From NCBI RefSeq assembly GCF_006345805.1, contig NC_043004.1:13206001-13270000 (forward strand): a DNA stretch of 64,000 nucleotides. Reading direction: 5' to 3'. The DNA is from Octopus sinensis (taxonomy: Eukaryota). Each line of letters begins with the position of its first letter. Positions within the stretch are counted from its first letter, which is position 1. Shown in pieces: positions 1 through 64,000 of this stretch. The translations under genes and the position numbers were made by a program. The notes below the pieces were generated by a model. That model was not told the DNA's origin and did not search any database. It worked only from the letters and a program-made list of their open reading frames with translations.

Positions 1-1830
1 ATCTCTGCTTATGTTGGGTTATACATAGAGAATTTAAAACACACTATATCATCATCTTGAATAATCGCATTATTTGAAATATTAGATAAATAATAACACA
101 ACAAAATCATTTGTATAAGTAGCTGAAAAAACAACGACAACTTGTAAATCAACTATAGGAAAAACAACGCTAACAACAGCAACAATAACGACTGCCAGTG
201 CTAACATTGTTTGCCAAAGAAGAAATATAAGCAATCTCATTTAATCTCGTTTCTATCTTCCCACATCAATGTCTTCATAATTCTCGCCATCTTAATCTTT
301 CTCTGGCTCTTCTTTCTCTCTTTCGTTGTCTTTGCCACTCCTTTTTTCTTTCTGGCCCTCCTCCTTTCTCTCTGTATATGTGTGTAGGCACATACATACA
401 TACATACATACATACATGCATATTTACATACATACATATATACATACATACACACATACACATGCACACACGTATAAATGTGCGAGTGTGTTTATAGATA
501 TATAAATGTATATTCCTACACATATATATGTTAGTATTTATATATATACACATACACATACATATAAATGTTACTATTTATATATGTATATGAATATATA
601 TATATGTGTGTGTACAAAAAGACATACATATTTACATATGTACACATAAATATATATATACATACATACATACATATACATATACATATATATATATATA
701 ATATATTATATATATATATAAATGGATGCACACATACACATATATACACACATAACATTCTTTACTACATCATTTTAATTTCTCCCTGCTTTACTTTTCT
801 TTACTCTTCTTCATACGACCACGAAACTATTTCCTTTACTCTCACTTCACTCTTTAATATGATGTATGGTTTTTTTTTTTTAATCATCACATTCTCTGTT
901 TATGTCTTCCATTTTAAACTTCGGTTTTCTTACACTTACATCTTCATTATTTCTCTTTTTCTATCTCTCTTACCATTCATTCGTACATTTTCTCCCTGCT
1001 TCATCCCTTCTTCCTCTCTCACTTGCTGCTTGTCCAAAACCTGCCCTTCAGCTATCTGACTGATTTTAATACGTCCTCCATGGCACGCTTCCAAATTAAT
1101 CTCTTTCGGAAAGAAGTTTGTTTCCAAGAAAAACAATATCACGGCCAAAAATGAGTGTGGATTTTATTCCAATTAATCAGAATAGTGCGGATTAGTTTTC
1201 TCAGAATGTACCCGCCATGGGGGATATCTAGCGTGTTGTCTCTGAGGAAGATATATTTTAATTTTTCGAATAAGCATCGTATCGACTTCTCTAAGAAAAC
1301 ATATAGAAACATATAATATAACCGCAAGCAATGTAGCTATAATTTCGATAAAGAATTCTAAGTAATTTAGCGTAGTAATTCCAAATCAAAAATTCGGGAA
1401 ATTGAATGTGGCAATACGGTACTGTTTAGATTCAAACCTCAATATAATGGCATGAATAGTGGAGTTCATGCCCAACAATGACTTGAACACCTTAATTTTA
1501 AGTCGCATTGTTCCGTCTGATATAGGATGCGTTAGTAAGCTATCGACCAATCTAACTATACAATGGAATTCCTTGTTTTGAGTATCTTATCTCTTTCTTT
1601 TTAGATTACACTACAGTAATACTTCTTCTTCCAACATTTACGCCATTCGTATTATTATTTTAGGTGCAAGATGTATTCGAAAAGTGATTTTACAGGTTTA
1701 ATGAACAGCTCAAATTACAATATATATGAACATTCATGCATTCCATAAAAATCAACGTTGAATTTATATAAAGCGTTATATAGAAACATACTGAACAATC
1801 AAATCATTACACAGCTATCATCTTTCTGGT

Positions 1831-2197
1831 ATTATACTTGGAGCGTCGATCACAGAAGACGTAAAACGCATGAAGGAGATCAAATGACGAATAGTGCTGG
1901 CAAAATCTGCATTCTCAAAATTGTATAACATATTGTAAAACAGTACTCTGAGCACCAAGACCAAGATTTGTATACTGAACTGCAATGCGTACCCTATATT
2001 AATTTAAGGGAGTGAGGTATGATCTATAACATCAGAAATGAAAAGGTGCTTGGAGAATCGAAAACTGTGGTTCTTACAAGGAATATGGAGGATAGAATTG
2101 GACAGAAAAGTGTCTAATGAAGTGATGAGCCGGGTTGCGGTAAACAGGACACTACTTCGTGAGATAGGGGTCAAACAACTGAGATTTCTTGGACACA
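1831..2197 (+). mobile_element. Degenerate RTE-clade LINE fragment (C-terminal RT/thumb region)
   Basis: One frame reads ILGASITEDVKRMKEIK*RIVLAKSAFSKLYNIL*NSTLSTKTKICILNCNAYPILI*GSEV*SITSEMKRCLENRKLWFLQGIWRIELDRKVSNEVMSR...KQLRFLGH. This fits the RTE pattern YLGS.I...EI..RI..A..AF...K...L....P.L.YG.E.W...RI.W...V.NE...QL.F.GH, with 4 in-frame stops. Confidence 0.85.
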
Positions 2198-2974
2198 CAG
2201 AGGCTCCTCTCAGCGCGTTACAATGCATATTAATGAAAAAGTTACAAAGTTGTGAGAAAGGATGAAACTTTCAATGATGGTTTGAACACACATTCTCAAC
2301 CAGCGAATGGGAAACAGGGCATATGAACTCTTACAAAAATTGTTTAGCATAATACATTCTCAAACAAAGGCTTGATATTATCAGTACTGATGAGATTACG
2401 GGGAGTGGGGAAACCGTATGAAAATTACTGGAAAAGTCATTAATGTATGTGTGTGTGAGTATATGTGTCTTTGGTGTGTGTGTGTGTATATATGTACATG
2501 CATATAGAAACATATATGTATGTATGCCTGTATGTATGTATGTATGTATGTATGTATGTATGTATGTATGTATGTATGTTTGTATGTATATATGTATGTA
2601 TGTAGAGTGGAAGTGAAAGTAATTAAAATATGAAAACGCGAAAGAAAAAGCAAGGGAATACCTGACTGGTGAATTATTGGGAGAATGCGAAAATGAGAGA
2701 TTAAAAAATTGCTCACATGAGCAAAAAACAAAGAGGAGTAAATGTTACGTATATACGTGTGTATGTGCGCCGCGTATGTACGCATGTATATGTTTGTGCA
2801 TGTCTGTTCATATATATATATATATCTATATACATACATATATATATATATGTTGTGTGTGTGTGTGTATATATACACACATATGTATGTGTATATATAT
2901 ATATATATATATACATGCATATACATATATATATATATATTATATATATATATATGGGGAGAGAGAGAGAGAAA

Positions 2975-2975
2975 G

Positions 2976-3012
<37 letters not shown>

Positions 3013-3013
3013 T

Positions 3014-3054
<41 letters not shown>
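2975..3054. repeat. (GATA)n microsatellite
   Basis: Direct reading. Representative of the many (TA)n, (CATA)n, (CA)n and (GATA)n arrays in the window. Confidence 0.95.
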
Positions 3055-3822
3055 GCCTCTGACAACATTTATCATGATGACAAGAGACGCAATGTAAAAG
3101 TACAAACTAAACGTATTTATATTTATATGTCAGTCAACAACAGAGGCAGCGGTTTTCCTATTCAAGTACGTCTATGTTGTATTTCTACTAATATATTTGT
3201 TTGCAGTTAGCTACTTTCGAAGTAGCCCACTTTCTTTATTTCCTTAATCATGCACAAGCACATATCGAATAATATAATATATGTATATGAACCCACAGAG
3301 ATGCATCTAGGCACGTTTTTACACATCCCTGTATATGTACACTCGAAATATATACACATTATATATACATAATCTCCTCTGCTCCAAATGGTAAAATAAT
3401 TTTTTGTCAGGACATAGAAATGTATAGCAACAGACCTTTCATGCAACCATGTATTGCTCTACTGCTTTTACAAGTAGCTTACGTTTAGCGTTTTTCTATT
3501 AAAGTCGTGCGACAGCCATGAAATAGTGCTAAAGAAATTTTTACTGTACGGAGGTGCCGATTTTCAACTGTACACTTCATTTGTTCATAGATTTCCCCAC
3601 TTCCTTTGTTTCAGAAATGAGAAATAATCATTGTGCCAGCTCCCACAAGACAGGATGATTTATCTGTAGGACTATGTTTCGGAACAGCGCAGAGAGAACA
3701 GGCAACATCTTAGTTGAAAAACACACACACATCATCATCATCATCATATGATTCTCAAGTCATCATCATCATCGTCGTCGAAAATAACCATCAAACGTGA
3801 CTCGTTACAAGAAGCAGCCCTG

Positions 3823-4040
<218 letters not shown>

Positions 4041-4227
4041 ATACACACGATATATTTTAGAGAGAGAGGGAGAGAGAGAGGGAGAGAGAGAGGGAGAGAG
4101 AGAGAGAGAGATAACAAGGCAAGTTAGACAGGTCAATCTACAAAGTATGATAAATACATGAAATAGAAAAATGCATGTATGTTTACATACAAAACGGTCT
4201 GACTTACAGAATAGAAATGTCATTAAG

Positions 4228-4426
4228 AATTAAGGGGTTGACGAAAAGGATTACGAACCCCAATAGCTGTCTCTGGTAGCCCAAAATAATTTTCGTCGAA
4301 TGGGACAAGCCTCCGTCTTCAGGGAAGAGATCCGCCATGTAATCAATCAACGAACATAATTTTGGATCACCGGTCCCCAGAAACAGCTGTCGGATTTCTA
4401 ATACTTTTCTTCAACCCCTTTTAATT
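4228..4426. mobile_element. Foldback element with split hammerhead-like motif (PLE pLTR-like)
   Basis: Terminal IR aaggggttga (4232-4241) / tcaacccctt (4411-4420) plus internal IRs. CTGAAGA on minus at 4322-4316; GAAACAGCTGTC on plus at 4380-4391. Confidence 0.6.
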
Positions 4427-4641
4427 TTTGATTTCATTCTTATTCTCTACGTTAGACCATTTTGTATGCAGATATACATATTTTATATTTCACGTATTTA
4501 ATATACTTTGCAACACACTTATTCTTACATTTACAGCTCTACCCACTAAGTTTAAACATCTAGACCATTGCTAAGTGGATCCTGTACAGGGAATATATGA
4601 TTCTATGATTCTCATCCATAAATTATATATATATATTTATA

Positions 4642-4702
<61 letters not shown>

Positions 4703-4708
<6 letters not shown>

Positions 4709-5037
4709 GCGCTGGTTGCCAACATAATTATGTTGGACAAACGAGGCTCCCGTTACGTAAACGAGTAGCGGTGCATAAAGAACAAATAAATCTCCCGGAA
4801 TACCGACAAATTCCACTGAGTGACCACATAGACTCATGCGCTAAAGATATAAATCCCAAATTCTACATATTCCCCTTCTACAATGTAAAGACGGGATCAC
4901 CACACAGGAGAGAATTAACAAGGAGAATCTCTTTATTGAAAAATTCAAAACGCAACTTAATATGCAAACTCCCCATTGATCATACTCCCTTTTTCTCTAC
5001 TCTCATTCTTCATGGATGGACTAACACAAATATATAA
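4703..5037 (+). mobile_element. Penelope-like element GIY-YIG endonuclease fragment, 5'-truncated in (TA)n
   Basis: TCAGCQHNYVGQTRLPLRKRVAVHKEQI...PLSDH matches the PLE motif CxxC...Y(I/V)GQT...L..R...H. AT-rich putative 3' region continues to about 5845. Confidence 0.8.
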
Positions 5038-5932
5038 GGATACCATGCATTCATCACTTCAAGCTAAAACTTATATTCTTTAAATATCATTATTATTATT
5101 GTTGTTATTATTACTATTATTTTTATTATATATGACATAACATCTGAAATGTAATTATAAATTGGTTTATGCAAATTTGTATAATTAGAAATATATAAAT
5201 AAAGTGTTAAAATCTGAATTTAAGTTAACAAACAATTATATAAAAAAGATAATGCAAATGAAGCTAAAATGATGATTTTATAATTTAAGGTTTATTAACC
5301 CCTTTATCACAAAAAATTGATAAACACAAATTGAAGAGCTCAAAACCCATAGAGTTGTCACCCCTTATTCGCAACACAGGAACTGAAGAACTACAATTAC
5401 TACTACTTCCTGTTTTGCCAACATCCTTATTAAACTAAACACACATGGCTTTAATCCCATGGATCCTAATATTCAAGGTAATTTTTTCGTGAACAATCAT
5501 TAAACTCAAGATACACAAAGACTCACAATGTATCGGAATACTATTTTTTTATTTTTGTACATATTTATCATTATTTTTTTGCAAAAAACAATGCAATTTT
5601 CTTTTTTCCCCTTTCTCACTTTAAAAAAAAATTTTTACTTTACAATTGTTGAAAAGTCACATTATGACGAAAACCGGTTTGAATTAATATATATTTATAT
5701 ATTTTATCAATTTTTCAAGAACTTTTTCCATACACCCATTTACATTAAAATTTCTTTCAATTTAGCATTATGCATTTTTACAATTTTTCCTTGCTTATCA
5801 TTTCTCCACGTGCGGTCAACACAACCCAACCATTTATTGATCTAATATATACATATATATATATATATATATATTAATATATATATATTATATATATATA
5901 TATCAGACCTCGTATACTATTATATATATAAT

Positions 5933-6003
<71 letters not shown>

Positions 6004-6010
6004 TATATAC

Positions 6011-6059
<49 letters not shown>

Positions 6060-6100
6060 TATATATATAATATAATATATATATATACACATATATATGT

Positions 6101-6273
6101 ATACGAGGTCTGATCAATAAGTATCCGAAAGTAAAGCACTCTGAGCTGAACCGCTTGGAACAGAGTGACTTTGAAATCTGCTGTCCATGTGCACTAAGTT
6201 TTAGCGTTCTAGCTCCCTCCCGCTGTCTGCAGCTGTGCTTGGAAGTAACGTGTGTATCGTGTAATCGTCGCAT
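6101..6273 (+). mobile_element. mariner 5' end (TIR plus 5' UTR) remnant
   Basis: Starts tacgaggtctgatcaataagtatcc and is similar to the mariner 5' end at 34263-34070 (minus). An inverted TIR stub tcagacctcgta lies at 5902-5913. Confidence 0.7.
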
Positions 6274-6420
6274 TATATATGTTTGTGTGTGCGTGTGTGT
6301 GCATGCGTGTGTGCATGCGTGTGTGTGTGTGTGCGCGTGTAAGTAGTTTGGTTTTCAAGAGATATTAAATTTCCTTGATTGTGATGTTCAAAATGATATT
6401 CCGAAAATTTATAATGTTTG

Positions 6421-6537
6421 TCACCTGTCTTTTTAAAAATATCGTAGAATGTTCCAGTTAACCTAATTAACTTTTGTCTCAACTTTGCCGTGCCGACGAT
6501 TCCAAACGAGGATGAAATAGTACCATACACAGCAACC
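6421..6537. repeat. Local duplication copy 1 (copy 2 at 8623-8739); possible minus-strand exon
   Basis: About 117 bp shared with 8623-8739. On minus: ttttag|...ACAG|gtgaca, open frame SLVAVYGTISSSFGIVGTAKLRQKLIRLTGTFYDIFKKT. The duplication is clear; the exon reading is weak. Confidence 0.7.
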
Positions 6538-6978
6538 AACGACTAAAAATTTTAGGAACTTTATTTTACGTAAAAAACAAAATTAGAATTAAAAATTCAA
6601 GATCTTTAACTTAACTTGGTTTAACTCAGAATAAATTCTCTCCCTTTAATGTTAAATCACCACCAGAAGCAAAACATGTGTTCAAAATGTTAAATTTTTT
6701 ATGTAACTAATTTCAATAACTATATCTGTGAGGTCCTTTCATATGACTGTTGTCGTTCTACCTCATAGCCACCTATGCAACTTCATGCTCATACTCACGT
6801 GTATAAATCATGAGTCGCTATATATTCGCCAAATATTGACCGGAGAGAACATAGCTCAACGTTTCCCTGTGATGAGACACTCTATAGCTTTAATTCTCCC
6901 TTTATCGCATTAATTTCAAACTTTAGGAAATTGTGAAACTCTTTCAGCTAATCTAAATTTACCTTAGAAAGGAATTCT

Positions 6979-7388
6979 TATTTCTTTACTGTCCACAATG
7001 GGCTACACACAGTGGGGACAAACAAGGACAGACAAACGGATTAAGTCGATTATATCGACCCCAGTGAGTACTTATTTAATCGATCCCGAAAGGATGAAAG
7101 GCAAAGTCGACCTCGGCGGAATTTGAACTCAGAACGTAACGCCAGACGAAATACCTATTTCTTTACTACCCACAAGGGGCTAAACACAGAGTGGACAAAC
7201 AAGGACTGACGAACGGATTAAGTCGATTATATCGACCCCAGTGCGTAACTGGTACTTAATTTATCGATCCCGAAAGGATGAAAGGCAAAGTCGACCTCGG
7301 CGGAATTTGAACTCAGAACGTAACGACAGACGAAATACGGCTAAGCATTTCGCCCGGCGTGCTACCGTTTCTGCCAGCTCGCTGCCTT
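6979..7388 (-). mobile_element. tRNA-derived SINE family C (Meta-domain-like) with tandemly duplicated body
   Basis: Head aaggcagcgagctggcagaaacgg..., B-box gagttcaaattcc, central gaggtcgactttgcctttcatcctttcgggatcgat. Body present twice. TSD aaaggaattct at 6968-6978 and 7391-7401. Confidence 0.85.
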
Positions 7389-7490
7389 AAAAAGGAATTC
7401 TAATAATTTCATAATATAATTATTCCTTTATACCATATATAAGTATGTGTGCACATGTGCGAGTGTGTACAGAGATAGATAGACAGATAA

Positions 7491-7560
<70 letters not shown>

Positions 7561-7741
7561 TAATTGATATATAGATAGATGAAAGACAGAGAGAGAGAGG
7601 GAGGTAAATCAAGAGAAAGATAAATAGACAGAGAGAGTGTGAGAGAAAATGTGTGTGTGAGAGAGGTTAATCAGGGGAAAGAAAGAAAGAAAGAAGATAT
7701 ATATATATATATCTATATATATATATATTATATATATATAT

Positions 7742-7773
<32 letters not shown>

Positions 7774-8622
7774 ATAGATAGATGTGTGAGTGCCTGTGTG
7801 TCTGTGTGAGTGTTCAGGTCTTTTGGTGTGATTGGACATATATTATCTATCCTTGAAAATTAAATTGGCGGTGAAAAAAAGACGTCAAATATACGACATA
7901 ATAAGACTTTGAATATTTGCCATAAGGTAACTGAGAGAATATGTAAATATTTCCGTTATTATTCTGCTTGTTAGTCGCTGTTGTTCTTAAAACATATGCA
8001 AGGTTTCAGCTACACCCTATGCAGCAGCTGGAATACAAATCCATCGAGCACGTAGAATGCAACGAAGTAGACTTTCTATTAATCAGCTTTCTATCATCTG
8101 GGAAATAAGGTATCAAAACTATCTGAAAGGCAGATGACGCAGTATAATTTCGATGTCCTGCGAAGGATATGTAACGTTTCGGCACAGCCGTTCTGGTACC
8201 GCCTATTTGGCATCACTGAATCGACGCTGACTTACTTGACATCAGCCGTTTTAAAGTCTCTTTAGTTTTAATGCATCTGTCATTCACTAACTCCCGTCCT
8301 TCCATCTTTTCCACCTGTCTTTTAGCAGCTTCTCTCTTTCTTTACTCTCTCTCTCTCTCTCGCTCTCTTTCTGTTCATGCCTGTGAGTATATTTCTCTTT
8401 ATGGTTATTAGGGAAGAGAAACTGTTTCTGCCAACTGTTCTCACCTAATAATTTGCATTGCCTCTCTCACTCGCTCTCTCTCACTCTCTATCTCTCTCTC
8501 CCTTTCTCTTTCTCAGACTTTCTATATCTGTGTGTGTATATTTCTGCTCACGCGTTCGTGTGCCTGTGTTGCGTGTGTGTGCTTGTGTGTGTGTGTGTGT
8601 ATGTGTGTGTGTGCGTGTGTGT

Positions 8623-8739
8623 GACACCTGTCTTTTTAAGAAATTTCGTAGAATATTCCACTTAGCCTAATTAACATTTGTCTCGACTTTGCTGTGCTGA
8701 CAATTCCAAACGAGGATGAAATAGTACCATACACAGCAA
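8623..8739. repeat. Local duplication copy 2 (of 6421-6537)
   Basis: Same sequence with one extra base that creates TAA in the minus-strand frame. Confidence 0.7.
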
Positions 8740-9041
8740 GACCAGTCGAAGCAAATACCCTATATTTTCTTTCGAAGTATATATATGCTTCTTTCTCTCC
8801 GTTTACTTAATTCACATAAATATAAAACCATAACCCCCGACTACATCACCCGTCATTGTATACACTCAGTGACTGAATATCTCGCTTGCATAAATCAAAG
8901 TTACATTCCCTAGTTTCCTGTGCGTATATACATGTATAAACATACATACGTACATGCATACATATCTATCTAACTGTCTCTGTCTCTCTGTATCTATCTC
9001 TTTATATATATATATATATATATATTATATCTATATATATA

Positions 9042-9081
<40 letters not shown>

Positions 9082-9194
9082 CAAATACTCTAATATCTAT
9101 ACAGCCTTGGGTTTTTTATCTCATTACGCAAAAAATTCATATCTATATATATATATATATATATATATTATATTTATATATATACTATAATATA

Positions 9195-9233
<39 letters not shown>

Positions 9234-9244
9234 ATTTTATTATT

Positions 9245-9664
9245 ATAATACAGGATAGCAAAACTTTTAGAAATTTCACTACAAGTGACTTAGATGTATA
9301 AAGAATCAATTGACAACATATTTTCCTTATAAAATTTGTGTACATTTAAATACAAAACAGGCCACCCTTAACAGGCAGCATTACACGCTACAAGGAGCAG
9401 TCAAAACATCCAAAACCACATTTATAAGCAATTTCGAATGAAAAATAAAAACTCTAATTAGCAAATAAAATAATTTGCTAGGCGAAGTTCTCATCAGAGT
9501 TGGAAAACTAGGTATGGCTGTAAAAAAATACAAGGTAAAAGTTTTTATTTTCACTCCCTTCGAATTTGCTCTTAAATGTGGTTTTGGACGTTTGAGCGCT
9601 CCTTCTAGCGTGTAAGGCTGCCTGTTAAGGATCGCCTCTTTTGTGCTTAAATGTGCACTAATTA
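9245..9664 (-). mobile_element. Hairpin-plus-tail element flanked by (TA)n, with hammerhead core
   Basis: IR arms about 9332-9452 and 9540-9664. Minus strand CTGATGA-GAA (9497-9488)...TTC-GAAA (9438-9432), with an internal TAGCAAAT/ATTTGCTA hairpin in stem II. Confidence 0.7.
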
Positions 9665-9671
9665 TATATTC

Positions 9672-9864
9672 ATAGTTCGCTAGCCACTACACATTTTCTC
9701 TCCTTGTTTTCTCTCCTTGTTTCTTTGCTTTCCTTTCTGTGGAAGTGCGTAGGCTCGAAATGTTAAAGACTTTTTCACTTCCCGAGTGTTAAACTAATAC
9801 ATCTGTTTGTTGTCTACACTACCTGTCTTCATCTTTTGTTTGTTTTTATTTGTGAATTCTCCCT
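9672..9864 (+). mobile_element. Solo PLE pLTR with minimal HHR variant
   Basis: CTTT-CTGTGGA-A-GTGC-GTAG-GCTC-GAAAT-GTT-AAAG at 9733-9768. Homologous to 23750-23960, 43425-43620 and 20190-20352. Ends in (TA)n. Confidence 0.75.
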
Positions 9865-10009
9865 ATATATATATATATAGATATATATATATATATATAT
9901 ATATAATGAAATCGAACATTAAAAAATAATAATATTAAAACAACAAGACGGCGTGCATATGGAATGTATTAGCATGTTGCTCAGTAAAGGTGGAAAAAGA
10001 ATGTGTTTT

Positions 10010-10037
10010 AAACGTTTCGAGAATAACCCTTCGTCAG
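10010..10037 (-). ncRNA. Minimal hammerhead core in a PLE pLTR-like segment (about 9905-10150)
   Basis: Minus strand CTGACGA-A-GGG-TTATT-CTC-GAAAC-GTTT: canonical CUGANGA and GAAA with a 3-bp stem II. Stem I pairing is poor. Confidence 0.55.
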
Positions 10038-10378
10038 ATAGAGGAGAAACAAAAAGTCCAGAGAAGAAAGAATTTCCACGAATAGCACGTTTGGTTACAT
10101 GGCTAAAAGTCACCGGAAGTGGAAAGAAATAGAGGGGACAGGAAAGTGCGAAGAATGACAGTGTGTGTCTGTGTGTGTGTTTGTGTGTGTATGCATGTGT
10201 GGTAGCATGTTTGTGTTTATGTGAGTGATGAGACAAGGTGAAGTGTGTGTGAGTGCAGGAACGTTGCTGTGCGTAGGTTTGTTTTTGAGCGAGCGGGGCG
10301 TGTGTATACGTGTATATGCGTACAAGTGTGTGCGTGTGAGGAACTCTTCAACGCCTCCTTACATATATATAAATAAAT

Positions 10379-10790
10379 CGGAGTGGCTGTTTGGTAAGTA
10401 GCTTGCTTACCAACTACATGGTTCCGGGTTCAATCGCACTACGTGGCATCTTGGGCAAGTGTCTTCTACTATAGCCTCGGGCCGACCAAAGCCTTGTCAG
10501 TGGATTTCGTAGACGGAAACTGAAAGAAGCCTGTCGTATATATGTATATATATATCATAATATAAGATATGTGTGTGTGTGGCTTGCTTGTGTGTGTGTG
10601 TTTGCCCCCTAGCATTGCTTGACAATCGATGCTGGTGTGTTTATGTCGCCGTCACTTAGCGGTTCGGCAAAAGAGACCGATACAATAAGTACTGGGCTCA
10701 CAAAAGAATAAGTCCCGGGGTCGATTGCCCGACTAAAGGCGGTGCTGCAGCATGCCGCAGTCAATGACTGAAACAAGTAAAAGAGAAAGA
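10379..10790 (+). mobile_element. tRNA-derived SINE family A (internal microsatellite)
   Basis: Head ggagtggctgtttggtaagtagcttgc...gggttcaatcgc, body cttgggcaagtgtcttctactatagcctcgggccgacc, tail gactgaaacaagtaaaagag. Many copies in the window. Confidence 0.9.
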
Positions 10791-10794
10791 GAAA

Positions 10795-10845
<51 letters not shown>

Positions 10846-11556
10846 GCATTATATATATATTATATATATACATATATACTCACATATACACTTACATAAA
10901 CATGCTCACGAATATACATGTGCAAGTAATATCACTATATATAGATATACATTTGTGTATATTTACACACATACACACACACACACACACACATACACAC
11001 ACACAGAGTCACACACACATACACATATGCAGAACCACGCGTGTGAACGTCTATAAAGGTGTCTGTAAATATTGTCACTGTTTTTCTCTCTATACATTGC
11101 CGTTAACGCTTTATATTATTTAATTTCACTTTTGCACCAAAGTCAATACTAACGCGAAAGCCGTTTAGAGATGTTTTCTGTTATACCATAATATCCATTG
11201 GCTAGATAAAGATGGCTGATTGCGAATCCGAAACCGGAGGCATATTGATTAACTGCTTATATACCGAAATCCACCTAAAACATACTTACTGGCAAACTGA
11301 GATGAAAATGGCAGACAGACATATACGGATGTATAAATACGGAGAGCAACAACCACAGATAAATGAAAGATACCGACACTTGGAGAAATAAAAAGATATA
11401 TAACGAGCGAAACATAGAAAATTGGAGTAGGAAAGCGGTAATACTATATACAGGATGAAATGCTGAGACATTTAACTAAAAATATCGACTAATGATAGAT
11501 AGGTTTAAATAGATAAAGAGATGATCGCACACGCACCACATGAATGCACACATACA

Positions 11557-11588
<32 letters not shown>

Positions 11589-11689
11589 GACATATGAAAT
11601 GACTACAAAAATGATAAAGTATCGTATTTGTTACTATATATGCGTATATACATACATATTACTTTCACTCTCTCTCTCTGTCTTTCAAT

Positions 11690-11744
<55 letters not shown>

Positions 11745-12141
11745 TATAATATATATACGTGTGGTGCATATATATATATATACATACACAGTCATGCACA
11801 TATACATTTATACATATATACATAATACATATATATACGTGTGTGTTTGTGTGTGTGTGTGGATGCATGTGGTTTTGTGTGTGCGTATGTGTAGGTTTGC
11901 GTATGTCAATTGAACAAAATTTCAATAAAATTGCAGCACCACAGAAATAAAATGGGTAGACAAGTAGACTTTGAAGCAGACTTGAATTTTTTATACATTT
12001 ATTGAAGTGGTTTTTGTGTCTCGACCCCTCTCTTTGATATATTTACGTCACATTTTTATTAGTTTTGAAGACTTCAGCACAATAATAATAATCATCAAAA
12101 ACTTGACAAATATACAGTATTAATTATATCAACCATTATAC

Positions 12142-12317
12142 GTGTTTATCATCTGAAGAAAGCCTATTATCTTTAAGAAATTTTCTTATGCTATATTGGA
12201 ATATTTTTCTTATAAAGGTTAAATTCTTAACGTATGTCTCAATCTTCATCAAGGTACCCTTATAATAAAATGAGAAGATCAAAAGAATTACACTAAACAA
12301 TGAACAAATAACCACGT
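12142..12317 (-). other. Candidate exon encoding a hydrophobic (TM-like) segment
   Basis: Strong acceptor ttttatctctgcag|, open frame VVICSLFSVILLIFSFYYKGTLMKIETYVKNLTFIRKIFQYSIRKFLKDNRLSSDDKH, weak donor gtataa. Confidence 0.25.
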
Positions 12318-12472
12318 CTGCAGAGATAAAATTCAAAAACTTGAAAAGGAAATGCAAAACTGCACAAAGAAACAAATGGAAAATAATGGTTTCTTATATT
12401 GGTTGAAAGCCAGAAGTGTATAGGAAAGCGTTATATTTCATTGAAGCAACTTCGATATATGCCTGATATATA

Positions 12473-13397
12473 CAGAGGCTGTCTCAAAAGTAAATAGATT
12501 CCCCTTATTATAACGTTTAATTTGTGAGGACGCTACCTAAACGCTTCAAACTCGCTAATGTATCGTTATTATTAATTTCAGATTACAGTGTAGTAACTGT
12601 ATACAGCAACTAGCCATGCCTTGATCACCCCAGGAGCAAAAGGCAAGAGTTGTCTGGTTTTTTAAAAAACTGTGGGTGATTATGAGGATGGACTTAGCCA
12701 GCTTAAGTGTGTCACAAACCGCCAGCGTTGCCCGAAGCCCCTTCGGTGGGAGTTGTGCCAACAAAGGTGGAAACTGTACATCACCCCATGATACGGAGGA
12801 GGAATTTGTGGTCCTCTTCCATAAGGGAGGGACACTGGAGGGTCTTGTTAAGAAGCTTAAAATGAAGGGCCGAAGGGATGGGATTCTGTCCTGCACGGAG
12901 GACCCTGACTGGCCTTCGCAGGTGGCTGCGAAAGTCATGGGGAAGACCGACCTGTTCAGGATAATGGACTCCTTCCCCGAGGATACCTTCAGAGTCATGC
13001 TAAATTGGCCCGACTTGGCGCAGTCCAGGTGTTGAACTGAGGCGAGAAGTCTGGTCGGACACGATGATTTGTAACTAATTAAAGTAAGAGACTTGGTGCC
13101 TCATTTGTATTATTTCATTGATTTTATAATTCACTTCTGTAAGAGGTTTATTGCCTCACAATGGCTTTTTGTGTTGTAAATGTAAGAGGTTTATAGTCTC
13201 ATTGATGTTTTACTTTGAACTATGTAAGAGGTTTGTTGTTTCAAATATGGTACTTATAAAGAAGAATGTGCTCGGGTAAACAGCAATCGGCGGGCGTTGA
13301 TTGTTCTTAAATATAGAACTGTAAAATGCGGAATATTCTCATTAGATGTTTCCTTGTGTCATATCATAAATACATAATATCTTTTTAAGACACCATT
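12473..13397 (+). mobile_element. Tc1/mariner (DD37D/maT-like) derivative carrying a GC-rich cargo ORF
   Basis: Imperfect TIRs ta|cagaggctgtctcaaaag and ctttttaagacaccatt|ta. ATG at 12616 gives MP*SPQEQKARVVWFF, resembling DD37D transposase N-termini and in frame with ORF 12676-13035. Confidence 0.5.
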
Positions 13398-13412
13398 TAT
13401 TTATTTCTGTTG

Positions 13413-13766
13413 TGGAGGCGCAATGGCCCAGTGGTCATAGGATAGCGGTTTCGATTCCCTGACCGGGTGTTGTGAGTGCTTATTGCGTGAAAACACCTAA
13501 AGCTCCACGAGGTTCCGGCAGAGGGGGTGGCGAACCCTGCTGTACTCTTTTACCACAACTTTCTGCCACTATTTCTTCCCTTTTCTGTTGTGCCTGTATT
13601 TCAAAAGGCCAGCCTTGTCACACTCTGCGTCACGCTGAATCTTCCCGAGAACTACGTTAAGGGCAAACGGGTTTGTGGAATGCTCAGCCACTTACACGTT
13701 AATTTCAGGCTGTTCCGTTGATCAGATCAACTGGAACCCTCGTCGTCGAAACAGATGGAGTGTCAC
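13413..13766 (+). mobile_element. tRNA(Arg)-like SINE family B
   Basis: Head tggaggcgcaatggcccagtgg...ggtttcgattccc. Body shared with 15395-15784 and 42885-43254. Fuller copies show the anticodon arm ggac-tcg-cggtc. Confidence 0.9.
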
Positions 13767-14062
13767 GATTTCTTTCTGACATAGGCATAAGGACGAAGTA
13801 TTTGAGAATTGGGATAATAGTTTGTATTATCCAGTACTTCAATCATATTCTGAGTGACTCGCTAAATTGACGTGCTTCCAGTTACAACTATCTATGTACA
13901 CGTCCCGTCATAATAACAGATGGTGGAAGATAATTTGACTCTATTTGATACTATGTAGAAATTTATTGGCCAAAGAACTTCAAAGAAGTATTATCAAAAA
14001 TATAAAATTTTTAAAGAGCGCCTTAGTCTCTAGTGTGAAGTTGAATTCCAAAAGTGAACATA

Positions 14063-14613
14063 TTGGGGTGACCGGAAAGTTCATGCCGATTTTTAAAGGG
14101 AGGAAAAAGGTCAATAGATACTTCCCATTACATTTTTAGTCAACCAAATATTAATCCTTTTGTTGCACAATGCGTCTCCATCTTTCCTTTAACTTGAAAA
14201 TACCCTCTTCCCAGAATTGAGGTAGTTTCATGGCAAAGAATTGATCAAGGTATCTTTTTATGTCATCCAAGGAATTGAAAGTTTTACCAGTAAGACTATT
14301 CTGCGGAGACCTGATTAAGTGGAAATCTGGTGAATATGGAGGGTGTGGTAACACATTCCGGCCAAGCTGCAGCAATTTTTGTCTGGTTCCCAAAATATCA
14401 AGTGCCGAAAATGAACTTTCTTATCTTCCATTTTAAAGGGTTACAGAATTAACACAGTTTATAGGAACATAAACTTTCTTCCACGAAAAGATAGCTTAAA
14501 CTGTGCTCGAAATGGAGGTGTAGTCAAATTCTATTTTATGGACTCAACCATGTGCTAAAATAAGTCGAAAGTTAAGCTACTATAAATCGGCACGAACTTT
14601 CCGGACAACCCAG
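14063..14613 (-). mobile_element. Internally deleted mariner (MITE-like) with both TIRs
   Basis: TA|ttggggtgaccggaaagttcatgccgattttta ... tataaatcggcacgaactttccggacaacccag|TA. Minus ORF LPHPPYSPD...FW.EGIFKLKERWRRIV is the transposase C-terminus. Confidence 0.9.
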
Positions 14614-14749
14614 TAGTTTAGTGCTTAATTTATTAAACTAAGTGTCTCTATCCTTCGTGTCGTATGGTACAACAAGCATTTATAGTAAAAAGTAAGTAAA
14701 GACTTCCTTCGGTCATGAATGACCATGAGATTGCACCTAGAAATTTACG

Positions 14750-14960
14750 GGCATTGAGACGTCTTATGGAAATGAAAACGAATTTTTTTGCCCTCAGAAA
14801 GGACCTAAATCTTAGAGAGCTCTCTTATGATGTAAAATACTTTTGCACACTATGCTAGTTAACGAGCATTTTCGAGCAGCTTAATACACTAAAAATATAC
14901 CCGCAAGAGGATAAGCAACAATTTACATTTGAAATGTTACCATGTGTTAATGAATTTGTC
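14750..14960 (+). mobile_element. hAT (Charlie/Buster-type) transposase fragment
   Basis: With a frameshift reads RALRRLMEMKTN/FFALRKDLNLRELSYDVKYFCTLC*LTSIFEQLNTLKIYPQED...FEMLPCVNEF, similar to the hAT pattern L.R..ELK.E...LAYL.DIF..LN.LNL.LQG. Confidence 0.55.
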
Positions 14961-15394
14961 TGATCATAACCGAGTGTTGGGCCAGGATAGAAAAGCAGCT
15001 CCGTAAACATCTACCAGGTAAAGCAAACTGTAAATTAAATTCGTTTCAAATCTCATTCATTACTTTAATGAAGACAGGGGAAAAGCCCACCCCCCCCCAC
15101 TTCAAAGGATCACGAAGAAATAGCAGGGCACTCCTGTTATTCAAGTCAGGAAGTTCAGTTTTTTAAAAATTAATTTAGAAAGATCTACTGTTTTCTTTCA
15201 CGTACTTAACTGAACCAACCTTTTTAGATTTAACGGCTATCATGGAAGTAGAAAATTTTTTAATAATATCGCTGACAAGTATTAAACGGCAGAGAAAGTA
15301 GCGCCGTCATTCTAATAATTCTTTAACATTATGGCAGAAGGTCAGCAGTTTTGGGAGACGTGAGGGGAGTATGTTGATTATATCCTCCCTAGTG

Positions 15395-15784
15395 GATGGA
15401 AGCACTCCGTCGGTTACGACGATGAGGGTTCCGGTTGATCCGAATCAACGGAACAGCCTGCTCGTGAAATTAACGTGTAAGTGGCTGAGCACTCCACAGA
15501 CACGTGCACCCTTAACATAGTTCTCGGGGATATTCAGCGTGACACAGAGAGTGACAAGGCTGGCCCCTTGAAAACAGGTACAACAGAAACAGGAAGTAAG
15601 TAAGAGTGAGAGAAGTTGTGGTGAAAGAGTACAGCAGGGATCAACCACCATCCCATGCCGGAGCCTCGTGGAGCTTTTAAGTGTTTTCGCTCAATAAACA
15701 CTCACAACGGCCGGTCTGGGAATCGAAACCGCGATCCTATGACCGCGAGTCCGCTGCCCTAACCACTGGGCCATTGCGCCTCCC
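15395..15784 (-). mobile_element. tRNA(Arg)-like SINE family B, full length
   Basis: Reverse complement of the 13413 family with an intact head ggaggcgcaatggcccagtggttagggcagcggactcgcggtcataggatcgcggtttcgattccc. Confidence 0.9.
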
Positions 15785-15994
15785 CTCCCTAGTAGTTGTA
15801 GTTGACTGATGTTTATTTTATCGAATCCGACAGAATGAAGGCTAAGTCAACTGAGAATATAATGCACCGGGAGAAAGGATCCCACATCGAAGCAGTTCTT
15901 GCAGCTCATCACTTTCGAAACCCTACTTATAATATTCATACACCATGTTTTTTTTTTTGTGGTTTGGTTTTAGTAAAAGTTTTTAACTTTTATC

Positions 15995-16210
15995 GTTTAT
16001 TTGTTTCAGTCATTTGGCTGCGGCCAAGCTGGTGCACTACCTTGAAGTTTTAGCCCAATGAATCGTCCTTATCAGCAGTACTTATTTTTCTTAAGCCTCG
16101 TACATATTCAATCGGTCTGTTTTAACGAAACGCTAAGTTACGGAGACGTAAACACACCAACACCGGTTGTCAAGTGGTTTAGTGGTTTGGAGTACAAACA
16201 CGAACACAAA
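15995..16210 (-). mobile_element. SINE family A, 3' half (diverged)
   Basis: ttgtttcagtcatttggctgcggcc...ctaagttacggagacgtaaacacacc matches the family A tail reversed. Confidence 0.75.
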
Positions 16211-16604
16211 GACGCACGCAGTGATACACACACATAAACACACACACAAACACACACACAAACATACACACACACATACACACACACACATATATATATA
16301 TATATAAAATACAAAAATGAGATAAGAACGCAAAACATCCAGACAAACGATACAATGGAAACAAGTACGAGCCGTTCGGAGTTTTCATTCGTCAGTCGAG
16401 TTCTAGATTATCTTTGCAATTTCGGCTGGTTATACTCGAGATTGCTCCATTATATATATATGTATAAGCCCATACTTACTGAGGTAATTACCAGGAGCGC
16501 CTTTTGATACATCTATCCCTTAGAGTGTTTAAACACCTCTAACTTGCACCTTATATATATATATATATCTATATATCTATATATATATATAGTTATCAGT
16601 AATA

Positions 16605-16909
16605 ATATAGGGTGAAATTAATTAATTTGGAATAATCATTAATTACACCAAGTAGATTTCGGCATGTAAAAGCCTCATTCGAGGAAAGTTTAAGTAATAC
16701 TAAGTAATTAAGGGTTTAGCAACGAATTGCCTCACCACACACCGAATTTAGAAATAGCAGTGAAAGAGTTATAGCTATTCTTTCTACTAAAAGGGAGATC
16801 TCAGCAAAAACACAGCATTTGTAGAAAGAATAGCTATAACTCTTTGACTGCTATTTCTAAATTCGGTGTGTGGTGAGGCAATTCGTTGCTAAACCTTATT
16901 ACTTAGTAT
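16605..16909 (-). mobile_element. Hairpin-plus-tail element between (TA)n arrays
   Basis: Near-perfect IR arms 16697-16787 and 16821-16909. The tail has a partial HHR on minus: GAATGA-GGC-ttttacat-GCC-GAAA (16680-16657). Confidence 0.75.
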
Positions 16910-16914
16910 ATATA

Positions 16915-16959
<45 letters not shown>

Positions 16960-16964
16960 TATAT

Positions 16965-17565
16965 ATCAACGACGGGCTTCTTTCAATTTCGTCTTCAATT
17001 CCACTTCGAAGCAATAATGGAGGACAAGGTGTCACGCAGTGCGACTAAACCTGGAGCCATGTAGTACTGCGGTAAGTTTCTTACCACACAGCTAATGCTG
17101 CGTCTTGTTAACATCTTTCCACGTTATTATATGATTTATATTTCTTCTGTTTTAATAAGTTATGAGATATTTTTTGCTTAACGTATATGTGTATTTGCTG
17201 GTTGGTTGTTGACATGCAGAATAGTGAAAGATGGTGTCTGGTAAACAGAGTCACATATGTGTGTATGTGAGCGATTCCGTGTGCGTTTGTGAGTGTGTGC
17301 GCGCGCGCGTGTGTCTGTGTGTTTATATGTGCGTGTTTCTGTCTGTGTGTTTGTATGTGTGTGTGTGCGCGTGTGTGTGTGTGTTTGTGTACGTGTGTGC
17401 AGAGCGTGCACGTGTTGTCACTCATCACCCCTTGTACATGCCAGTAACTTAGCGGTTCGACAAAAGACTGATAGATAGATAGATAGATAAAAAAAGCAAT
17501 CTACTCAAAAATTCTTGAAGGTTGTGCCCCAGCATGGCCGCAGTGAAATGACTGAGACAAGTAAA
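16965..17565. mobile_element. Two old SINE family A fragments (5' part on minus 16965-17100; 3' part on plus 17415-17565)
   Basis: Diverged matches to the family A head and tail. Confidence 0.6.
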
Positions 17566-18006
17566 CGATATGGATATATCCTTAACAAGTATAATAAGCA
17601 CTTATGCAGCTTTTCTTTTCTATATATATATATAAAAAAGTGTACACTGTACTATCGTTCAATGAATTATGCACCGGCTTAATATCACAAAGTGACCTTT
17701 AGAATAACCAATCTCGCTTATTGTATCATCTCACAACACAAAGGGTTTTCGACAGATACCTATTTTTCATGTGACATTTTTATCAATGAATTCAATTCAT
17801 GCCAGAATGAAATACAAGCTGCTGCAAGATATTGTTTTATCGTAATCTCCAATCATAATGGTATATCATTCTTGGAAAGAGAAAATTGTTAGTGGTTCAA
17901 GTCGGATAGAGTTGGAGTATGGTTCTTTGTTGAATGTTAAGTAGCTTGAATGAGGTTCATTTTAGTTTCTGCTGTATCAGCTTGAAATTACCATAAGTTA
18001 TATACA

Positions 18007-18081
<75 letters not shown>

Positions 18082-18409
18082 TCTGAGAGACTAAAATTAC
18101 ATGCTGCGACTTGATTATCCGAGAATCGACAATTTTAGAGCGGCAATGTGTTCCGCGTAGATCTGGAATATTCGAGGCGTCAAAGTAGCTTTAATTCTTT
18201 ACATTATATTCCAGAACACGTACTTAGAACCAAACAGATAAATACTGCAGGCTATTCAAAAACAGAAGACGTGCTGTCGCTCAAATGTATTTTAATCTTA
18301 TATAGTTATAAACTTAGCTTATTTGTTGTTCACTATTGCGAGCACCCTGTTATTTTTTTTTTGTTGTACTTGTTGTTATATTATTGTTGTTGGTATTGTT
18401 CTTGTTATT

Positions 18410-18431
18410 AATATTGTTATCATTATTATTA

Positions 18432-18468
<37 letters not shown>

Positions 18469-18479
18469 CATTATTATTA

Positions 18480-18510
<31 letters not shown>

Positions 18511-18525
18511 CATTATTATTATTGC
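18410..18525. repeat. (ATT)n microsatellite
   Basis: Direct reading. Confidence 0.95.
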
Positions 18526-18705
18526 TCCTGTTCTTTTTTTTTTTTAATTTGCTTTGTTCCTATATTTTGTTACCGTTGTCTTTATTCTCCCTTACTTAAG
18601 AATCTTTCTTACAACAAATATATTCCGAAACAATCATGCGATCATGCACACACAGCTTCATATACATAATGAATCGAATAACAAAACTACAAAGAGACAC
18701 ACATA

Positions 18706-18746
<41 letters not shown>

Positions 18747-19322
18747 GTACAAACACAAACATTTTTCGGATGCGAGCATTCTCGCCCCCTAATAAGCTAC
18801 TTCTATTTGGCACAACTTTATCTAACAACACCAGATGAGTAGAATTATTGTATTTGACTTGTTGTTGGCAAAGCTTTATTCACTGCAAATAGTTATTTTC
18901 AGATTCCGCCCATTACGAAAAATAATATAGGAACAAAATCGTATCAATTCTATATTCTTCAAACCTAACAATTATCACTTTGAAGGATTGTGTGCATATC
19001 ATTTGATCACTTCTAAAGATGTTTTGGCTTTATTAATGTAGGTCTCGTCTAATTTTCCTGTCGGAGATGTTACATATTCCTAAGAATGTATGCACAAACG
19101 CATACGAAATCTGTTTCACAAAGTATCAAGTAAATACACTACGTTACTAATACACAAATACATATATACATAAAATATAAAACACGTGTTTAAGATATAG
19201 AGGCATAAAGATGATTAGATGCGTGTATGTGCATACGCATACAAACACAAACACACGCACTAAGACACAGACATAAGTGTATATATGTATGCATATATGT
19301 ATATATGTGCATATATTATATG

Positions 19323-19365
<43 letters not shown>

Positions 19366-19409
19366 GTATGTATGTATATATGCATACACACACACACATA
19401 TATATACAT

Positions 19410-19534
19410 ACAGGAGTGGCTGTATGGTAAGTAGCTTGCTTACCAACCACATGCTTCCGAATTCAGTCCCACTGCGTGGATCCTTGGGCATGTGTCTTCT
19501 ACTAAAGCCTCGGGCCGACCAAATAAGCCTCTCG

Positions 19535-19587
<53 letters not shown>

Positions 19588-19660
19588 ATGCGCGTGTGTG
19601 TATGTATCTGCGTTTGTTCCCACAACATCGCTTGACAACCGATGCTGGTGTGTTTATGTG
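19410..19660 (+). mobile_element. SINE family A, 3'-truncated
   Basis: caggagtggctgtatggtaagtagcttgcttaccaaccacatg...cttgacaaccgatgctggtgtg. Confidence 0.85.
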
Positions 19661-19798
19661 GGTGCGTGAGTGTTTGCGTGTATGTGTGTGTGTTTTTTGC
19701 GTGCATCGTTGAATGGATGACTGTGTTGATGTGTTTATACCTATTATTATTTTAGTATTAGTATTTCAGCCTAACTGTGAAAAACTAAAACCAGACAA

Positions 19799-19839
<41 letters not shown>

Positions 19840-19875
19840 ACACACATACACACACACACAAACACAAACACACAT

Positions 19876-19908
<33 letters not shown>

Positions 19909-20115
19909 CATACTGTGATTATAATTTTTCAAATTATTAACTATAGTTTCATCCAAGCCGGATAAAGCGCCTAGAAGGGAAATGAAAAATTTGCAGTTTT
20001 TGAATTGTTATGACTCATTCAAGTTTTTTTTTTTTCGTAAGTGCAAAATTATAGACTCTATCCCAAATTAGTGGTCATACTTTACCATATTTGTGAGTTC
20101 AAGGTGGGGATGCCG

Positions 20116-20178
<63 letters not shown>

Positions 20179-20189
20179 AGAGAGAGAGA

Positions 20190-20352
20190 GAAGAGATTCA
20201 CAAAAAAACAGAAGACGAAACAGGTGGTGTAGACAAAAAACAGATGTATTAGTATAAGGCTCGGGATGTGAAAAAGTCTACGCTCTTCCACAAGAAAGGA
20301 ACATAGAACGAAACAAGGAGAGAAAATAAAGAATGTGTAGTGGCTAGCGATC
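20190..20352 (-). mobile_element. PLE pLTR copy with HHR partly deleted
   Basis: Homologous to 43425-43620 but lacks the segment holding GAAAC and the 3' strand of stem II. Confidence 0.7.
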
Positions 20353-20519
20353 TATATATGCTTTTGGTGCGAATGGTTTTGTTATACGGTTTATGTATAT
20401 GGTTTTGTAAACGATAATAATGGTATTTATTTAAGTCTAAAATGATCACACTACCATGACTAAGGAAAACAGTCTGATAATGGGGAATATAAGCCCTCTA
20501 CAGAAAGAAGTATGCTTTC

Positions 20520-20590
20520 CTATCCACGTTGGACTCGAACTCACATCCCTTTGTTAATGCGCCTAAGTGTGTTACCATTACACCAGCGAT
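20520..20590 (-). pseudogene. tRNA-like sequence (Pol III A/B boxes); pseudogene or SINE head
   Basis: Minus strand gctggtgtaatggtaacaca...gtgagttcgagtccaacgtgg. No clean anticodon arm. Confidence 0.5.
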
Positions 20591-20815
20591 TTAGCCTCTC
20601 TGTTTCTGTCAAATTTAAGAACTATATTAGTTCCTAGTTGTTTTTGTTAACAAACTTTCTATATGCTTTCGGTGCGAATGGTTTTGTTATACGGCGCCGG
20701 GTTTTTACAATCCTTTATTTCTCTATACCATTTCTAAGATATGTAAGTTGGACCTTTTCATATATATACATATATACATTTTTTCTATCTCATGTATTTA
20801 ATTTCATGTATTTGT

Positions 20816-21255
20816 AGGTGCAGGAATGGCTGTGTGTTAAGTAGCTTGCTTACCAGCTACATGGTTCCGGGTTCAGTCCCACCTGTGTGGCACCTTGGCC
20901 AAGTATCTTCTTCTATAACCTCGAGCCAACCAAAGCTTTGTGAGTGGATTTGGTAGACGGAGACTGAAATGAAAGGCCGTCGTAAATATGTATATGTATA
21001 TATATATATATACATGTGTGTGTGTGTGTGTGCGTGTGTGTGTGTGTGCGTGTGTTTGTGTCTGTGTTTGTCCACCGAACATCACTTGACAACCGATGGT
21101 GGTGTGTTTACGTCCCCTTAACTTAGCGGTTCGGCCAAAGAGAACGATAGAATACGTACTAAGCTTACAAGGAATAAGTCCTGGGATCGGTTTGCTCGAC
21201 TAAAGGCCGTGCTCCAGCATGGCCACTGTCAAATGACTGAAACAAGTAAGAGAGT
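20816..21255 (+). mobile_element. SINE family A, full length
   Basis: Head, body, internal microsatellite and tail all present. Confidence 0.9.
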
Positions 21256-22438
21256 ACAATTTATATATTAAATTTGGTAATTCACTTATTCTTACATTTA
21301 CCTCTATGAACGTTTGTATATGTGAGTGTGTATGTGAGTGTGAGTATATATACGTGTTAAACACTATGTTAAGAAGGTTAATATTGAAAGACATGAATGA
21401 ACTTTAGACGGACAGGGGTACATAAGTTAGCTGTGTGTGTGCGTGAGTTTCTATGTGCAAGTAAAAGATTAGATGAAAGAGAAAAAACATTTTATTGTTG
21501 GAAGAAAGTGAGAAATTGAATTTCTCAGTTATTCTGTTGTGAGAAAATTAATGAGTGAGACAAAGAGAATTAATGAAAAATTGAAAGAAATATCAACGTC
21601 GGCCGAACATTAAGTGCAAGTATACAAATATTAGGTTATATATAATATATATATATAATATATATATATACATATATGCAGAGAGAGAGAGAGACCTAGA
21701 GAGAGTAAGAGGGAGAGAGAGAGTGAGTAAGAGTGAGAGACAGAGAGATTGCTTTGTTAGTAGCTATGTATATACAAAGTCACTTATGTGGGTGTATATA
21801 TATATATGCATGTATATATATGCGTGTTTCGAGGTTTTTCTGTGTCTGCTCCGTTGATATAATCCAAATGAACGAGACTGTAGTCAAAATTATTTTGGTG
21901 GCGAAGGTGTGGGTGGTCTGTAGAGTCTGAGTATTACAATTTATCAACGGAGCATGAAATCAGACAGGTTATTGCTTAATTAATAAACCATGAAATTACT
22001 CTCAATGAATCCTAACATATTATTACGTTTCCTATTACAATTCTGAATGAATTCCATTGCCAATGAGTTCTGACCTCAGTAATCTGTGTCAATATTTATA
22101 GTACTAGCAAATGCAGGCTGTCTTGGGTACACATTCGTATTTAGAACCTGTCAGTTCACATTTCGATACCGGCTAGTTTTGTTTGCCGTAATCAGCATTC
22201 TTTTACTCACTGCGTTGGTTTTTGCTTTCAACAGTTTAGAATACTTGTAAATCATTATTAAACGTTGTCCTTAGTTTCTGTTTTGTTACAAGTTAGGCAT
22301 ACAGACGACATTATCATTAATAAAACTTAAACATTTCAAAATCAAAAGCTTTACAGATTTATGCGCATGTATGCGTCTATATTGATATGAGCTTATGTAA
22401 TGTGTGCATAAGTGTGCTATATATTATATATATATATA

Positions 22439-22645
22439 TACGAGTGGCGCTGAAAAGTTACAGGCTTTTAGGATATCGTGAAAGGCCTGGTTGGAGGCCT
22501 GACGTTCCGAGTTCTTTTACGTGGTTTAGAAAAACTGAAGGAACGTTGTAATATGTGTGTAAATCTCAGAGAGGAATCTCTTGAATAGAGTTATAATTAA
22601 CTGATCTTCCTGGATTTTCTCTTACCTAAAGCCAGAAGAAACTTA
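22439..22645 (+). mobile_element. mariner-derived MITE
   Basis: Left end tacgagtggcgctgaaaagttacaggcttta, partial right end taaagccag. Internal remnant ...LEKLKERCNMCVNLR... resembles the mariner C-terminus. Confidence 0.7.
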
Positions 22646-22683
<38 letters not shown>

Positions 22684-22732
22684 TATAATAGATATAATAT
22701 ATAGACACATTATACATACGCATAATAATAGT

Positions 22733-22763
<31 letters not shown>

Positions 22764-23434
22764 ATGATATAGAATATACTGTATAGATATATATATATAT
22801 ATATATAATATAATATATATATATATATATACATGTGTGTGTGTGTATAGAAATGTGTATGATATATTTCGAACCTTTCATAATCGTAGATTTATTGCTT
22901 TGTATTTTACCTGAAAAGGTGAAAGTGTAAGTCAATCGATTTCAGATTTAAGTTACAGACCAGTAAACTCTGAACTAGATTACTTGGTAAGATGTGAAGA
23001 TCATTTTCTTTAATATACCATCGTGCCAAAATCAGTCATCTTCGATTTTTATGTATGTAAAAATTTTAGATAAGTATATAACTCGTGACATTGAGTAAAC
23101 TTTAGGCAGGGGATATTAAGAACAATATTTTCTGTAACACTTTCTCTGGCTTCAGTCTTGACAACAAAGAAGACCGACTTTAATATGATACAATAAATCT
23201 AGAAGTCACTTTTCAAGGAATATTGTATCGAAATAGATTAAGGAATATTTCAAAACTTAAGTTTCTAATGTACTGATTTTATAGCCTGAGAGGACTAGGT
23301 ACAGATTTTATATTATTCCAGGACAAACCCAGGTTAATCGATATCAATACATATACGTTTACCATTTAAAGTCCAGTAGAATGGCTTTAGCTTAAGTCAC
23401 AATAGGTGATGAATTAACTATATATATATATCTT

Positions 23435-23534
23435 NNNNNNNNNNNNNNNNNNNNNNNNNNNNNNNNNNNNNNNNNNNNNNNNNNNNNNNNNNNNNNNNNN
23501 NNNNNNNNNNNNNNNNNNNNNNNNNNNNNNNNNN
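23435..23534. other. Assembly gap (100 N)
   Basis: Run of N. Confidence 1.
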
Positions 23535-23749
23535 CTTTCTTCTTTCTATCTTTCTTTCTTTCTACTCGCACACTTCATATACATGTACATATATATACAC
23601 ATATATAGGCATGCATTTGTTTGAATATATATATACACACACACATATATATATACATATATAATATAAACATATTTATATATATACATATATGTTACAC
23701 ACACCACCCACACATATATATATATATACATATATATAATATATATATA

Positions 23750-24891
23750 ACGGGAAGGTTTACGAAAATATACAAAAGACGAAGGCAGGTGGAGTAACAA
23801 CGAACAATTGATTAGTATGGCGCTCAGGAATAGAAATAAAACAAGTCTTTTACGTTTCGAGCCTACGCTCTTCGACAGAAAGATACACAGAAAAGAAACA
23901 AGGAGAGAAACAAGGAGAGAAAAAAATGCGTGTAGGAGCTAACGGTCCATCATGGCGTTCTGATTTCAGGCAGAAGTCAGAGGTCAGAGGTCAGACGTTA
24001 GATGCTAGAGGGATAGTAGGGGAGATAACAGGGTCAAGTGATTTCACCCCAACATGAAGGTGCGTGTGTATATAAGAGAGTATGTATGTGCGTGTGAAAG
24101 AGGGCTGGTGGTCTGGACTTGTGTATGTATGTGTGGGTGTGGAGATATGAGGATGGGTGTGTGGTTGGTGTGTTGTGATGTGATGTGTAATGTGGGCGGT
24201 GTTGCTGTGGGTGGTGTGTTGTGATGTGATGTAATGTCGTATGGTGTAGTGTAGTGTGATTGTGTGGAGGTGGGAAAACTCATGTGGGGTGTGGGTTGGG
24301 GTAAAGTGGGGGTCGTGGGGAGAGTGAGAGGGGAGAGAGAAAGAGATGAGGGGGAGAGGGGGAGAGGAGAGAGGAGATGAGGGGGAGAGGACAAGGAGAG
24401 TAGAGGAAGGAGGGGAGATGAGGAGGGGGGGGTAGGGGGAGGGGGGAGGAGAGAGAAGGGGAGGGAGGGAGCAGAGAGAAAGAGAGAAGGGGAAGAGGGA
24501 AGAAGAAAAAAGAAAGAAGAGGGAAGAAGGGAAAGAAGGGAAGATGAAGGAAAGAGAGTAGGGTGAAAAGATGAAGGACTAAATAGAAGTAGGAGTCGGG
24601 GGGAGGTTAGATGAAAAAAAGGGGGAATACATGAAATGGGGGCGGAGAGTTGAGACCAAATGGCCTAAAAGAGCGAAGAGAGAAGATTAATCCGTGTTCA
24701 CGGCGCAAGGGGTAATCCGGATGGCCTCTGTCCAAGGACAATCCGAAGAAAAACAGGTGTTGCAAGGAGTGACCGGTGGAGGGGAAATGGCGTGAAAACG
24801 GTGTGTCATTGGCAAGGCGAAAGTCTCGGAGGTGTTCCGCGAACCGGTCAGCCAAGCGGCGTCCCGTTTGTCCGATGTATAGGGAATGGCA
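23750..24891 (-). mobile_element. Penelope-like element 3' part: GIY-YIG C-terminus, low-complexity 3' UTR and pLTR
   Basis: CHSLYIGQTGRRLADRFAEHLRD...PFSRHF...HS...REHGLIFSL...P.GLN (24891-24607) is a typical PLE endonuclease end. It is followed by a pyrimidine/CA-rich tract and a pLTR ending at (TA)n. Confidence 0.9.
23847..23882 (-). ncRNA. Minimal type I hammerhead motif with variant core (A6 to U)
   Basis: CTTT-CTGTCGA-A-GAGC-GTAG-GCTC-GAAAC-GTA-AAAG: stem I CTTT/AAAG, stem II GAGC/GCTC, palindromic AC/GT stem III, GUA site. Confidence 0.65.
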
Positions 24892-25250
24892 CCTTGGGCA
24901 AGTGTCTTCTACTATAGCCTCGGGCCGACCAAAGCCTTGTCAGTGGATTTGGTAGACGGAAACTGAAAGAAGCCTGTGGTATATATGTATATATATATAT
25001 ATATAATATGTGTGTGTGTTTGTGTGTGTGTGTGTTGCGTGTATGTTTTGTGTGTCTTTGTTTGTCCCTCTAGCATTGCTTGACAACCGATGGTGTGTGT
25101 TTATGTCGCCGTACTTAGCGGTTCGGCAAAAGAGACCGATAGAAAAGTACTGGGCTTACAAAGAATAAGTCCCGGTGTTGAGTTGCTCGACTAAAGGCGG
25201 TGCTCCAGCATGGCTGCAGTCAACTGACTGAAACATGTAAACGAAAAGAA
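24887..25250 (+). mobile_element. SINE family A, 5'-truncated, abutting the PLE ORF
   Basis: Starts tggcaccttgggcaagtgtc and shares tggca with the PLE at the junction. Confidence 0.85.
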
Positions 25251-25257
25251 AAAGAAA

Positions 25258-25314
<57 letters not shown>

Positions 25315-25529
25315 ATATATATACATGTATGTATATATGTATATATATACATGTACATATATATCTATGTATATATGTATATATATATATATACGTATAT
25401 ACATATATATATGTATATATATATTATAGTATATATATATATGTATATATATATCAATATATATGTGTATATATATATATACATTAAATTTTAAATATAA
25501 TAAATAGATAAAAAATAAAATATCCCAAA

Positions 25530-26000
25530 ATGTCCAGAACCTGGGGAGCATGGATATTGCGTTTTTCCTGAGAACCTGCAATGCGCCGACGGAGATAATC
25601 CGAGCAACATAATAACAGCTGCACTGAAGAGCAGTGGATACACAAGGTCGTTAGCTCAGATAGAGCGAAATAAGCAGGAGTTTATACGCTCCTATGCACT
25701 CATAAGTTCCCACATCGGTACGCTTGATGACATCTTTGTCACCGAACAAAGTAAAGATGGCAAGGATGGAGGCACGGCTGCTGATGAAAGATGTCACCCC
25801 CACTTGGTAGACACCCAGTACAACAAAGAAGATTCAAGTGAGAAACCTGCCCGGGAAGTAAACCCAAGTGCAAGTGCCCCTACCAGCACCAAAAGCCAAA
25901 ACCATGGAGATGAAAGAGCCAAAAAAGAAGCAAAATGAGGAAAAACTAAAAGAAAAACAAAAGATGAAACGGCCGAAGAAGGAAAAACTAAAACTCAATT
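25530..26000 (+). mobile_element. Possible degenerate LINE ORF1 (gag-like) fragment
   Basis: GC-elevated, frameshifted coding-like tract (...TTKKIQVRNLP..., then Lys/Glu-rich). Family not established. Confidence 0.25.
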
Positions 26001-26024
26001 TTCAAATTTTAAAAGGTTTTGCCG

Positions 26025-26570
26025 CCAATTTCCAGCAATCTTCGGCTATCTCCGGCAATCTCTTGCAATCTCCCGTAATCTCCGGCAATCTCCGGCAAAC
26101 TCCTGCAATCTCCGGCAATCTCCGGCAAACTCCGGCAATCTACGGCAAACTCGGGCAATCTCCGGCAAACTCTACCAATCTCACTCTATCTCCGCCTCTC
26201 TCACTCTATCTCTGCTTATCTCGCCTATCTCACTCTATCTACGCCTATCTCACTCTATCTATGCCTAGCTCTGCCTATCTCACTCTATTTACACCTATCT
26301 CTCTCTATCTCACTCTGTTCCAGGTGTTTTAACACACAGCATTATTGGGAAATCTCCCAAAATGCTACTCCGCCAATCTCCGGCTATCTCCCGCTATCTC
26401 CCGCTATCTCCGGCTATCTCCGGCAATCTTCGGTAAACTCCGGCAATCTCCTGCAATCTCCGGCAAACTCCGGTAATCTCCGGCAATCTCCAGCAAACTT
26501 CGGCAATCTCCGGAAAACTCTGGCAATCTCCGGATGTCTCCGGCAATCTCCGGCAAACTCCGGCAATTAT
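26025..26570. repeat. 10-bp minisatellite (TCCGGCAATC) with an internal block of CTCACTCTAT/CGCCTATCT variants
   Basis: Arrays at about 26025-26180 and 26365-26570. Variant block 26180-26315. Hairpin agcattattggga/tcccaaaatgct at 26338-26366. Confidence 0.9.
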
Positions 26571-27327
26571 CAAAAAAAATTTTTGAAAATTTTTCTGAAA
26601 ATTTCATCAAAACTTTGGAAAAGATCTTTGAAAGATTTTTTTTAAAGGATTAAACATAATTTCACTTTGTCCGTTTATCGATCAACAGAAATATCAACAT
26701 TCTGTACTTTAGAGTAGGTGACGGAGATTTCTTCAGACATTTGTATACTTGAATGAAAATTTATAAGTGATGTATGATTATGACGGACATAGGTAGATTT
26801 TCGAGTCACGTGTTCTATCCATCGGACAGGCACCCGTATCTACCCAACATACTTCAGGGAAGTATGCGACAAACCGATTTTCTTGTTTAAACTCTTAGAA
26901 AGAGTTGTTCTACTTACTGCGCTGTGGGATTGAAAGTTGGACTTCATGAATACGAAGCGAAGTTTTAAACTAATCAGCTAATCCTGCGCATTTCTGAATT
27001 TATATATTCAAACACACATAAATACCCAAGCACACACACACAAATGCATGCACAGGTGCACTGCTGGCACGTGCGGGTGCGCGCATACACACGGTCACAC
27101 ATACAGACTCACACACAAACTTAGATATATGTTTATAGATTCTATATTTACATGCATATACGCACATATAATCATGGCTGTGTGTTAAGACGGTTGCCTC
27201 TCAACCACATTGTACCACGTTCAGTTCATTTTGTATGACACCTTGTAAGTATGGACCTATCAGTCTTGTGAGTGAATTTAGTTAATGGAAAATTAAGGCA
27301 GCATGTATACATTTATATATATATATA

Positions 27328-27710
27328 CAGGCGCAGGAGTGGCTGTGTGGTAAGTAGCTTGCTAACCAACCACATGGTTCCGGGTTCAGTCCCACTGCGT
27401 GGTATCTTGGGCAAGTGTCTTGTGACCAATGCCTTGTGAGTGGATTTGGTAGACGGAAACTGAAAGAAGCCTGTCGTATATATGTATATATATGTGTGTG
27501 TGTGTTTGTGTGTCTGTGTTTGTCCGCCTAGCATTGCTTGACAACCGATGCTGGTGTGTTTACGTCCCCGTTACTTAGCGGATCGGCAAAAGTGACCGAT
27601 AGAATAAGTACTAGGCTTACAAAGAATAAGTCCCGAGGTCGATTTGCTCGACTAAAAGGCGGTGCTCCAGCATGGCCCCAGTCAAAATGACTGAAACAAG
27701 TAAAAGAGTA
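27328..27710 (+). mobile_element. SINE family A, near full length
   Basis: ggcgcaggagtggctgtgtggtaagtagc...gactgaaacaagtaaaagag. An older copy precedes it at about 27170-27305. Confidence 0.9.
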
Positions 27711-27738
27711 AAATAGTATATATATATACATTCATATA

Positions 27739-27783
<45 letters not shown>

Positions 27784-27784
27784 G

Positions 27785-27816
<32 letters not shown>

Positions 27817-27876
27817 TGTATGTATGTATGTATGTATGTATGTATGTATGTATGTGTGTGTGTATGTATGTATGTA

Positions 27877-27918
<42 letters not shown>

Positions 27919-27949
27919 GAGAGAGAGAGAGACATAGATAGATAGATAG

Positions 27950-28268
27950 ATTCAGAAGAATTAGGTACTTAAGTTGAGGCACCGAATTTAGTACGGCATT
28001 ATTCATACACTTTCAAAGGTGGTTAAATTGAAATAAGCAATAGGATATCCAGAGGTAATGCACTACGATCGTTTCAATCGGCTCAATTTAATTGAACAGT
28101 ACAACCTTACCTTCTCGGTGGTTTTAGGAAACATTATACATCTGTTTTAATTTAATTCTATGTATTTACGCAGCTGAGGATTGCTCTACATTTAAATTGA
28201 TGTAATGGTTGCATTGTTCAATTCAAAGGTACTGCATTACCTCTGGATATCCTGTTGCTTATTTTGAT

Positions 28269-28272
<4 letters not shown>
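27950..28272 (-). mobile_element. Hairpin-plus-tail element with split HHR
   Basis: IR aaataagcaataggatatccagaggtaatgca / tgcattacctctggatatcctgttgcttattt. GAAAC-GATC-GTA on minus in the left arm; CTGAGGA on plus at about 28174. Flanked by (GATA)n and (TA)n. Confidence 0.7.
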
Positions 28273-28310
<38 letters not shown>

Positions 28311-28312
<2 letters not shown>

Positions 28313-29977
28313 CAAGTAGAGTTAGCGGTTATATTAACCGTCTAAGGGATAATAGTATCCATTCTTACTAACGGTATCAATTACCTATGCTATCACTGGG
28401 CAGTAGTATGCAGGCACACTATGCTCATAGAGCATAGGAAACAACAGAATAATCAAAAGTTTATCAGGAATCAAATTTAAATATTCAGAAAATGGAGATA
28501 ACTTTTATCAACAAACATCAAATTGACCAACATCGTTTGATTATTAATTAATACAAGACAGGACATAACATTTCTTACGGCCATTTCCGCTTTCAATTTT
28601 CGTCTGCCGTTATGTTCTGAGTTCAAATTCCGCTGAGGTCGATTTAATAAGTACCAGTTAATCACTGGGGGACGATGTAATCGACTTAATCCCCTTGTCT
28701 GTCCTTGTTTGTCCCCTCTATGTTTAGCCTCCTGTGGGTCATAAAGAAATAATTATTAGTCGGTGCTTACGAAAAAAATTTGGAAAAAATATTCGTCATC
28801 TACATAGCACATTCGATCTAGTACATGCAGCTTCGTCAGAGTGGATAGAAATTCATAAAATAAAATAAACGAAGGGAAGAGGAAAGAGCAGGGCCTCCAG
28901 ATGAGGCCAGAAGGCTCAATATCTGAAAATCATACCATCTTGCCGTTTGAGGCTTGACGTCGATAGGCAAAGGAGTGAACTAGCAGTGATCTAGGGAAAT
29001 TATTATGGATCATTTCCAAATACGGGGAACCAGGGCGTGTCAATAGTAATGGAAGGAAGCTAGTACTGAAATAAGACAGGGATTACCAATATTACTCTTT
29101 TACTCTTTTACTCTTTTACTTGTTTCAGTCATTTGACTGCGGCAATGCTGGAGCACCGCCTATGTGTAGAAAAAGTATAGAACTTATGATATCGTACGTA
29201 GGACTAAGTAATACTTATCCAAAAAAAAACCCGTAGAGTTCTTATAAGGTGTACTTAATGAAATATTCTAGAAAATACCACCTGTTTATAATGTATTTAA
29301 ACGAAGGTTAAAGTTAAAACGGTCTTAAATTTGCCCTTGGTTTAAACATAATTGACCAAGTGTAGATGGACTTTGGTGAATTCTATTACGGACAACAGGT
29401 GATAATTTCTAGAATATTTCAGTAAGTACACAATTATAAGGACTCTACGGTTTTTGCTTTTGGACAAGTATTAATTAGCGCTATTTACGTTATCATAAGT
29501 ACTATTCTTTTTCTAGACATATTGGTACTTCGCGTCTTATTCCATTCTAGCTTCATTTCATTACTATTTATTCGCCCTAGTTCCTCGTATTTAGACATAA
29601 TCCATAATAATTTCCCTAGATCACTGCTAGTTCACTCCTTTGCCTTTTGATGTCAAGCCCCAAACTGCAAGATGGTATGATTTTAATACATTGAGCCTTC
29701 TGGCCTCATCTTGAAGCCCTGCTCTTTCCTCTTCCCTCTTCTCTTCGTTTATTTTATCTTATGGATTTGTATTCACTCTGACGAAGCTCCATGTACTAGA
29801 TCGAATGTTCAATGTAGATGACGAATATTATTTTCGGAATTTCTTTTGTAAGCATCGACTAAATTAGGAAGTGGAAACGGCCATAAGAAATGTTATGTCA
29901 TGTTTTATATTAAATAGTAATCAACTAATGTTGGTCAATTTGTTAGTTTGTTGATAAAAGTTTCCTCCAGTTTCTGA
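28311..29977 (-). mobile_element. Large foldback element (arms about 580 bp) plus structured tail
   Basis: Left arm about 28484-29287, interrupted by SINE fragments at about 28590-28752 and 29093-29160, is the reverse complement of the right arm about 29394-29977. CTGACGA cores at 28839-28833 (minus) and 29778-29784 (plus). Confidence 0.85.
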
Positions 29978-29984
29978 TTATATA

Positions 29985-30222
29985 TATACTTTATTTAAAG
30001 CAGCAGAAAATTCAACAAAACCTGTTACTCTGAGTTTCACGTTGCGTTCGTCGGACAGTTTTTGTTAGAAAAAAACTGTTCGATGAACGGCAACGCCAAA
30101 CTCAGAGTAACAGGTTTTGTTGAATTTTCTGCTGCTTTAAATAAAGCATATTACTCTACCACTGGTATTTGAGTACTCTTTTTCCACCTGTTTCACATTT
30201 ATGTGTTTACTACTCCATCCGG
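29985..30222 (+). mobile_element. Hairpin-plus-tail element with two inverted HHR motifs
   Basis: IR about 29990-30066 / 30069-30148, tail to 30222, (TA)n on both sides. A related partial copy is at 60700-60775. Confidence 0.85.
30014..30066 (-). ncRNA. Type I hammerhead fold with U4-to-C core variant
   Basis: AACAAAAACTGT-CCGACGA-ACG-CAA-CGT-GAAAC-TCAGA-GTA-ACAGGTTTTGTT: 12-bp stem I with one mismatch, 3-bp stem II, short stem III, GUA site. Confidence 0.65.
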
Positions 30223-30223
30223 T

Positions 30224-30258
<35 letters not shown>

Positions 30259-30300
30259 CTATGTGTGTGTTGTGTGTTGTGTGTGTGTGTGTGTGTAATG

Positions 30301-30388
30301 ATAAACTGGAGAAAACTTTTTGATCAACAAACTAACAAATTGACCAACATTAGTTGATTATTATTTAATACAAAACATGACATAACAT
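30301..30388. repeat. Third copy of the foldback arm end (inverted relative to 29885-29977)
   Basis: aaactggagaaaactttttgatcaacaaactaacaaattgaccaacattagttgatta is near-identical to the reverse complement of 29885-29977. Confidence 0.85.
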
Positions 30389-30397
30389 ATATATATA

Positions 30398-30515
30398 TAT
30401 ATTGTATAAAGGGTCGTGGGTAAGGGCAGAACAATGTGACGTAAATGCAAGGTAAATCACGATCCTTTATACAATATGCTCTTTATAATACTTCATAGTA
30501 ATTATTCCATTATAA
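30398..30515 (+). mobile_element. Small hairpin-plus-tail element in (TA)n
   Basis: atattgtataaagggtcgtg / cacgatcctttatacaatat IR. No HHR core recognised. Confidence 0.6.
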
Positions 30516-30616
30516 CGTATGTACGAATGTATGTACGTACGTATGTATGTATGCATGTATAAATGAACATGTGTGTGTGTGAGTGTGCTTGTATCTATCT
30601 ACCAATAGATAGATAA

Positions 30617-30680
<64 letters not shown>

Positions 30681-31585
30681 GATAGATAGATAATGTGTGT
30701 GAAAATGCATATGTGTGTATATGTGTATACGTACACGCACGCACACATGAAAGAAAAAATAAAGTGGTAGTGTGTGATGTAAAAATAGAAATATTTCTGT
30801 GAGATACCATCGATCAATTTTAGATAATTTATAGGGTCTCTTCAAATATGTTGGTGTATTTCTGGAGACTCTTAACATCTTATCCTGTATCGTCTGCTCT
30901 AAATGACTGCAGCACTTTTAGCCTCGGCTGCCTTCTATGGATTGCACTATTCTTATAATATCATTGATAATACTGGGATGGCGTCTATATGTTGTCATTT
31001 ATTTATTATTTAGAAATTGTTTTGTACGTTTAAATGTCAGGAACGTCTAGGCGTCTGGAATTTTCATCAGATTCTAAAGTTATCTCCAACTTGAAAGCTC
31101 TAGCGAACCTGAATATGGGATTCGAGAAAGATTTTTTTCTTCTAATTGCAATGGTAAATTCGGAACAATTTAAATATTACGATTTGCTGTATAACACAAT
31201 GAGATACCCTAATTGTCCTTAGTAAACAGAATCTTACTCTGAGGTATTTTCTTCACAGTATTTTTGTTAAAATACAACAAGTGCCACTTCTTATAGATCC
31301 TTCAGGTTCATTTCAAAGAAATATTTTATTGCAGAATGCATTTCAATATATTATAGGTAGTTGTTGCAAGTAGGCACATATATAGAGTAGATTTAGAGGG
31401 ATCAATCACCTAGAGATGAGTATTGTATGTCCACATCTTTGTTCTGTTCTTATTCTCTCAGTAATATATATCCTTATAAGAAACTGTTTCAAACGCATGG
31501 TTTCGGTTTGTCCTACTATAGCTACGTGGCGAGCAATGCCCTGTGAGCAGATGTGGCAGATAGAAACTGGAGAAAGTCAATCGCT

Positions 31586-31617
<32 letters not shown>

Positions 31618-31692
31618 GTATGTATGTATGTATGTATGTATATAAATTAGAGAAGACCATCATATAGCAATAAAAATAAATAGTATATAATT

Positions 31693-31727
<35 letters not shown>

Positions 31728-31741
31728 GTATACTAGTATAG

Positions 31742-31783
<42 letters not shown>

Positions 31784-31789
31784 AGAAGG

Positions 31790-31840
31790 AGCTTCTACAG
31801 GACTAGAACTGTTTCATTCAAGAGAAATCTTCAGGAAGCT
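31790..31840 (-). ncRNA. Type I hammerhead ribozyme fold, canonical core (mirror copy)
   Basis: Minus strand AGCTTC-CTGAAGA-TTTC-TCTT-GAAT-GAAA-CAG-TTCTAGTC-CTGT-A-GAAGCT. Confidence 0.72.
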
Positions 31841-31884
31841 TCCTGAAGATTTCTGTGAAGAAACAGTTCTAGTCTGTAGAAGCT
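31837..31884 (+). ncRNA. Type I hammerhead ribozyme fold, canonical core
   Basis: AGCTTC-CTGAAGA-TTTC-TGT-GAA-GAAA-CAG-TTCTAGT-CTGT-A-GAAGCT. Predicted cleavage after GUA at 31878. Confidence 0.75.
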
Positions 31885-31989
31885 CCTTCATAAATAAATA
31901 ATTTACTTACTATGTATTGGTACCTTATTTACTGTGGTTAACCCCGAATCAACCCGGGACCTACATATATATATATATATATATATATA

Positions 31990-32030
<41 letters not shown>

Positions 32031-32084
32031 ATATAGTATAATATATTATATATATATATATACATACATACATATATATATATA

Positions 32085-33017
32085 TCACGCTGAGTAAAAA
32101 GTAAGTAACGTTTTGAAACGTGAAATTCATCACTGTATTTCAACAACGTGGAAATTTTATGCATGAAAGTAAGTATAATTACAATCATCACATTAATCAA
32201 CGAGTTACAAGTTTGTTTATTCCGGTGACATAGAAATATTTAGTTCTGGAGCTGATCAACTCTTTGAACGCACTTTCAGCATCGGTTTGATTTTTGAACT
32301 CCTTCTCCCGCAGGAAACTATCAAGTGTTTGAAGAAGTGGTAGTCGGTAGGAGAAAGATCTGGGGAATAAGCTGAATAAGGAAGAACTCCAGTGCCAACT
32401 TCTCTCAAATTCCGGAGCGTCATTAGTGAAACGGTTGGTCGAGCAATGTCATGAAGAATGATTGGCCCTCTTCTGTTGACCAGTCTGAGACGCAGGAGTA
32501 GGGGTTTTTCGTTCATTTTGTCAATTTCATAGCAATGTTTCTCCAGTATTGGATTTTCCTAGTTTTAAGAAGTTATAGGGGATGAGTCCAGCAATACACC
32601 ATCAACCAGTCACTATAACCATTGTTTTGACGAGCTCGGAAGGGAAGGTTTTCTGTGCTCCATTTTGATCAAACGGCTCCGAAGAATGTTTTTATGATTG
32701 TACAGAATCCCCTTTTCCCAGTTTTCTGGCTAACATGAAGTCCTCTTGCCAGATATCGAGTGGTCTTACGTGTATCTTTCTCAATGACGGTCTTTAATTG
32801 ACCGTCATCGATGACACATGGGTGTCCGCTACGCTCACGAACTTCAAGGCTCAGGTCTCCACTGCGAAATCGTTTAAATTATTTTCCAGCTGACCACTTA
32901 GTGGTTATTTCGTCATCAAACATTTCATTGATATTGCGAGCAGTTTCAGCTGCTTTACGTCCTTTTTTGAAGTTGAATAGCAAAATTGCTCGATAAATAA
33001 GTATATGAATTGCTGCA
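32085..33017 (-). mobile_element. Degenerate mariner transposon
   Basis: N-terminal RAILLFNFKKGRKAAETARNIN...FKRFRSGD..L....RSGHP and C-terminal ILHDIARP...LPYSAYSPDLSPTDYHFFKHL, with frameshifts. Ends at a TA run at 32084. Confidence 0.9.
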
Positions 33018-34263
33018 ATAAGAAGGAAGCTAAAGCAAGCAGAGTGACGCCGCTTGGCACAGATTGACCTAGAAGTCTGTTGAGCATGGGCAGTACGTTT
33101 TAATATTCTAGCTTACAACCATTGTTTACAGCAGTGCTGCTGCTGCTTCTTCTTCTTCTTCTTCTTCTTCTTCTTCTTCTTCTTCTTCTTCTTCTTCTTC
33201 TTCTTCTTCTTCTTCTTCTTCTTCTTCTTCTTCTTCTTCTTCTTCTTCTTCTTCTTCTTCTTCTTCTTCTGACTCACACCATTAGCCACAAAGAATAATC
33301 TCTAATTCGAGCCTACTCTAAGCTACTAAGAATGCGTGTGGCAACCTGAAGATTCCACCCACCACACGCGATAGACTGGCGGTTGCACAGGCGTGAAAGC
33401 TACGTTGTTATCCTCATTCCGTAAACGGTGGCTTTTAATAGGTGGAGAGTTGAACCATCCTGGGTACAGAGGATTCGCAATCTAGACTAGGGTCTGAAAG
33501 TTTACCACGCCCTAGGGGGTTACACCATGATTCCTCTGCTTTGTGGCAGAGGTAGGAAGAAGTAGTGAGAGAAAGTTGTGGTGAAAGAGTAAAGCGGGGT
33601 TCACCCCCCAACGTCGGAGCTTCGTGGAGCTTAGGTGTTTTTGTAGGAGTGGTTCAAACATTTCAAAGTGGTTCAGACGTTTCCCCCAAAAATGTCTATA
33701 GTGAGGAACGTTCTGGGAGACCCGCAACCAGTAGAACTGAGAAAAACATCGCAGATGTGCGGGCAGCTTTGAGGTGAAATCGTTGAATCTCATCCGTGAC
33801 TTATCGGAAGATGTGCAGATTAGTAACGGTTCAATTCTGTTCATTATCACTGAAGGTTTGGGTATAAGACGTGCGTCTGCTAATTTTGTTCCAAGACTAC
33901 TTTCAACTGACCAAAAAGACAAACGAGCTTCCGTTGCACAGGATCTCCTAGATTGTGTCGAGAACAAGGGAATCTTTTTGAAAACTTTACTTAAGTCTCT
34001 GAGCCAAGCTTTTAGCAAAGCTTTTAGCAAAATCTGATGAAGATTCTCTGCGCAGCTTTCTCTGTCATTTTCAATGCGACTATCACAAGTACACACCTTT
34101 ATTCCAAGCACTGCCGTGATCAGCTAAAGTGAATTAGAATATTAAGTCTTAGTGCGCATGCACAAAACAGTTTAAGGCCAATCTGTGCCAAGCGGCTTCA
34201 CTCTGCGTGCTTTAGCTTCGTTACTCTGGCAAGAGTCCGGATACATATTGATCAGATGATGTA
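33018..34263. mobile_element. Rearranged mariner: 5' end (+), transposase HTH/linker (+), inverted second 5' end (-)
   Basis: 33020-33138 (+) and 34263-33990 (-) are homologous 5' ends; the latter includes MTEKAAQRI./IRFC*KL. 33646-33988 (+) reads EERSGRPATSRTEKNI...IRDLSEDVQISNGSI...LGIRRASANFVPRLLS. Confidence 0.8.
33146..33645 (-). mobile_element. SINE family B variant with alternative 3' module and (GAA)n tail
   Basis: Reverse complement of about 46845-47293. (CTT)n at 33146-33270. Confidence 0.85.
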
Positions 34264-34350
34264 CGTATATACATACATACATACATACATACATACATAC
34301 ATACATACATACATAACAAAAGAAGGGTTGTATTTCCACGCAGGAAAAAA

Positions 34351-34765
34351 ATATAAGCAAATTTGTTGTTGAAAATGCACCTCATTGTGAAAAACTTGTA
34401 GTTGTTTTAAAATATATTTATTGACATATATACCAAACTAGTTTCAACAATAATGTTTGTTATCAATGGTAAACATTTAGAATTATGAATTAGAAAAACA
34501 TGTTTAAATGTTACAGTGTTGACAAGTTTAAATGTTCAACATTTAAACATGTTTTTTCTAATTCATAATTCTAAATTTATCTGTTATGAACATTTAAACT
34601 TGTCAACATTGAAACTTTAAGCATGTTTTGTAATTCATAATTCTAAATATTTACCATTGATAAACAAAAAATACGTTTATAACTCGCTTGGTATATATGT
34701 AAATAAATTTATTTTAAAACAATTACAAGTTTTTCAAATTTTGGTGCATTTTCAACAAAAATTTG

Positions 34766-34772
<7 letters not shown>
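34351..34772. mobile_element. AT-rich foldback with nested internal inversion
   Basis: Arms about 34351-34540 and 34587-34772, plus a third inverted piece at about 34537-34578. Flanked by (CATA)n and (TA)n. No HHR core seen. Confidence 0.8.
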
Positions 34773-34807
<35 letters not shown>

Positions 34808-34808
34808 T

Positions 34809-34849
<41 letters not shown>

Positions 34850-35029
34850 TATATATATATATATAGATAGATAGATAGATAGATAGAGATAGAAGATAGA
34901 TAGATAGATTGATAAAATCAAGTAAAGGTAATGAACCTCATTAAGGGATCATAAATCCAATGTAAATACTAGACAGTTACCAATCTATAGAAAGTTCAAC
35001 TATAAGGTAACCATATACACCGTGGTTCA

Positions 35030-35415
35030 TCTCTCTCTATATAAACGCAGTTTGTCTGTGCGTGTTTCTGTGTGTCTGTTTTCTCGTACCCTCACCCTGA
35101 CCACGGCTTTCAACCGATTCTGATGAAACTTGACACACACATAGCCCAATGTCATAATTCAAAACTAACGCAGCGAAAATTTTGAAAAGTTCCCCCAGTT
35201 CTGAAAAAAATCGATAAATTCGACATGGGGTCGAGAATAAAAAAAAACAAACCACAGACTGTCTAGGGGACGCAACTCAACCTTTTTTTACTCTCAAAAA
35301 AAAATTTACCATCATTTTTTTTCCATTTTTTTGCTATTTTTTGGCTATAACTCTCTGAAAATGCTTTATAGTTATTTCCCTTACAAACCTGAGCAACGCC
35401 GGGCGATACTGCTAG
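35030..35415 (+). mobile_element. Non-autonomous Helitron
   Basis: A|TC 5' start, subterminal hairpin cctgagcaacgccggg, CTAG|T 3' end, no TSD. Confidence 0.85.
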
Positions 35416-35435
35416 TATATTTATATATTTAACGA

Positions 35436-35664
35436 ATAAGGAGAAAATTGAGAAGTATTTAATAAAAATATTTATTAATTATAAAATATGACATCATATC
35501 TGGCAGCTGTTTCGATTCAGAAATCTTTAGATTTGTAAAATTATAATCATTATCGCGAAGAGATTGATCTTATAAAGATTTTAAATCGAAACAGCGGTCA
35601 GAGATGTTGTCATATTTTATAATTAATAAATGATTTATTATTTACCACTCCATTTTCTCCTTAT
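35436..35664 (+). mobile_element. Foldback element with degenerate HHR
   Basis: Arms 35436-35530 / 35572-35664. Plus strand gcgaaga-GATT...AATC-GAAAC-AGCG-GTC; the mirror arm reads GAAACAGCTGCC. Confidence 0.75.
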
Positions 35665-35684
35665 CTCTCTCTCTATACACACAA

Positions 35685-35723
<39 letters not shown>

Positions 35724-35786
35724 CACACACAACACACATATATATATGTGTGTATGTATATGTATGTATATATATATATATATATA

Positions 35787-35845
<59 letters not shown>

Positions 35846-36659
35846 TATATATGTGTGTGTATGTGTATATATATATATATATATGTGTCTGTGGTGTATA
35901 TATATATATTATATATATATATCTATTTCTATATTTCTATATATATATATGTATTATGTATGTATATAAATATATATATATACACATATATGTGCGTGTG
36001 TGTATGAATGTTCATGTATGTTCTACAAAGAGTGTTACTTTATTTACGCCCTTGTAAGATACCACTTTGTCAGACCTCGCTTCTGAAAAGCTGATATTCT
36101 GGTGCACAATAATGTAGACAGACACCAGATTCTATTAACTCTTAATAGGCTGCAGAACGTATATTGTCATAAGCGCAGCATATAAAGGATCACTGCTAAG
36201 CGGTCAACGGTGTTCGTTGACATCGTTGACTTGCTAGTATAACATCAATCACAGTTACCACCACACAAACCTATATGTTGCCAACATCCTAATGCATAAC
36301 ATTAGGCAACAGTGGTATTTGAATGACAACGATTCAGCTCGAGGCAGACGAGGATTGATGTCGTGGTTTGTACCGTTCTCTCTGAAGTAGCTAAATTACT
36401 ATTTGTTATCCAAATGTGCGGCTCCACTAGAGAAAAAAATAAGAAATACTTATGAAGATCTAAAACTAGAATTCTGATACAGAAATTGGTTCAAATTCTG
36501 GCACAAGACCAGCTATTTTTCTAAAGTACAAAATTAAAGATAATTTCCGTTGAAAAGTAGTTGCCATTTTGAATTTTAAACGAAAACGAACAGAAAATTT
36601 TTCTAGTATAGACTCAAAGCCTGAAATCTTTGGTGGGAGGTAGCTAATCAATAATTGTA

Positions 36660-37213
36660 TATGTACTGGATGGATTCTTATTTTATCGACCCGGAAAGAA
36701 TAAGTCGGTCTCTGCGGAATTTGAACCTAAGCGTAAAGCTGGAAGAAATGCCGCTAAGACTTTTGTGTGGTGCAGTAACGATTCTGCAAGTTCACTGTGT
36801 GATTGAACAGAAAATGATTATTTCTACCCTAGACACAAGAGCTTGAAAATTTTTAGCGGGAAGGAAGGTAGTCGATCACATTGACCCCAGTACGTAACTG
36901 GTATTTCGACCCCGAAATGATGATAGGGAAAGTCGTTTTCGGCGGAATTTGAACGCGGAACGTAGCGGCAGACGAAATACCTATTTCTTTACTACCCACA
37001 AGGGGCTACACACAGAGGGGACAAACAAGGACAGACAAACGGATTAAGTCGATTATATCGACCTCAGTGCGCAACCGGTACTTATTTAATCAACCCCGAA
37101 ATGATGAAAGGCAAAGTCGACCTCGGCGGAATTTGAACTCAGAACGTAACGGCAGATGAAATACCTCTAAGCATTTCGCCCGGCGTACTAACGATTCTGC
37201 TAGCTCACCGCTT
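36660..37213 (-). mobile_element. SINE family C multimer and adjacent older copies
   Basis: Head at about 37213, complete unit about 36980-37213, duplicated and diverged bodies toward 36660. Confidence 0.8.
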
Positions 37214-37349
37214 TAATTGAACAGAAAATAAAGTCTTATGATATAACACAAGATGTGAAAGTAGATAACAGCTTCTACTTTCAGTTATCTCACTATTCAC
37301 GGGCTGCTTCACAATATCCTGCAGGCAAAGTAGTCTGATTGTCTCACAA

Positions 37350-37625
37350 CAGTGCTTCTCAACCATTTTTGTTACCAGTGGAAGCCTTTGATTCCCATTT
37401 TACTCAGATGGACCCTTATACCCATTCAGTACTTTACAAAGTCCCATTGTATCTGCATAATTAAATAGCATTAGGAATTGTATAAAAAATATTATTTAAA
37501 TGTCTATTGTATTGTAGACGTATAACCAATTTATTGCACGTAATTTTCAACAGATAAGTCTTATTTGGACTCCAAAGGGCCATATGAAACTCAAGAGTCA
37601 TGCGGATGCCGAAAGAGAACCAGTT
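37350..37625. mobile_element. hAT-Charlie-like MITE (old)
   Basis: Left end cagtgcttctcaacc; degraded right end gagaaccagt. Confidence 0.5.
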
Positions 37626-37659
37626 CCCTACACGAAGCTAACGACAGTATGTGCGTATA

Positions 37660-37895
37660 CAGTAATCTCTCGACATATCGCAGTTCACCTATCGCGGTTC
37701 ACATATCCTGGTTTATTATTTAAGCTTACGTGGATTCCTTCGTGGTGTTGTTTTGCGTTTATAATGAAATAAATATATACAAATTATAAAGATAATAGAA
37801 AAAATATACAATACAGTACTGTTTCTACTTCGCGGATTTTTACCTATCACGGTGGATTTTGGAAAGTAACACCCGCGATAGTCGAGTGATTACTG
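37660..37895. mobile_element. Tigger/pogo-like MITE
   Basis: TA|cagtaatctctcgacatatcgc ... gcgatagtcgagtgattactg TIRs, with repeated subterminal cctatcgcgg motifs. Confidence 0.8.
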
Positions 37896-38467
37896 TGCTT
37901 AGAGATGAGCAACTAACCTGAATTGTGTAATTTTTTTCCGCTCATGCACCAAAAACACAAATTATTTTCCCATATGTTCTTATACAACTGCACTTAATTC
38001 ACTCCCACAACTCTAGAGAAATCTGCAATTGTTATAGGTGCCGTCCATTTTTCCAAGGCTATATAATAATATAACTAAATATTGCACTCATCTATTTAGT
38101 TCCTTTGCATGGAAATCAGATGAAATGTACTACTAGACATCCGAAGAATATAAATAACAACTTATTGAAGCTTAACGATGCGGAGCCACATGAATCTGGC
38201 CAATGACGGATTCTAAATATTTATTCTGTTTTATAGATTAATATCAGAATACTTATTTTCAATAGAGATCGTTGCTTTGAAATCCTGCAGCACCTACCGC
38301 TTCCAATTACATGATGCTATTTTTCATTTTCTCTCTCTTTCGTTTTCAATTCTTTCTCCAGAAAGCCTCCCATACTATGTTTCATTCAAATCTTGTTCCG
38401 AAGCTTGGCCAACCTCCATGTATACCCTATTTGTTTCTTATCTTTTAATTGTATAGATATATAGATG

Positions 38468-38603
<136 letters not shown>

Positions 38604-40009
38604 AACTACAAACATATATTATGTATACGTGCGTGTATGTGTAAATGCTTAACTATATGTTCGCCTCCCTATTTTTCTCTCTCTCCAAACACGGACACAC
38701 CTACGCATGTACACACACATGTACATGCACACACACACGCAAACATACTTACACACATGCGCAAGTAAACCGCCAAAGAAGTTCGGAAACAAAGAAATAT
38801 AAGCGCATATATACGCAGGCACATACACACCCATGCATACAAACAGACGAAAGTAATGTGCGTGTGTTTGTGCGTATGCGCTGTTTATGCGTATACATGG
38901 ATATCTAAATTCATATACATGTATGTGTATATCTATGTGTGAGTGTATTAATGAGTTCTCGTGCATGGCTATATATGCATTCACATAGATAGATCGATCG
39001 ATCGATAATAGATAGATAGGCAGATAAAAGTTAGATAGATAGATATATAGATAGCTAGATAGATGGATAGATATAAAGAAAGATCGCTATATAGATATAG
39101 AGATACATTTGTTTGCGTAGGGGTGTGTGACTGTATGTACAGACTCACACACATTTATACAATAATTTTTTTCTTTACTCCATTGTTAAATAACAATCCA
39201 GACATTTTCGGGTACAGGAGTGGCAGGAGGACTCACCTTGCGTTTAATATATTTTTCTTGTTATTCACTCCTGCATTACTTATTTATTTAATAATTGATT
39301 TATTTATTCATTTAGCCATTTCGTTAGCATTAATCACTCTCAAAGAATAAAGGCAAAAATCATAGTAAAATATGAAAAGTAATGACGAGAAAAAGAGAAG
39401 TACATTAACGCGAAAAAAAAAAGAGAGAGAGAGAGAGAGAGGAAAATGGTGGCAAACGTTCTAAAGAATTGGTTAGAATAAGAAGAGAATGCTCCAGAAT
39501 ACATTGGCAATGTTTAAGCCAGGAATATTGTGTTAACTTCTTCGTGTCTTGTATTATCACGGTCATCTGTTCTTAGTATTCAATTCCTTCATACAGGCAT
39601 ATATATGTGTGTGTGTATGTGTGTGTATGAGTATATATTGATGTATGTATATATACTTATTATATAATATATATATATATATATATATACATATATATAT
39701 GTATATAAACATGGGCGTTATATATATATAATTATAGGTGTACATATTATATCTGTGTGTGTATGTGTGTGTGTATATGTGTGTTTATAAAACTGCGAGG
39801 TGTTCGGCTGGCTAACATACTGAGAGAAACCAACTATCTTACAAGTATGGATAATGTGAAAGAGAAAGAGCCACGGAATATAAAAACCATTGGGAGAGAG
39901 AAGGAAACAGGGAAGGAAGGAAGGAAAGAAGGAACTATTGCAAAAATTATAGCAAAAAATAGCAACACATATACAAAAAGACATCAGTGATTTTTAACAA
40001 ATAAATAGA

Positions 40010-40479
40010 AACACCATCATTTCTTTCAACGTTAGCAATCACCATCGTCATTAGTAATATTATGATTGTCATTATCCTTATCATCAACCACAATATTATA
40101 ATATTCTTGTCGTCGTCTACCTCCTCCTAATCATCGTCACTTGTTCAGCATCATCGCCAAAATCATCATGAATGATATCGTCATTTTCGCCGTCAGCATC
40201 ATCAACGACGTGCTCACCATCATCACCACCGTTATTATCATCGTTACCATTATGCCAATCGACTTCATTCGCCATCATCGCCACCGAAATCTTCCTTGTC
40301 ATCATCGCCATCATCATCTCCATCAACATCATCGTCGTCACCACTGTCGTCGCCGATGTCATCATTGTTGTCTTTGACATCATCATCATCATCATCATCG
40401 TCACCCTCCTCCTCATCATCATCATCATCACCATCATCATCATCCCCATGATCATCACCATCACCACCATCACCATCAC

Positions 40480-40513
<34 letters not shown>

Positions 40514-40520
40514 GTCGTCG

Positions 40521-40558
<38 letters not shown>

Positions 40559-40770
40559 CTCCTCCTCCTCCTCATCATCATCATCATCATCATCATCCCC
40601 ATCATCATAACCGTCACCATCATCACCATCATCATCATCATCATCATCCACTCATCATCATCATCATCGACGCCGTCATCGACATCGTCATCGTCCTCCT
40701 CCTCCTCCCCCTCCTCCTTATCATCATCTTCATCATCATCATCATCATCATCACCATCATCAATATCTTC
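40010..40770. repeat. Degenerate (CAT)n/(CGT)n/(CCT)n trinucleotide tract
   Basis: Direct reading. Generates the poly-D, poly-M and poly-I/S ORFs. Confidence 0.95.
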
Positions 40771-40949
40771 GTGCGTAACAGCGGTAAAAATAGAATCGCA
40801 ATTCCATTCACAAGAAAATAACTGCGTTAGATGCGATTTTAAATGTGTTTATGTCCATTTATGGAACGCTTTAAAGAGCATATTGTTTTTTTTGTCACAC
40901 ACTTTTATGTTCACGAATACACACACACACATACACACACACACATACA

Positions 40950-41275
40950 CAACCTCTGACGCGCACACACACACACACACACACACAAAAACCTGTCTTA
41001 CACAGACACACACACACACACAACCTCTGACGCGCACACACACACACACACAAAAACCTGTCTTACACAGACACACACACACACACAACCTCTGACGCGC
41101 ACACACACACACACACACAAAAACCTGTCTTACACAGAGACACACACACACACAAAACCTCTGACGCACACACACACACACACACAAAAACCTGTCTTAC
41201 ACAGACACACACACACACACAAAACCTCTGACGCACACACACACACACACACAAAAACCTGTCTTACACAGACAC
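40950..41275. repeat. Compound minisatellite, 5 units of about 65-70 bp
   Basis: aacctctgacgc-(CA)n-aaaacctgtcttacacaga-(CA)n repeated five times. Confidence 0.95.
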
Positions 41276-41392
41276 ACGCACACGCACACAAGTAGTGATT
41301 GACGATCACCCACGCATACACACCCGTGAGAAATGCGCACACATATTTATCCTGCATACATATGTGTGCATGTACACACACACGCACACGCA

Positions 41393-41438
<46 letters not shown>

Positions 41439-41616
41439 CATACATCTACATACATAAACATATATAGGCTTTGAATATATGTATAAGTTAATATACATAT
41501 ATATATATGTATATACTAATATACATACACACAGGGAGACGCACACTCACATATGCACTCACACACATATGCACATGTTATACATATATATATAATATAA
41601 TATATATATATATATA

Positions 41617-41647
<31 letters not shown>

Positions 41648-42009
41648 TGATATACACACACATACATAGATACAAATGCATAGCAATATAAACCTATATA
41701 TATATACGCGTTTCACTATTATTTGATGTCTGTAAGTATTTATGTATTCGTGTATATATGTTTGTACGCACATATGTAAATTTGAAGAATTGGGGTAGGA
41801 GTGGGTCGTTCAACTTACGCTGTTTCACTTTTTTCTTTTTAAAATATATTCTTATTTCGACGTGACACCAAAATGCACCTTTTCATGAATATATAATATT
41901 GCGAATGAAATAAAATTAGGCTATCAAATGTATTCCTTTGAAAAATCTCAGTTAGAAAACCAATAGTTCACTTCTAAGCAATATTAAAACTAAATATATA
42001 TATAGACGC

Positions 42010-42040
<31 letters not shown>

Positions 42041-42401
42041 GACAGAGAGAGAGAGAGAGAGATGTATATTTATACATATATATATACACATATGTATGTA
42101 TGTATGTGTATATATATAATCTCTCTTCTCCTCTCTCTCTCTCTATATATATATATATGTATATATATACATATATACATATATATGTATCGTATCTATG
42201 TATGTATGTATATACGTATACATATATATATGCATATACAATATGCAAATATATATATATGTGTATGTTTACATGTATATATACACACACCCATATTTAT
42301 TACATATATACACACACGCACATACACAATAAAATATAAGCGTATATATATGTAAGGTATACACCCTTATCTATATATGTGCTAAATATATATACAAGTA
42401 T

Positions 42402-42432
<31 letters not shown>

Positions 42433-42484
42433 GTGATATTACATATATATATATACAATATATATACATATATATATGTGCAAT

Positions 42485-42516
<32 letters not shown>

Positions 42517-42884
42517 GTCATATGACATACATATATAATAGATGGACATATAGATATATATATATATATATATAATTTATATATATATATACGTATAACA
42601 TATGTATATGCATATCAATGTATGCATATGTATACATACATGAATTTTATGTATTTCACTATACATATATACGGATGCATGTATGTATGGATGTGTGAAA
42701 ATGTGTATGTATGGATATTGTGTATGTACGTGTGGGCATGTGTTGTACGTATGTTGGAATTCCGCATTAATGGATCGATTGAAATTATGTACGCGAGAAC
42801 GTTAGCGTTTCATGTTGGTATAAGTATGCGTAGGATTCAAACCATTAAAACGTATAAGATTTAGCTATGGCATATATTCATTGA

Positions 42885-43254
42885 TGTGAAGGCACAATGG
42901 CCTGAGGTTAGGCCAGCGGACTCGCGGTCATAGAATTGCGGTTTCGATTCCAAGACCGGACATTGTGAGTATCAATGGAGCGAAAACACTTAAAGCTTCC
43001 GGCAGAGTTGACGTCGAACCCTGCTGTACTCTTTCACCACAATTTTCTCTCACTCTTTCTTCTTGTTTCTGTTGTACCTGTATTTCAAAGAGTCAGCCTT
43101 GTCACACTCTGTGTCACGCTGAATCTCAGTGAGAACTACGTTAAGGGTACACATGTCTGTGGAGTGCTCAGCCTCTTGCACGGTTATTTCACGAGCAGAC
43201 TCTTCTGTTAATTGGATCAACTGGAACCCTCGTCGTCGTAACCAACGAAGTGCC
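42885..43254 (+). mobile_element. SINE family B (diverged)
   Basis: Head gaaggcacaatggcc...gcggactcgcggtc...ggtttcgattcc and full body. Confidence 0.85.
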
Positions 43255-43424
43255 GTAGTAATATTCATTGATGTATATTTCTTATAATAACACATTTACC
43301 ATATATGTATGTCTCTATATGTGTATGTGTATACATCCGTACACACACACACATATATATATATATACAAACACACACATATATATTTGTGTATATGCAC
43401 ATCTAACTATACATATATATAAAT

Positions 43425-44095
43425 AGGGGGAGAATTCACAAACAAAAGAAACAACAAAAGACGAAGACAGGTGGTGTAGACAACAAACAGATGTATTAGT
43501 TTAACGCTCGGGAAGTGAAAATGTCTGTAACGTTTCGAGCCTACGCTCTTCCACAGAAAGGAACACAGAAAGAAACTGGGAGAGAAAATAAAGAATGTGT
43601 AGTGGCTAGCAATCTATCATGGCGAATGCAGGACAGAGGGGTCATACAGGAGAGCTAAGAAGAAGGAGCGATGATAAAGTAATGGTGAACCCAAAATGAA
43701 TGTGCGCGTGCGTGTGCATATTTAGAGCATTATGTCCGTGTGGAAGAGGGCTGGGGACCTTGACGTGTTCGAGCGTGCATGTGTAGGTGTGTGGTGATGC
43801 GAAGTGGTCAGTGCTAGTGTGTGCGTGGTGGTGTGGTGTAATGTGGTGTGTTGGTGTGTGGTGTGGTGGTGTGTGGTGTGGTGTGGTGGTGTGTAGTGTG
43901 GTGGTGTGTGGTGTGGTGTGGTGGTGTTGGGATGTGGAGGAGGTGAGAGTGGGGAAAGCAAGGGTGGGGGTAGAGGTGGGGTATGTGGGAGTGGGTGTAA
44001 TGAATTGGGTGGAGTGGGATGGGATGGATAGGAAATGTGGGGTTGAATTGTGTAGGGGTGGTGTTACGAGGGAGTTTTGAGGATGAAGGGGAATT
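43425..44095 (-). mobile_element. PLE 3' UTR plus pLTR with HHR variant
   Basis: Minus strand CTTT-CTGTGGA-A-GAGC-GTAG-GCTC-GAAAC-GTT-ACAG at 43560-43525. Same layout (CAC-rich tract then pLTR) as 23750-24600. Confidence 0.8.
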
Positions 44096-45219
44096 TTGTG
44101 CGTGTATATATATATATATATATACACGCACAAACATGTATATATAGGATCTTTATATGTATGTATGTACCTCTGTCGCTCTGTCTCTGTATCTCTTCCT
44201 CTCATGGTTTAAGCTGAGTCTTAGAATTGAGGAAGAGAAACAAATATTGACGGGCGGTCTCAGACTCGAATGGATATTGCTCCATACAACTTTCCAGCAT
44301 TTAATGGTTTAATTCGCTTAATTGCAACTCACACGAGTGTTATACTGCGATACATTCATTCGTGCTCGATATATATTATATATATATACATATATAGTAA
44401 TATATATATATATATATACGTATATATATATATATATGTATATATATTATATATATATATGTGTACATGCATCCATGCATGTATGTATGTATCTATGTAC
44501 GTCCGTATGTATGTAGTTATGCATACGCAAAAACGACAAGAACATAACATCGTTCAATGACAGAAATACCATTAGAAAAGTTAATTTTATACATAAACAT
44601 ATATACATATGTCTATGTATACTGATGTTTCATTAGACGCGCACACAGACACACACATATATATACATATATAGATACAAATATATATATATATATTATA
44701 TATATGCATAATATATATATATTATACTATTATATAATATATATATACTATAATATATATATATACTATCTGCATAATATGCATATTATGTGTGTTGTGT
44801 GTATGTGTGTGTGTGTGTGTGGCTATATAGTTATGTATATATATATATGTGTGTGTATGGATATATATAAGTATATATATGTGTGTGCGTGTATGTGTAT
44901 GGGTATGTATATATGCATATATATATATATGTACATATGTGTGTGTGTGTGTGTATGTGTGTAAGTGCGTATATATATTTATGGTTAATAAACCTACGCG
45001 TATGTTAATGCGAATATGAACAATTATCTTCGTGTTTATGCATGTGTATATTTGGTTAAACTTTTACATTTCTTTTCAAAGCCATTTCAATTTTAATACA
45101 AGGTTTCTCTGAATTGTTTCCTATTGAAATTTCACATGAATATTTAAAGATTTTTTTTCCGCTGTATTCATTATGTACCATTCGAACAACAGAACTTTTA
45201 GAAGGCTAGCAATAATTTC

Positions 45220-47660
45220 GACAACAACAAGAATAAGAAAAACGTGAAAAAAAAACAAAACAAACAATAAAAACGACACATACTACAACGACAATAACAA
45301 CAAGTTGAACTTCACTAACTATAAGCATCAATAAGGACGTACATTACAAGGATTAATTCAACAACATTAAAAAAATAACTAACAGGACAATCACACCAAC
45401 AATAGTAAGCACAACAGTAAAAATAACAGTTGTTCGGTTAGGGAAAAAAACGTATATATAAATATAACGCGAAATGCATCATGGGTAGTGTGGCAACAAT
45501 ATGAGCAGGAACAATGTCGGAAGAACAACTGGAGGAACAATAGCAGATTAACGACAACTAGCGAAACAACAATAACAATAGCAAGGCAGAAGTAGAAACA
45601 ACGATAAGCTATAATAAAAGAAAAACTACAGAAATCATTTCAACCTGCGCAACGGCAAGCAGCGACATTTCAATAAAAATATCTACGTCGGTAACAGCAG
45701 CCATGTTGATAACCACACGAGAAACATGGCCGCGGCAACTACATCGCCTACACGAGGAAAATATCAACAATTACGTTGAAAACTGCTGCATTGAAGAAGC
45801 CGCCATGTTGCTAGTCGACTTTGTAGAGTTAGCACCCAAATTGCTCTGAAGTTGTTTCCGATTACTGTATAGGAGTATAAAGGATATATTGGACAATGAT
45901 TCTGGGATGTAAGTATATGACAGATGGTCATATACGGCTTCTTTCATTAAGGCCAGCTTCATCAGCCCTGGCCTGGCCTGGAGTTAAATAAAAATTGAAC
46001 GTCAGAAGTTGGTAAGTTACATTAAAAAATATAATAATAATTACCGCAAAAACAACCGCTCCAACTATGTAATTATATCTACAAGATAATTGCAAATTAT
46101 ATTACAGTTAAATCATTAGTGAGATTAATGATAAAAGAAAGAGTGGGAAAAATATGAATATCAAATAGAAAATATAAATGAAAGAAGAGCAACAAAGATG
46201 ACAACAGCAGTAACGAAAATAATGTTGATGACAACAATATTATGACAGTAATATTACACTTGTATGTTAGTAACTTTGCAACAGTTACACCAAAGGCAAA
46301 AGCAACAACAACAACAACAATAGCAATAATAACAAGATTAACTTCAATAGCAGGCGCAGCAGCAACATAACAACAATGGCAATAACAACAGCAGCAACAA
46401 GGAAATCATTAGCATGTTTAACAACAACTACAACAGCAGTTGTAACACAAAGAACTATGTAAGCAGCTGCACCAACAAAACATGACAACCATAATAATAA
46501 CTACAACGGCAACACCAATAGCTACAACAGTTAGAAGAACAATATCAGTAAGAACGACTTCAGAGATGCCAACAATATTTAGCGCAAGAAATATCGAAGA
46601 CTATTAGAAGCAGTAACGATACTAATGACAACGATAATAGTAAGAACAGCCAACAACCGCACCACACCACCATAATCATTAATGACGACGATAACAACAG
46701 TAACATGCAGACCACATCAGCAACTACAACAACAGCAACAACAATTGTAGTGGAGGCGCAATGGCCCAGTGGTTAGGGCAGCGGACTCGCGGTCGTTAGA
46801 ACGCGGTTTCGATTCCCAGACCGAGCATTGTGAGTATTTATTGAGCAAAAACACCTAAGCTCCACGTGTCTCCTGTGGTGGGTGGTGAACCCCGCTGTAC
46901 TCTTTCACCACAACTTTCTCTCACTATTTCTTCCTACTTCAGCCACAAAGCAGAGGAACCATGGTGTAACCCACTATGGTGTGGTAAACTTTCAGACCCT
47001 AGTCTAGATTGCGAATCCTATGTACCCCAGGATGGTTTGGCTTTCCACCTGTTAAAAGCCACCGTTTACGGAATAAGGATATCAACGTAGCTTTCGCGCC
47101 GTGCGACCGCCAGTCTATCGTATGTGTTGTGGGTGGATCTTCAAGTTGCCACACGCATTCTTAGTAGCTTAGAGTAGGCTCAAATTAGAGATTACTGTTT
47201 GTGGCTAATGGCGTGAGTCCTGATTGGAAGAAGAAGAAGAAGAAGAAGAAGAAGAAGAAGAAGATGAAGAAGAAGAAGAAGAAGAAGAAGAAGACAACAG
47301 CAACAACAACTGCAAAAACAGCAAGTGAAACTACAAGAGAATCACCAACATGAACAATGTTAATGCAAATAATTTCTCATCAATAAAGTCAACAGTCACA
47401 CGTTAACAGCAGCAACAACAATACTAACAACAACAACAATAACAAAAACAACAGCAAAAGCAAAATACAGCAACAATAGCAAAGAACAACAGGAATATTT
47501 GATAATTTGAGGTAAGAGAAATATAAAAAACATCAATAACAGATTTAGAGTGTACATCGAGACGAACAGGAAAATCAAACATTAACGACACTTGTAACAG
47601 CAACAGGAAGATCAACAGAACAACAACAACTACAGAAAGAATACCAATTAAAACAAAGAA
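45220..47660. repeat. Long degenerate (CAA)n-rich low-complexity region
   Basis: Cryptic aac/caa/cag triplets, interrupted by unique sequence and a SINE. Confidence 0.75.
46751..47293 (+). mobile_element. SINE family B variant: tRNA(Arg)-like head, alternative 3' module, (GAA)n tail
   Basis: Family B head to about 46935, then an unrelated module of about 290 bp, then (GAA)n at 47227-47293. Confidence 0.85.
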
Positions 47661-49784
47661 GAACCGTTTTTATTTCTTCGACATTGGTATATATATTTTT
47701 TTCTCGTGTAGACTTAATAGTACAGCGAGAAAATTCATTAGCTTTCTTTTTTTCTCTGATGCGGAGAAAGTATCATTTATCTCTTCATTCGATCTTAATC
47801 CAGATTTACTGATACGGTGGTAACAGATAAATTTCGTTGGAGATTGAAGCATGACGAGGAAAGCTCTAAACCAAAATCGAAAAGTAATTTGAAGCTGAAA
47901 CCTATGGAATGCGAGTGGGTGATAATCTTTTGAATTACATCCTTTATTTTAATGTTCATTCTTAGTAGGTTTCATGTGTTTTTCTTAAATTTGGTTTGTT
48001 TATTTGTGCTAAGGTGAAATGGTGGTGGCTGGTTAAATGTTTTCTTATTTAAACTTTGCATTGAATTTTTGAATCGAGGAAACAGTACCAACAAAATATT
48101 GTAGTTGATTCTTGGTTTCTAATAACCTTGTCCTCTCCTCTGTTTACACCTGTATGTATTAGTCCTTCTCATGCTTTTCTTCAAGATGCAATAATGTCTA
48201 CGATCAAATTATTCAATGTCGTCATGCCTTTATAAGACGATTGAATAAAGTTAGAAAAAGGCCTTTCTGCTACTGCCAGTAGTTCTTCATGCGTTATCAG
48301 CAGGCAAGTGCCATCAGTAATTGCTCAGGGTAGGCAGTTGGTGACGTTTATATCGTAAAACACACAAAAAAAAAAATAAGCGAAACACAGGCCCGCGACT
48401 GAGTTGGAGGCAGATTTACCCCTACTTTTATAGTATGTAAAGAAACGTTGCTCTACGAATGTACGCAGCACGTGTACTACAGCAATACTATGGGTAGCTT
48501 TAATACTTTGATTGAAAGACAGGGGCAAATTATGCCTACCTAATCTACAAAAAATATAAAATAAAATATTTTGTGTTTTCTGCATATTAATCAGAGTAAC
48601 TTTCACAATTTTATTGAATTTGGTGCATATTTTGTCATAAACATCCATCTATTTTATTCAGATAAGCACTGCCTACCTTGCCTACCCAGGCGGTTCGTCC
48701 TTGGTTAATAGTTCCAAAAGTACTGAGATCGTATTTGCCTTTTATCTTTTCGGGGTTGGTAAAACAATCGACCTACTCCGCTCACCCAGAATTTCAAGCC
48801 CTGTGCCCATTGTACAAAGTATAATCAGTACATTGAGCGACTGCGTACAGGTCTCTTTCACTGATTGAGGTAATAACATATTTCGCACGGTATGATATCT
48901 GAGGAAGTACTCTTTCGATAGAAGAATATGGAGTCCACAAAACGTATCCTATAAATCCGTACACCATTACACAGCATGCAAAAGTGGTTATCAGTTGTAG
49001 TCTTGTAGACACCAACACAAAAACTTCGGAAATACAAAAACACGTAGTATTTTCATAGAAAGATTATGAGATCCACTTACATTATTCAACATCAACTAAT
49101 GAATTAAGATCGGTATGCGAACTTATATCAAATAGTAAGTATTCGCGCAGATAATGTATGCTTGCTAATATTGTCTTTATTGGAGAAGCACCTTAAAGGT
49201 GCTTGGAATATCACTCTATTATCCATATTGATTAAATATCTATTTGTGATCTAACTATGCATTGGTTATTTAGATACTATTCAATCATTCCTTTAACACG
49301 TCGATTTGTATTCTTCACCAACAACGTGTTCATACGCTGCTGTATAAAACCAACCAATATTTCGCTGAATAAGATAACATTACAATTTATTTCCCACTTA
49401 TGAAATATCTCATAAGGAAATAACACAATATTCATCCTTCACATTACAATATAACGCTATACCATTTCTAAAGAACTGATATGCGTACATACATATACAA
49501 ATAAACATATATCATAAAATACATACTAATAAAGATACAAAAGCAATCACTCAGCGACTAAAAATAAGCACAGATTATATATATATATATATACACACAC
49601 ACATAATGTTATAACATTTTTATCATAAATATCTGCTCATTCGGTTTCCCTTCCTTCAATTTCCTTTCTATTCCCTCTACGTTTCTCAAATAATCATTTT
49701 CTTTTCTGTTCTGTATATCTTGTCATAAGCTTTACAACTTGTAGGAATGCAGTGGAACCTAATCATTTTGAGGTGATAGTGATT

Positions 49785-50151
49785 CACCGGGTTGGACTTG
49801 TGCGAAATAAAACGCAATAAGTATTCTATTATTCTATGAATTGTTGCGATGTTCAACCCGTCGAAGCCCAAGATACTTTAAATGTATTAGTTCAACAGAA
49901 GATTGCTAATTGATGGAACATAGTCGTCCGTAATTCAATATTACAAGAAGATGGAATGGTATGTATTACCAACTGCAAAACTATTTAACGGACGAGAAAA
50001 GTCAAACTCTCACTCTGTACTCTGACAATAACTTAGAGATTCAGAAAACCGCAATCTTTTCATATCTGTAACTACAAACCAAAGCACACCGAAAACACAC
50101 AATAAAGCGTTGTTAAATAAAGACGTCATTTGCGACCAGTATTTGGCAGGA
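49785..50151 (-). other. Two candidate exons (50151-50014 and 49875 to about 49785)
   Basis: tttgttttctgatttgtatag| acceptor, MTSLFNNALLCVFGVLWFVVTD...CQST, GA|gtgaga donor, 138-nt intron, ctaatacatttaaag| acceptor. The frame is preserved into ILGFDGLNIATIHRIIEYLLRF. Confidence 0.3.
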
Positions 50152-50459
50152 CTATACAAATCAGAAAACAAATTACAGAAATGACTAGTGGCAGATGAGC
50201 TGACTGCACCAACCAACAGGGGTTCGTCTACAATAACGCCCGGCCAGATAGAAATACGGCGAAATCTTCCTCAATAATAGTCCAGTTGCTCTTCCACTAC
50301 TTCTGCTTGTGATCAGAGATGCACATATCATCAGCCACTAAGGGACAAATGGTTTTGGCCAAACAACCGACAAGCAAATTGGTGGTGTTGAGCAGAATAT
50401 TTGCTATAGCCCATCTTTTAGGTCAAAACTTATTATTATCATCATCATCATCCTCATCA

Positions 50460-50507
<48 letters not shown>

Positions 50508-50534
50508 TATTATTATTATTATTATTATTATATG

Positions 50535-53400
50535 ATTAACTTTTGCTTTTTATTTGTACAAGTTGGATCCGAGTCTCACTCAGAGACCTCAAGACACAAC
50601 AAGTTAGATTTTCATGTTGGTGTTATGCCTAGCGTGTCATATATATCGTTTTGCACATAGTATTGTTGTAGAGAATGTCTAAGAAATCATAAGAAAATTA
50701 CGAGTTTGTTTTTAAATTTGAGATTATATAGACAGAATTTTACGTGGGATATGGGCAGTTCCTAAGAGCAGTATCTTTTGAGCCTCTGCCATTTTGGGTA
50801 TTCCTGGCATCTGAGCTAGGTAGCAATCAGCCCCTTTCGCTAATATTCCCAGGGCACCTATGACCACATCAGGTTCCACGTTTTGCCAATTTCTACTTCA
50901 AGATCTCTATACTTGCTCAGTTTTTAGCAGGTCTTGACGGATATATTTATTTTGATTGGGACTGTCATATCAATGTGAAGGCATGATTTTTGTCTGAAGT
51001 CTTTCAATAGAATGTCAGGCCTAATTGCATCTTTCTTTTTGTCAGTTTGAATGGTGAAGTTCCAGAGGAGTGAGATGTGGTCATTTTCAAGCTCTGGAGG
51101 AGTTTTGTGTTCCCACCAGTTTTTATCATGGATCAAGTCCAGGTTTTTGTAAATTACCCAGTGAATATATCGTGCTTATCTATCATGCTTATTAAGATAC
51201 TCTGTAGGCGCAAGAAGGCTGCATATGGAGACAACATGATCAATGGTTTCATTTTGTTGTTGACATACACGACATGCTGGGCTACTGCCGTTCTTTAATA
51301 TGTTGGCTTGGTAGTTTCTTGTAGGTAGACATGCAATTTATCAATAAGAATATCTAAGGCATGCCATGCCCAGGCTTGTGTTTCTCTTGTTCCTGATTAG
51401 GTTATCAATTAGGTTATCAATTAAGAGCAGGTACTTCGTTCTCCGATTCCTCATTCGGCATATTTTCTGTTCAATAGCTAGCAGTCCACGTTTTCCCAAG
51501 TATCTATACAGTTCACCGGCCAAAACACCTAACATTAGTTTACACAGAGGAAAGTACATTTGTGGTCTAAAGTCGGATGCAACATTTCTCGTTTCAAGAT
51601 GCTGGCACGTAACAATGCCTTTCTCCTTGTCATTCAGCTGGATACTGCGCCTTTCTGCAAGCATCCATCTAGCTGTCTCGCTATCGTTTCATACTTCTTC
51701 ATCCAATACCCATGGACCCTATCCGGTCCTGAGCCATTCCAATTTTGGAATTTTCTTAACTGCATTTTTATCATTTCTGTAGTTATTTTTATGTCTTCTT
51801 GGCCTGCTATATTTCTTAACCTATCTTGGGATTCCATGCAACCACTCCCCTTCATCATTATGCTCTTCAGGTTGATCCCATATCCCTCTCCAAAATGCCC
51901 TGCTTTCCTTCGCATTTGGTTTCATTGTTACGTGTAATTGCCTATATAGTTCCTGAAACAGTCTTCTGATTTGCTTCAAACAACCTGTTTAGCTTGAATT
52001 GTTTTGTTCTATTGTTCTTTCCAGTTTTGCTTTGATTGCCCACTACTCTTTGCTTCGATTCTTCCAATAACACATCATAACCCTTTATCTATCATCCCAT
52101 ATGTTCTTTCCAGCATTATTCGTATGCTTTCGTTCTGCAATTCCCTTCTTCTCAATATATCAACTTGTCCTAAATGTCTTTTTAACTTTGTTCGTTTCTC
52201 ACAAATTCGTCTAAGTCAGTTCTGTTTGTTCTCTTCTTTTGTAGCCAACTTTATCAGCAGCAACCATAGCTGCATCCCAAATAATCGTGTTAATTTCAGT
52301 TATATTTCTCGTGTGGAATAGCCCAAGGGTCGAATTTATCTTTTTGGTTTCAACTTTAAGCTTGCATCGATCAATGTACCTCAGATTGGGGGTTGTTTGA
52401 TCCTGGTCTCCTCTAATATATCAGCACAGCATTCTCACTCAGTGTTGTTGGTCATCATCGTATTCTTGTGATATAGCTCTTCCTATTACTTCTGCTTCAT
52501 TTGCTGAGAATGAATTTACATTCATTTTTTATCAATGTCTTCACTGCCACTGTTTACTTCTCTTTTCTTAATGGGAACGGCATCGGTTGCTGAAGAATTA
52601 TTTCTCTTTTCTACTTTCCCTTTTATCTCTTCAATTTCCATGTCTTTTAGCCACCCTTTCGGTTTTATTACTCTTGCCTGGTCAGTTAACCGTCGCTCAC
52701 TTATTTCTAAAAGTCCTAGTTCATTCTATTTTGATATTATTCGTTGTCGGAATCCACTAATACTGGGTTCAGTCCAGATCCAGCTTTCAATTACCGTCCC
52801 GTTTGCTTCTTTATCTCAGCTCCTTCCCTGCTTCTGGCTTTGTGTACAGGCAGTCCCTAGCTGACGACCGAGCAAGTACTCAACCACAGGACACCTTCCG
52901 GGCGAAGGGCTTTCACCTTTGGTTCCAACCTCATTAACAATCATTATTTGATAAATTTGTATTAGACATGTTCACTCAACAAAGAGATTTGTGTTTTAAG
53001 GTTAGCCACCAACCGATATTTCTATCGGACTGCATAGCTCTTACTATCCATAAGTTGGGCCTGTTTCATTCGCATTTCTGTGTGTTGGGGACCATGATCA
53101 TGATTCTCACTAGGAGACAGGTGAGCGTCAGTTGGTCCCTTATCTTCATCCAAGTATTGTTCCAGGGTTAAGTCCCGATTCGCGGTTCATTCACCTTTAT
53201 ATCCCAGACAGGTCGTCACCACTGTGACTAAGGATTTCTATCTACCCCTGTTTAAGATCAGAGTGCTCCTTCTACACAGGCTGCCAACCAAGGCCTACGA
53301 GCTCTGTCTACCCGTTTTTGCCGCCTTTTGTTTTTAATCCCGCAGGGTATTGAAAGTCCACTCTCCTCACCAAGTGAGCTTAGTGGTTTTACTGGTTTAG
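50535..53400 (-). mobile_element. Degenerate R4/Dong-clade non-LTR retrotransposon, internally deleted
   Basis: N-terminal LTDQARVI...GWL, RT start GPDRVHGYWMKK...FRP...EQK.CR...TK.LLLID...LGMA, CCHC finger CRVCQQQNETIDHVVSIC, RLE RPDILL...C.HIDMTVP...IGALG. 3' end abuts (TAA)n at 50462-50530. Confidence 0.88.
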
Positions 53401-54421
53401 TTACCGACGACTCGACGTAATCGGTTTTCTGCTAGTTTCACAGCGCCACATATTATTTATTCTGGGTTATGATTTACTTTTCACGATTATAATTCTACTA
53501 TTACTACTATAATCCCTACATTTTCATTGCCGTTCATTTGTGTGTATATGACCCTATGTGTGCGCGAGTGTGTGTGTGTCACTGTTGAAGTTGTGTTTGG
53601 AATATGTGAATAAGGTGCAAGTTTCGAGTCCTTGTCGGTAACTTTGTTTTTGTTTTCTCCTCGACTTCCAATAGTAATTACTCAACTTTCTAGGCTCTTC
53701 TCACAGCTATGCCGCGTTCAAAAATTGTACGGATATTCTTTAAAAATTTCAGTTAATAACTAATGTTTTTACATTATGTACACATTAACAGCGAATTAAA
53801 TTTAAAAGAGAAAGTGAGAGACTTTCAAATCAAAATGGAATGCTCTGCAGTGATTGAAATGAATATTTAAATTTGTGATGAATTGGACGCAGAGAATATT
53901 TCAATTTGCGAAAATAAATTCAATAAACTTGAGAAATCGAAATTATAGGAAATTTCTTAAAACTTGTCGCAAGGATGCAATCTTTTTTTCGTGATTATTC
54001 CCAAATATAGATATAGACACATACAAAGGTATGAGATATTGCGATCTTCTAAAATTGGCGTTTACGTAATAATACTTGTAGACACCCTACTATGCAAATA
54101 TATGTAAATATATACATGCATGCATAAATGAAAGGTGTTCTTAACTACGCCTAGAATATGAGAACAAACTGTTTTAATTTCCAATTTTTTCTCCTAATTT
54201 TATCTCATTTACTGATCCTCGAATTTGAAAATTTGATTTTGGAGTAAATGGACACGCACATCGAAAACGGTAATATTTCATAATATTCACTCAATGTAAA
54301 CAAATATAAAACATTAGTATCCTCTCCTATTAAAAAAAAACAAAAAAAACAAGTAAAATATCTTTGAACAAACTATCATGTTTTTCTACTTTTACATTTT
54401 AGCTATATAAATATATATATA

Positions 54422-54491
<70 letters not shown>

Positions 54492-54519
54492 GTATATATG
54501 TATACATGTATTATGTATG

Positions 54520-54660
54520 CAGTCGTTGAAAGCTCAAAATAGGGAGTAATTAACAGTCGACAACTAAGAAGGGGTTAGACTAATTTTCCTGTATTTGTCT
54601 CACATTATGTGTTTACGTATTTCTCATTCGTTGGTGATGTACTTGATGTAATTAATATTT
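54520..54660 (+). mobile_element. Possible degraded PLE pLTR tail
   Basis: Follows (TA)n/(TATG)n. tcacattatgtgtttac resembles tcacatttatgtgtttac in the tail at 30193-30210. Confidence 0.3.
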
Positions 54661-54764
54661 ATTAATATAATTTATTATATTTATTAATTTATAATCGAAC
54701 CTCACGCAGCCTTCTCCACAGTATGTTTATATGTATATATATATATGTATATGTGTGTGTGTAT

Positions 54765-54795
<31 letters not shown>

Positions 54796-54970
54796 CATAT
54801 ATATATATTCACACAAATACATGCATATATATATGTGTGTGTGTATACACACACAAACACAAACACATTGATGTATATATAAGGACATACAGACGCACAC
54901 ACACATACATACATATATACAAACATACATACATTACATACATACATACGTACGTACATACATACATATA

Positions 54971-55002
<32 letters not shown>

Positions 55003-55020
55003 CATACATACATACATACA

Positions 55021-55053
<33 letters not shown>

Positions 55054-55717
55054 TTTGCTGTGCGCCTACATTCAGATACAGAGAATAGTCGGAACCTAAA
55101 CACACAGGTAAGTACACGAAGTATATATATATAAATATTTTGCATCACATTTAACTGCCGTACATTTGCATATATACAAACTTATACGTATGTATATACG
55201 TATAATTTTGTATATGTATATATTTGTATGTTCTTGTATGTGTGCATTCATGCATCCATTTACTCACAAAATGAAACTATATGACAATGCATAAAAAAAA
55301 TGCGTAACTACAGTCGGTGGTCTCAGAATGAATAGTAAGCATTGGTGAGCTCTTTTATAGAAATAATATATATAAACTATTCCCATATAAATATTACACT
55401 TGGCATGGATAATAGATAAAATCAACGATGGATTATTCTCATTTATTCATGGAAAAAATACCTCGCAATCTTTATCTGCCGTTTTTTATATTCCATACAT
55501 ACATATATATAAAAGCACAGAACGCGCACATACGCACGCGCACACACACACACATATTCATGTGTGTGCATGTATTCACTAACGCACAAAAAATACCTTC
55601 ATTCGTACGCATATAAATAAATATGTATATGGACATATGTGTATATATATATACATATTTAATATCAACAATAATCCCTTAATATCTATAAATATATACA
55701 TATATATATATATATAT

Positions 55718-55748
<31 letters not shown>

Positions 55749-55833
55749 CTACCTACCTACCTACCTACCTACATACATACATACATACATGCATACATAC
55801 ATACATACATGCATACATACATACATACATACA

Positions 55834-55880
<47 letters not shown>

Positions 55881-56156
55881 CAATTTGTCTTAGAAAGCAA
55901 ATGAATATGTGCTTGCGAGGACGGAGTAATTGATCAGTTTACAAAAATCCAGAATTCTGGCAAGAACGATAAGTTAATGGACACGTTTAATGGCGTTCTT
56001 CCTAAACTTTATTTCCCTCCTACCTGCCTTCCATTCCTTCAATATTTCTTTATATTTCACCTTTTCTTAATATATATTTCTACATCTACCCTATTTTTTC
56101 CTTTATTTTCTCTCGTAATTTTTTTCATTTTTATTTTTCATTTATGTTTTTTCCTT

Positions 56157-56206
<50 letters not shown>

Positions 56207-56568
56207 TATATTTCATTGAATGCGTTTTTTTTTTCTTCCATCATCATCATTATTACTTTCACACTTATTTGTTGTAATTTTTTTATTGCACCCGCGTGTA
56301 TATACTGACACGAAAACATACGAACGCATACACTCTTGCATTATTACAAAAGACTACGTCTATCAACGAATATATACATACATAGATTAATGCATACCTA
56401 TATACAAAACTTGAAAGATAGTTATATGGGTCTCTTTGTGTTTGCATTAATATGTATATATGTATATTTATATATGTATATATATATGTATGTATATATA
56501 TTATACATATATATATATGTATGTATATATGTATATATAATATATATATATATATACGTATATATATC

Positions 56569-56600
<32 letters not shown>

Positions 56601-56682
56601 ACGTATATATATATATATCTATATATCTTTATCTATCTATCTATATATATGTATATATATATATATGTATGAATATATGTAC

Positions 56683-56724
<42 letters not shown>

Positions 56725-56813
56725 GTATATATATCTATATATCTTTATCTATCTATCTATCTATATATATGTATATATATATATATATATATCTATATAT
56801 ATATTAATATATA

Positions 56814-56844
<31 letters not shown>

Positions 56845-56876
56845 ATATATATATACAGGCACAGAGGGATACACAA

Positions 56877-56956
<80 letters not shown>

Positions 56957-57065
56957 AAGAAAGAGAGAGGGACAAATAGATAGACAGATAAACAGATAGA
57001 TAAATAAATAGATAGATAGATAGACAGACACATAGACAGATAGACAGATAGATAGACAGATAGAC

Positions 57066-57148
<83 letters not shown>

Positions 57149-57150
57149 CA
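56877..57150. repeat. (GATA)n/(GACA)n microsatellite
   Basis: Direct reading. Confidence 0.95.
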
Positions 57151-57221
57151 TCTAAGCATATAATGCATAGTTATATCTACATAATATTCACACGAACCAA
57201 TATACAATTTTCTATTAGTTG

Positions 57222-57510
57222 TATAAGTAACTCTACTCTAGTCGTTTTAGTTATTCAGATCAACGGAAATTGGATGTGATATTGGTTAAGAATAATGTTT
57301 TAAACTTATAGAATCGTCTCATTGATGAGATTTGGCAAAATAGAAGCATATTACAGTACCTCTTATTAAAACTGATTAACATTGCATTAAATATGATGCT
57401 TCAGGCTACGTAAAGAATGGAAACAAGTAATCTCAGTCAACGTTCTAGTAAACAGCTTATCGGAGATGAGTGTTCTGCAAGGAGTATGGTAAGAGAGGCA
57501 TTTCAACGCA
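57222..57510 (+). repeat. Duplicated segment copy 1 (copy 2 at 63591-63876)
   Basis: About 290 bp, roughly 85-90% identical by eye, with a long identical core tttggcaaaatagaagc...ggctacgtaaaga. Confidence 0.9.
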
Positions 57511-57746
57511 TGATACATATACAAATACAAGCACACACACACACACACACACGCACACACATACACACGCACACACACACATATACACAAAGAAGCAGAC
57601 ACATGTACACCCGGTCACACACAACTTTATGTCTGCCTGAATAAATATGTGTATATATGTATGAATACATATCTCCCCTTATGCATGTAAACGTATATAT
57701 ACAAGCAAACATAAACGCATTCACATATATGCAAGTGTGTGTGTGC

Positions 57747-57798
<52 letters not shown>

Positions 57799-58062
57799 GT
57801 GTGTTTGTGTTTGTATGTAAACATACAAAACTAGAAACACACAATGTAATACGATAATTGTAGACGAATATATTTGTCCACGGCTTGCCAGGAACATTAT
57901 ATTATGACAATCACAAAATCGGTACACATTTATATATATATATATACACACACATACGTACACACTCAAGCTTAAATTCTTACATAGGTTTGTGTGTGTT
58001 TCTGTGTGTGTGTGTGTGTGCACGTGTGTGTGTGTGTGTGTATGAATGTGCATCTGTGTGTA

Positions 58063-58170
58063 GGCACGTGGCCTAGTCGTTAGGATGTTGCACATTCGTT
58101 TGTAACATTGTGCTTTCAAATCACAGACCGCCTGTGGTGCGAGTTATTCAGTAAGAGACTTCATTTCACG
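58063..58170 (+). mobile_element. Old tRNA-SINE head fragment
   Basis: ggcacgtggcctagtcgttagg (A-box-like) ... tttcaaatcac (B-box-like). Confidence 0.45.
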
Positions 58171-58361
58171 CAAAACCCTTTCTTCCCGAGTCTGAATAGT
58201 TAACCCTACCGTGGAGTCTGTCGGACGTTCTGATTAGTAGAACTGTCGGCGAGCCCAAGTAGCCCAACAGCGGGCCCAACAGGTTTCGAAGGCAAATACG
58301 ATGCCAAGCGCATATGCATTACAGCCATATTCTGCTCGATAACGTAATATATTCTGATATG

Positions 58362-58457
<96 letters not shown>

Positions 58458-58588
58458 TAATATATATAAATACACTCACATACATACATACATTCATATA
58501 TACATACACACATGTAGCTACATATATATGTATATGCGTGTGTATAAACATATGTATATCTATATCTATATATATATATATATATATA

Positions 58589-58643
<55 letters not shown>

Positions 58644-58909
58644 ACTAATAAAGGTATATAGGTACCATATATAACAAAAAAAAAATAATAATTCACTTGT
58701 CACTAATAGTGGCGGAGGGTTCACTCTAGCAATACGAGTCAAAGAACCTTTAGTCTCCAACATAGCACAAGTCAATGTACTGACAGCGTAGTTTACTTCT
58801 CTATAGCGAGCGAGGGTACAAAATTGACGAGTCAATTCCGCTTGAAATTAAAGCTCATCATTAGTCCTACTCCTACGCGTATAGTTTAGTCAAATCTGAC
58901 CTCTCAGTA

Positions 58910-59320
58910 TACTCTTACTCTTTTTACTCTTTTACTTGTTTCAGTCATTTGACTGCGGCCATGCTGGAGCACCGCCTTTAGTCGAGCAACTCGACCCCGG
59001 GACTTATTCTTTTTTTGTAAGCCCAGTACTTATTCTATCGGTCTCTTTTTGCCGAACCGCTAAGTGACGGGGACGTAAACACACCACCATCGGTTGTCAA
59101 GCAATGCTAGGGGGACAAACACAGACACACAAACAAACACACACATATATATATATATACATATATACGACAGTTTCCGTCTACCAAATCCACTCACAAG
59201 GCTTTGGTCGGCCCGAGGCTATAGCAGAAGACACTTGCCCAAGATGCCACGCAGTGGGACTGAACCCGGAACTATGTGGTTGATTAGCAAGCTACTTACC
59301 ACACAGCCACTCCTACGCCT
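58910..59320 (-). mobile_element. SINE family A, full length
   Basis: Reverse complement of family A with a repeated aagagt tail. Confidence 0.9.
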
Positions 59321-59580
59321 ATGTATATGGATTTTGCTATAATAATCAATGGCTGACTCAGCAAACTAGTAATCTAGAAGTAATAAAATAAAAAAAGATG
59401 GCTAGATGCAATATAAAACTAAAAAGGAAGAATTCAATTGTCGCTAATAGTGACTGATGGTGCATTTTAGCACCTACATTGTTATGAATAAGAGTCAAAA
59501 ACCCTTATCGTCACAATCATAGTACAAGTCTATGTACCTAAATGCATACATACATACATACATACATATATACATACCTA

Positions 59581-59848
59581 CTGCAGTTATAAATATATCT
59601 TTGAAAATCATAGAAAAAGAGGATTTCTATAGACAACTGCTTCGAAACCTTCAGCTTCTAAATCCTGACAATGAATTCATTTTCATACCAATAATATTTG
59701 GAGCAACATCTCGTGTTAGTAAATGCTTAAAAGAGAATCTGGATAAACTAGGATTTTCAGAAAGAGAAATTGACCGGCTGATTCGTACATTACAAGTCCA
59801 ATCTGTAAGTGGAACAGTAAGAATATTCAAGACTTTTCAAGACTTTTC
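59581..59848 (+). mobile_element. R4/Dong-like RLE C-terminal fragment embedded in (CATA)n
   Basis: NISLKIIEKEDFYRQLLRNLQLL...FIPIIFGA...LDKLGFS...LQVQSVSGTVRIFKTF fits the RLE end N...K..EK...Y..L...P.IIGA.G...Q...GT..I. (CATA)n on both sides. Confidence 0.7.
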
Positions 59849-59857
59849 ATACATACA

Positions 59858-59888
<31 letters not shown>

Positions 59889-60628
59889 TTGAGATTTTCT
59901 TTACAAACTCTGAGGAACAATTTGTGAAGAACTTTTCCACTTCGATAAAATAGTATGATTCGTCCGTACAACTTGGAGACTTTCGTTGAGCACACAGTAT
60001 TAAAACTGGACGCAGCGAAAGGAATCTATGGATAACAATAACCCTTCAAATTTGTAACGGAGTTTGTAATGGAGTTTGTCTCAGACTATTCTTGATGGCC
60101 ACTCAACAATGCATCAAACAATACCACGTAAGAATATATGTTCATCATCTGAAACAACATATAACTGCTAATCATGTAATAACTTTGTCTTTATGTTGGT
60201 CGATTGAAAAGATGATATTAATCACTGGACGCTATGCCAACTGTCATGATTCTGCAGATAATGAGCTCGATGAAAAGTCAGCATCACTTTGGAGATAATT
60301 AACAAATTATGGTCACACTCGTAACAGACTCGTCATTATTCAATCTATCCAGCCATTTATTATTCCCTCCATTCAACCGTAAATATATATGTGTGCGCGT
60401 AAGCACGTGTGTGTGTATACATATATATATATATATATATGAACATATACGTCTACACATATAGGCACGACATGTCATTTCGCCTCGGGATAACGATACT
60501 ACTAACCAGTCGTTAGAGGTCAGTGTACTAATGGTTCAGAGTAAACCATCAGGTGAATCCAGAGCATAATGGGAATTAATGAATGACAAGAAAAAGAATT
60601 ACATAATCCTCTTTAGCTTAGAGTGGTT

Positions 60629-60687
<59 letters not shown>

Positions 60688-60809
60688 TTACGTATATATA
60701 CTTTCTTATTAAAGCTGCAAAAACATCACAAAAAATTGTTACACAGAGTTTCACGTTCCCGTTCGTTGGATAATTGCCAACAAGACTGAAACTATTATTA
60801 TTATTATTA

Positions 60810-60872
<63 letters not shown>

Positions 60873-60944
60873 CATCATCATCTTTCAATTATGTTTATTG
60901 AATGAGGGAGCAGTGCATTCCATTAAATGACACTGGGGAAGGGT

Positions 60945-61490
60945 AGTCAAGGTAGATTTCTTTTGCTTGATGGCTGTTGCGAAAGAGGTTGCTTGTTGGA
61001 CGAGGCTGAAAAGCATGAGGACAAATAAATTCCTCTTTAGTAGAGCTCTCATTGACTTCTTTAAATGAAATTGAGAGTGGAGAAGGAAGTGCTGTCCTCG
61101 AGTGTCTTTACTGAAAAGTAGATGAAAATTGCGAAAATAGCAAGAGTGGATGGTACCTCTCTAAGTATTGACCAGAGAGTCGTAGAGAAGGAATTGGAGA
61201 GGGCACTTGCTCCCGGGATTTCAAGGAAATCTCGGACAGTGGAGTTCCTCTATTATCCCTGGAGGCATTCCTGTATCACGAGGCCGCATCTCTATCATCC
61301 TACCGGCCTCTTTTCTTGCTTTTTAAACACTTTCTATGCTATGTATATGTCCCTTTTTTTCAGTGTATACCGTGTATACTTTCTGTTCTTTTATCATTTC
61401 ATTATATGTACACCCCACACTTTATGTCTTGTTTTCTCCTCCTCATCCTTCGCCCTTGTGGCAAATAAATGAAATCATTATTATTATTAT
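60945..61490 (+). mobile_element. Tx1/L1-like LINE 3' end
   Basis: FFLLMAVAKEVACWTRLKSMRTNKFL...DFFK/RVEKEVLS...F.EK* resembles Tx1 ORF2 C-termini. 3' UTR ends AATAAA then (ATT)n. Confidence 0.55.
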
Positions 61491-61597
61491 TCTTTCGTAA
61501 CACAGTGTCGGTAAAAATGCACCGGAGCCTTTACTCATCTGTCAAATCACAAGAACCTCAGACAGATAACACTTTCCTTAAGATGTGTTTGAGGTCC

Positions 61598-61634
<37 letters not shown>

Positions 61635-61635
<1 letters not shown>

Positions 61636-62168
61636 GAGTGAGAGAGCAGTGCATGCCATCAAAGTGACACTGGGGTAAAATATACGAAGCCCAATATACC
61701 CATCATGACTACCCGTCTGATAAGGGTACACCAGGCACATGCATCACAACCATATGTGCGCGACATGGTGATCTCATATCAAGATAACACACATGACCTT
61801 GCAGGTGGAGCCCAGTTAGAATTTTCTCAGATCGAGTAACCCATCCCGCTCAAAAGGTCCCTGAATAAGGGTTGTTTAAGGACGTTGAACGAAACACCCA
61901 TGTTTCCAGAGGTGAATTATTCAAACCCAAAGAATCCTTCTCAACACATGGCTATGATGCTCCCCCACTACTTTTGCTCGTGATCAGAGATGCACATATC
62001 GTCAGCCACTAAGGGACATGCTCAACTGGTTAAGGTCAAACAACTGACAAGCAAATATGTGGTATCGAGCAGAATATTTGCTGTAGCCCATCTTTTATAC
62101 CAAGACAAAACAATGTACATGATAACACTTCCAATCAGTTAAGATCAGAAGCCATGAGAGCCACTGCT
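61635..62168. mobile_element. Repeat family D inserted in (ATT)n
   Basis: (ATT)n on both sides. Partial copies at 50295-50420 and 60900-60938 also touch (ATT)n-type arrays. Confidence 0.75.
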
Positions 62169-62191
62169 TATTATTATTATTATTATTATTA

Positions 62192-62226
<35 letters not shown>

Positions 62227-62274
62227 TATTATTATTATTCATTATTATTATTATTTTTATTAATATTATTATTA

Positions 62275-62310
<36 letters not shown>

Positions 62311-62311
62311 G

Positions 62312-62366
<55 letters not shown>

Positions 62367-62368
62367 TA

Positions 62369-62405
<37 letters not shown>

Positions 62406-63209
62406 TATTTCTATCATTACTATCATTACTATCGTTGTTATTTTGCATCAAAAATTTATTCGAAAATTATAACATTCTATTTTACTTTCAGAAAGATACT
62501 CTATAGTGCGACGCATTAATATAACCATTTACTCTACTATTAACCCCTCACCATCGCCAAGAAAATCGTAACCATAATGCGAAGTAGCAAACATTCCCTA
62601 AAGTGTAATGATCATTGTTTCACACCGTTACGCAGACAACTCCTACTTCACGATATTTGCTTTCCTTTTTCATGAGTGACTGGTACAATAAAAGCTGCGG
62701 AATAGACCGTATATTTTACTGCTTTAAAAATTACGAAAGAAAGGAATATAGTAAAAACCCGTTTCAGTCGTAATTTCACCAAAATAACACACACGCAAAC
62801 ACAGACATAGACAAACACAAACCCACACATATATTCACATATATACATGTATACTCATACGGAGATATGGTAAAGGGAGGAATAGGAAGAAAGTGGGTGA
62901 GTCTGAGAATGAGAATGAGTAGGAGGGAATGAGACGTGGATGACTGATACATAGAAACATAGGTAGGTAAGATGTATCGTAAAACGCAATGGTTTATATG
63001 TTTATGCATGAATATAGTCCTCGTCTGTCACAATGCATTATGATTCAACGCACACTTACCCACACCCACACCTACTCACACATACACACGCGTACACACT
63101 ACACACGTTCATACACACTAACACTAAAGCATATGCATAAATATTTTCATATATATGCATACATGTACATCTATCTATCCAACTATCGATCGATCTATCT
63201 ATCAATCTC

Positions 63210-63260
<51 letters not shown>

Positions 63261-63480
63261 ACTCATAAATGCATATATTTGTTATATTTGTTTGTAAATA
63301 AGCACACATATACATATACACATATTTAAACTATCAATTTATCCATCTGTCTATCTATATATATGTATATGTATATATATATATATGTTTATATACATTC
63401 CCTATATATGTATATATACATTCCCTATATATATGTATATATATATATATCTCTCTCTCTATATATATATATATACACAT

Positions 63481-63515
<35 letters not shown>

Positions 63516-63590
63516 GAATATATGTGTGTGCGTGTGTGTGTGCATTTCATTTCAATTAGCATGGCACGGATATATAACTTTGTAAGTGAT

Positions 63591-63876
63591 GCATAGGTGA
63601 CTTACACCTATCGTTCTGGATATTCACATCGACGGAAATTGGATGTGATATTGGTTAAGAATAATATTTTAAACATCTAGGATCTTTTCGTTAATGAGGT
63701 TTGGCAAAATAGAAGCATATTACAGTACCTCTTATTAAAACTGATTAACATTGCATTAAATATGATGCTTCAGGCTACGTAAAGACTGGAAACAAATAAT
63801 CTCAACGTTCTAGTAAACAGCTTATCGGAGATGAGTGTTCTGTAAGGAGTTTGGTAAGAGAGATATTTCAACGCAT
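63591..63876 (+). repeat. Duplicated segment copy 2 (of 57222-57510)
   Basis: See copy 1. Has a 4-nt deletion relative to it. Confidence 0.9.
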
Positions 63877-63951
63877 ATAGAAGTATACTTATACATGCTC
63901 ACATGTGAAATAAACACACACGTTCGAATATTTATGAATATATGCGTACAT

Positions 63952-63990
<39 letters not shown>

Positions 63991-64000
63991 TATATATACA

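Follow-up and report, generated by a model that had tools for sequence, protein, structure and literature searches.

Foldbacks at microsatellites in an Octopus sinensis contig are likely truncated insertions of Penelope-like elements

Ten foldbacks of similar build lie along a stretch of contig NC_043004.1 of Octopus sinensis (assembly GCF_006345805.1, forward-strand positions 13,206,001 to 13,270,000; the whole 64,000 nucleotides analysed are called the window), which raises the question of what kind of element left them. A sequence-only reading had offered two answers: extreme truncations of microsatellite-targeting Penelope-like elements (PLEs) from many families, or non-autonomous mini-retroelements carrying hammerhead ribozymes. 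Our analysis supports the first. Most probably, each foldback is a single insertion event of an endonuclease-bearing PLE: two minimal copies of the element's 3' end are joined head to head inside a microsatellite; one of them stops at the short end, and the other continues into the tail. The foldbacks are likely ordinary PLE stubs of an already known pattern. What is seen here is head-to-head symmetry, a flush end opposite a tailed one, hammerheads that read outward in five elements, families of many copies, joints that vary and arms that also occur alone.

All ten proposed foldbacks (E1 to E10; coordinates without strand) are real; masked self-BLAST finds nine of them, and arm-to-arm alignment adds the short E7. 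Eight carry the expected one-sided tail, 35-162 bp of extra sequence on the side opposite the flush arm. The tail comes first in E2 (9245..9668; tail 9245-9327, arms 9328-9453 and 9540-9668), E3 (16605..16909; tail 16605-16696, arms 16697-16790 and 16818-16909), E4 (27950..28272; tail 27950-28030, arms 28031-28110 and 28202-28264), E5 (28311..29987; tail 28311-28474, arms 28475-29306 and 29371-29987) and E9 (34316..34772; tail 34316-34350, arms 34351-34547 and 34576-34772, inner hairpin 34475-34576). It comes last in E6 (29984..30222; arms 29984-30063 and 30071-30151, tail 30152-30222), E7 (30398..30515; arms about 30398-30418 and 30458-30477, tail 30478-30515) and E8 (31785..31962; arms 31785-31837 and 31840-31892, tail 31893-31962). 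E10 (35436..35664; arms 35436-35529 and 35573-35664) is symmetric and tailless, and E1 (4112..4625; arms 4141-4302 and 4344-4510) is flush on neither side, so that neither shows the flush-plus-tail asymmetry. Two extents had to be corrected: the arms of E1 reach further than noted (4141-4510), and the 35-bp tail of E9 had been missed.

The arms are 80-98% alike over the ten foldbacks. Identity over aligned columns is 80% in E1, 86% in E2, 97% in E3, 89% in E5, 94% in E6, 98% in E8, 88% in E9 and 87% in E10, and the arm-to-arm alignments give 57/62 for E4 and 25/29 for E7. The arms diverged independently of each other, and no A-to-G editing bias was found among their 133 differences (C/T 42, A/G 20). 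We give practically no credence to the palindromes being assembly or chimera artefacts: the arms differ by 2-20%, two other repeats are inserted in the left arm of E5 only (28598-28757 and 29092-29161), and in the comparison with reads, which covered E4-E7, the centre of E5 is spanned by contigs of two other sequencing runs, with 3 and 12 letters different.

The claimed association with microsatellites also held. The self-aligned arm end lies within 12 bp of a microsatellite in nine of the ten elements (background 0.116 for either side, p ~3e-8), the test being made on self-aligned arm ends and not on ends picked at microsatellite edges. The elements are unrelated in sequence, as proposed: when they and two PLE ends were compared pairwise, only two of the 66 pairs exceeded a z of 3.5, both weakly, with similarity running from the hammerhead region outward. 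No open frame of more than 52 codons runs through the tails, no PLE protein remnant was found inside any of the ten foldbacks, and a Pfam search with eight ORFs of the window returned nothing relevant.

Five foldbacks carry a predicted hammerhead self-cleaving RNA motif. The sequence-only reading had counted eight with such motifs, a number that stands for loose motifs only; the full type I descriptor matches three of the ten, and five when stem II is not demanded. The exact motif CUGANGA occurs in five elements (1.2 expected; none of 1000 dinucleotide shuffles reached five), its seven copies lying outward (four) or in the loop (three), never inward. A complete type I fold is predicted in E8 (31837-31884, +; one arm, core intact without mismatch, stem I overlapping the palindromic junction), in E6 (one per arm, 30058-30022 on the minus and 30076-30113 on the plus strand; one mismatch, a U4C core) and, with both arms combined only, in E1 (CUGAAGA at 4322, -, and a GAAA block at 4380, +; core blocks at least 49 nt apart). 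None of these folds reads inward, and none was equalled by shuffles (0/150 each). Dropping stem II adds E4 (CUGAGGA at 28174, +, with a GAAA block at 28075, -; it has stems I and III and an unclear stem II) and E5 (CUGACGA at 28839, -, and 29778, +; 89 nt to the GAAA block), with 0/200 and 0/60 shuffles matching. Only loose remnants were seen in E10, a worn GAAA block recognized by eye, and in E2, where a lone CUGAUGA (9497, -) precedes a strong hairpin and a complete hammerhead was not found. E3, E7 and E9 have no hammerhead above chance, with or without the stem II demand.

The descriptor behind these counts was loosened three times after the sequences had been seen, with the same controls at each loosened version. 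In its strict form it finds no perfect hammerhead in the window and misses E8 because the length of loop 3 is capped. Rfam at loose thresholds gave no hammerhead family, only microsatellite-driven microRNA matches, among the 150 of 425 matches listed, and the stability of the four hammerhead stretches that were folded is unremarkable (z -1.3 to +1.5). Non-circularly permuted hammerheads (SGC, CSG, GCS; PMC10085705) found no support: the only top match in a permuted order, GCS in E4, was equalled by 2/40 shuffles, and no permuted order was found in E1-E3, E7, E9 or E10. In E5 the top match of the same search (CGS, one mismatch, AT-rich, 0/40 shuffles) differs from the chosen reading and was not accepted. 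Hammerhead polarity is outward in five of the ten elements and inward in none, the other five having no readable polarity. That the ribozyme reads toward the tail is a consequence of geometry, because both arms read outward.

A multicopy family behind the foldbacks, also anticipated, is seen for E6 in the reads. This very abundant family reaches a summed depth of ~1e5-1e6 in four other sequencing runs, where unique DNA stands at 7-57. Inversion joints, examined in the E6 family only, number at least 25 among the best-supported ones listed from read contigs and fall at many different positions; depth is 42-132, near single copy, at the 15 joints tabulated from run X3. A complete hammerhead is absent from both arms in 16 of the 25 listed joints. 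The copies share their 3' end and begin at differing 5' positions, as judged from these joints and a solo arm with that same 3' end. Beyond the arm end, the family shows loose ends in (TA)n, and two contigs carry more family sequence 5' of E6. Edge effects confound a depth drop toward the 5' side of E6, and we did not use it as evidence.

These joints bear on the second half of the sequence-only reading, in which hairpin and tail would be a fixed mini-retroelement that is transcribed, cleaves itself and inserts anew as a whole. Checked for fixed ends, the family instead has joints that differ between copies. Three contigs do traverse the E6 loop, and 4/39 joint ends coincide with the predicted cleavage site (30109/30110 in E6), where 0.95 would be expected (p 0.016); this peak is not specific, however, as 5/39 ends fall at a site 10 nt away, and the loop is family sequence from further 5'. 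Variable joints, incomplete hammerheads and solo arms make the hairpin an insertion product rather than a fixed mini-element, and with the independent divergence of the arms they contradict the proposal for this family; we consider it highly improbable.

A further possibility, compatible with PLE-type insertion, is that the source RNA of E6 and of E4, likewise an abundant family, is an ORF-less hammerhead element borrowing the PLE enzyme, in the manner of a non-LTR retrozyme. The very high abundance, the ORF link that was not found, and reports of PLE-related non-autonomous elements in the available portions of two sources (bioRxiv 10.64898/2026.07.22.740005; non-autonomous Chlamys, PMC8557442) favour it. 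Against it, none of the ten elements has tandem units, with or around a hammerhead, the E6 hammerhead resembles that of ORF-bearing Hydra elements, and the 5' extent of the E6 family was traced only ~30 nt. We regard an ORF-less source as rather improbable.

The E6 family carries U4C in its catalytic core (CCGA), a change that is reported to be slow in vitro although a viroid tolerates it (PMC3088659). For retroelement hammerheads, no report of a U4C or CCGA core was found in literature consisting mostly of open-access text, figures excluded. The exact E6 pattern had no match in metagenome contigs; a degenerate version had one in viral contigs, which lacked the stems and was judged chance. We tentatively suggest that the family might be a Hydra-type retroelement of about ten thousand copies with U4C fixed family-wide, and that the pairing of a short with a tailed end in these stubs would record a PLE dimer with subunits starting at different sites, each hairpin being a frozen double-priming event countable across the genome.

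Uninverted relatives of the arms and longer PLE pieces lie between the foldbacks. Solo arms occur for the E1 family (20708..20802, +), for E5, as a third copy of its arm end (30297..30386, -), and for the E6 family (60709..60770, -; it shares the 3' end at (TA)n, and its core position 4 is again C). Separate from E1, a 5'-truncated PLE piece (4705..5845, +) starts directly after (TA)n with a GIY-YIG fragment (4705-5037, +; GIY-YIG clusters score 0.93, tblastn E 4e-6), contains a worn hammerhead-like motif recognized by eye near 5645-5685 and ends at (TA)n; longer relatives of the fragment, at 4708, were searched for and none was found. A second 5'-truncated PLE (23750..24903, -) has a GIY-YIG fragment (24903-24571), a pyrimidine-rich 3' region and a minimal hammerhead at 23878 (one core mismatch) and likewise ends at (TA)n; a solo 3' end of its family, without inversion, lies at 9672..9863 (+). 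Both GIY-YIG fragments in the window thus lead into a hammerhead-like motif and then (TA)n. Three long relatives of the second PLE carry RVT_1 plus GIY-YIG, and it is for this neighbouring, non-foldback family only that continuation into an RT plus GIY-YIG ORF was shown; no foldback was tied to its own RT and GIY-YIG ORF.

E2, with half a hammerhead, and E3, E7 and E9, with none, are likely PLE products too, assigned by shape alone. For the hammerhead-free E3, E7 and E9, remnants of MITEs or other DNA transposons at TA sites are an unlikely alternative, for which the absence of a hammerhead above chance and the proximity of pieces that we take to be Mariner-like were both counted. Each of the three, E7 being multicopy, has a one-sided tail of 35-105 bp and a flush opposite arm, which terminal inverted repeats do not predict.

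How would a PLE leave such a hairpin? In vitro, the enzyme of another PLE cuts AT-rich DNA on both strands and extends both, and it starts reverse transcription at two internal sites that delimit the tail (PMC11167929). By analogy, both nicks would prime, both cDNAs would stop early, and their 5' ends would then be joined; the joint could alternatively arise by self-priming at a palindrome (PMC3846280, available text). The hammerhead would be a passenger near the 3' end, kept only where the arm is long enough. No report of twin priming in PLEs was found in the literature consulted (again mostly open-access text without figures).

PLE debris would explain a conspicuous share of the hairpins in this microsatellite-rich animal genome, which could otherwise pass for MITEs or microRNA precursors. 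As a class the foldbacks are ordinary; their value is as material for two open questions, the formation of inverted PLE copies and the role of the hammerhead (PMC8557442, PMC11167929, as far as available). Counting joints and ends over thousands of minimal insertions would discriminate between double priming and self-priming and would reveal any pile-up at the cleavage site. The U4C family is a natural case for asking if PLE hammerheads have to cut fast.

Comparison with known systems points mainly to the Hydra clade. According to the available portions of PMC8557442, (TA)n is targeted by 26 of 27 Hydra families, and the clade shares with our hammerhead-bearing elements the (TA)n targets and a type I hammerhead close to the 3' end whose stem III has 3-4 bp; in Penelope-13_HM a 5'-truncated copy is inverted, so that both strands bear a hammerhead. 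E6 agrees with Hydra-2_aMil of File S2 in stems I and III and in the cleavage base (short stems, compared by eye). Stem III reads ACTC-n-GAGT in 5/26 Hydra-clade rows and ACAG/CTGT, as in E1 and E8, in 4/26; E1 and E8 resemble the clade in stem III only. All 26 listed hammerheads have a CUGA core, whereas the E6 family has CCGA, and no Hydra protein was tied to E6. A stem III of such length occurs in none of 15 sense hammerheads from 79 reference PLE loci, which had been retrieved with Neptune-like proteins. E6 likely stems from Hydra-clade PLEs, as do E1, E8 and E10 with less certainty. A BLASTN comparison between the elements and the 79 loci gave a single 24-bp match, and no exact match to six 14-nt motifs from six elements was found in the available part of the PMC8557442 supplement. 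Core blocks are 49-89 nt apart in E1, E4 and E5, compared with 11-18 in the reference loci; among PLE-X elements, File S2 of PMC8557442 lists variants whose loop 2 is long.

The foldbacks differ from MITEs, which have a fixed length and inverted repeats at both termini, in the one-sided tails of eight of the ten and the variable joints of E6. Like non-LTR retrozymes they are non-coding, PLE-related and, in part, bearers of a type I hammerhead, but retrozymes are tandem units of ~300 bp and not single inverted pairs with variable joints (PMC7229834; bioRxiv 10.64898/2026.07.22.740005; both in part). Minimal type I PLE hammerheads are likewise dispersed and worn, with opposite-strand pairs 100-700 bp apart and most single motifs ascribed to truncated PLEs (PMC4209133). 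Inverted 5'-truncated copies of EN+ PLEs show the same head-to-head inversion, optional one-sided tail and microsatellite targets, and a palindrome at the joint as in E8; in the available text their tails measure 30-40 bp, which most of the tails here exceed, several with 71-162 bp, and in the foldbacks both arms are so short that the ORF is gone (PMC8557442; PMC3846280). This architecture does not define a new class, since PMC8557442, PMC3846280 and PMC4209133 describe the same structure for PLEs.

All ten inverted-repeat foldbacks described in the sequence-only reading exist in the window (34% G+C; 19% microsatellite): E1 (4112-4625), E2 (9245-9668), E3 (16605-16909), E4 (27950-28272), E5 (28311-29987), E6 (29984-30222), E7 (30398-30515), E8 (31785-31962), E9 (34316-34772) and E10 (35436-35664). 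Nine were recovered by self-BLAST with microsatellites masked, while E7, too short for this search, was seen only by arm-to-arm alignment. Together they make up nearly all short-loop foldbacks of the window; the local self-BLAST matches left over are two of 34-44 bp and a small number of inverted dispersed-repeat pairs set far apart. Arm identity is 80-98%, and an origin of the palindromes as assembly artefacts was rejected because artefacts would give near-identical arms. Of the two E5 arms, only one has inserts (two), and the centre of E5 is crossed by contigs from two other runs. E4, E5, E6 and E7, together with a third E5 end, are packed next to one another into 2.6 kb (27950-30515) with only short (TA)n between them, which suggests repeated insertion into one microsatellite tract. 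At the joint of E9, where the arms meet head to head, an extra short segment (34475-34648) creates an inner hairpin and a 35-bp direct repeat, resembling a partial tandem.

The architecture had been described largely correctly, including the microsatellite flanks and the usual one-sided unpaired tail. With arm ends defined by self-alignment, one end lies within 12 bp of a microsatellite in 9/10 elements (background 0.116, p ~3e-8), and the opposite arm runs on for 35-162 bp to the next microsatellite in eight; E10 has no tail and neither side of E1 is flush. Ends are asymmetric in 8 of 9 clear cases, for which simple arithmetic gives a chance of ~0.02 if ends are independent, a mere hint of asymmetry beyond independent choice of ends.

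Hammerhead ribozyme motifs (HHRs) are commoner in the foldbacks than in shuffled controls, but the earlier count of eight elements is too high. Exact CUGANGA occurs in 5/10 elements versus 1.2 in shuffles, and no inward-reading copy was found in the ten. The complete type I descriptor matches three (E8, E6 and E1; each 0/150 column shuffles), with no match on their inward strands. The E8 motif, in the right arm, has no core mismatch and a 6-bp stem I; E6 has one mismatch, and E1 matches only with both arms combined. E4 and E5 also pass once stem II is no longer demanded. Since the descriptor was loosened stepwise after the sequences had been seen, 3/10 is the firm count and 5/10 the generous one. 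Applied to 79 reference loci of Penelope-like elements (PLEs), it gave 15 sense and 2 antisense matches, with a sense match in 14 loci, and is therefore specific yet misses many HHRs. All six block orders from PMC10085705 were tried on the foldbacks, and scrambled HHRs were not supported. In E2 (9436-9497, minus strand), a strong hairpin of 42 nt begins immediately after a perfect CUGAUGA (the 55-nt stretch scores z -4.0), with GAAA only 13 nt further; this arrangement matches no HHR order tested and is reminiscent of the 'half core' cases in PMC8557442.

Across the mapped contigs, the E6 family shares the core CCGAYGA (U4C; 30080-30086 and 30054-30048), as position 3 is C in 99.6% of mapped contig depth, GAAA is restored in 99%, and position 4 is C in both arms and a diverged solo copy, other letters all remaining below 20%. 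Stem II of E6 is closed by a four-base GNRA-type loop in the left arm and in one loose-end variant. U4C is absent from all 26 Hydra-clade rows of File S2 of PMC8557442 and, in the reference loci, from all 13 sense matches whose stem I measures 4 bp; our literature search turned up no mention of it for any retroelement. It is reported to be slow in vitro, yet tolerated in a viroid (PMC3088659).

Family evidence was drawn from the window, two mappings of read contigs and published tables. Summed contig depth, which is no copy number and is taken as orders of magnitude only, is near 1e5-1e6 for E6 and E4 and ~2-3e4 for E7, with unique DNA at 25-57 (three deeper runs). At least 25 E6 joints, that is, contigs reading one arm and then the other, were found (of these 25, two probably come from a single locus). 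Those listed fall at many positions, 16/25 lack a complete HHR in either arm, and the 15 tabulated in run X3 have depths of 42-132. Two contigs extend 5' of E6 into sequence ending in the complement of its own loop, and E6 is thus a fragment of a longer sequence. The window also contains solo arms, without inversion, of the E6 (60709-60770), E1 (20708-20802) and E5 (30297-30386) families. Given the varied joints, the longer 5' sequence and the solo arms, the hairpin is made anew at each insertion. Contigs passing the short arm end of E6 continue as (TA)n. The first of two earlier interpretations, extreme PLE truncation, is upheld, and we consider it likely that the foldbacks are PLE-type truncation products. 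The predicted cleavage site holds 4/39 joint ends (0.95 expected), but a site 10 nt away holds 5, so these 39 ends show no link between joint and cleavage.

PLEs are themselves present in the window as two GIY-YIG fragments. A search with the first (24903-24571) gave 677 relatives with E values no higher than 0.001; among the matches listed, the three longest (614-924 aa) combine RVT_1 and GIY-YIG with a cysteine linker of Neptune/Nematis type. This fragment is followed by a 3' region, a minimal HHR at 23878 and an end at (TA)n, together forming a Neptune-like copy (23750-24903, minus strand). Shorter 3' ends of this family, without inversion, lie at 9672-9863 (plus), 20203-20355 (minus) and 43428-43791 (minus); one family copy abuts E2. 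The second truncated PLE (4705-5845, plus) sits in (TA)n beside E1, and its different fragment (4705-5037) resembles GIY-YIG clusters and precedes a worn HHR-like motif near 5645-5685, then (TA)n. HHR-bearing, (TA)n-ending PLEs therefore exist in this DNA, distinct from the foldback families.

In vitro work on a lizard PLE showed cutting and extension on both strands of AT-rich DNA; reverse transcription begins at two internal sites bounding the tail, HHR cleavage is not required, and the enzyme is predicted to be dimeric (PMC11167929). At the present loci, each of the two nicks within a (TA)n tract may prime, one per start site; the two cDNAs would end tens to hundreds of bases on, and their 5' ends would be joined. 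The outcome would be a hairpin with one flush and one tailed arm, the arms identical at birth and decaying afterwards. Self-priming at a palindrome offers another way to make the joint (PMC3846280), and the E8 joint is a palindrome of this kind; we give double priming and self-priming about equal weight.

Other features comprise two blocks of a 10-bp minisatellite flanking a different repeat, also of 10 bp (26022-26567), a 100-base assembly gap (23435-23534), and two widely spaced inverted pairs, 13433-13762/15403-15744 and 32992-33110/34135-34253, which are probably DNA-transposon ends. Open reading frame pieces at 32256-32558 and 33741-34037, presumably mariner-like, have no match in Pfam.

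Compared by eye, File S2 of PMC8557442 offers the best PLE link of the foldback families. Hydra-2_aMil agrees with E6 in both stem I and stem III as well as in the base at the cleavage site; the E6 stem III is present in 5/26 Hydra-clade rows, and that of E1 and E8 in 4/26. Core blocks in E1, E4 and E5 are separated by 49-89 nt, and similarly long loops are listed there for PLE-X elements. Six window motifs have no exact match in the supplement of PMC8557442, and the foldback families are thus unmatched to published consensus sequences. Among the reference PLE loci, the contigs of five from other organisms (L010, L059, L014, L016 and L018) start with an inverted copy, which in L010 (2-61 and 2414-2473) begins at the HHR; small foldbacks occur in 7/79. 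According to PMC8557442, (TA)n is the insertion target of 26/27 Hydra families, and Penelope-13_HM has a truncated copy in inverse orientation that bears a second HHR. Opposite-strand HHR pairs 100-700 bp apart were noted in PMC4209133, and the foldback architecture is already in print (PMC8557442, PMC3846280, PMC4209133, PMC8969392).

Follow-up and report, generated by a model that had tools for sequence, protein, structure and literature searches.

Head-to-head hammerhead motifs in an Octopus sinensis microsatellite belong to a family of Penelope-like retrotransposon stubs

Results

A palindromic insertion between two microsatellite runs

The window, that is, the whole 64-kb stretch of Octopus sinensis contig NC_043004.1 that we analysed, consists of microsatellite-rich animal DNA from a 2.7-Gb genome. 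A palindrome with a one-sided tail occupies 31779-31965, flanked by (TA)n runs on both sides, and forms a roughly 190-bp insertion without a promoter (Table 1). Its left arm is identical to that of another genomic copy, L010, while its right arm and tail differ from L010 by nine single-base deletions and one substitution; the plus-strand hammerhead at 31837-31884 shows three one-base deletions and one substitution in this comparison. No ORF of the main family described below was found within the 64-kb window. Two other remnants lie on the minus strand nearby. Positions 30800-31580 are frame-broken and hold fragments faintly like the end of another Penelope-type ORF, unmatched to the ORF of the main family. 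At about 32190-33000 there is a broken transposase remnant, with fragments such as YSPDLSPTDYHFF, which we take to be mariner/Tc1-like.

Table 1. Features of the insertion and its flanks, in positions of the window
Feature	Position	Strand	Basis
Left-flanking (TA)n microsatellite, the insertion target	31586..31778		TRF array 31586-31784; 30 of 30 compared loci (window copy and 29 others) TA-flanked
Short inverted arm: leader of the element, axis to about +62, tail-less	31779..31838	-	Same as L010 arm throughout
Family-form type I hammerhead motif; cut predicted between 31796 and 31795	31790..31840	-	Descriptor and folding
Palindromic junction GGAAGCTTCC	31834..31843		Axis between 31838 and 31839, AG/CT
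A predicted as the parent element's transcription start (+1)	31837; mirror at 31840	+ (31837)	Prediction
Type I hammerhead motif, damaged copy; predicted cut after 31878	31837..31884	+	Descriptor, L010 comparison
Long arm, mirrored part	31839..31898	+	L010 comparison
One-sided tail (family length about 70 nt)	31899..31965	+	Full-length copies: runs on into 5' leader and ORF
Right-flanking (TA)n microsatellite	31966..32085		TRF

Two hammerhead motifs and their family form

A type I hammerhead descriptor with pairing rules returned exactly two matches in the 64 kb and none in 30 block-shuffled windows. The earlier note had placed two hammerheads on opposite strands around one palindromic centre, and its coordinates and motifs are correct. 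Both strands carry what defines the type, namely CUGANGA and GAAA cores, an NUH site and stems I and III. On the minus strand these are a 6-bp stem I, CUGAAGA, a stem II of U·U plus 3 bp, GAAA, a 4-bp stem III and GUA. In the family form both arms have an 8-nt loop III and a UUC/GAA stem II closed by U·U. The motif class given earlier for the plus arm stands, but the stems and loops described there owe their existence to private deletions of the window copy. Likewise, both folds are present, but they are not independent, one motif being the mirror copy of the other; the centre and arms of the palindrome were well placed, but it is not symmetrical, with its one-sided tail reaching 31965.

Folded alone, the RNA from +1 to 56 is predicted to form stems I and III and hardly any stem II: a stable stem II with a G10.1-C11.1 pair is lacking, and the U·U plus 3 bp found in its place has a predicted pair probability of 0.05-0.07. 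The absence of the usual G-C pair, rightly noticed from the sequence, is normal for the clade, since U·U is frequent in published hammerheads of the Hydra clade (14 of 25 families by our own count in File S2 of Craig et al., 2021, PMC8557442). In RNAs of 70-140 nt a local hairpin is predicted over the cut site. For RNA that extends across both arms, the prediction is a dominant hairpin (63 bp and -121 kcal/mol in L010), and for the window copy the predicted probability of stem I in such an RNA is about 0, in agreement with the earlier proposal that a spanning transcript would block the ribozyme. Among the ribozymes of its clade the window copy is ordinary, and it is probably inert.

A search of positions 31786-31962 against Rfam at E<=10 gave 50 local matches without any hammerhead family, only hairpin models under their gathering scores, and no hammerhead family was among the 150 matches listed of the 246 for the whole window. 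Hammerhead cleavage in a shifted register at CUA was rejected by inspection, as the stems would be unpaired.

Five hammerhead variants were seen twice or more, and they change only at N7, at two sites in loop II and at one in loop III; in the spacer used for comparison, 13 of 21 positions vary among subfamily variants. Confinement of the changes to N7 and loop bases fits constraint, and the stems are invariant among subfamily variants, so that there is no covariation. One subfamily change, in L113, L111 and L106, turns the CTAG palindrome of loop III into the longer ACTAGT and would strengthen dimer pairing.

Hundreds of equivalent stubs in the genome

The structure in the window is one of about 605 head-to-head stubs of a Penelope-like retrotransposon and not a unique dual ribozyme. 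A DNA search of the genome gave 634 candidates, of which 40 were scored. The 29 other loci that were fetched hold the same unit of about 190 bp inside TA runs, with arms that are mirror-perfect apart from scattered one-base indels. The exact centre was counted 230 and 234 times on the two strands, corresponding to about 230 loci, and the figure of about 605 refers to loci with two arms joined by 30 nt or less, counted with a pattern that sees at most 8 nt past the perfect centre. An older subfamily adds 164 head-to-head loci at the same hot spot.

The earlier note took the arms to have diverged in their loops. Family copies are instead perfect mirrors, and what differs in the window copy is its nine private one-base deletions and its substitution. 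Long arms have no deletion in 87 of 140 cases and more than nine in only one. Because these deletions are private to one copy and the other copies are mirror-perfect, the arm differences are not selected divergence; by comparison of copies, they are sequencing error or decay of one copy and not ribozyme divergence.

The parent element

In ORF-bearing copies the arm is the 5' leader, upstream of an ORF for reverse transcriptase (RT) and endonuclease. The leader reads TATAAA, 29 nt, AGCTTCC-hammerhead-tail and ATG at +184, and the arm recurs 3-4 kb behind the ORF. The ORF contains YRDD, DKT, CxCX5C, CxxC, CxH and RWR motifs and, at E<=1e-60, has 808 relatives roughly 700 aa long; searches of Pfam, NCBIfam and PDB with it gave no convincing RT or GIY-YIG match. 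By its motifs it is a single ORF with RT plus, at its C terminus, a GIY-YIG-type endonuclease linked to the repeat, as in endonuclease-bearing (EN+) Penelope-like elements, and the pLTR occurs in direct and inverted copies with a one-sided tail. In the accessible text of Craig et al., 2021 (PMC8557442), the definition of the Hydra clade covers DKT, CxCX5C, CxxC and CxH, together with an RWK motif. We found DKT, CxCX5C, CxxC with CxH and a (TA)n target; in place of RWK the main family has RWR, and a second family has RWK. On these motifs and a match by eye to published Hydra proteins, in particular a likeness to Hydra-1_Obim, we class the parent as a Penelope-like retrotransposon with Hydra-clade motifs. 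The distance of 3-4 kb from ORF end to hammerhead may be set against a Hydra length generally under 3 kb, which is typical and not defining.

Native upstream DNA is kept by 1480 arms of the main subfamily, many of which form outward-facing inverted pairs 0.1-7 kb apart. Whole-insertion palindromes were also seen, of 7.0 kb (L052:907-7900) and 4.2 kb (L058:832-5053). In the 3' regions of L051, L055, L096 and L103, 3-4 kb of (CA/TA)-type microsatellite-rich sequence lies between ORF and hammerhead, so the family may spread microsatellites through the genome.

The second family, with a protein 41% identical to that of the main one and its own hammerhead, has 387 head-to-head stubs, counted with a pattern that sees at most 6 nt past the perfect centre. 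They are centred on a CT/AG palindrome, and the start site and the TATA spacing are less clear than in the main family. The window holds a decayed stub of this family at 29987-30222, with a short arm, a centre near 30067, a tailed long arm, TA flanks and mutated cores. L169, L181, L182 and L183 hold related ORFs of 890-1124 aa, which exceed the typical length of Hydra proteins; no clear pLTR hammerhead was found in the fetched stretch.

Junctions pile up on one base

Junctions of the stubs pile up on one base, 29 nt downstream of the conserved TATAAA. Among 100 listed copies from older subfamilies, 94 keep 29 nt between TATAAA and +1, although the spacer varies. Among 52 listed loci counted by hand, 16 have the perfect centre and 41 an arm reaching GGAAGC or one base more; seven loci reach GGAAG, four are shorter, and none extends into native upstream DNA within the 8 nt at most that this pattern sees past a perfect centre. 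A pattern seeing 30 nt further found 142 loci, and the native continuation occurs in 2 of the 50 listed. Forty of these 50 were fetched, leaving out one already in the set, two with native sequence, two neighbouring duplicates and five with no more than one extra base; the script paired 39, and 32 of these have centres of six or more letters. In these 32 loci the sequence just past +1 begins with C in 50 of 64 arms and with the native TA in none of the 64, with C on both arms at 18 loci. Many inserts are re-copied neighbouring sequence that starts with C and ends with G, so that C on both arms is no proof of two cDNAs. For L1, the accessible part of PMC11702581 attributes an extra G at 5' junctions to the cap; here, going by the letters at the junctions, the cap reading and the two-cDNA reading of the extra C are suggestive only.

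Near the predicted cut site there are 11 short-centre loci, at most four of them joined at the site itself, and four loci end within 3 nt of it, ahead of TA. So few junctions or ends at the cut site indicate that the copied RNAs were nearly all uncut. Three other readings were considered and rejected: a 3' splice site at the axis (most arms keep AG), priming at the ribozyme-cut 3' end (only four loci) and a template starting at the cut site (at most four loci).

All paired stubs combine a short arm with a tailed arm

Outer ends were examined at 87 loci, of which 76 could be paired, 48 of these having been chosen by centre only. All 76 combine one short arm ending at 57-68 with one tailed arm ending at 131-136. 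Subfamily sites are identical between the arms of a pair (68 of 68, 68 of 68 and 53 of 53), so that both arms stem from one template or one source locus. The protein of the Anolis PAc element nicks and extends both strands, and its RT starts at two internal sites bounding the tail, with uncut RNA as the main template (Frangieh et al., 2024; PMC11167929). Since those start sites showed no strand difference (PMC11167929), the strict rule of one short and one long arm is not explained by that alone.

Discussion

Origin of the stubs

The two hammerheads of the stub are mirror copies of the single one in the element's leader, and they probably arose when RT copied an uncut sense RNA through to its 5' end. 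A TATA promoter in the pLTR would give a capped RNA starting from the A of AGCUUCC, at the 5' edge of stem I, and the endonuclease would nick (TA)n. RT would then begin at internal sites near +66 and +140, in this case not far from the RNA 5' end; the cDNA would run off at +1, often picking up a C, and the ends would be joined head-to-head through self-complementary AGCT or short re-copied inserts. Joining may involve two cDNAs primed from both target strands, to which we incline slightly, or one cDNA folding back. The junction at one base, the TATA spacing and the short and tailed pairs point to capped sense RNA copied from two internal starts, which we infer in preference to antisense self-priming. 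The fuller statement, that the stubs record Penelope integration itself, with one capped RNA, two RTs on opposite target strands that begin at two fixed internal starts and both reach the cap, and joined ends, is put forward tentatively, as a possibility we would not yet bet on.

Arkhipova et al., 2013 (PMC3846280, accessible part) proposed antisense self-priming to account for the head-to-head palindromes of Penelope in Adineta vaga. By this route, or by an RT stop followed by fold-back at stem I, the mirror would come from the same parent and owe nothing to a start site or cap. The hot spot does fall on the 5' edge of stem I and on a 4-bp palindrome, and many junctions fit fold-back on short microhomology. 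We nevertheless consider such an origin unlikely: it predicts neither the fixed TATA spacing nor the excess of C, GTTAAC, the 6-bp palindrome just upstream, is the axis in only 1 of 50 listed loci, and the CCTTC that a stem I snap-back would add is present in only 1 of 50. Less probable again is a non-autonomous, retrozyme- or MITE-like element that multiplies as a unit. It would account for an exact centre common to about 230 loci and for near-identical ends, but the perfect centre is confined to 16 of the 52 hand-counted loci while the others vary, and the copies are not in tandem, unlike retrozymes. The stubs moreover share subfamily variants with the long copies, a private change in L114 is mirrored in both arms, and the TATA box is absent, which makes the stub a likely dead end.

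Complete cores on both strands led the earlier note to suggest that a transcript from either strand could self-cleave, and one might see in this a two-way ribozyme device that explains the structure. Selection for such a switch is very improbable, as a given RNA carries just one hammerhead, which is predicted to be trapped in the 63-bp hairpin, the arm differences are private deletions, and hundreds of equivalent copies lie in microsatellites; the structure is instead a retrotransposition product. Nine one-base deletions do resemble long-read error, and an assembly artefact from fold-back reads might be suspected. The note already doubted a read artefact. Hundreds of loci on many contigs share one axis, with unequal arms and different flanks on each side, and we give an artefact hardly any credence.

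Relation to known elements

Earlier publications already describe inverted pLTRs with a tail, head-to-head palindromes and hammerheads in pLTRs (accessible parts of PMC8557442, PMC3846280 and PMC4209133). With the Hydra clade (e.g., Hydra-1_Obim, Penelope-1_HM), as described in the accessible text of PMC8557442, the main family shares the C-terminal endonuclease, DKT, the CxCX5C linker, CxxC with CxH, the (TA)n target, U·U at the stem II base, an inverted 5'-truncated copy and the one-sided tail. It differs in RWR for RWK, in a 3-4 kb 3' region that makes it longer than the stated <3 kb, in a 70-nt tail, a 3-bp stem II and an 8-nt loop III. In the accessible supplement of that paper, where wrapped or cut lines could hide a match, five short motifs taken from the families described here did not turn up.

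The Adineta vaga elements, in the available text of Arkhipova et al., 2013 (PMC3846280), have head-to-head pLTR palindromes, an optional tail on one arm and a TATA in the pLTR, but in few copies and with the antisense model, whereas Octopus has hundreds of minimal copies with the junction 29 nt behind TATAAA. Hammerheads of Penelope-like elements (Cervera and De la Pena, 2014; PMC4209133, accessible part) likewise are type I motifs in the pLTR with a palindrome in loop III. Opposite-strand pairs are reported there from Schistosoma at 100-700 bp, whereas the Octopus stubs have zero spacing and no G10.1-C11.1 pair. The Anolis PAc element belongs to another clade, Poseidon, and resembles our case in its two internal RT starts bounding the tail, its AT-rich target and its uncut RNA template; head-to-head products are not analysed in the main text (PMC11167929). 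Animal non-LTR retrozymes (bioRxiv 10.64898/2026.07.22.740005, accessible part) are also small, non-coding and derived from Penelope-like elements with a type I hammerhead, but they are head-to-tail tandems with a hammerhead in each unit, whereas a stub is a single head-to-head insertion.

Our literature search, with subscription papers and Repbase entries outside its scope, found no publication that ties the inverted junction to a start site or a cap, and such a link may be known. The fixed one-base junction, the 29-nt TATAAA spacing, the non-native C and the constant pairing of a short with a tailed arm (76 of 76) were likewise not found in print and may be known.

Significance

How Penelope-like elements make their inverted repeats is described as an open question (accessible parts of PMC8557442 and PMC3846280). 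The stubs are of value as evidence: over a thousand minimal insertions, joined at a fixed point, yield specific predictions that can be tested on the start site, on which strand is the template and on the state of the ribozyme. Anyone scanning animal genomes for hammerhead pairs will go on finding such stubs. If the integration reading is true, it would settle how inverted pLTRs form and would overturn antisense self-priming for this clade. Start sites of Penelope-like elements would become mappable from DNA alone, and the hammerhead, placed at the very first base of the mRNA, would be a normally silent decapping switch.
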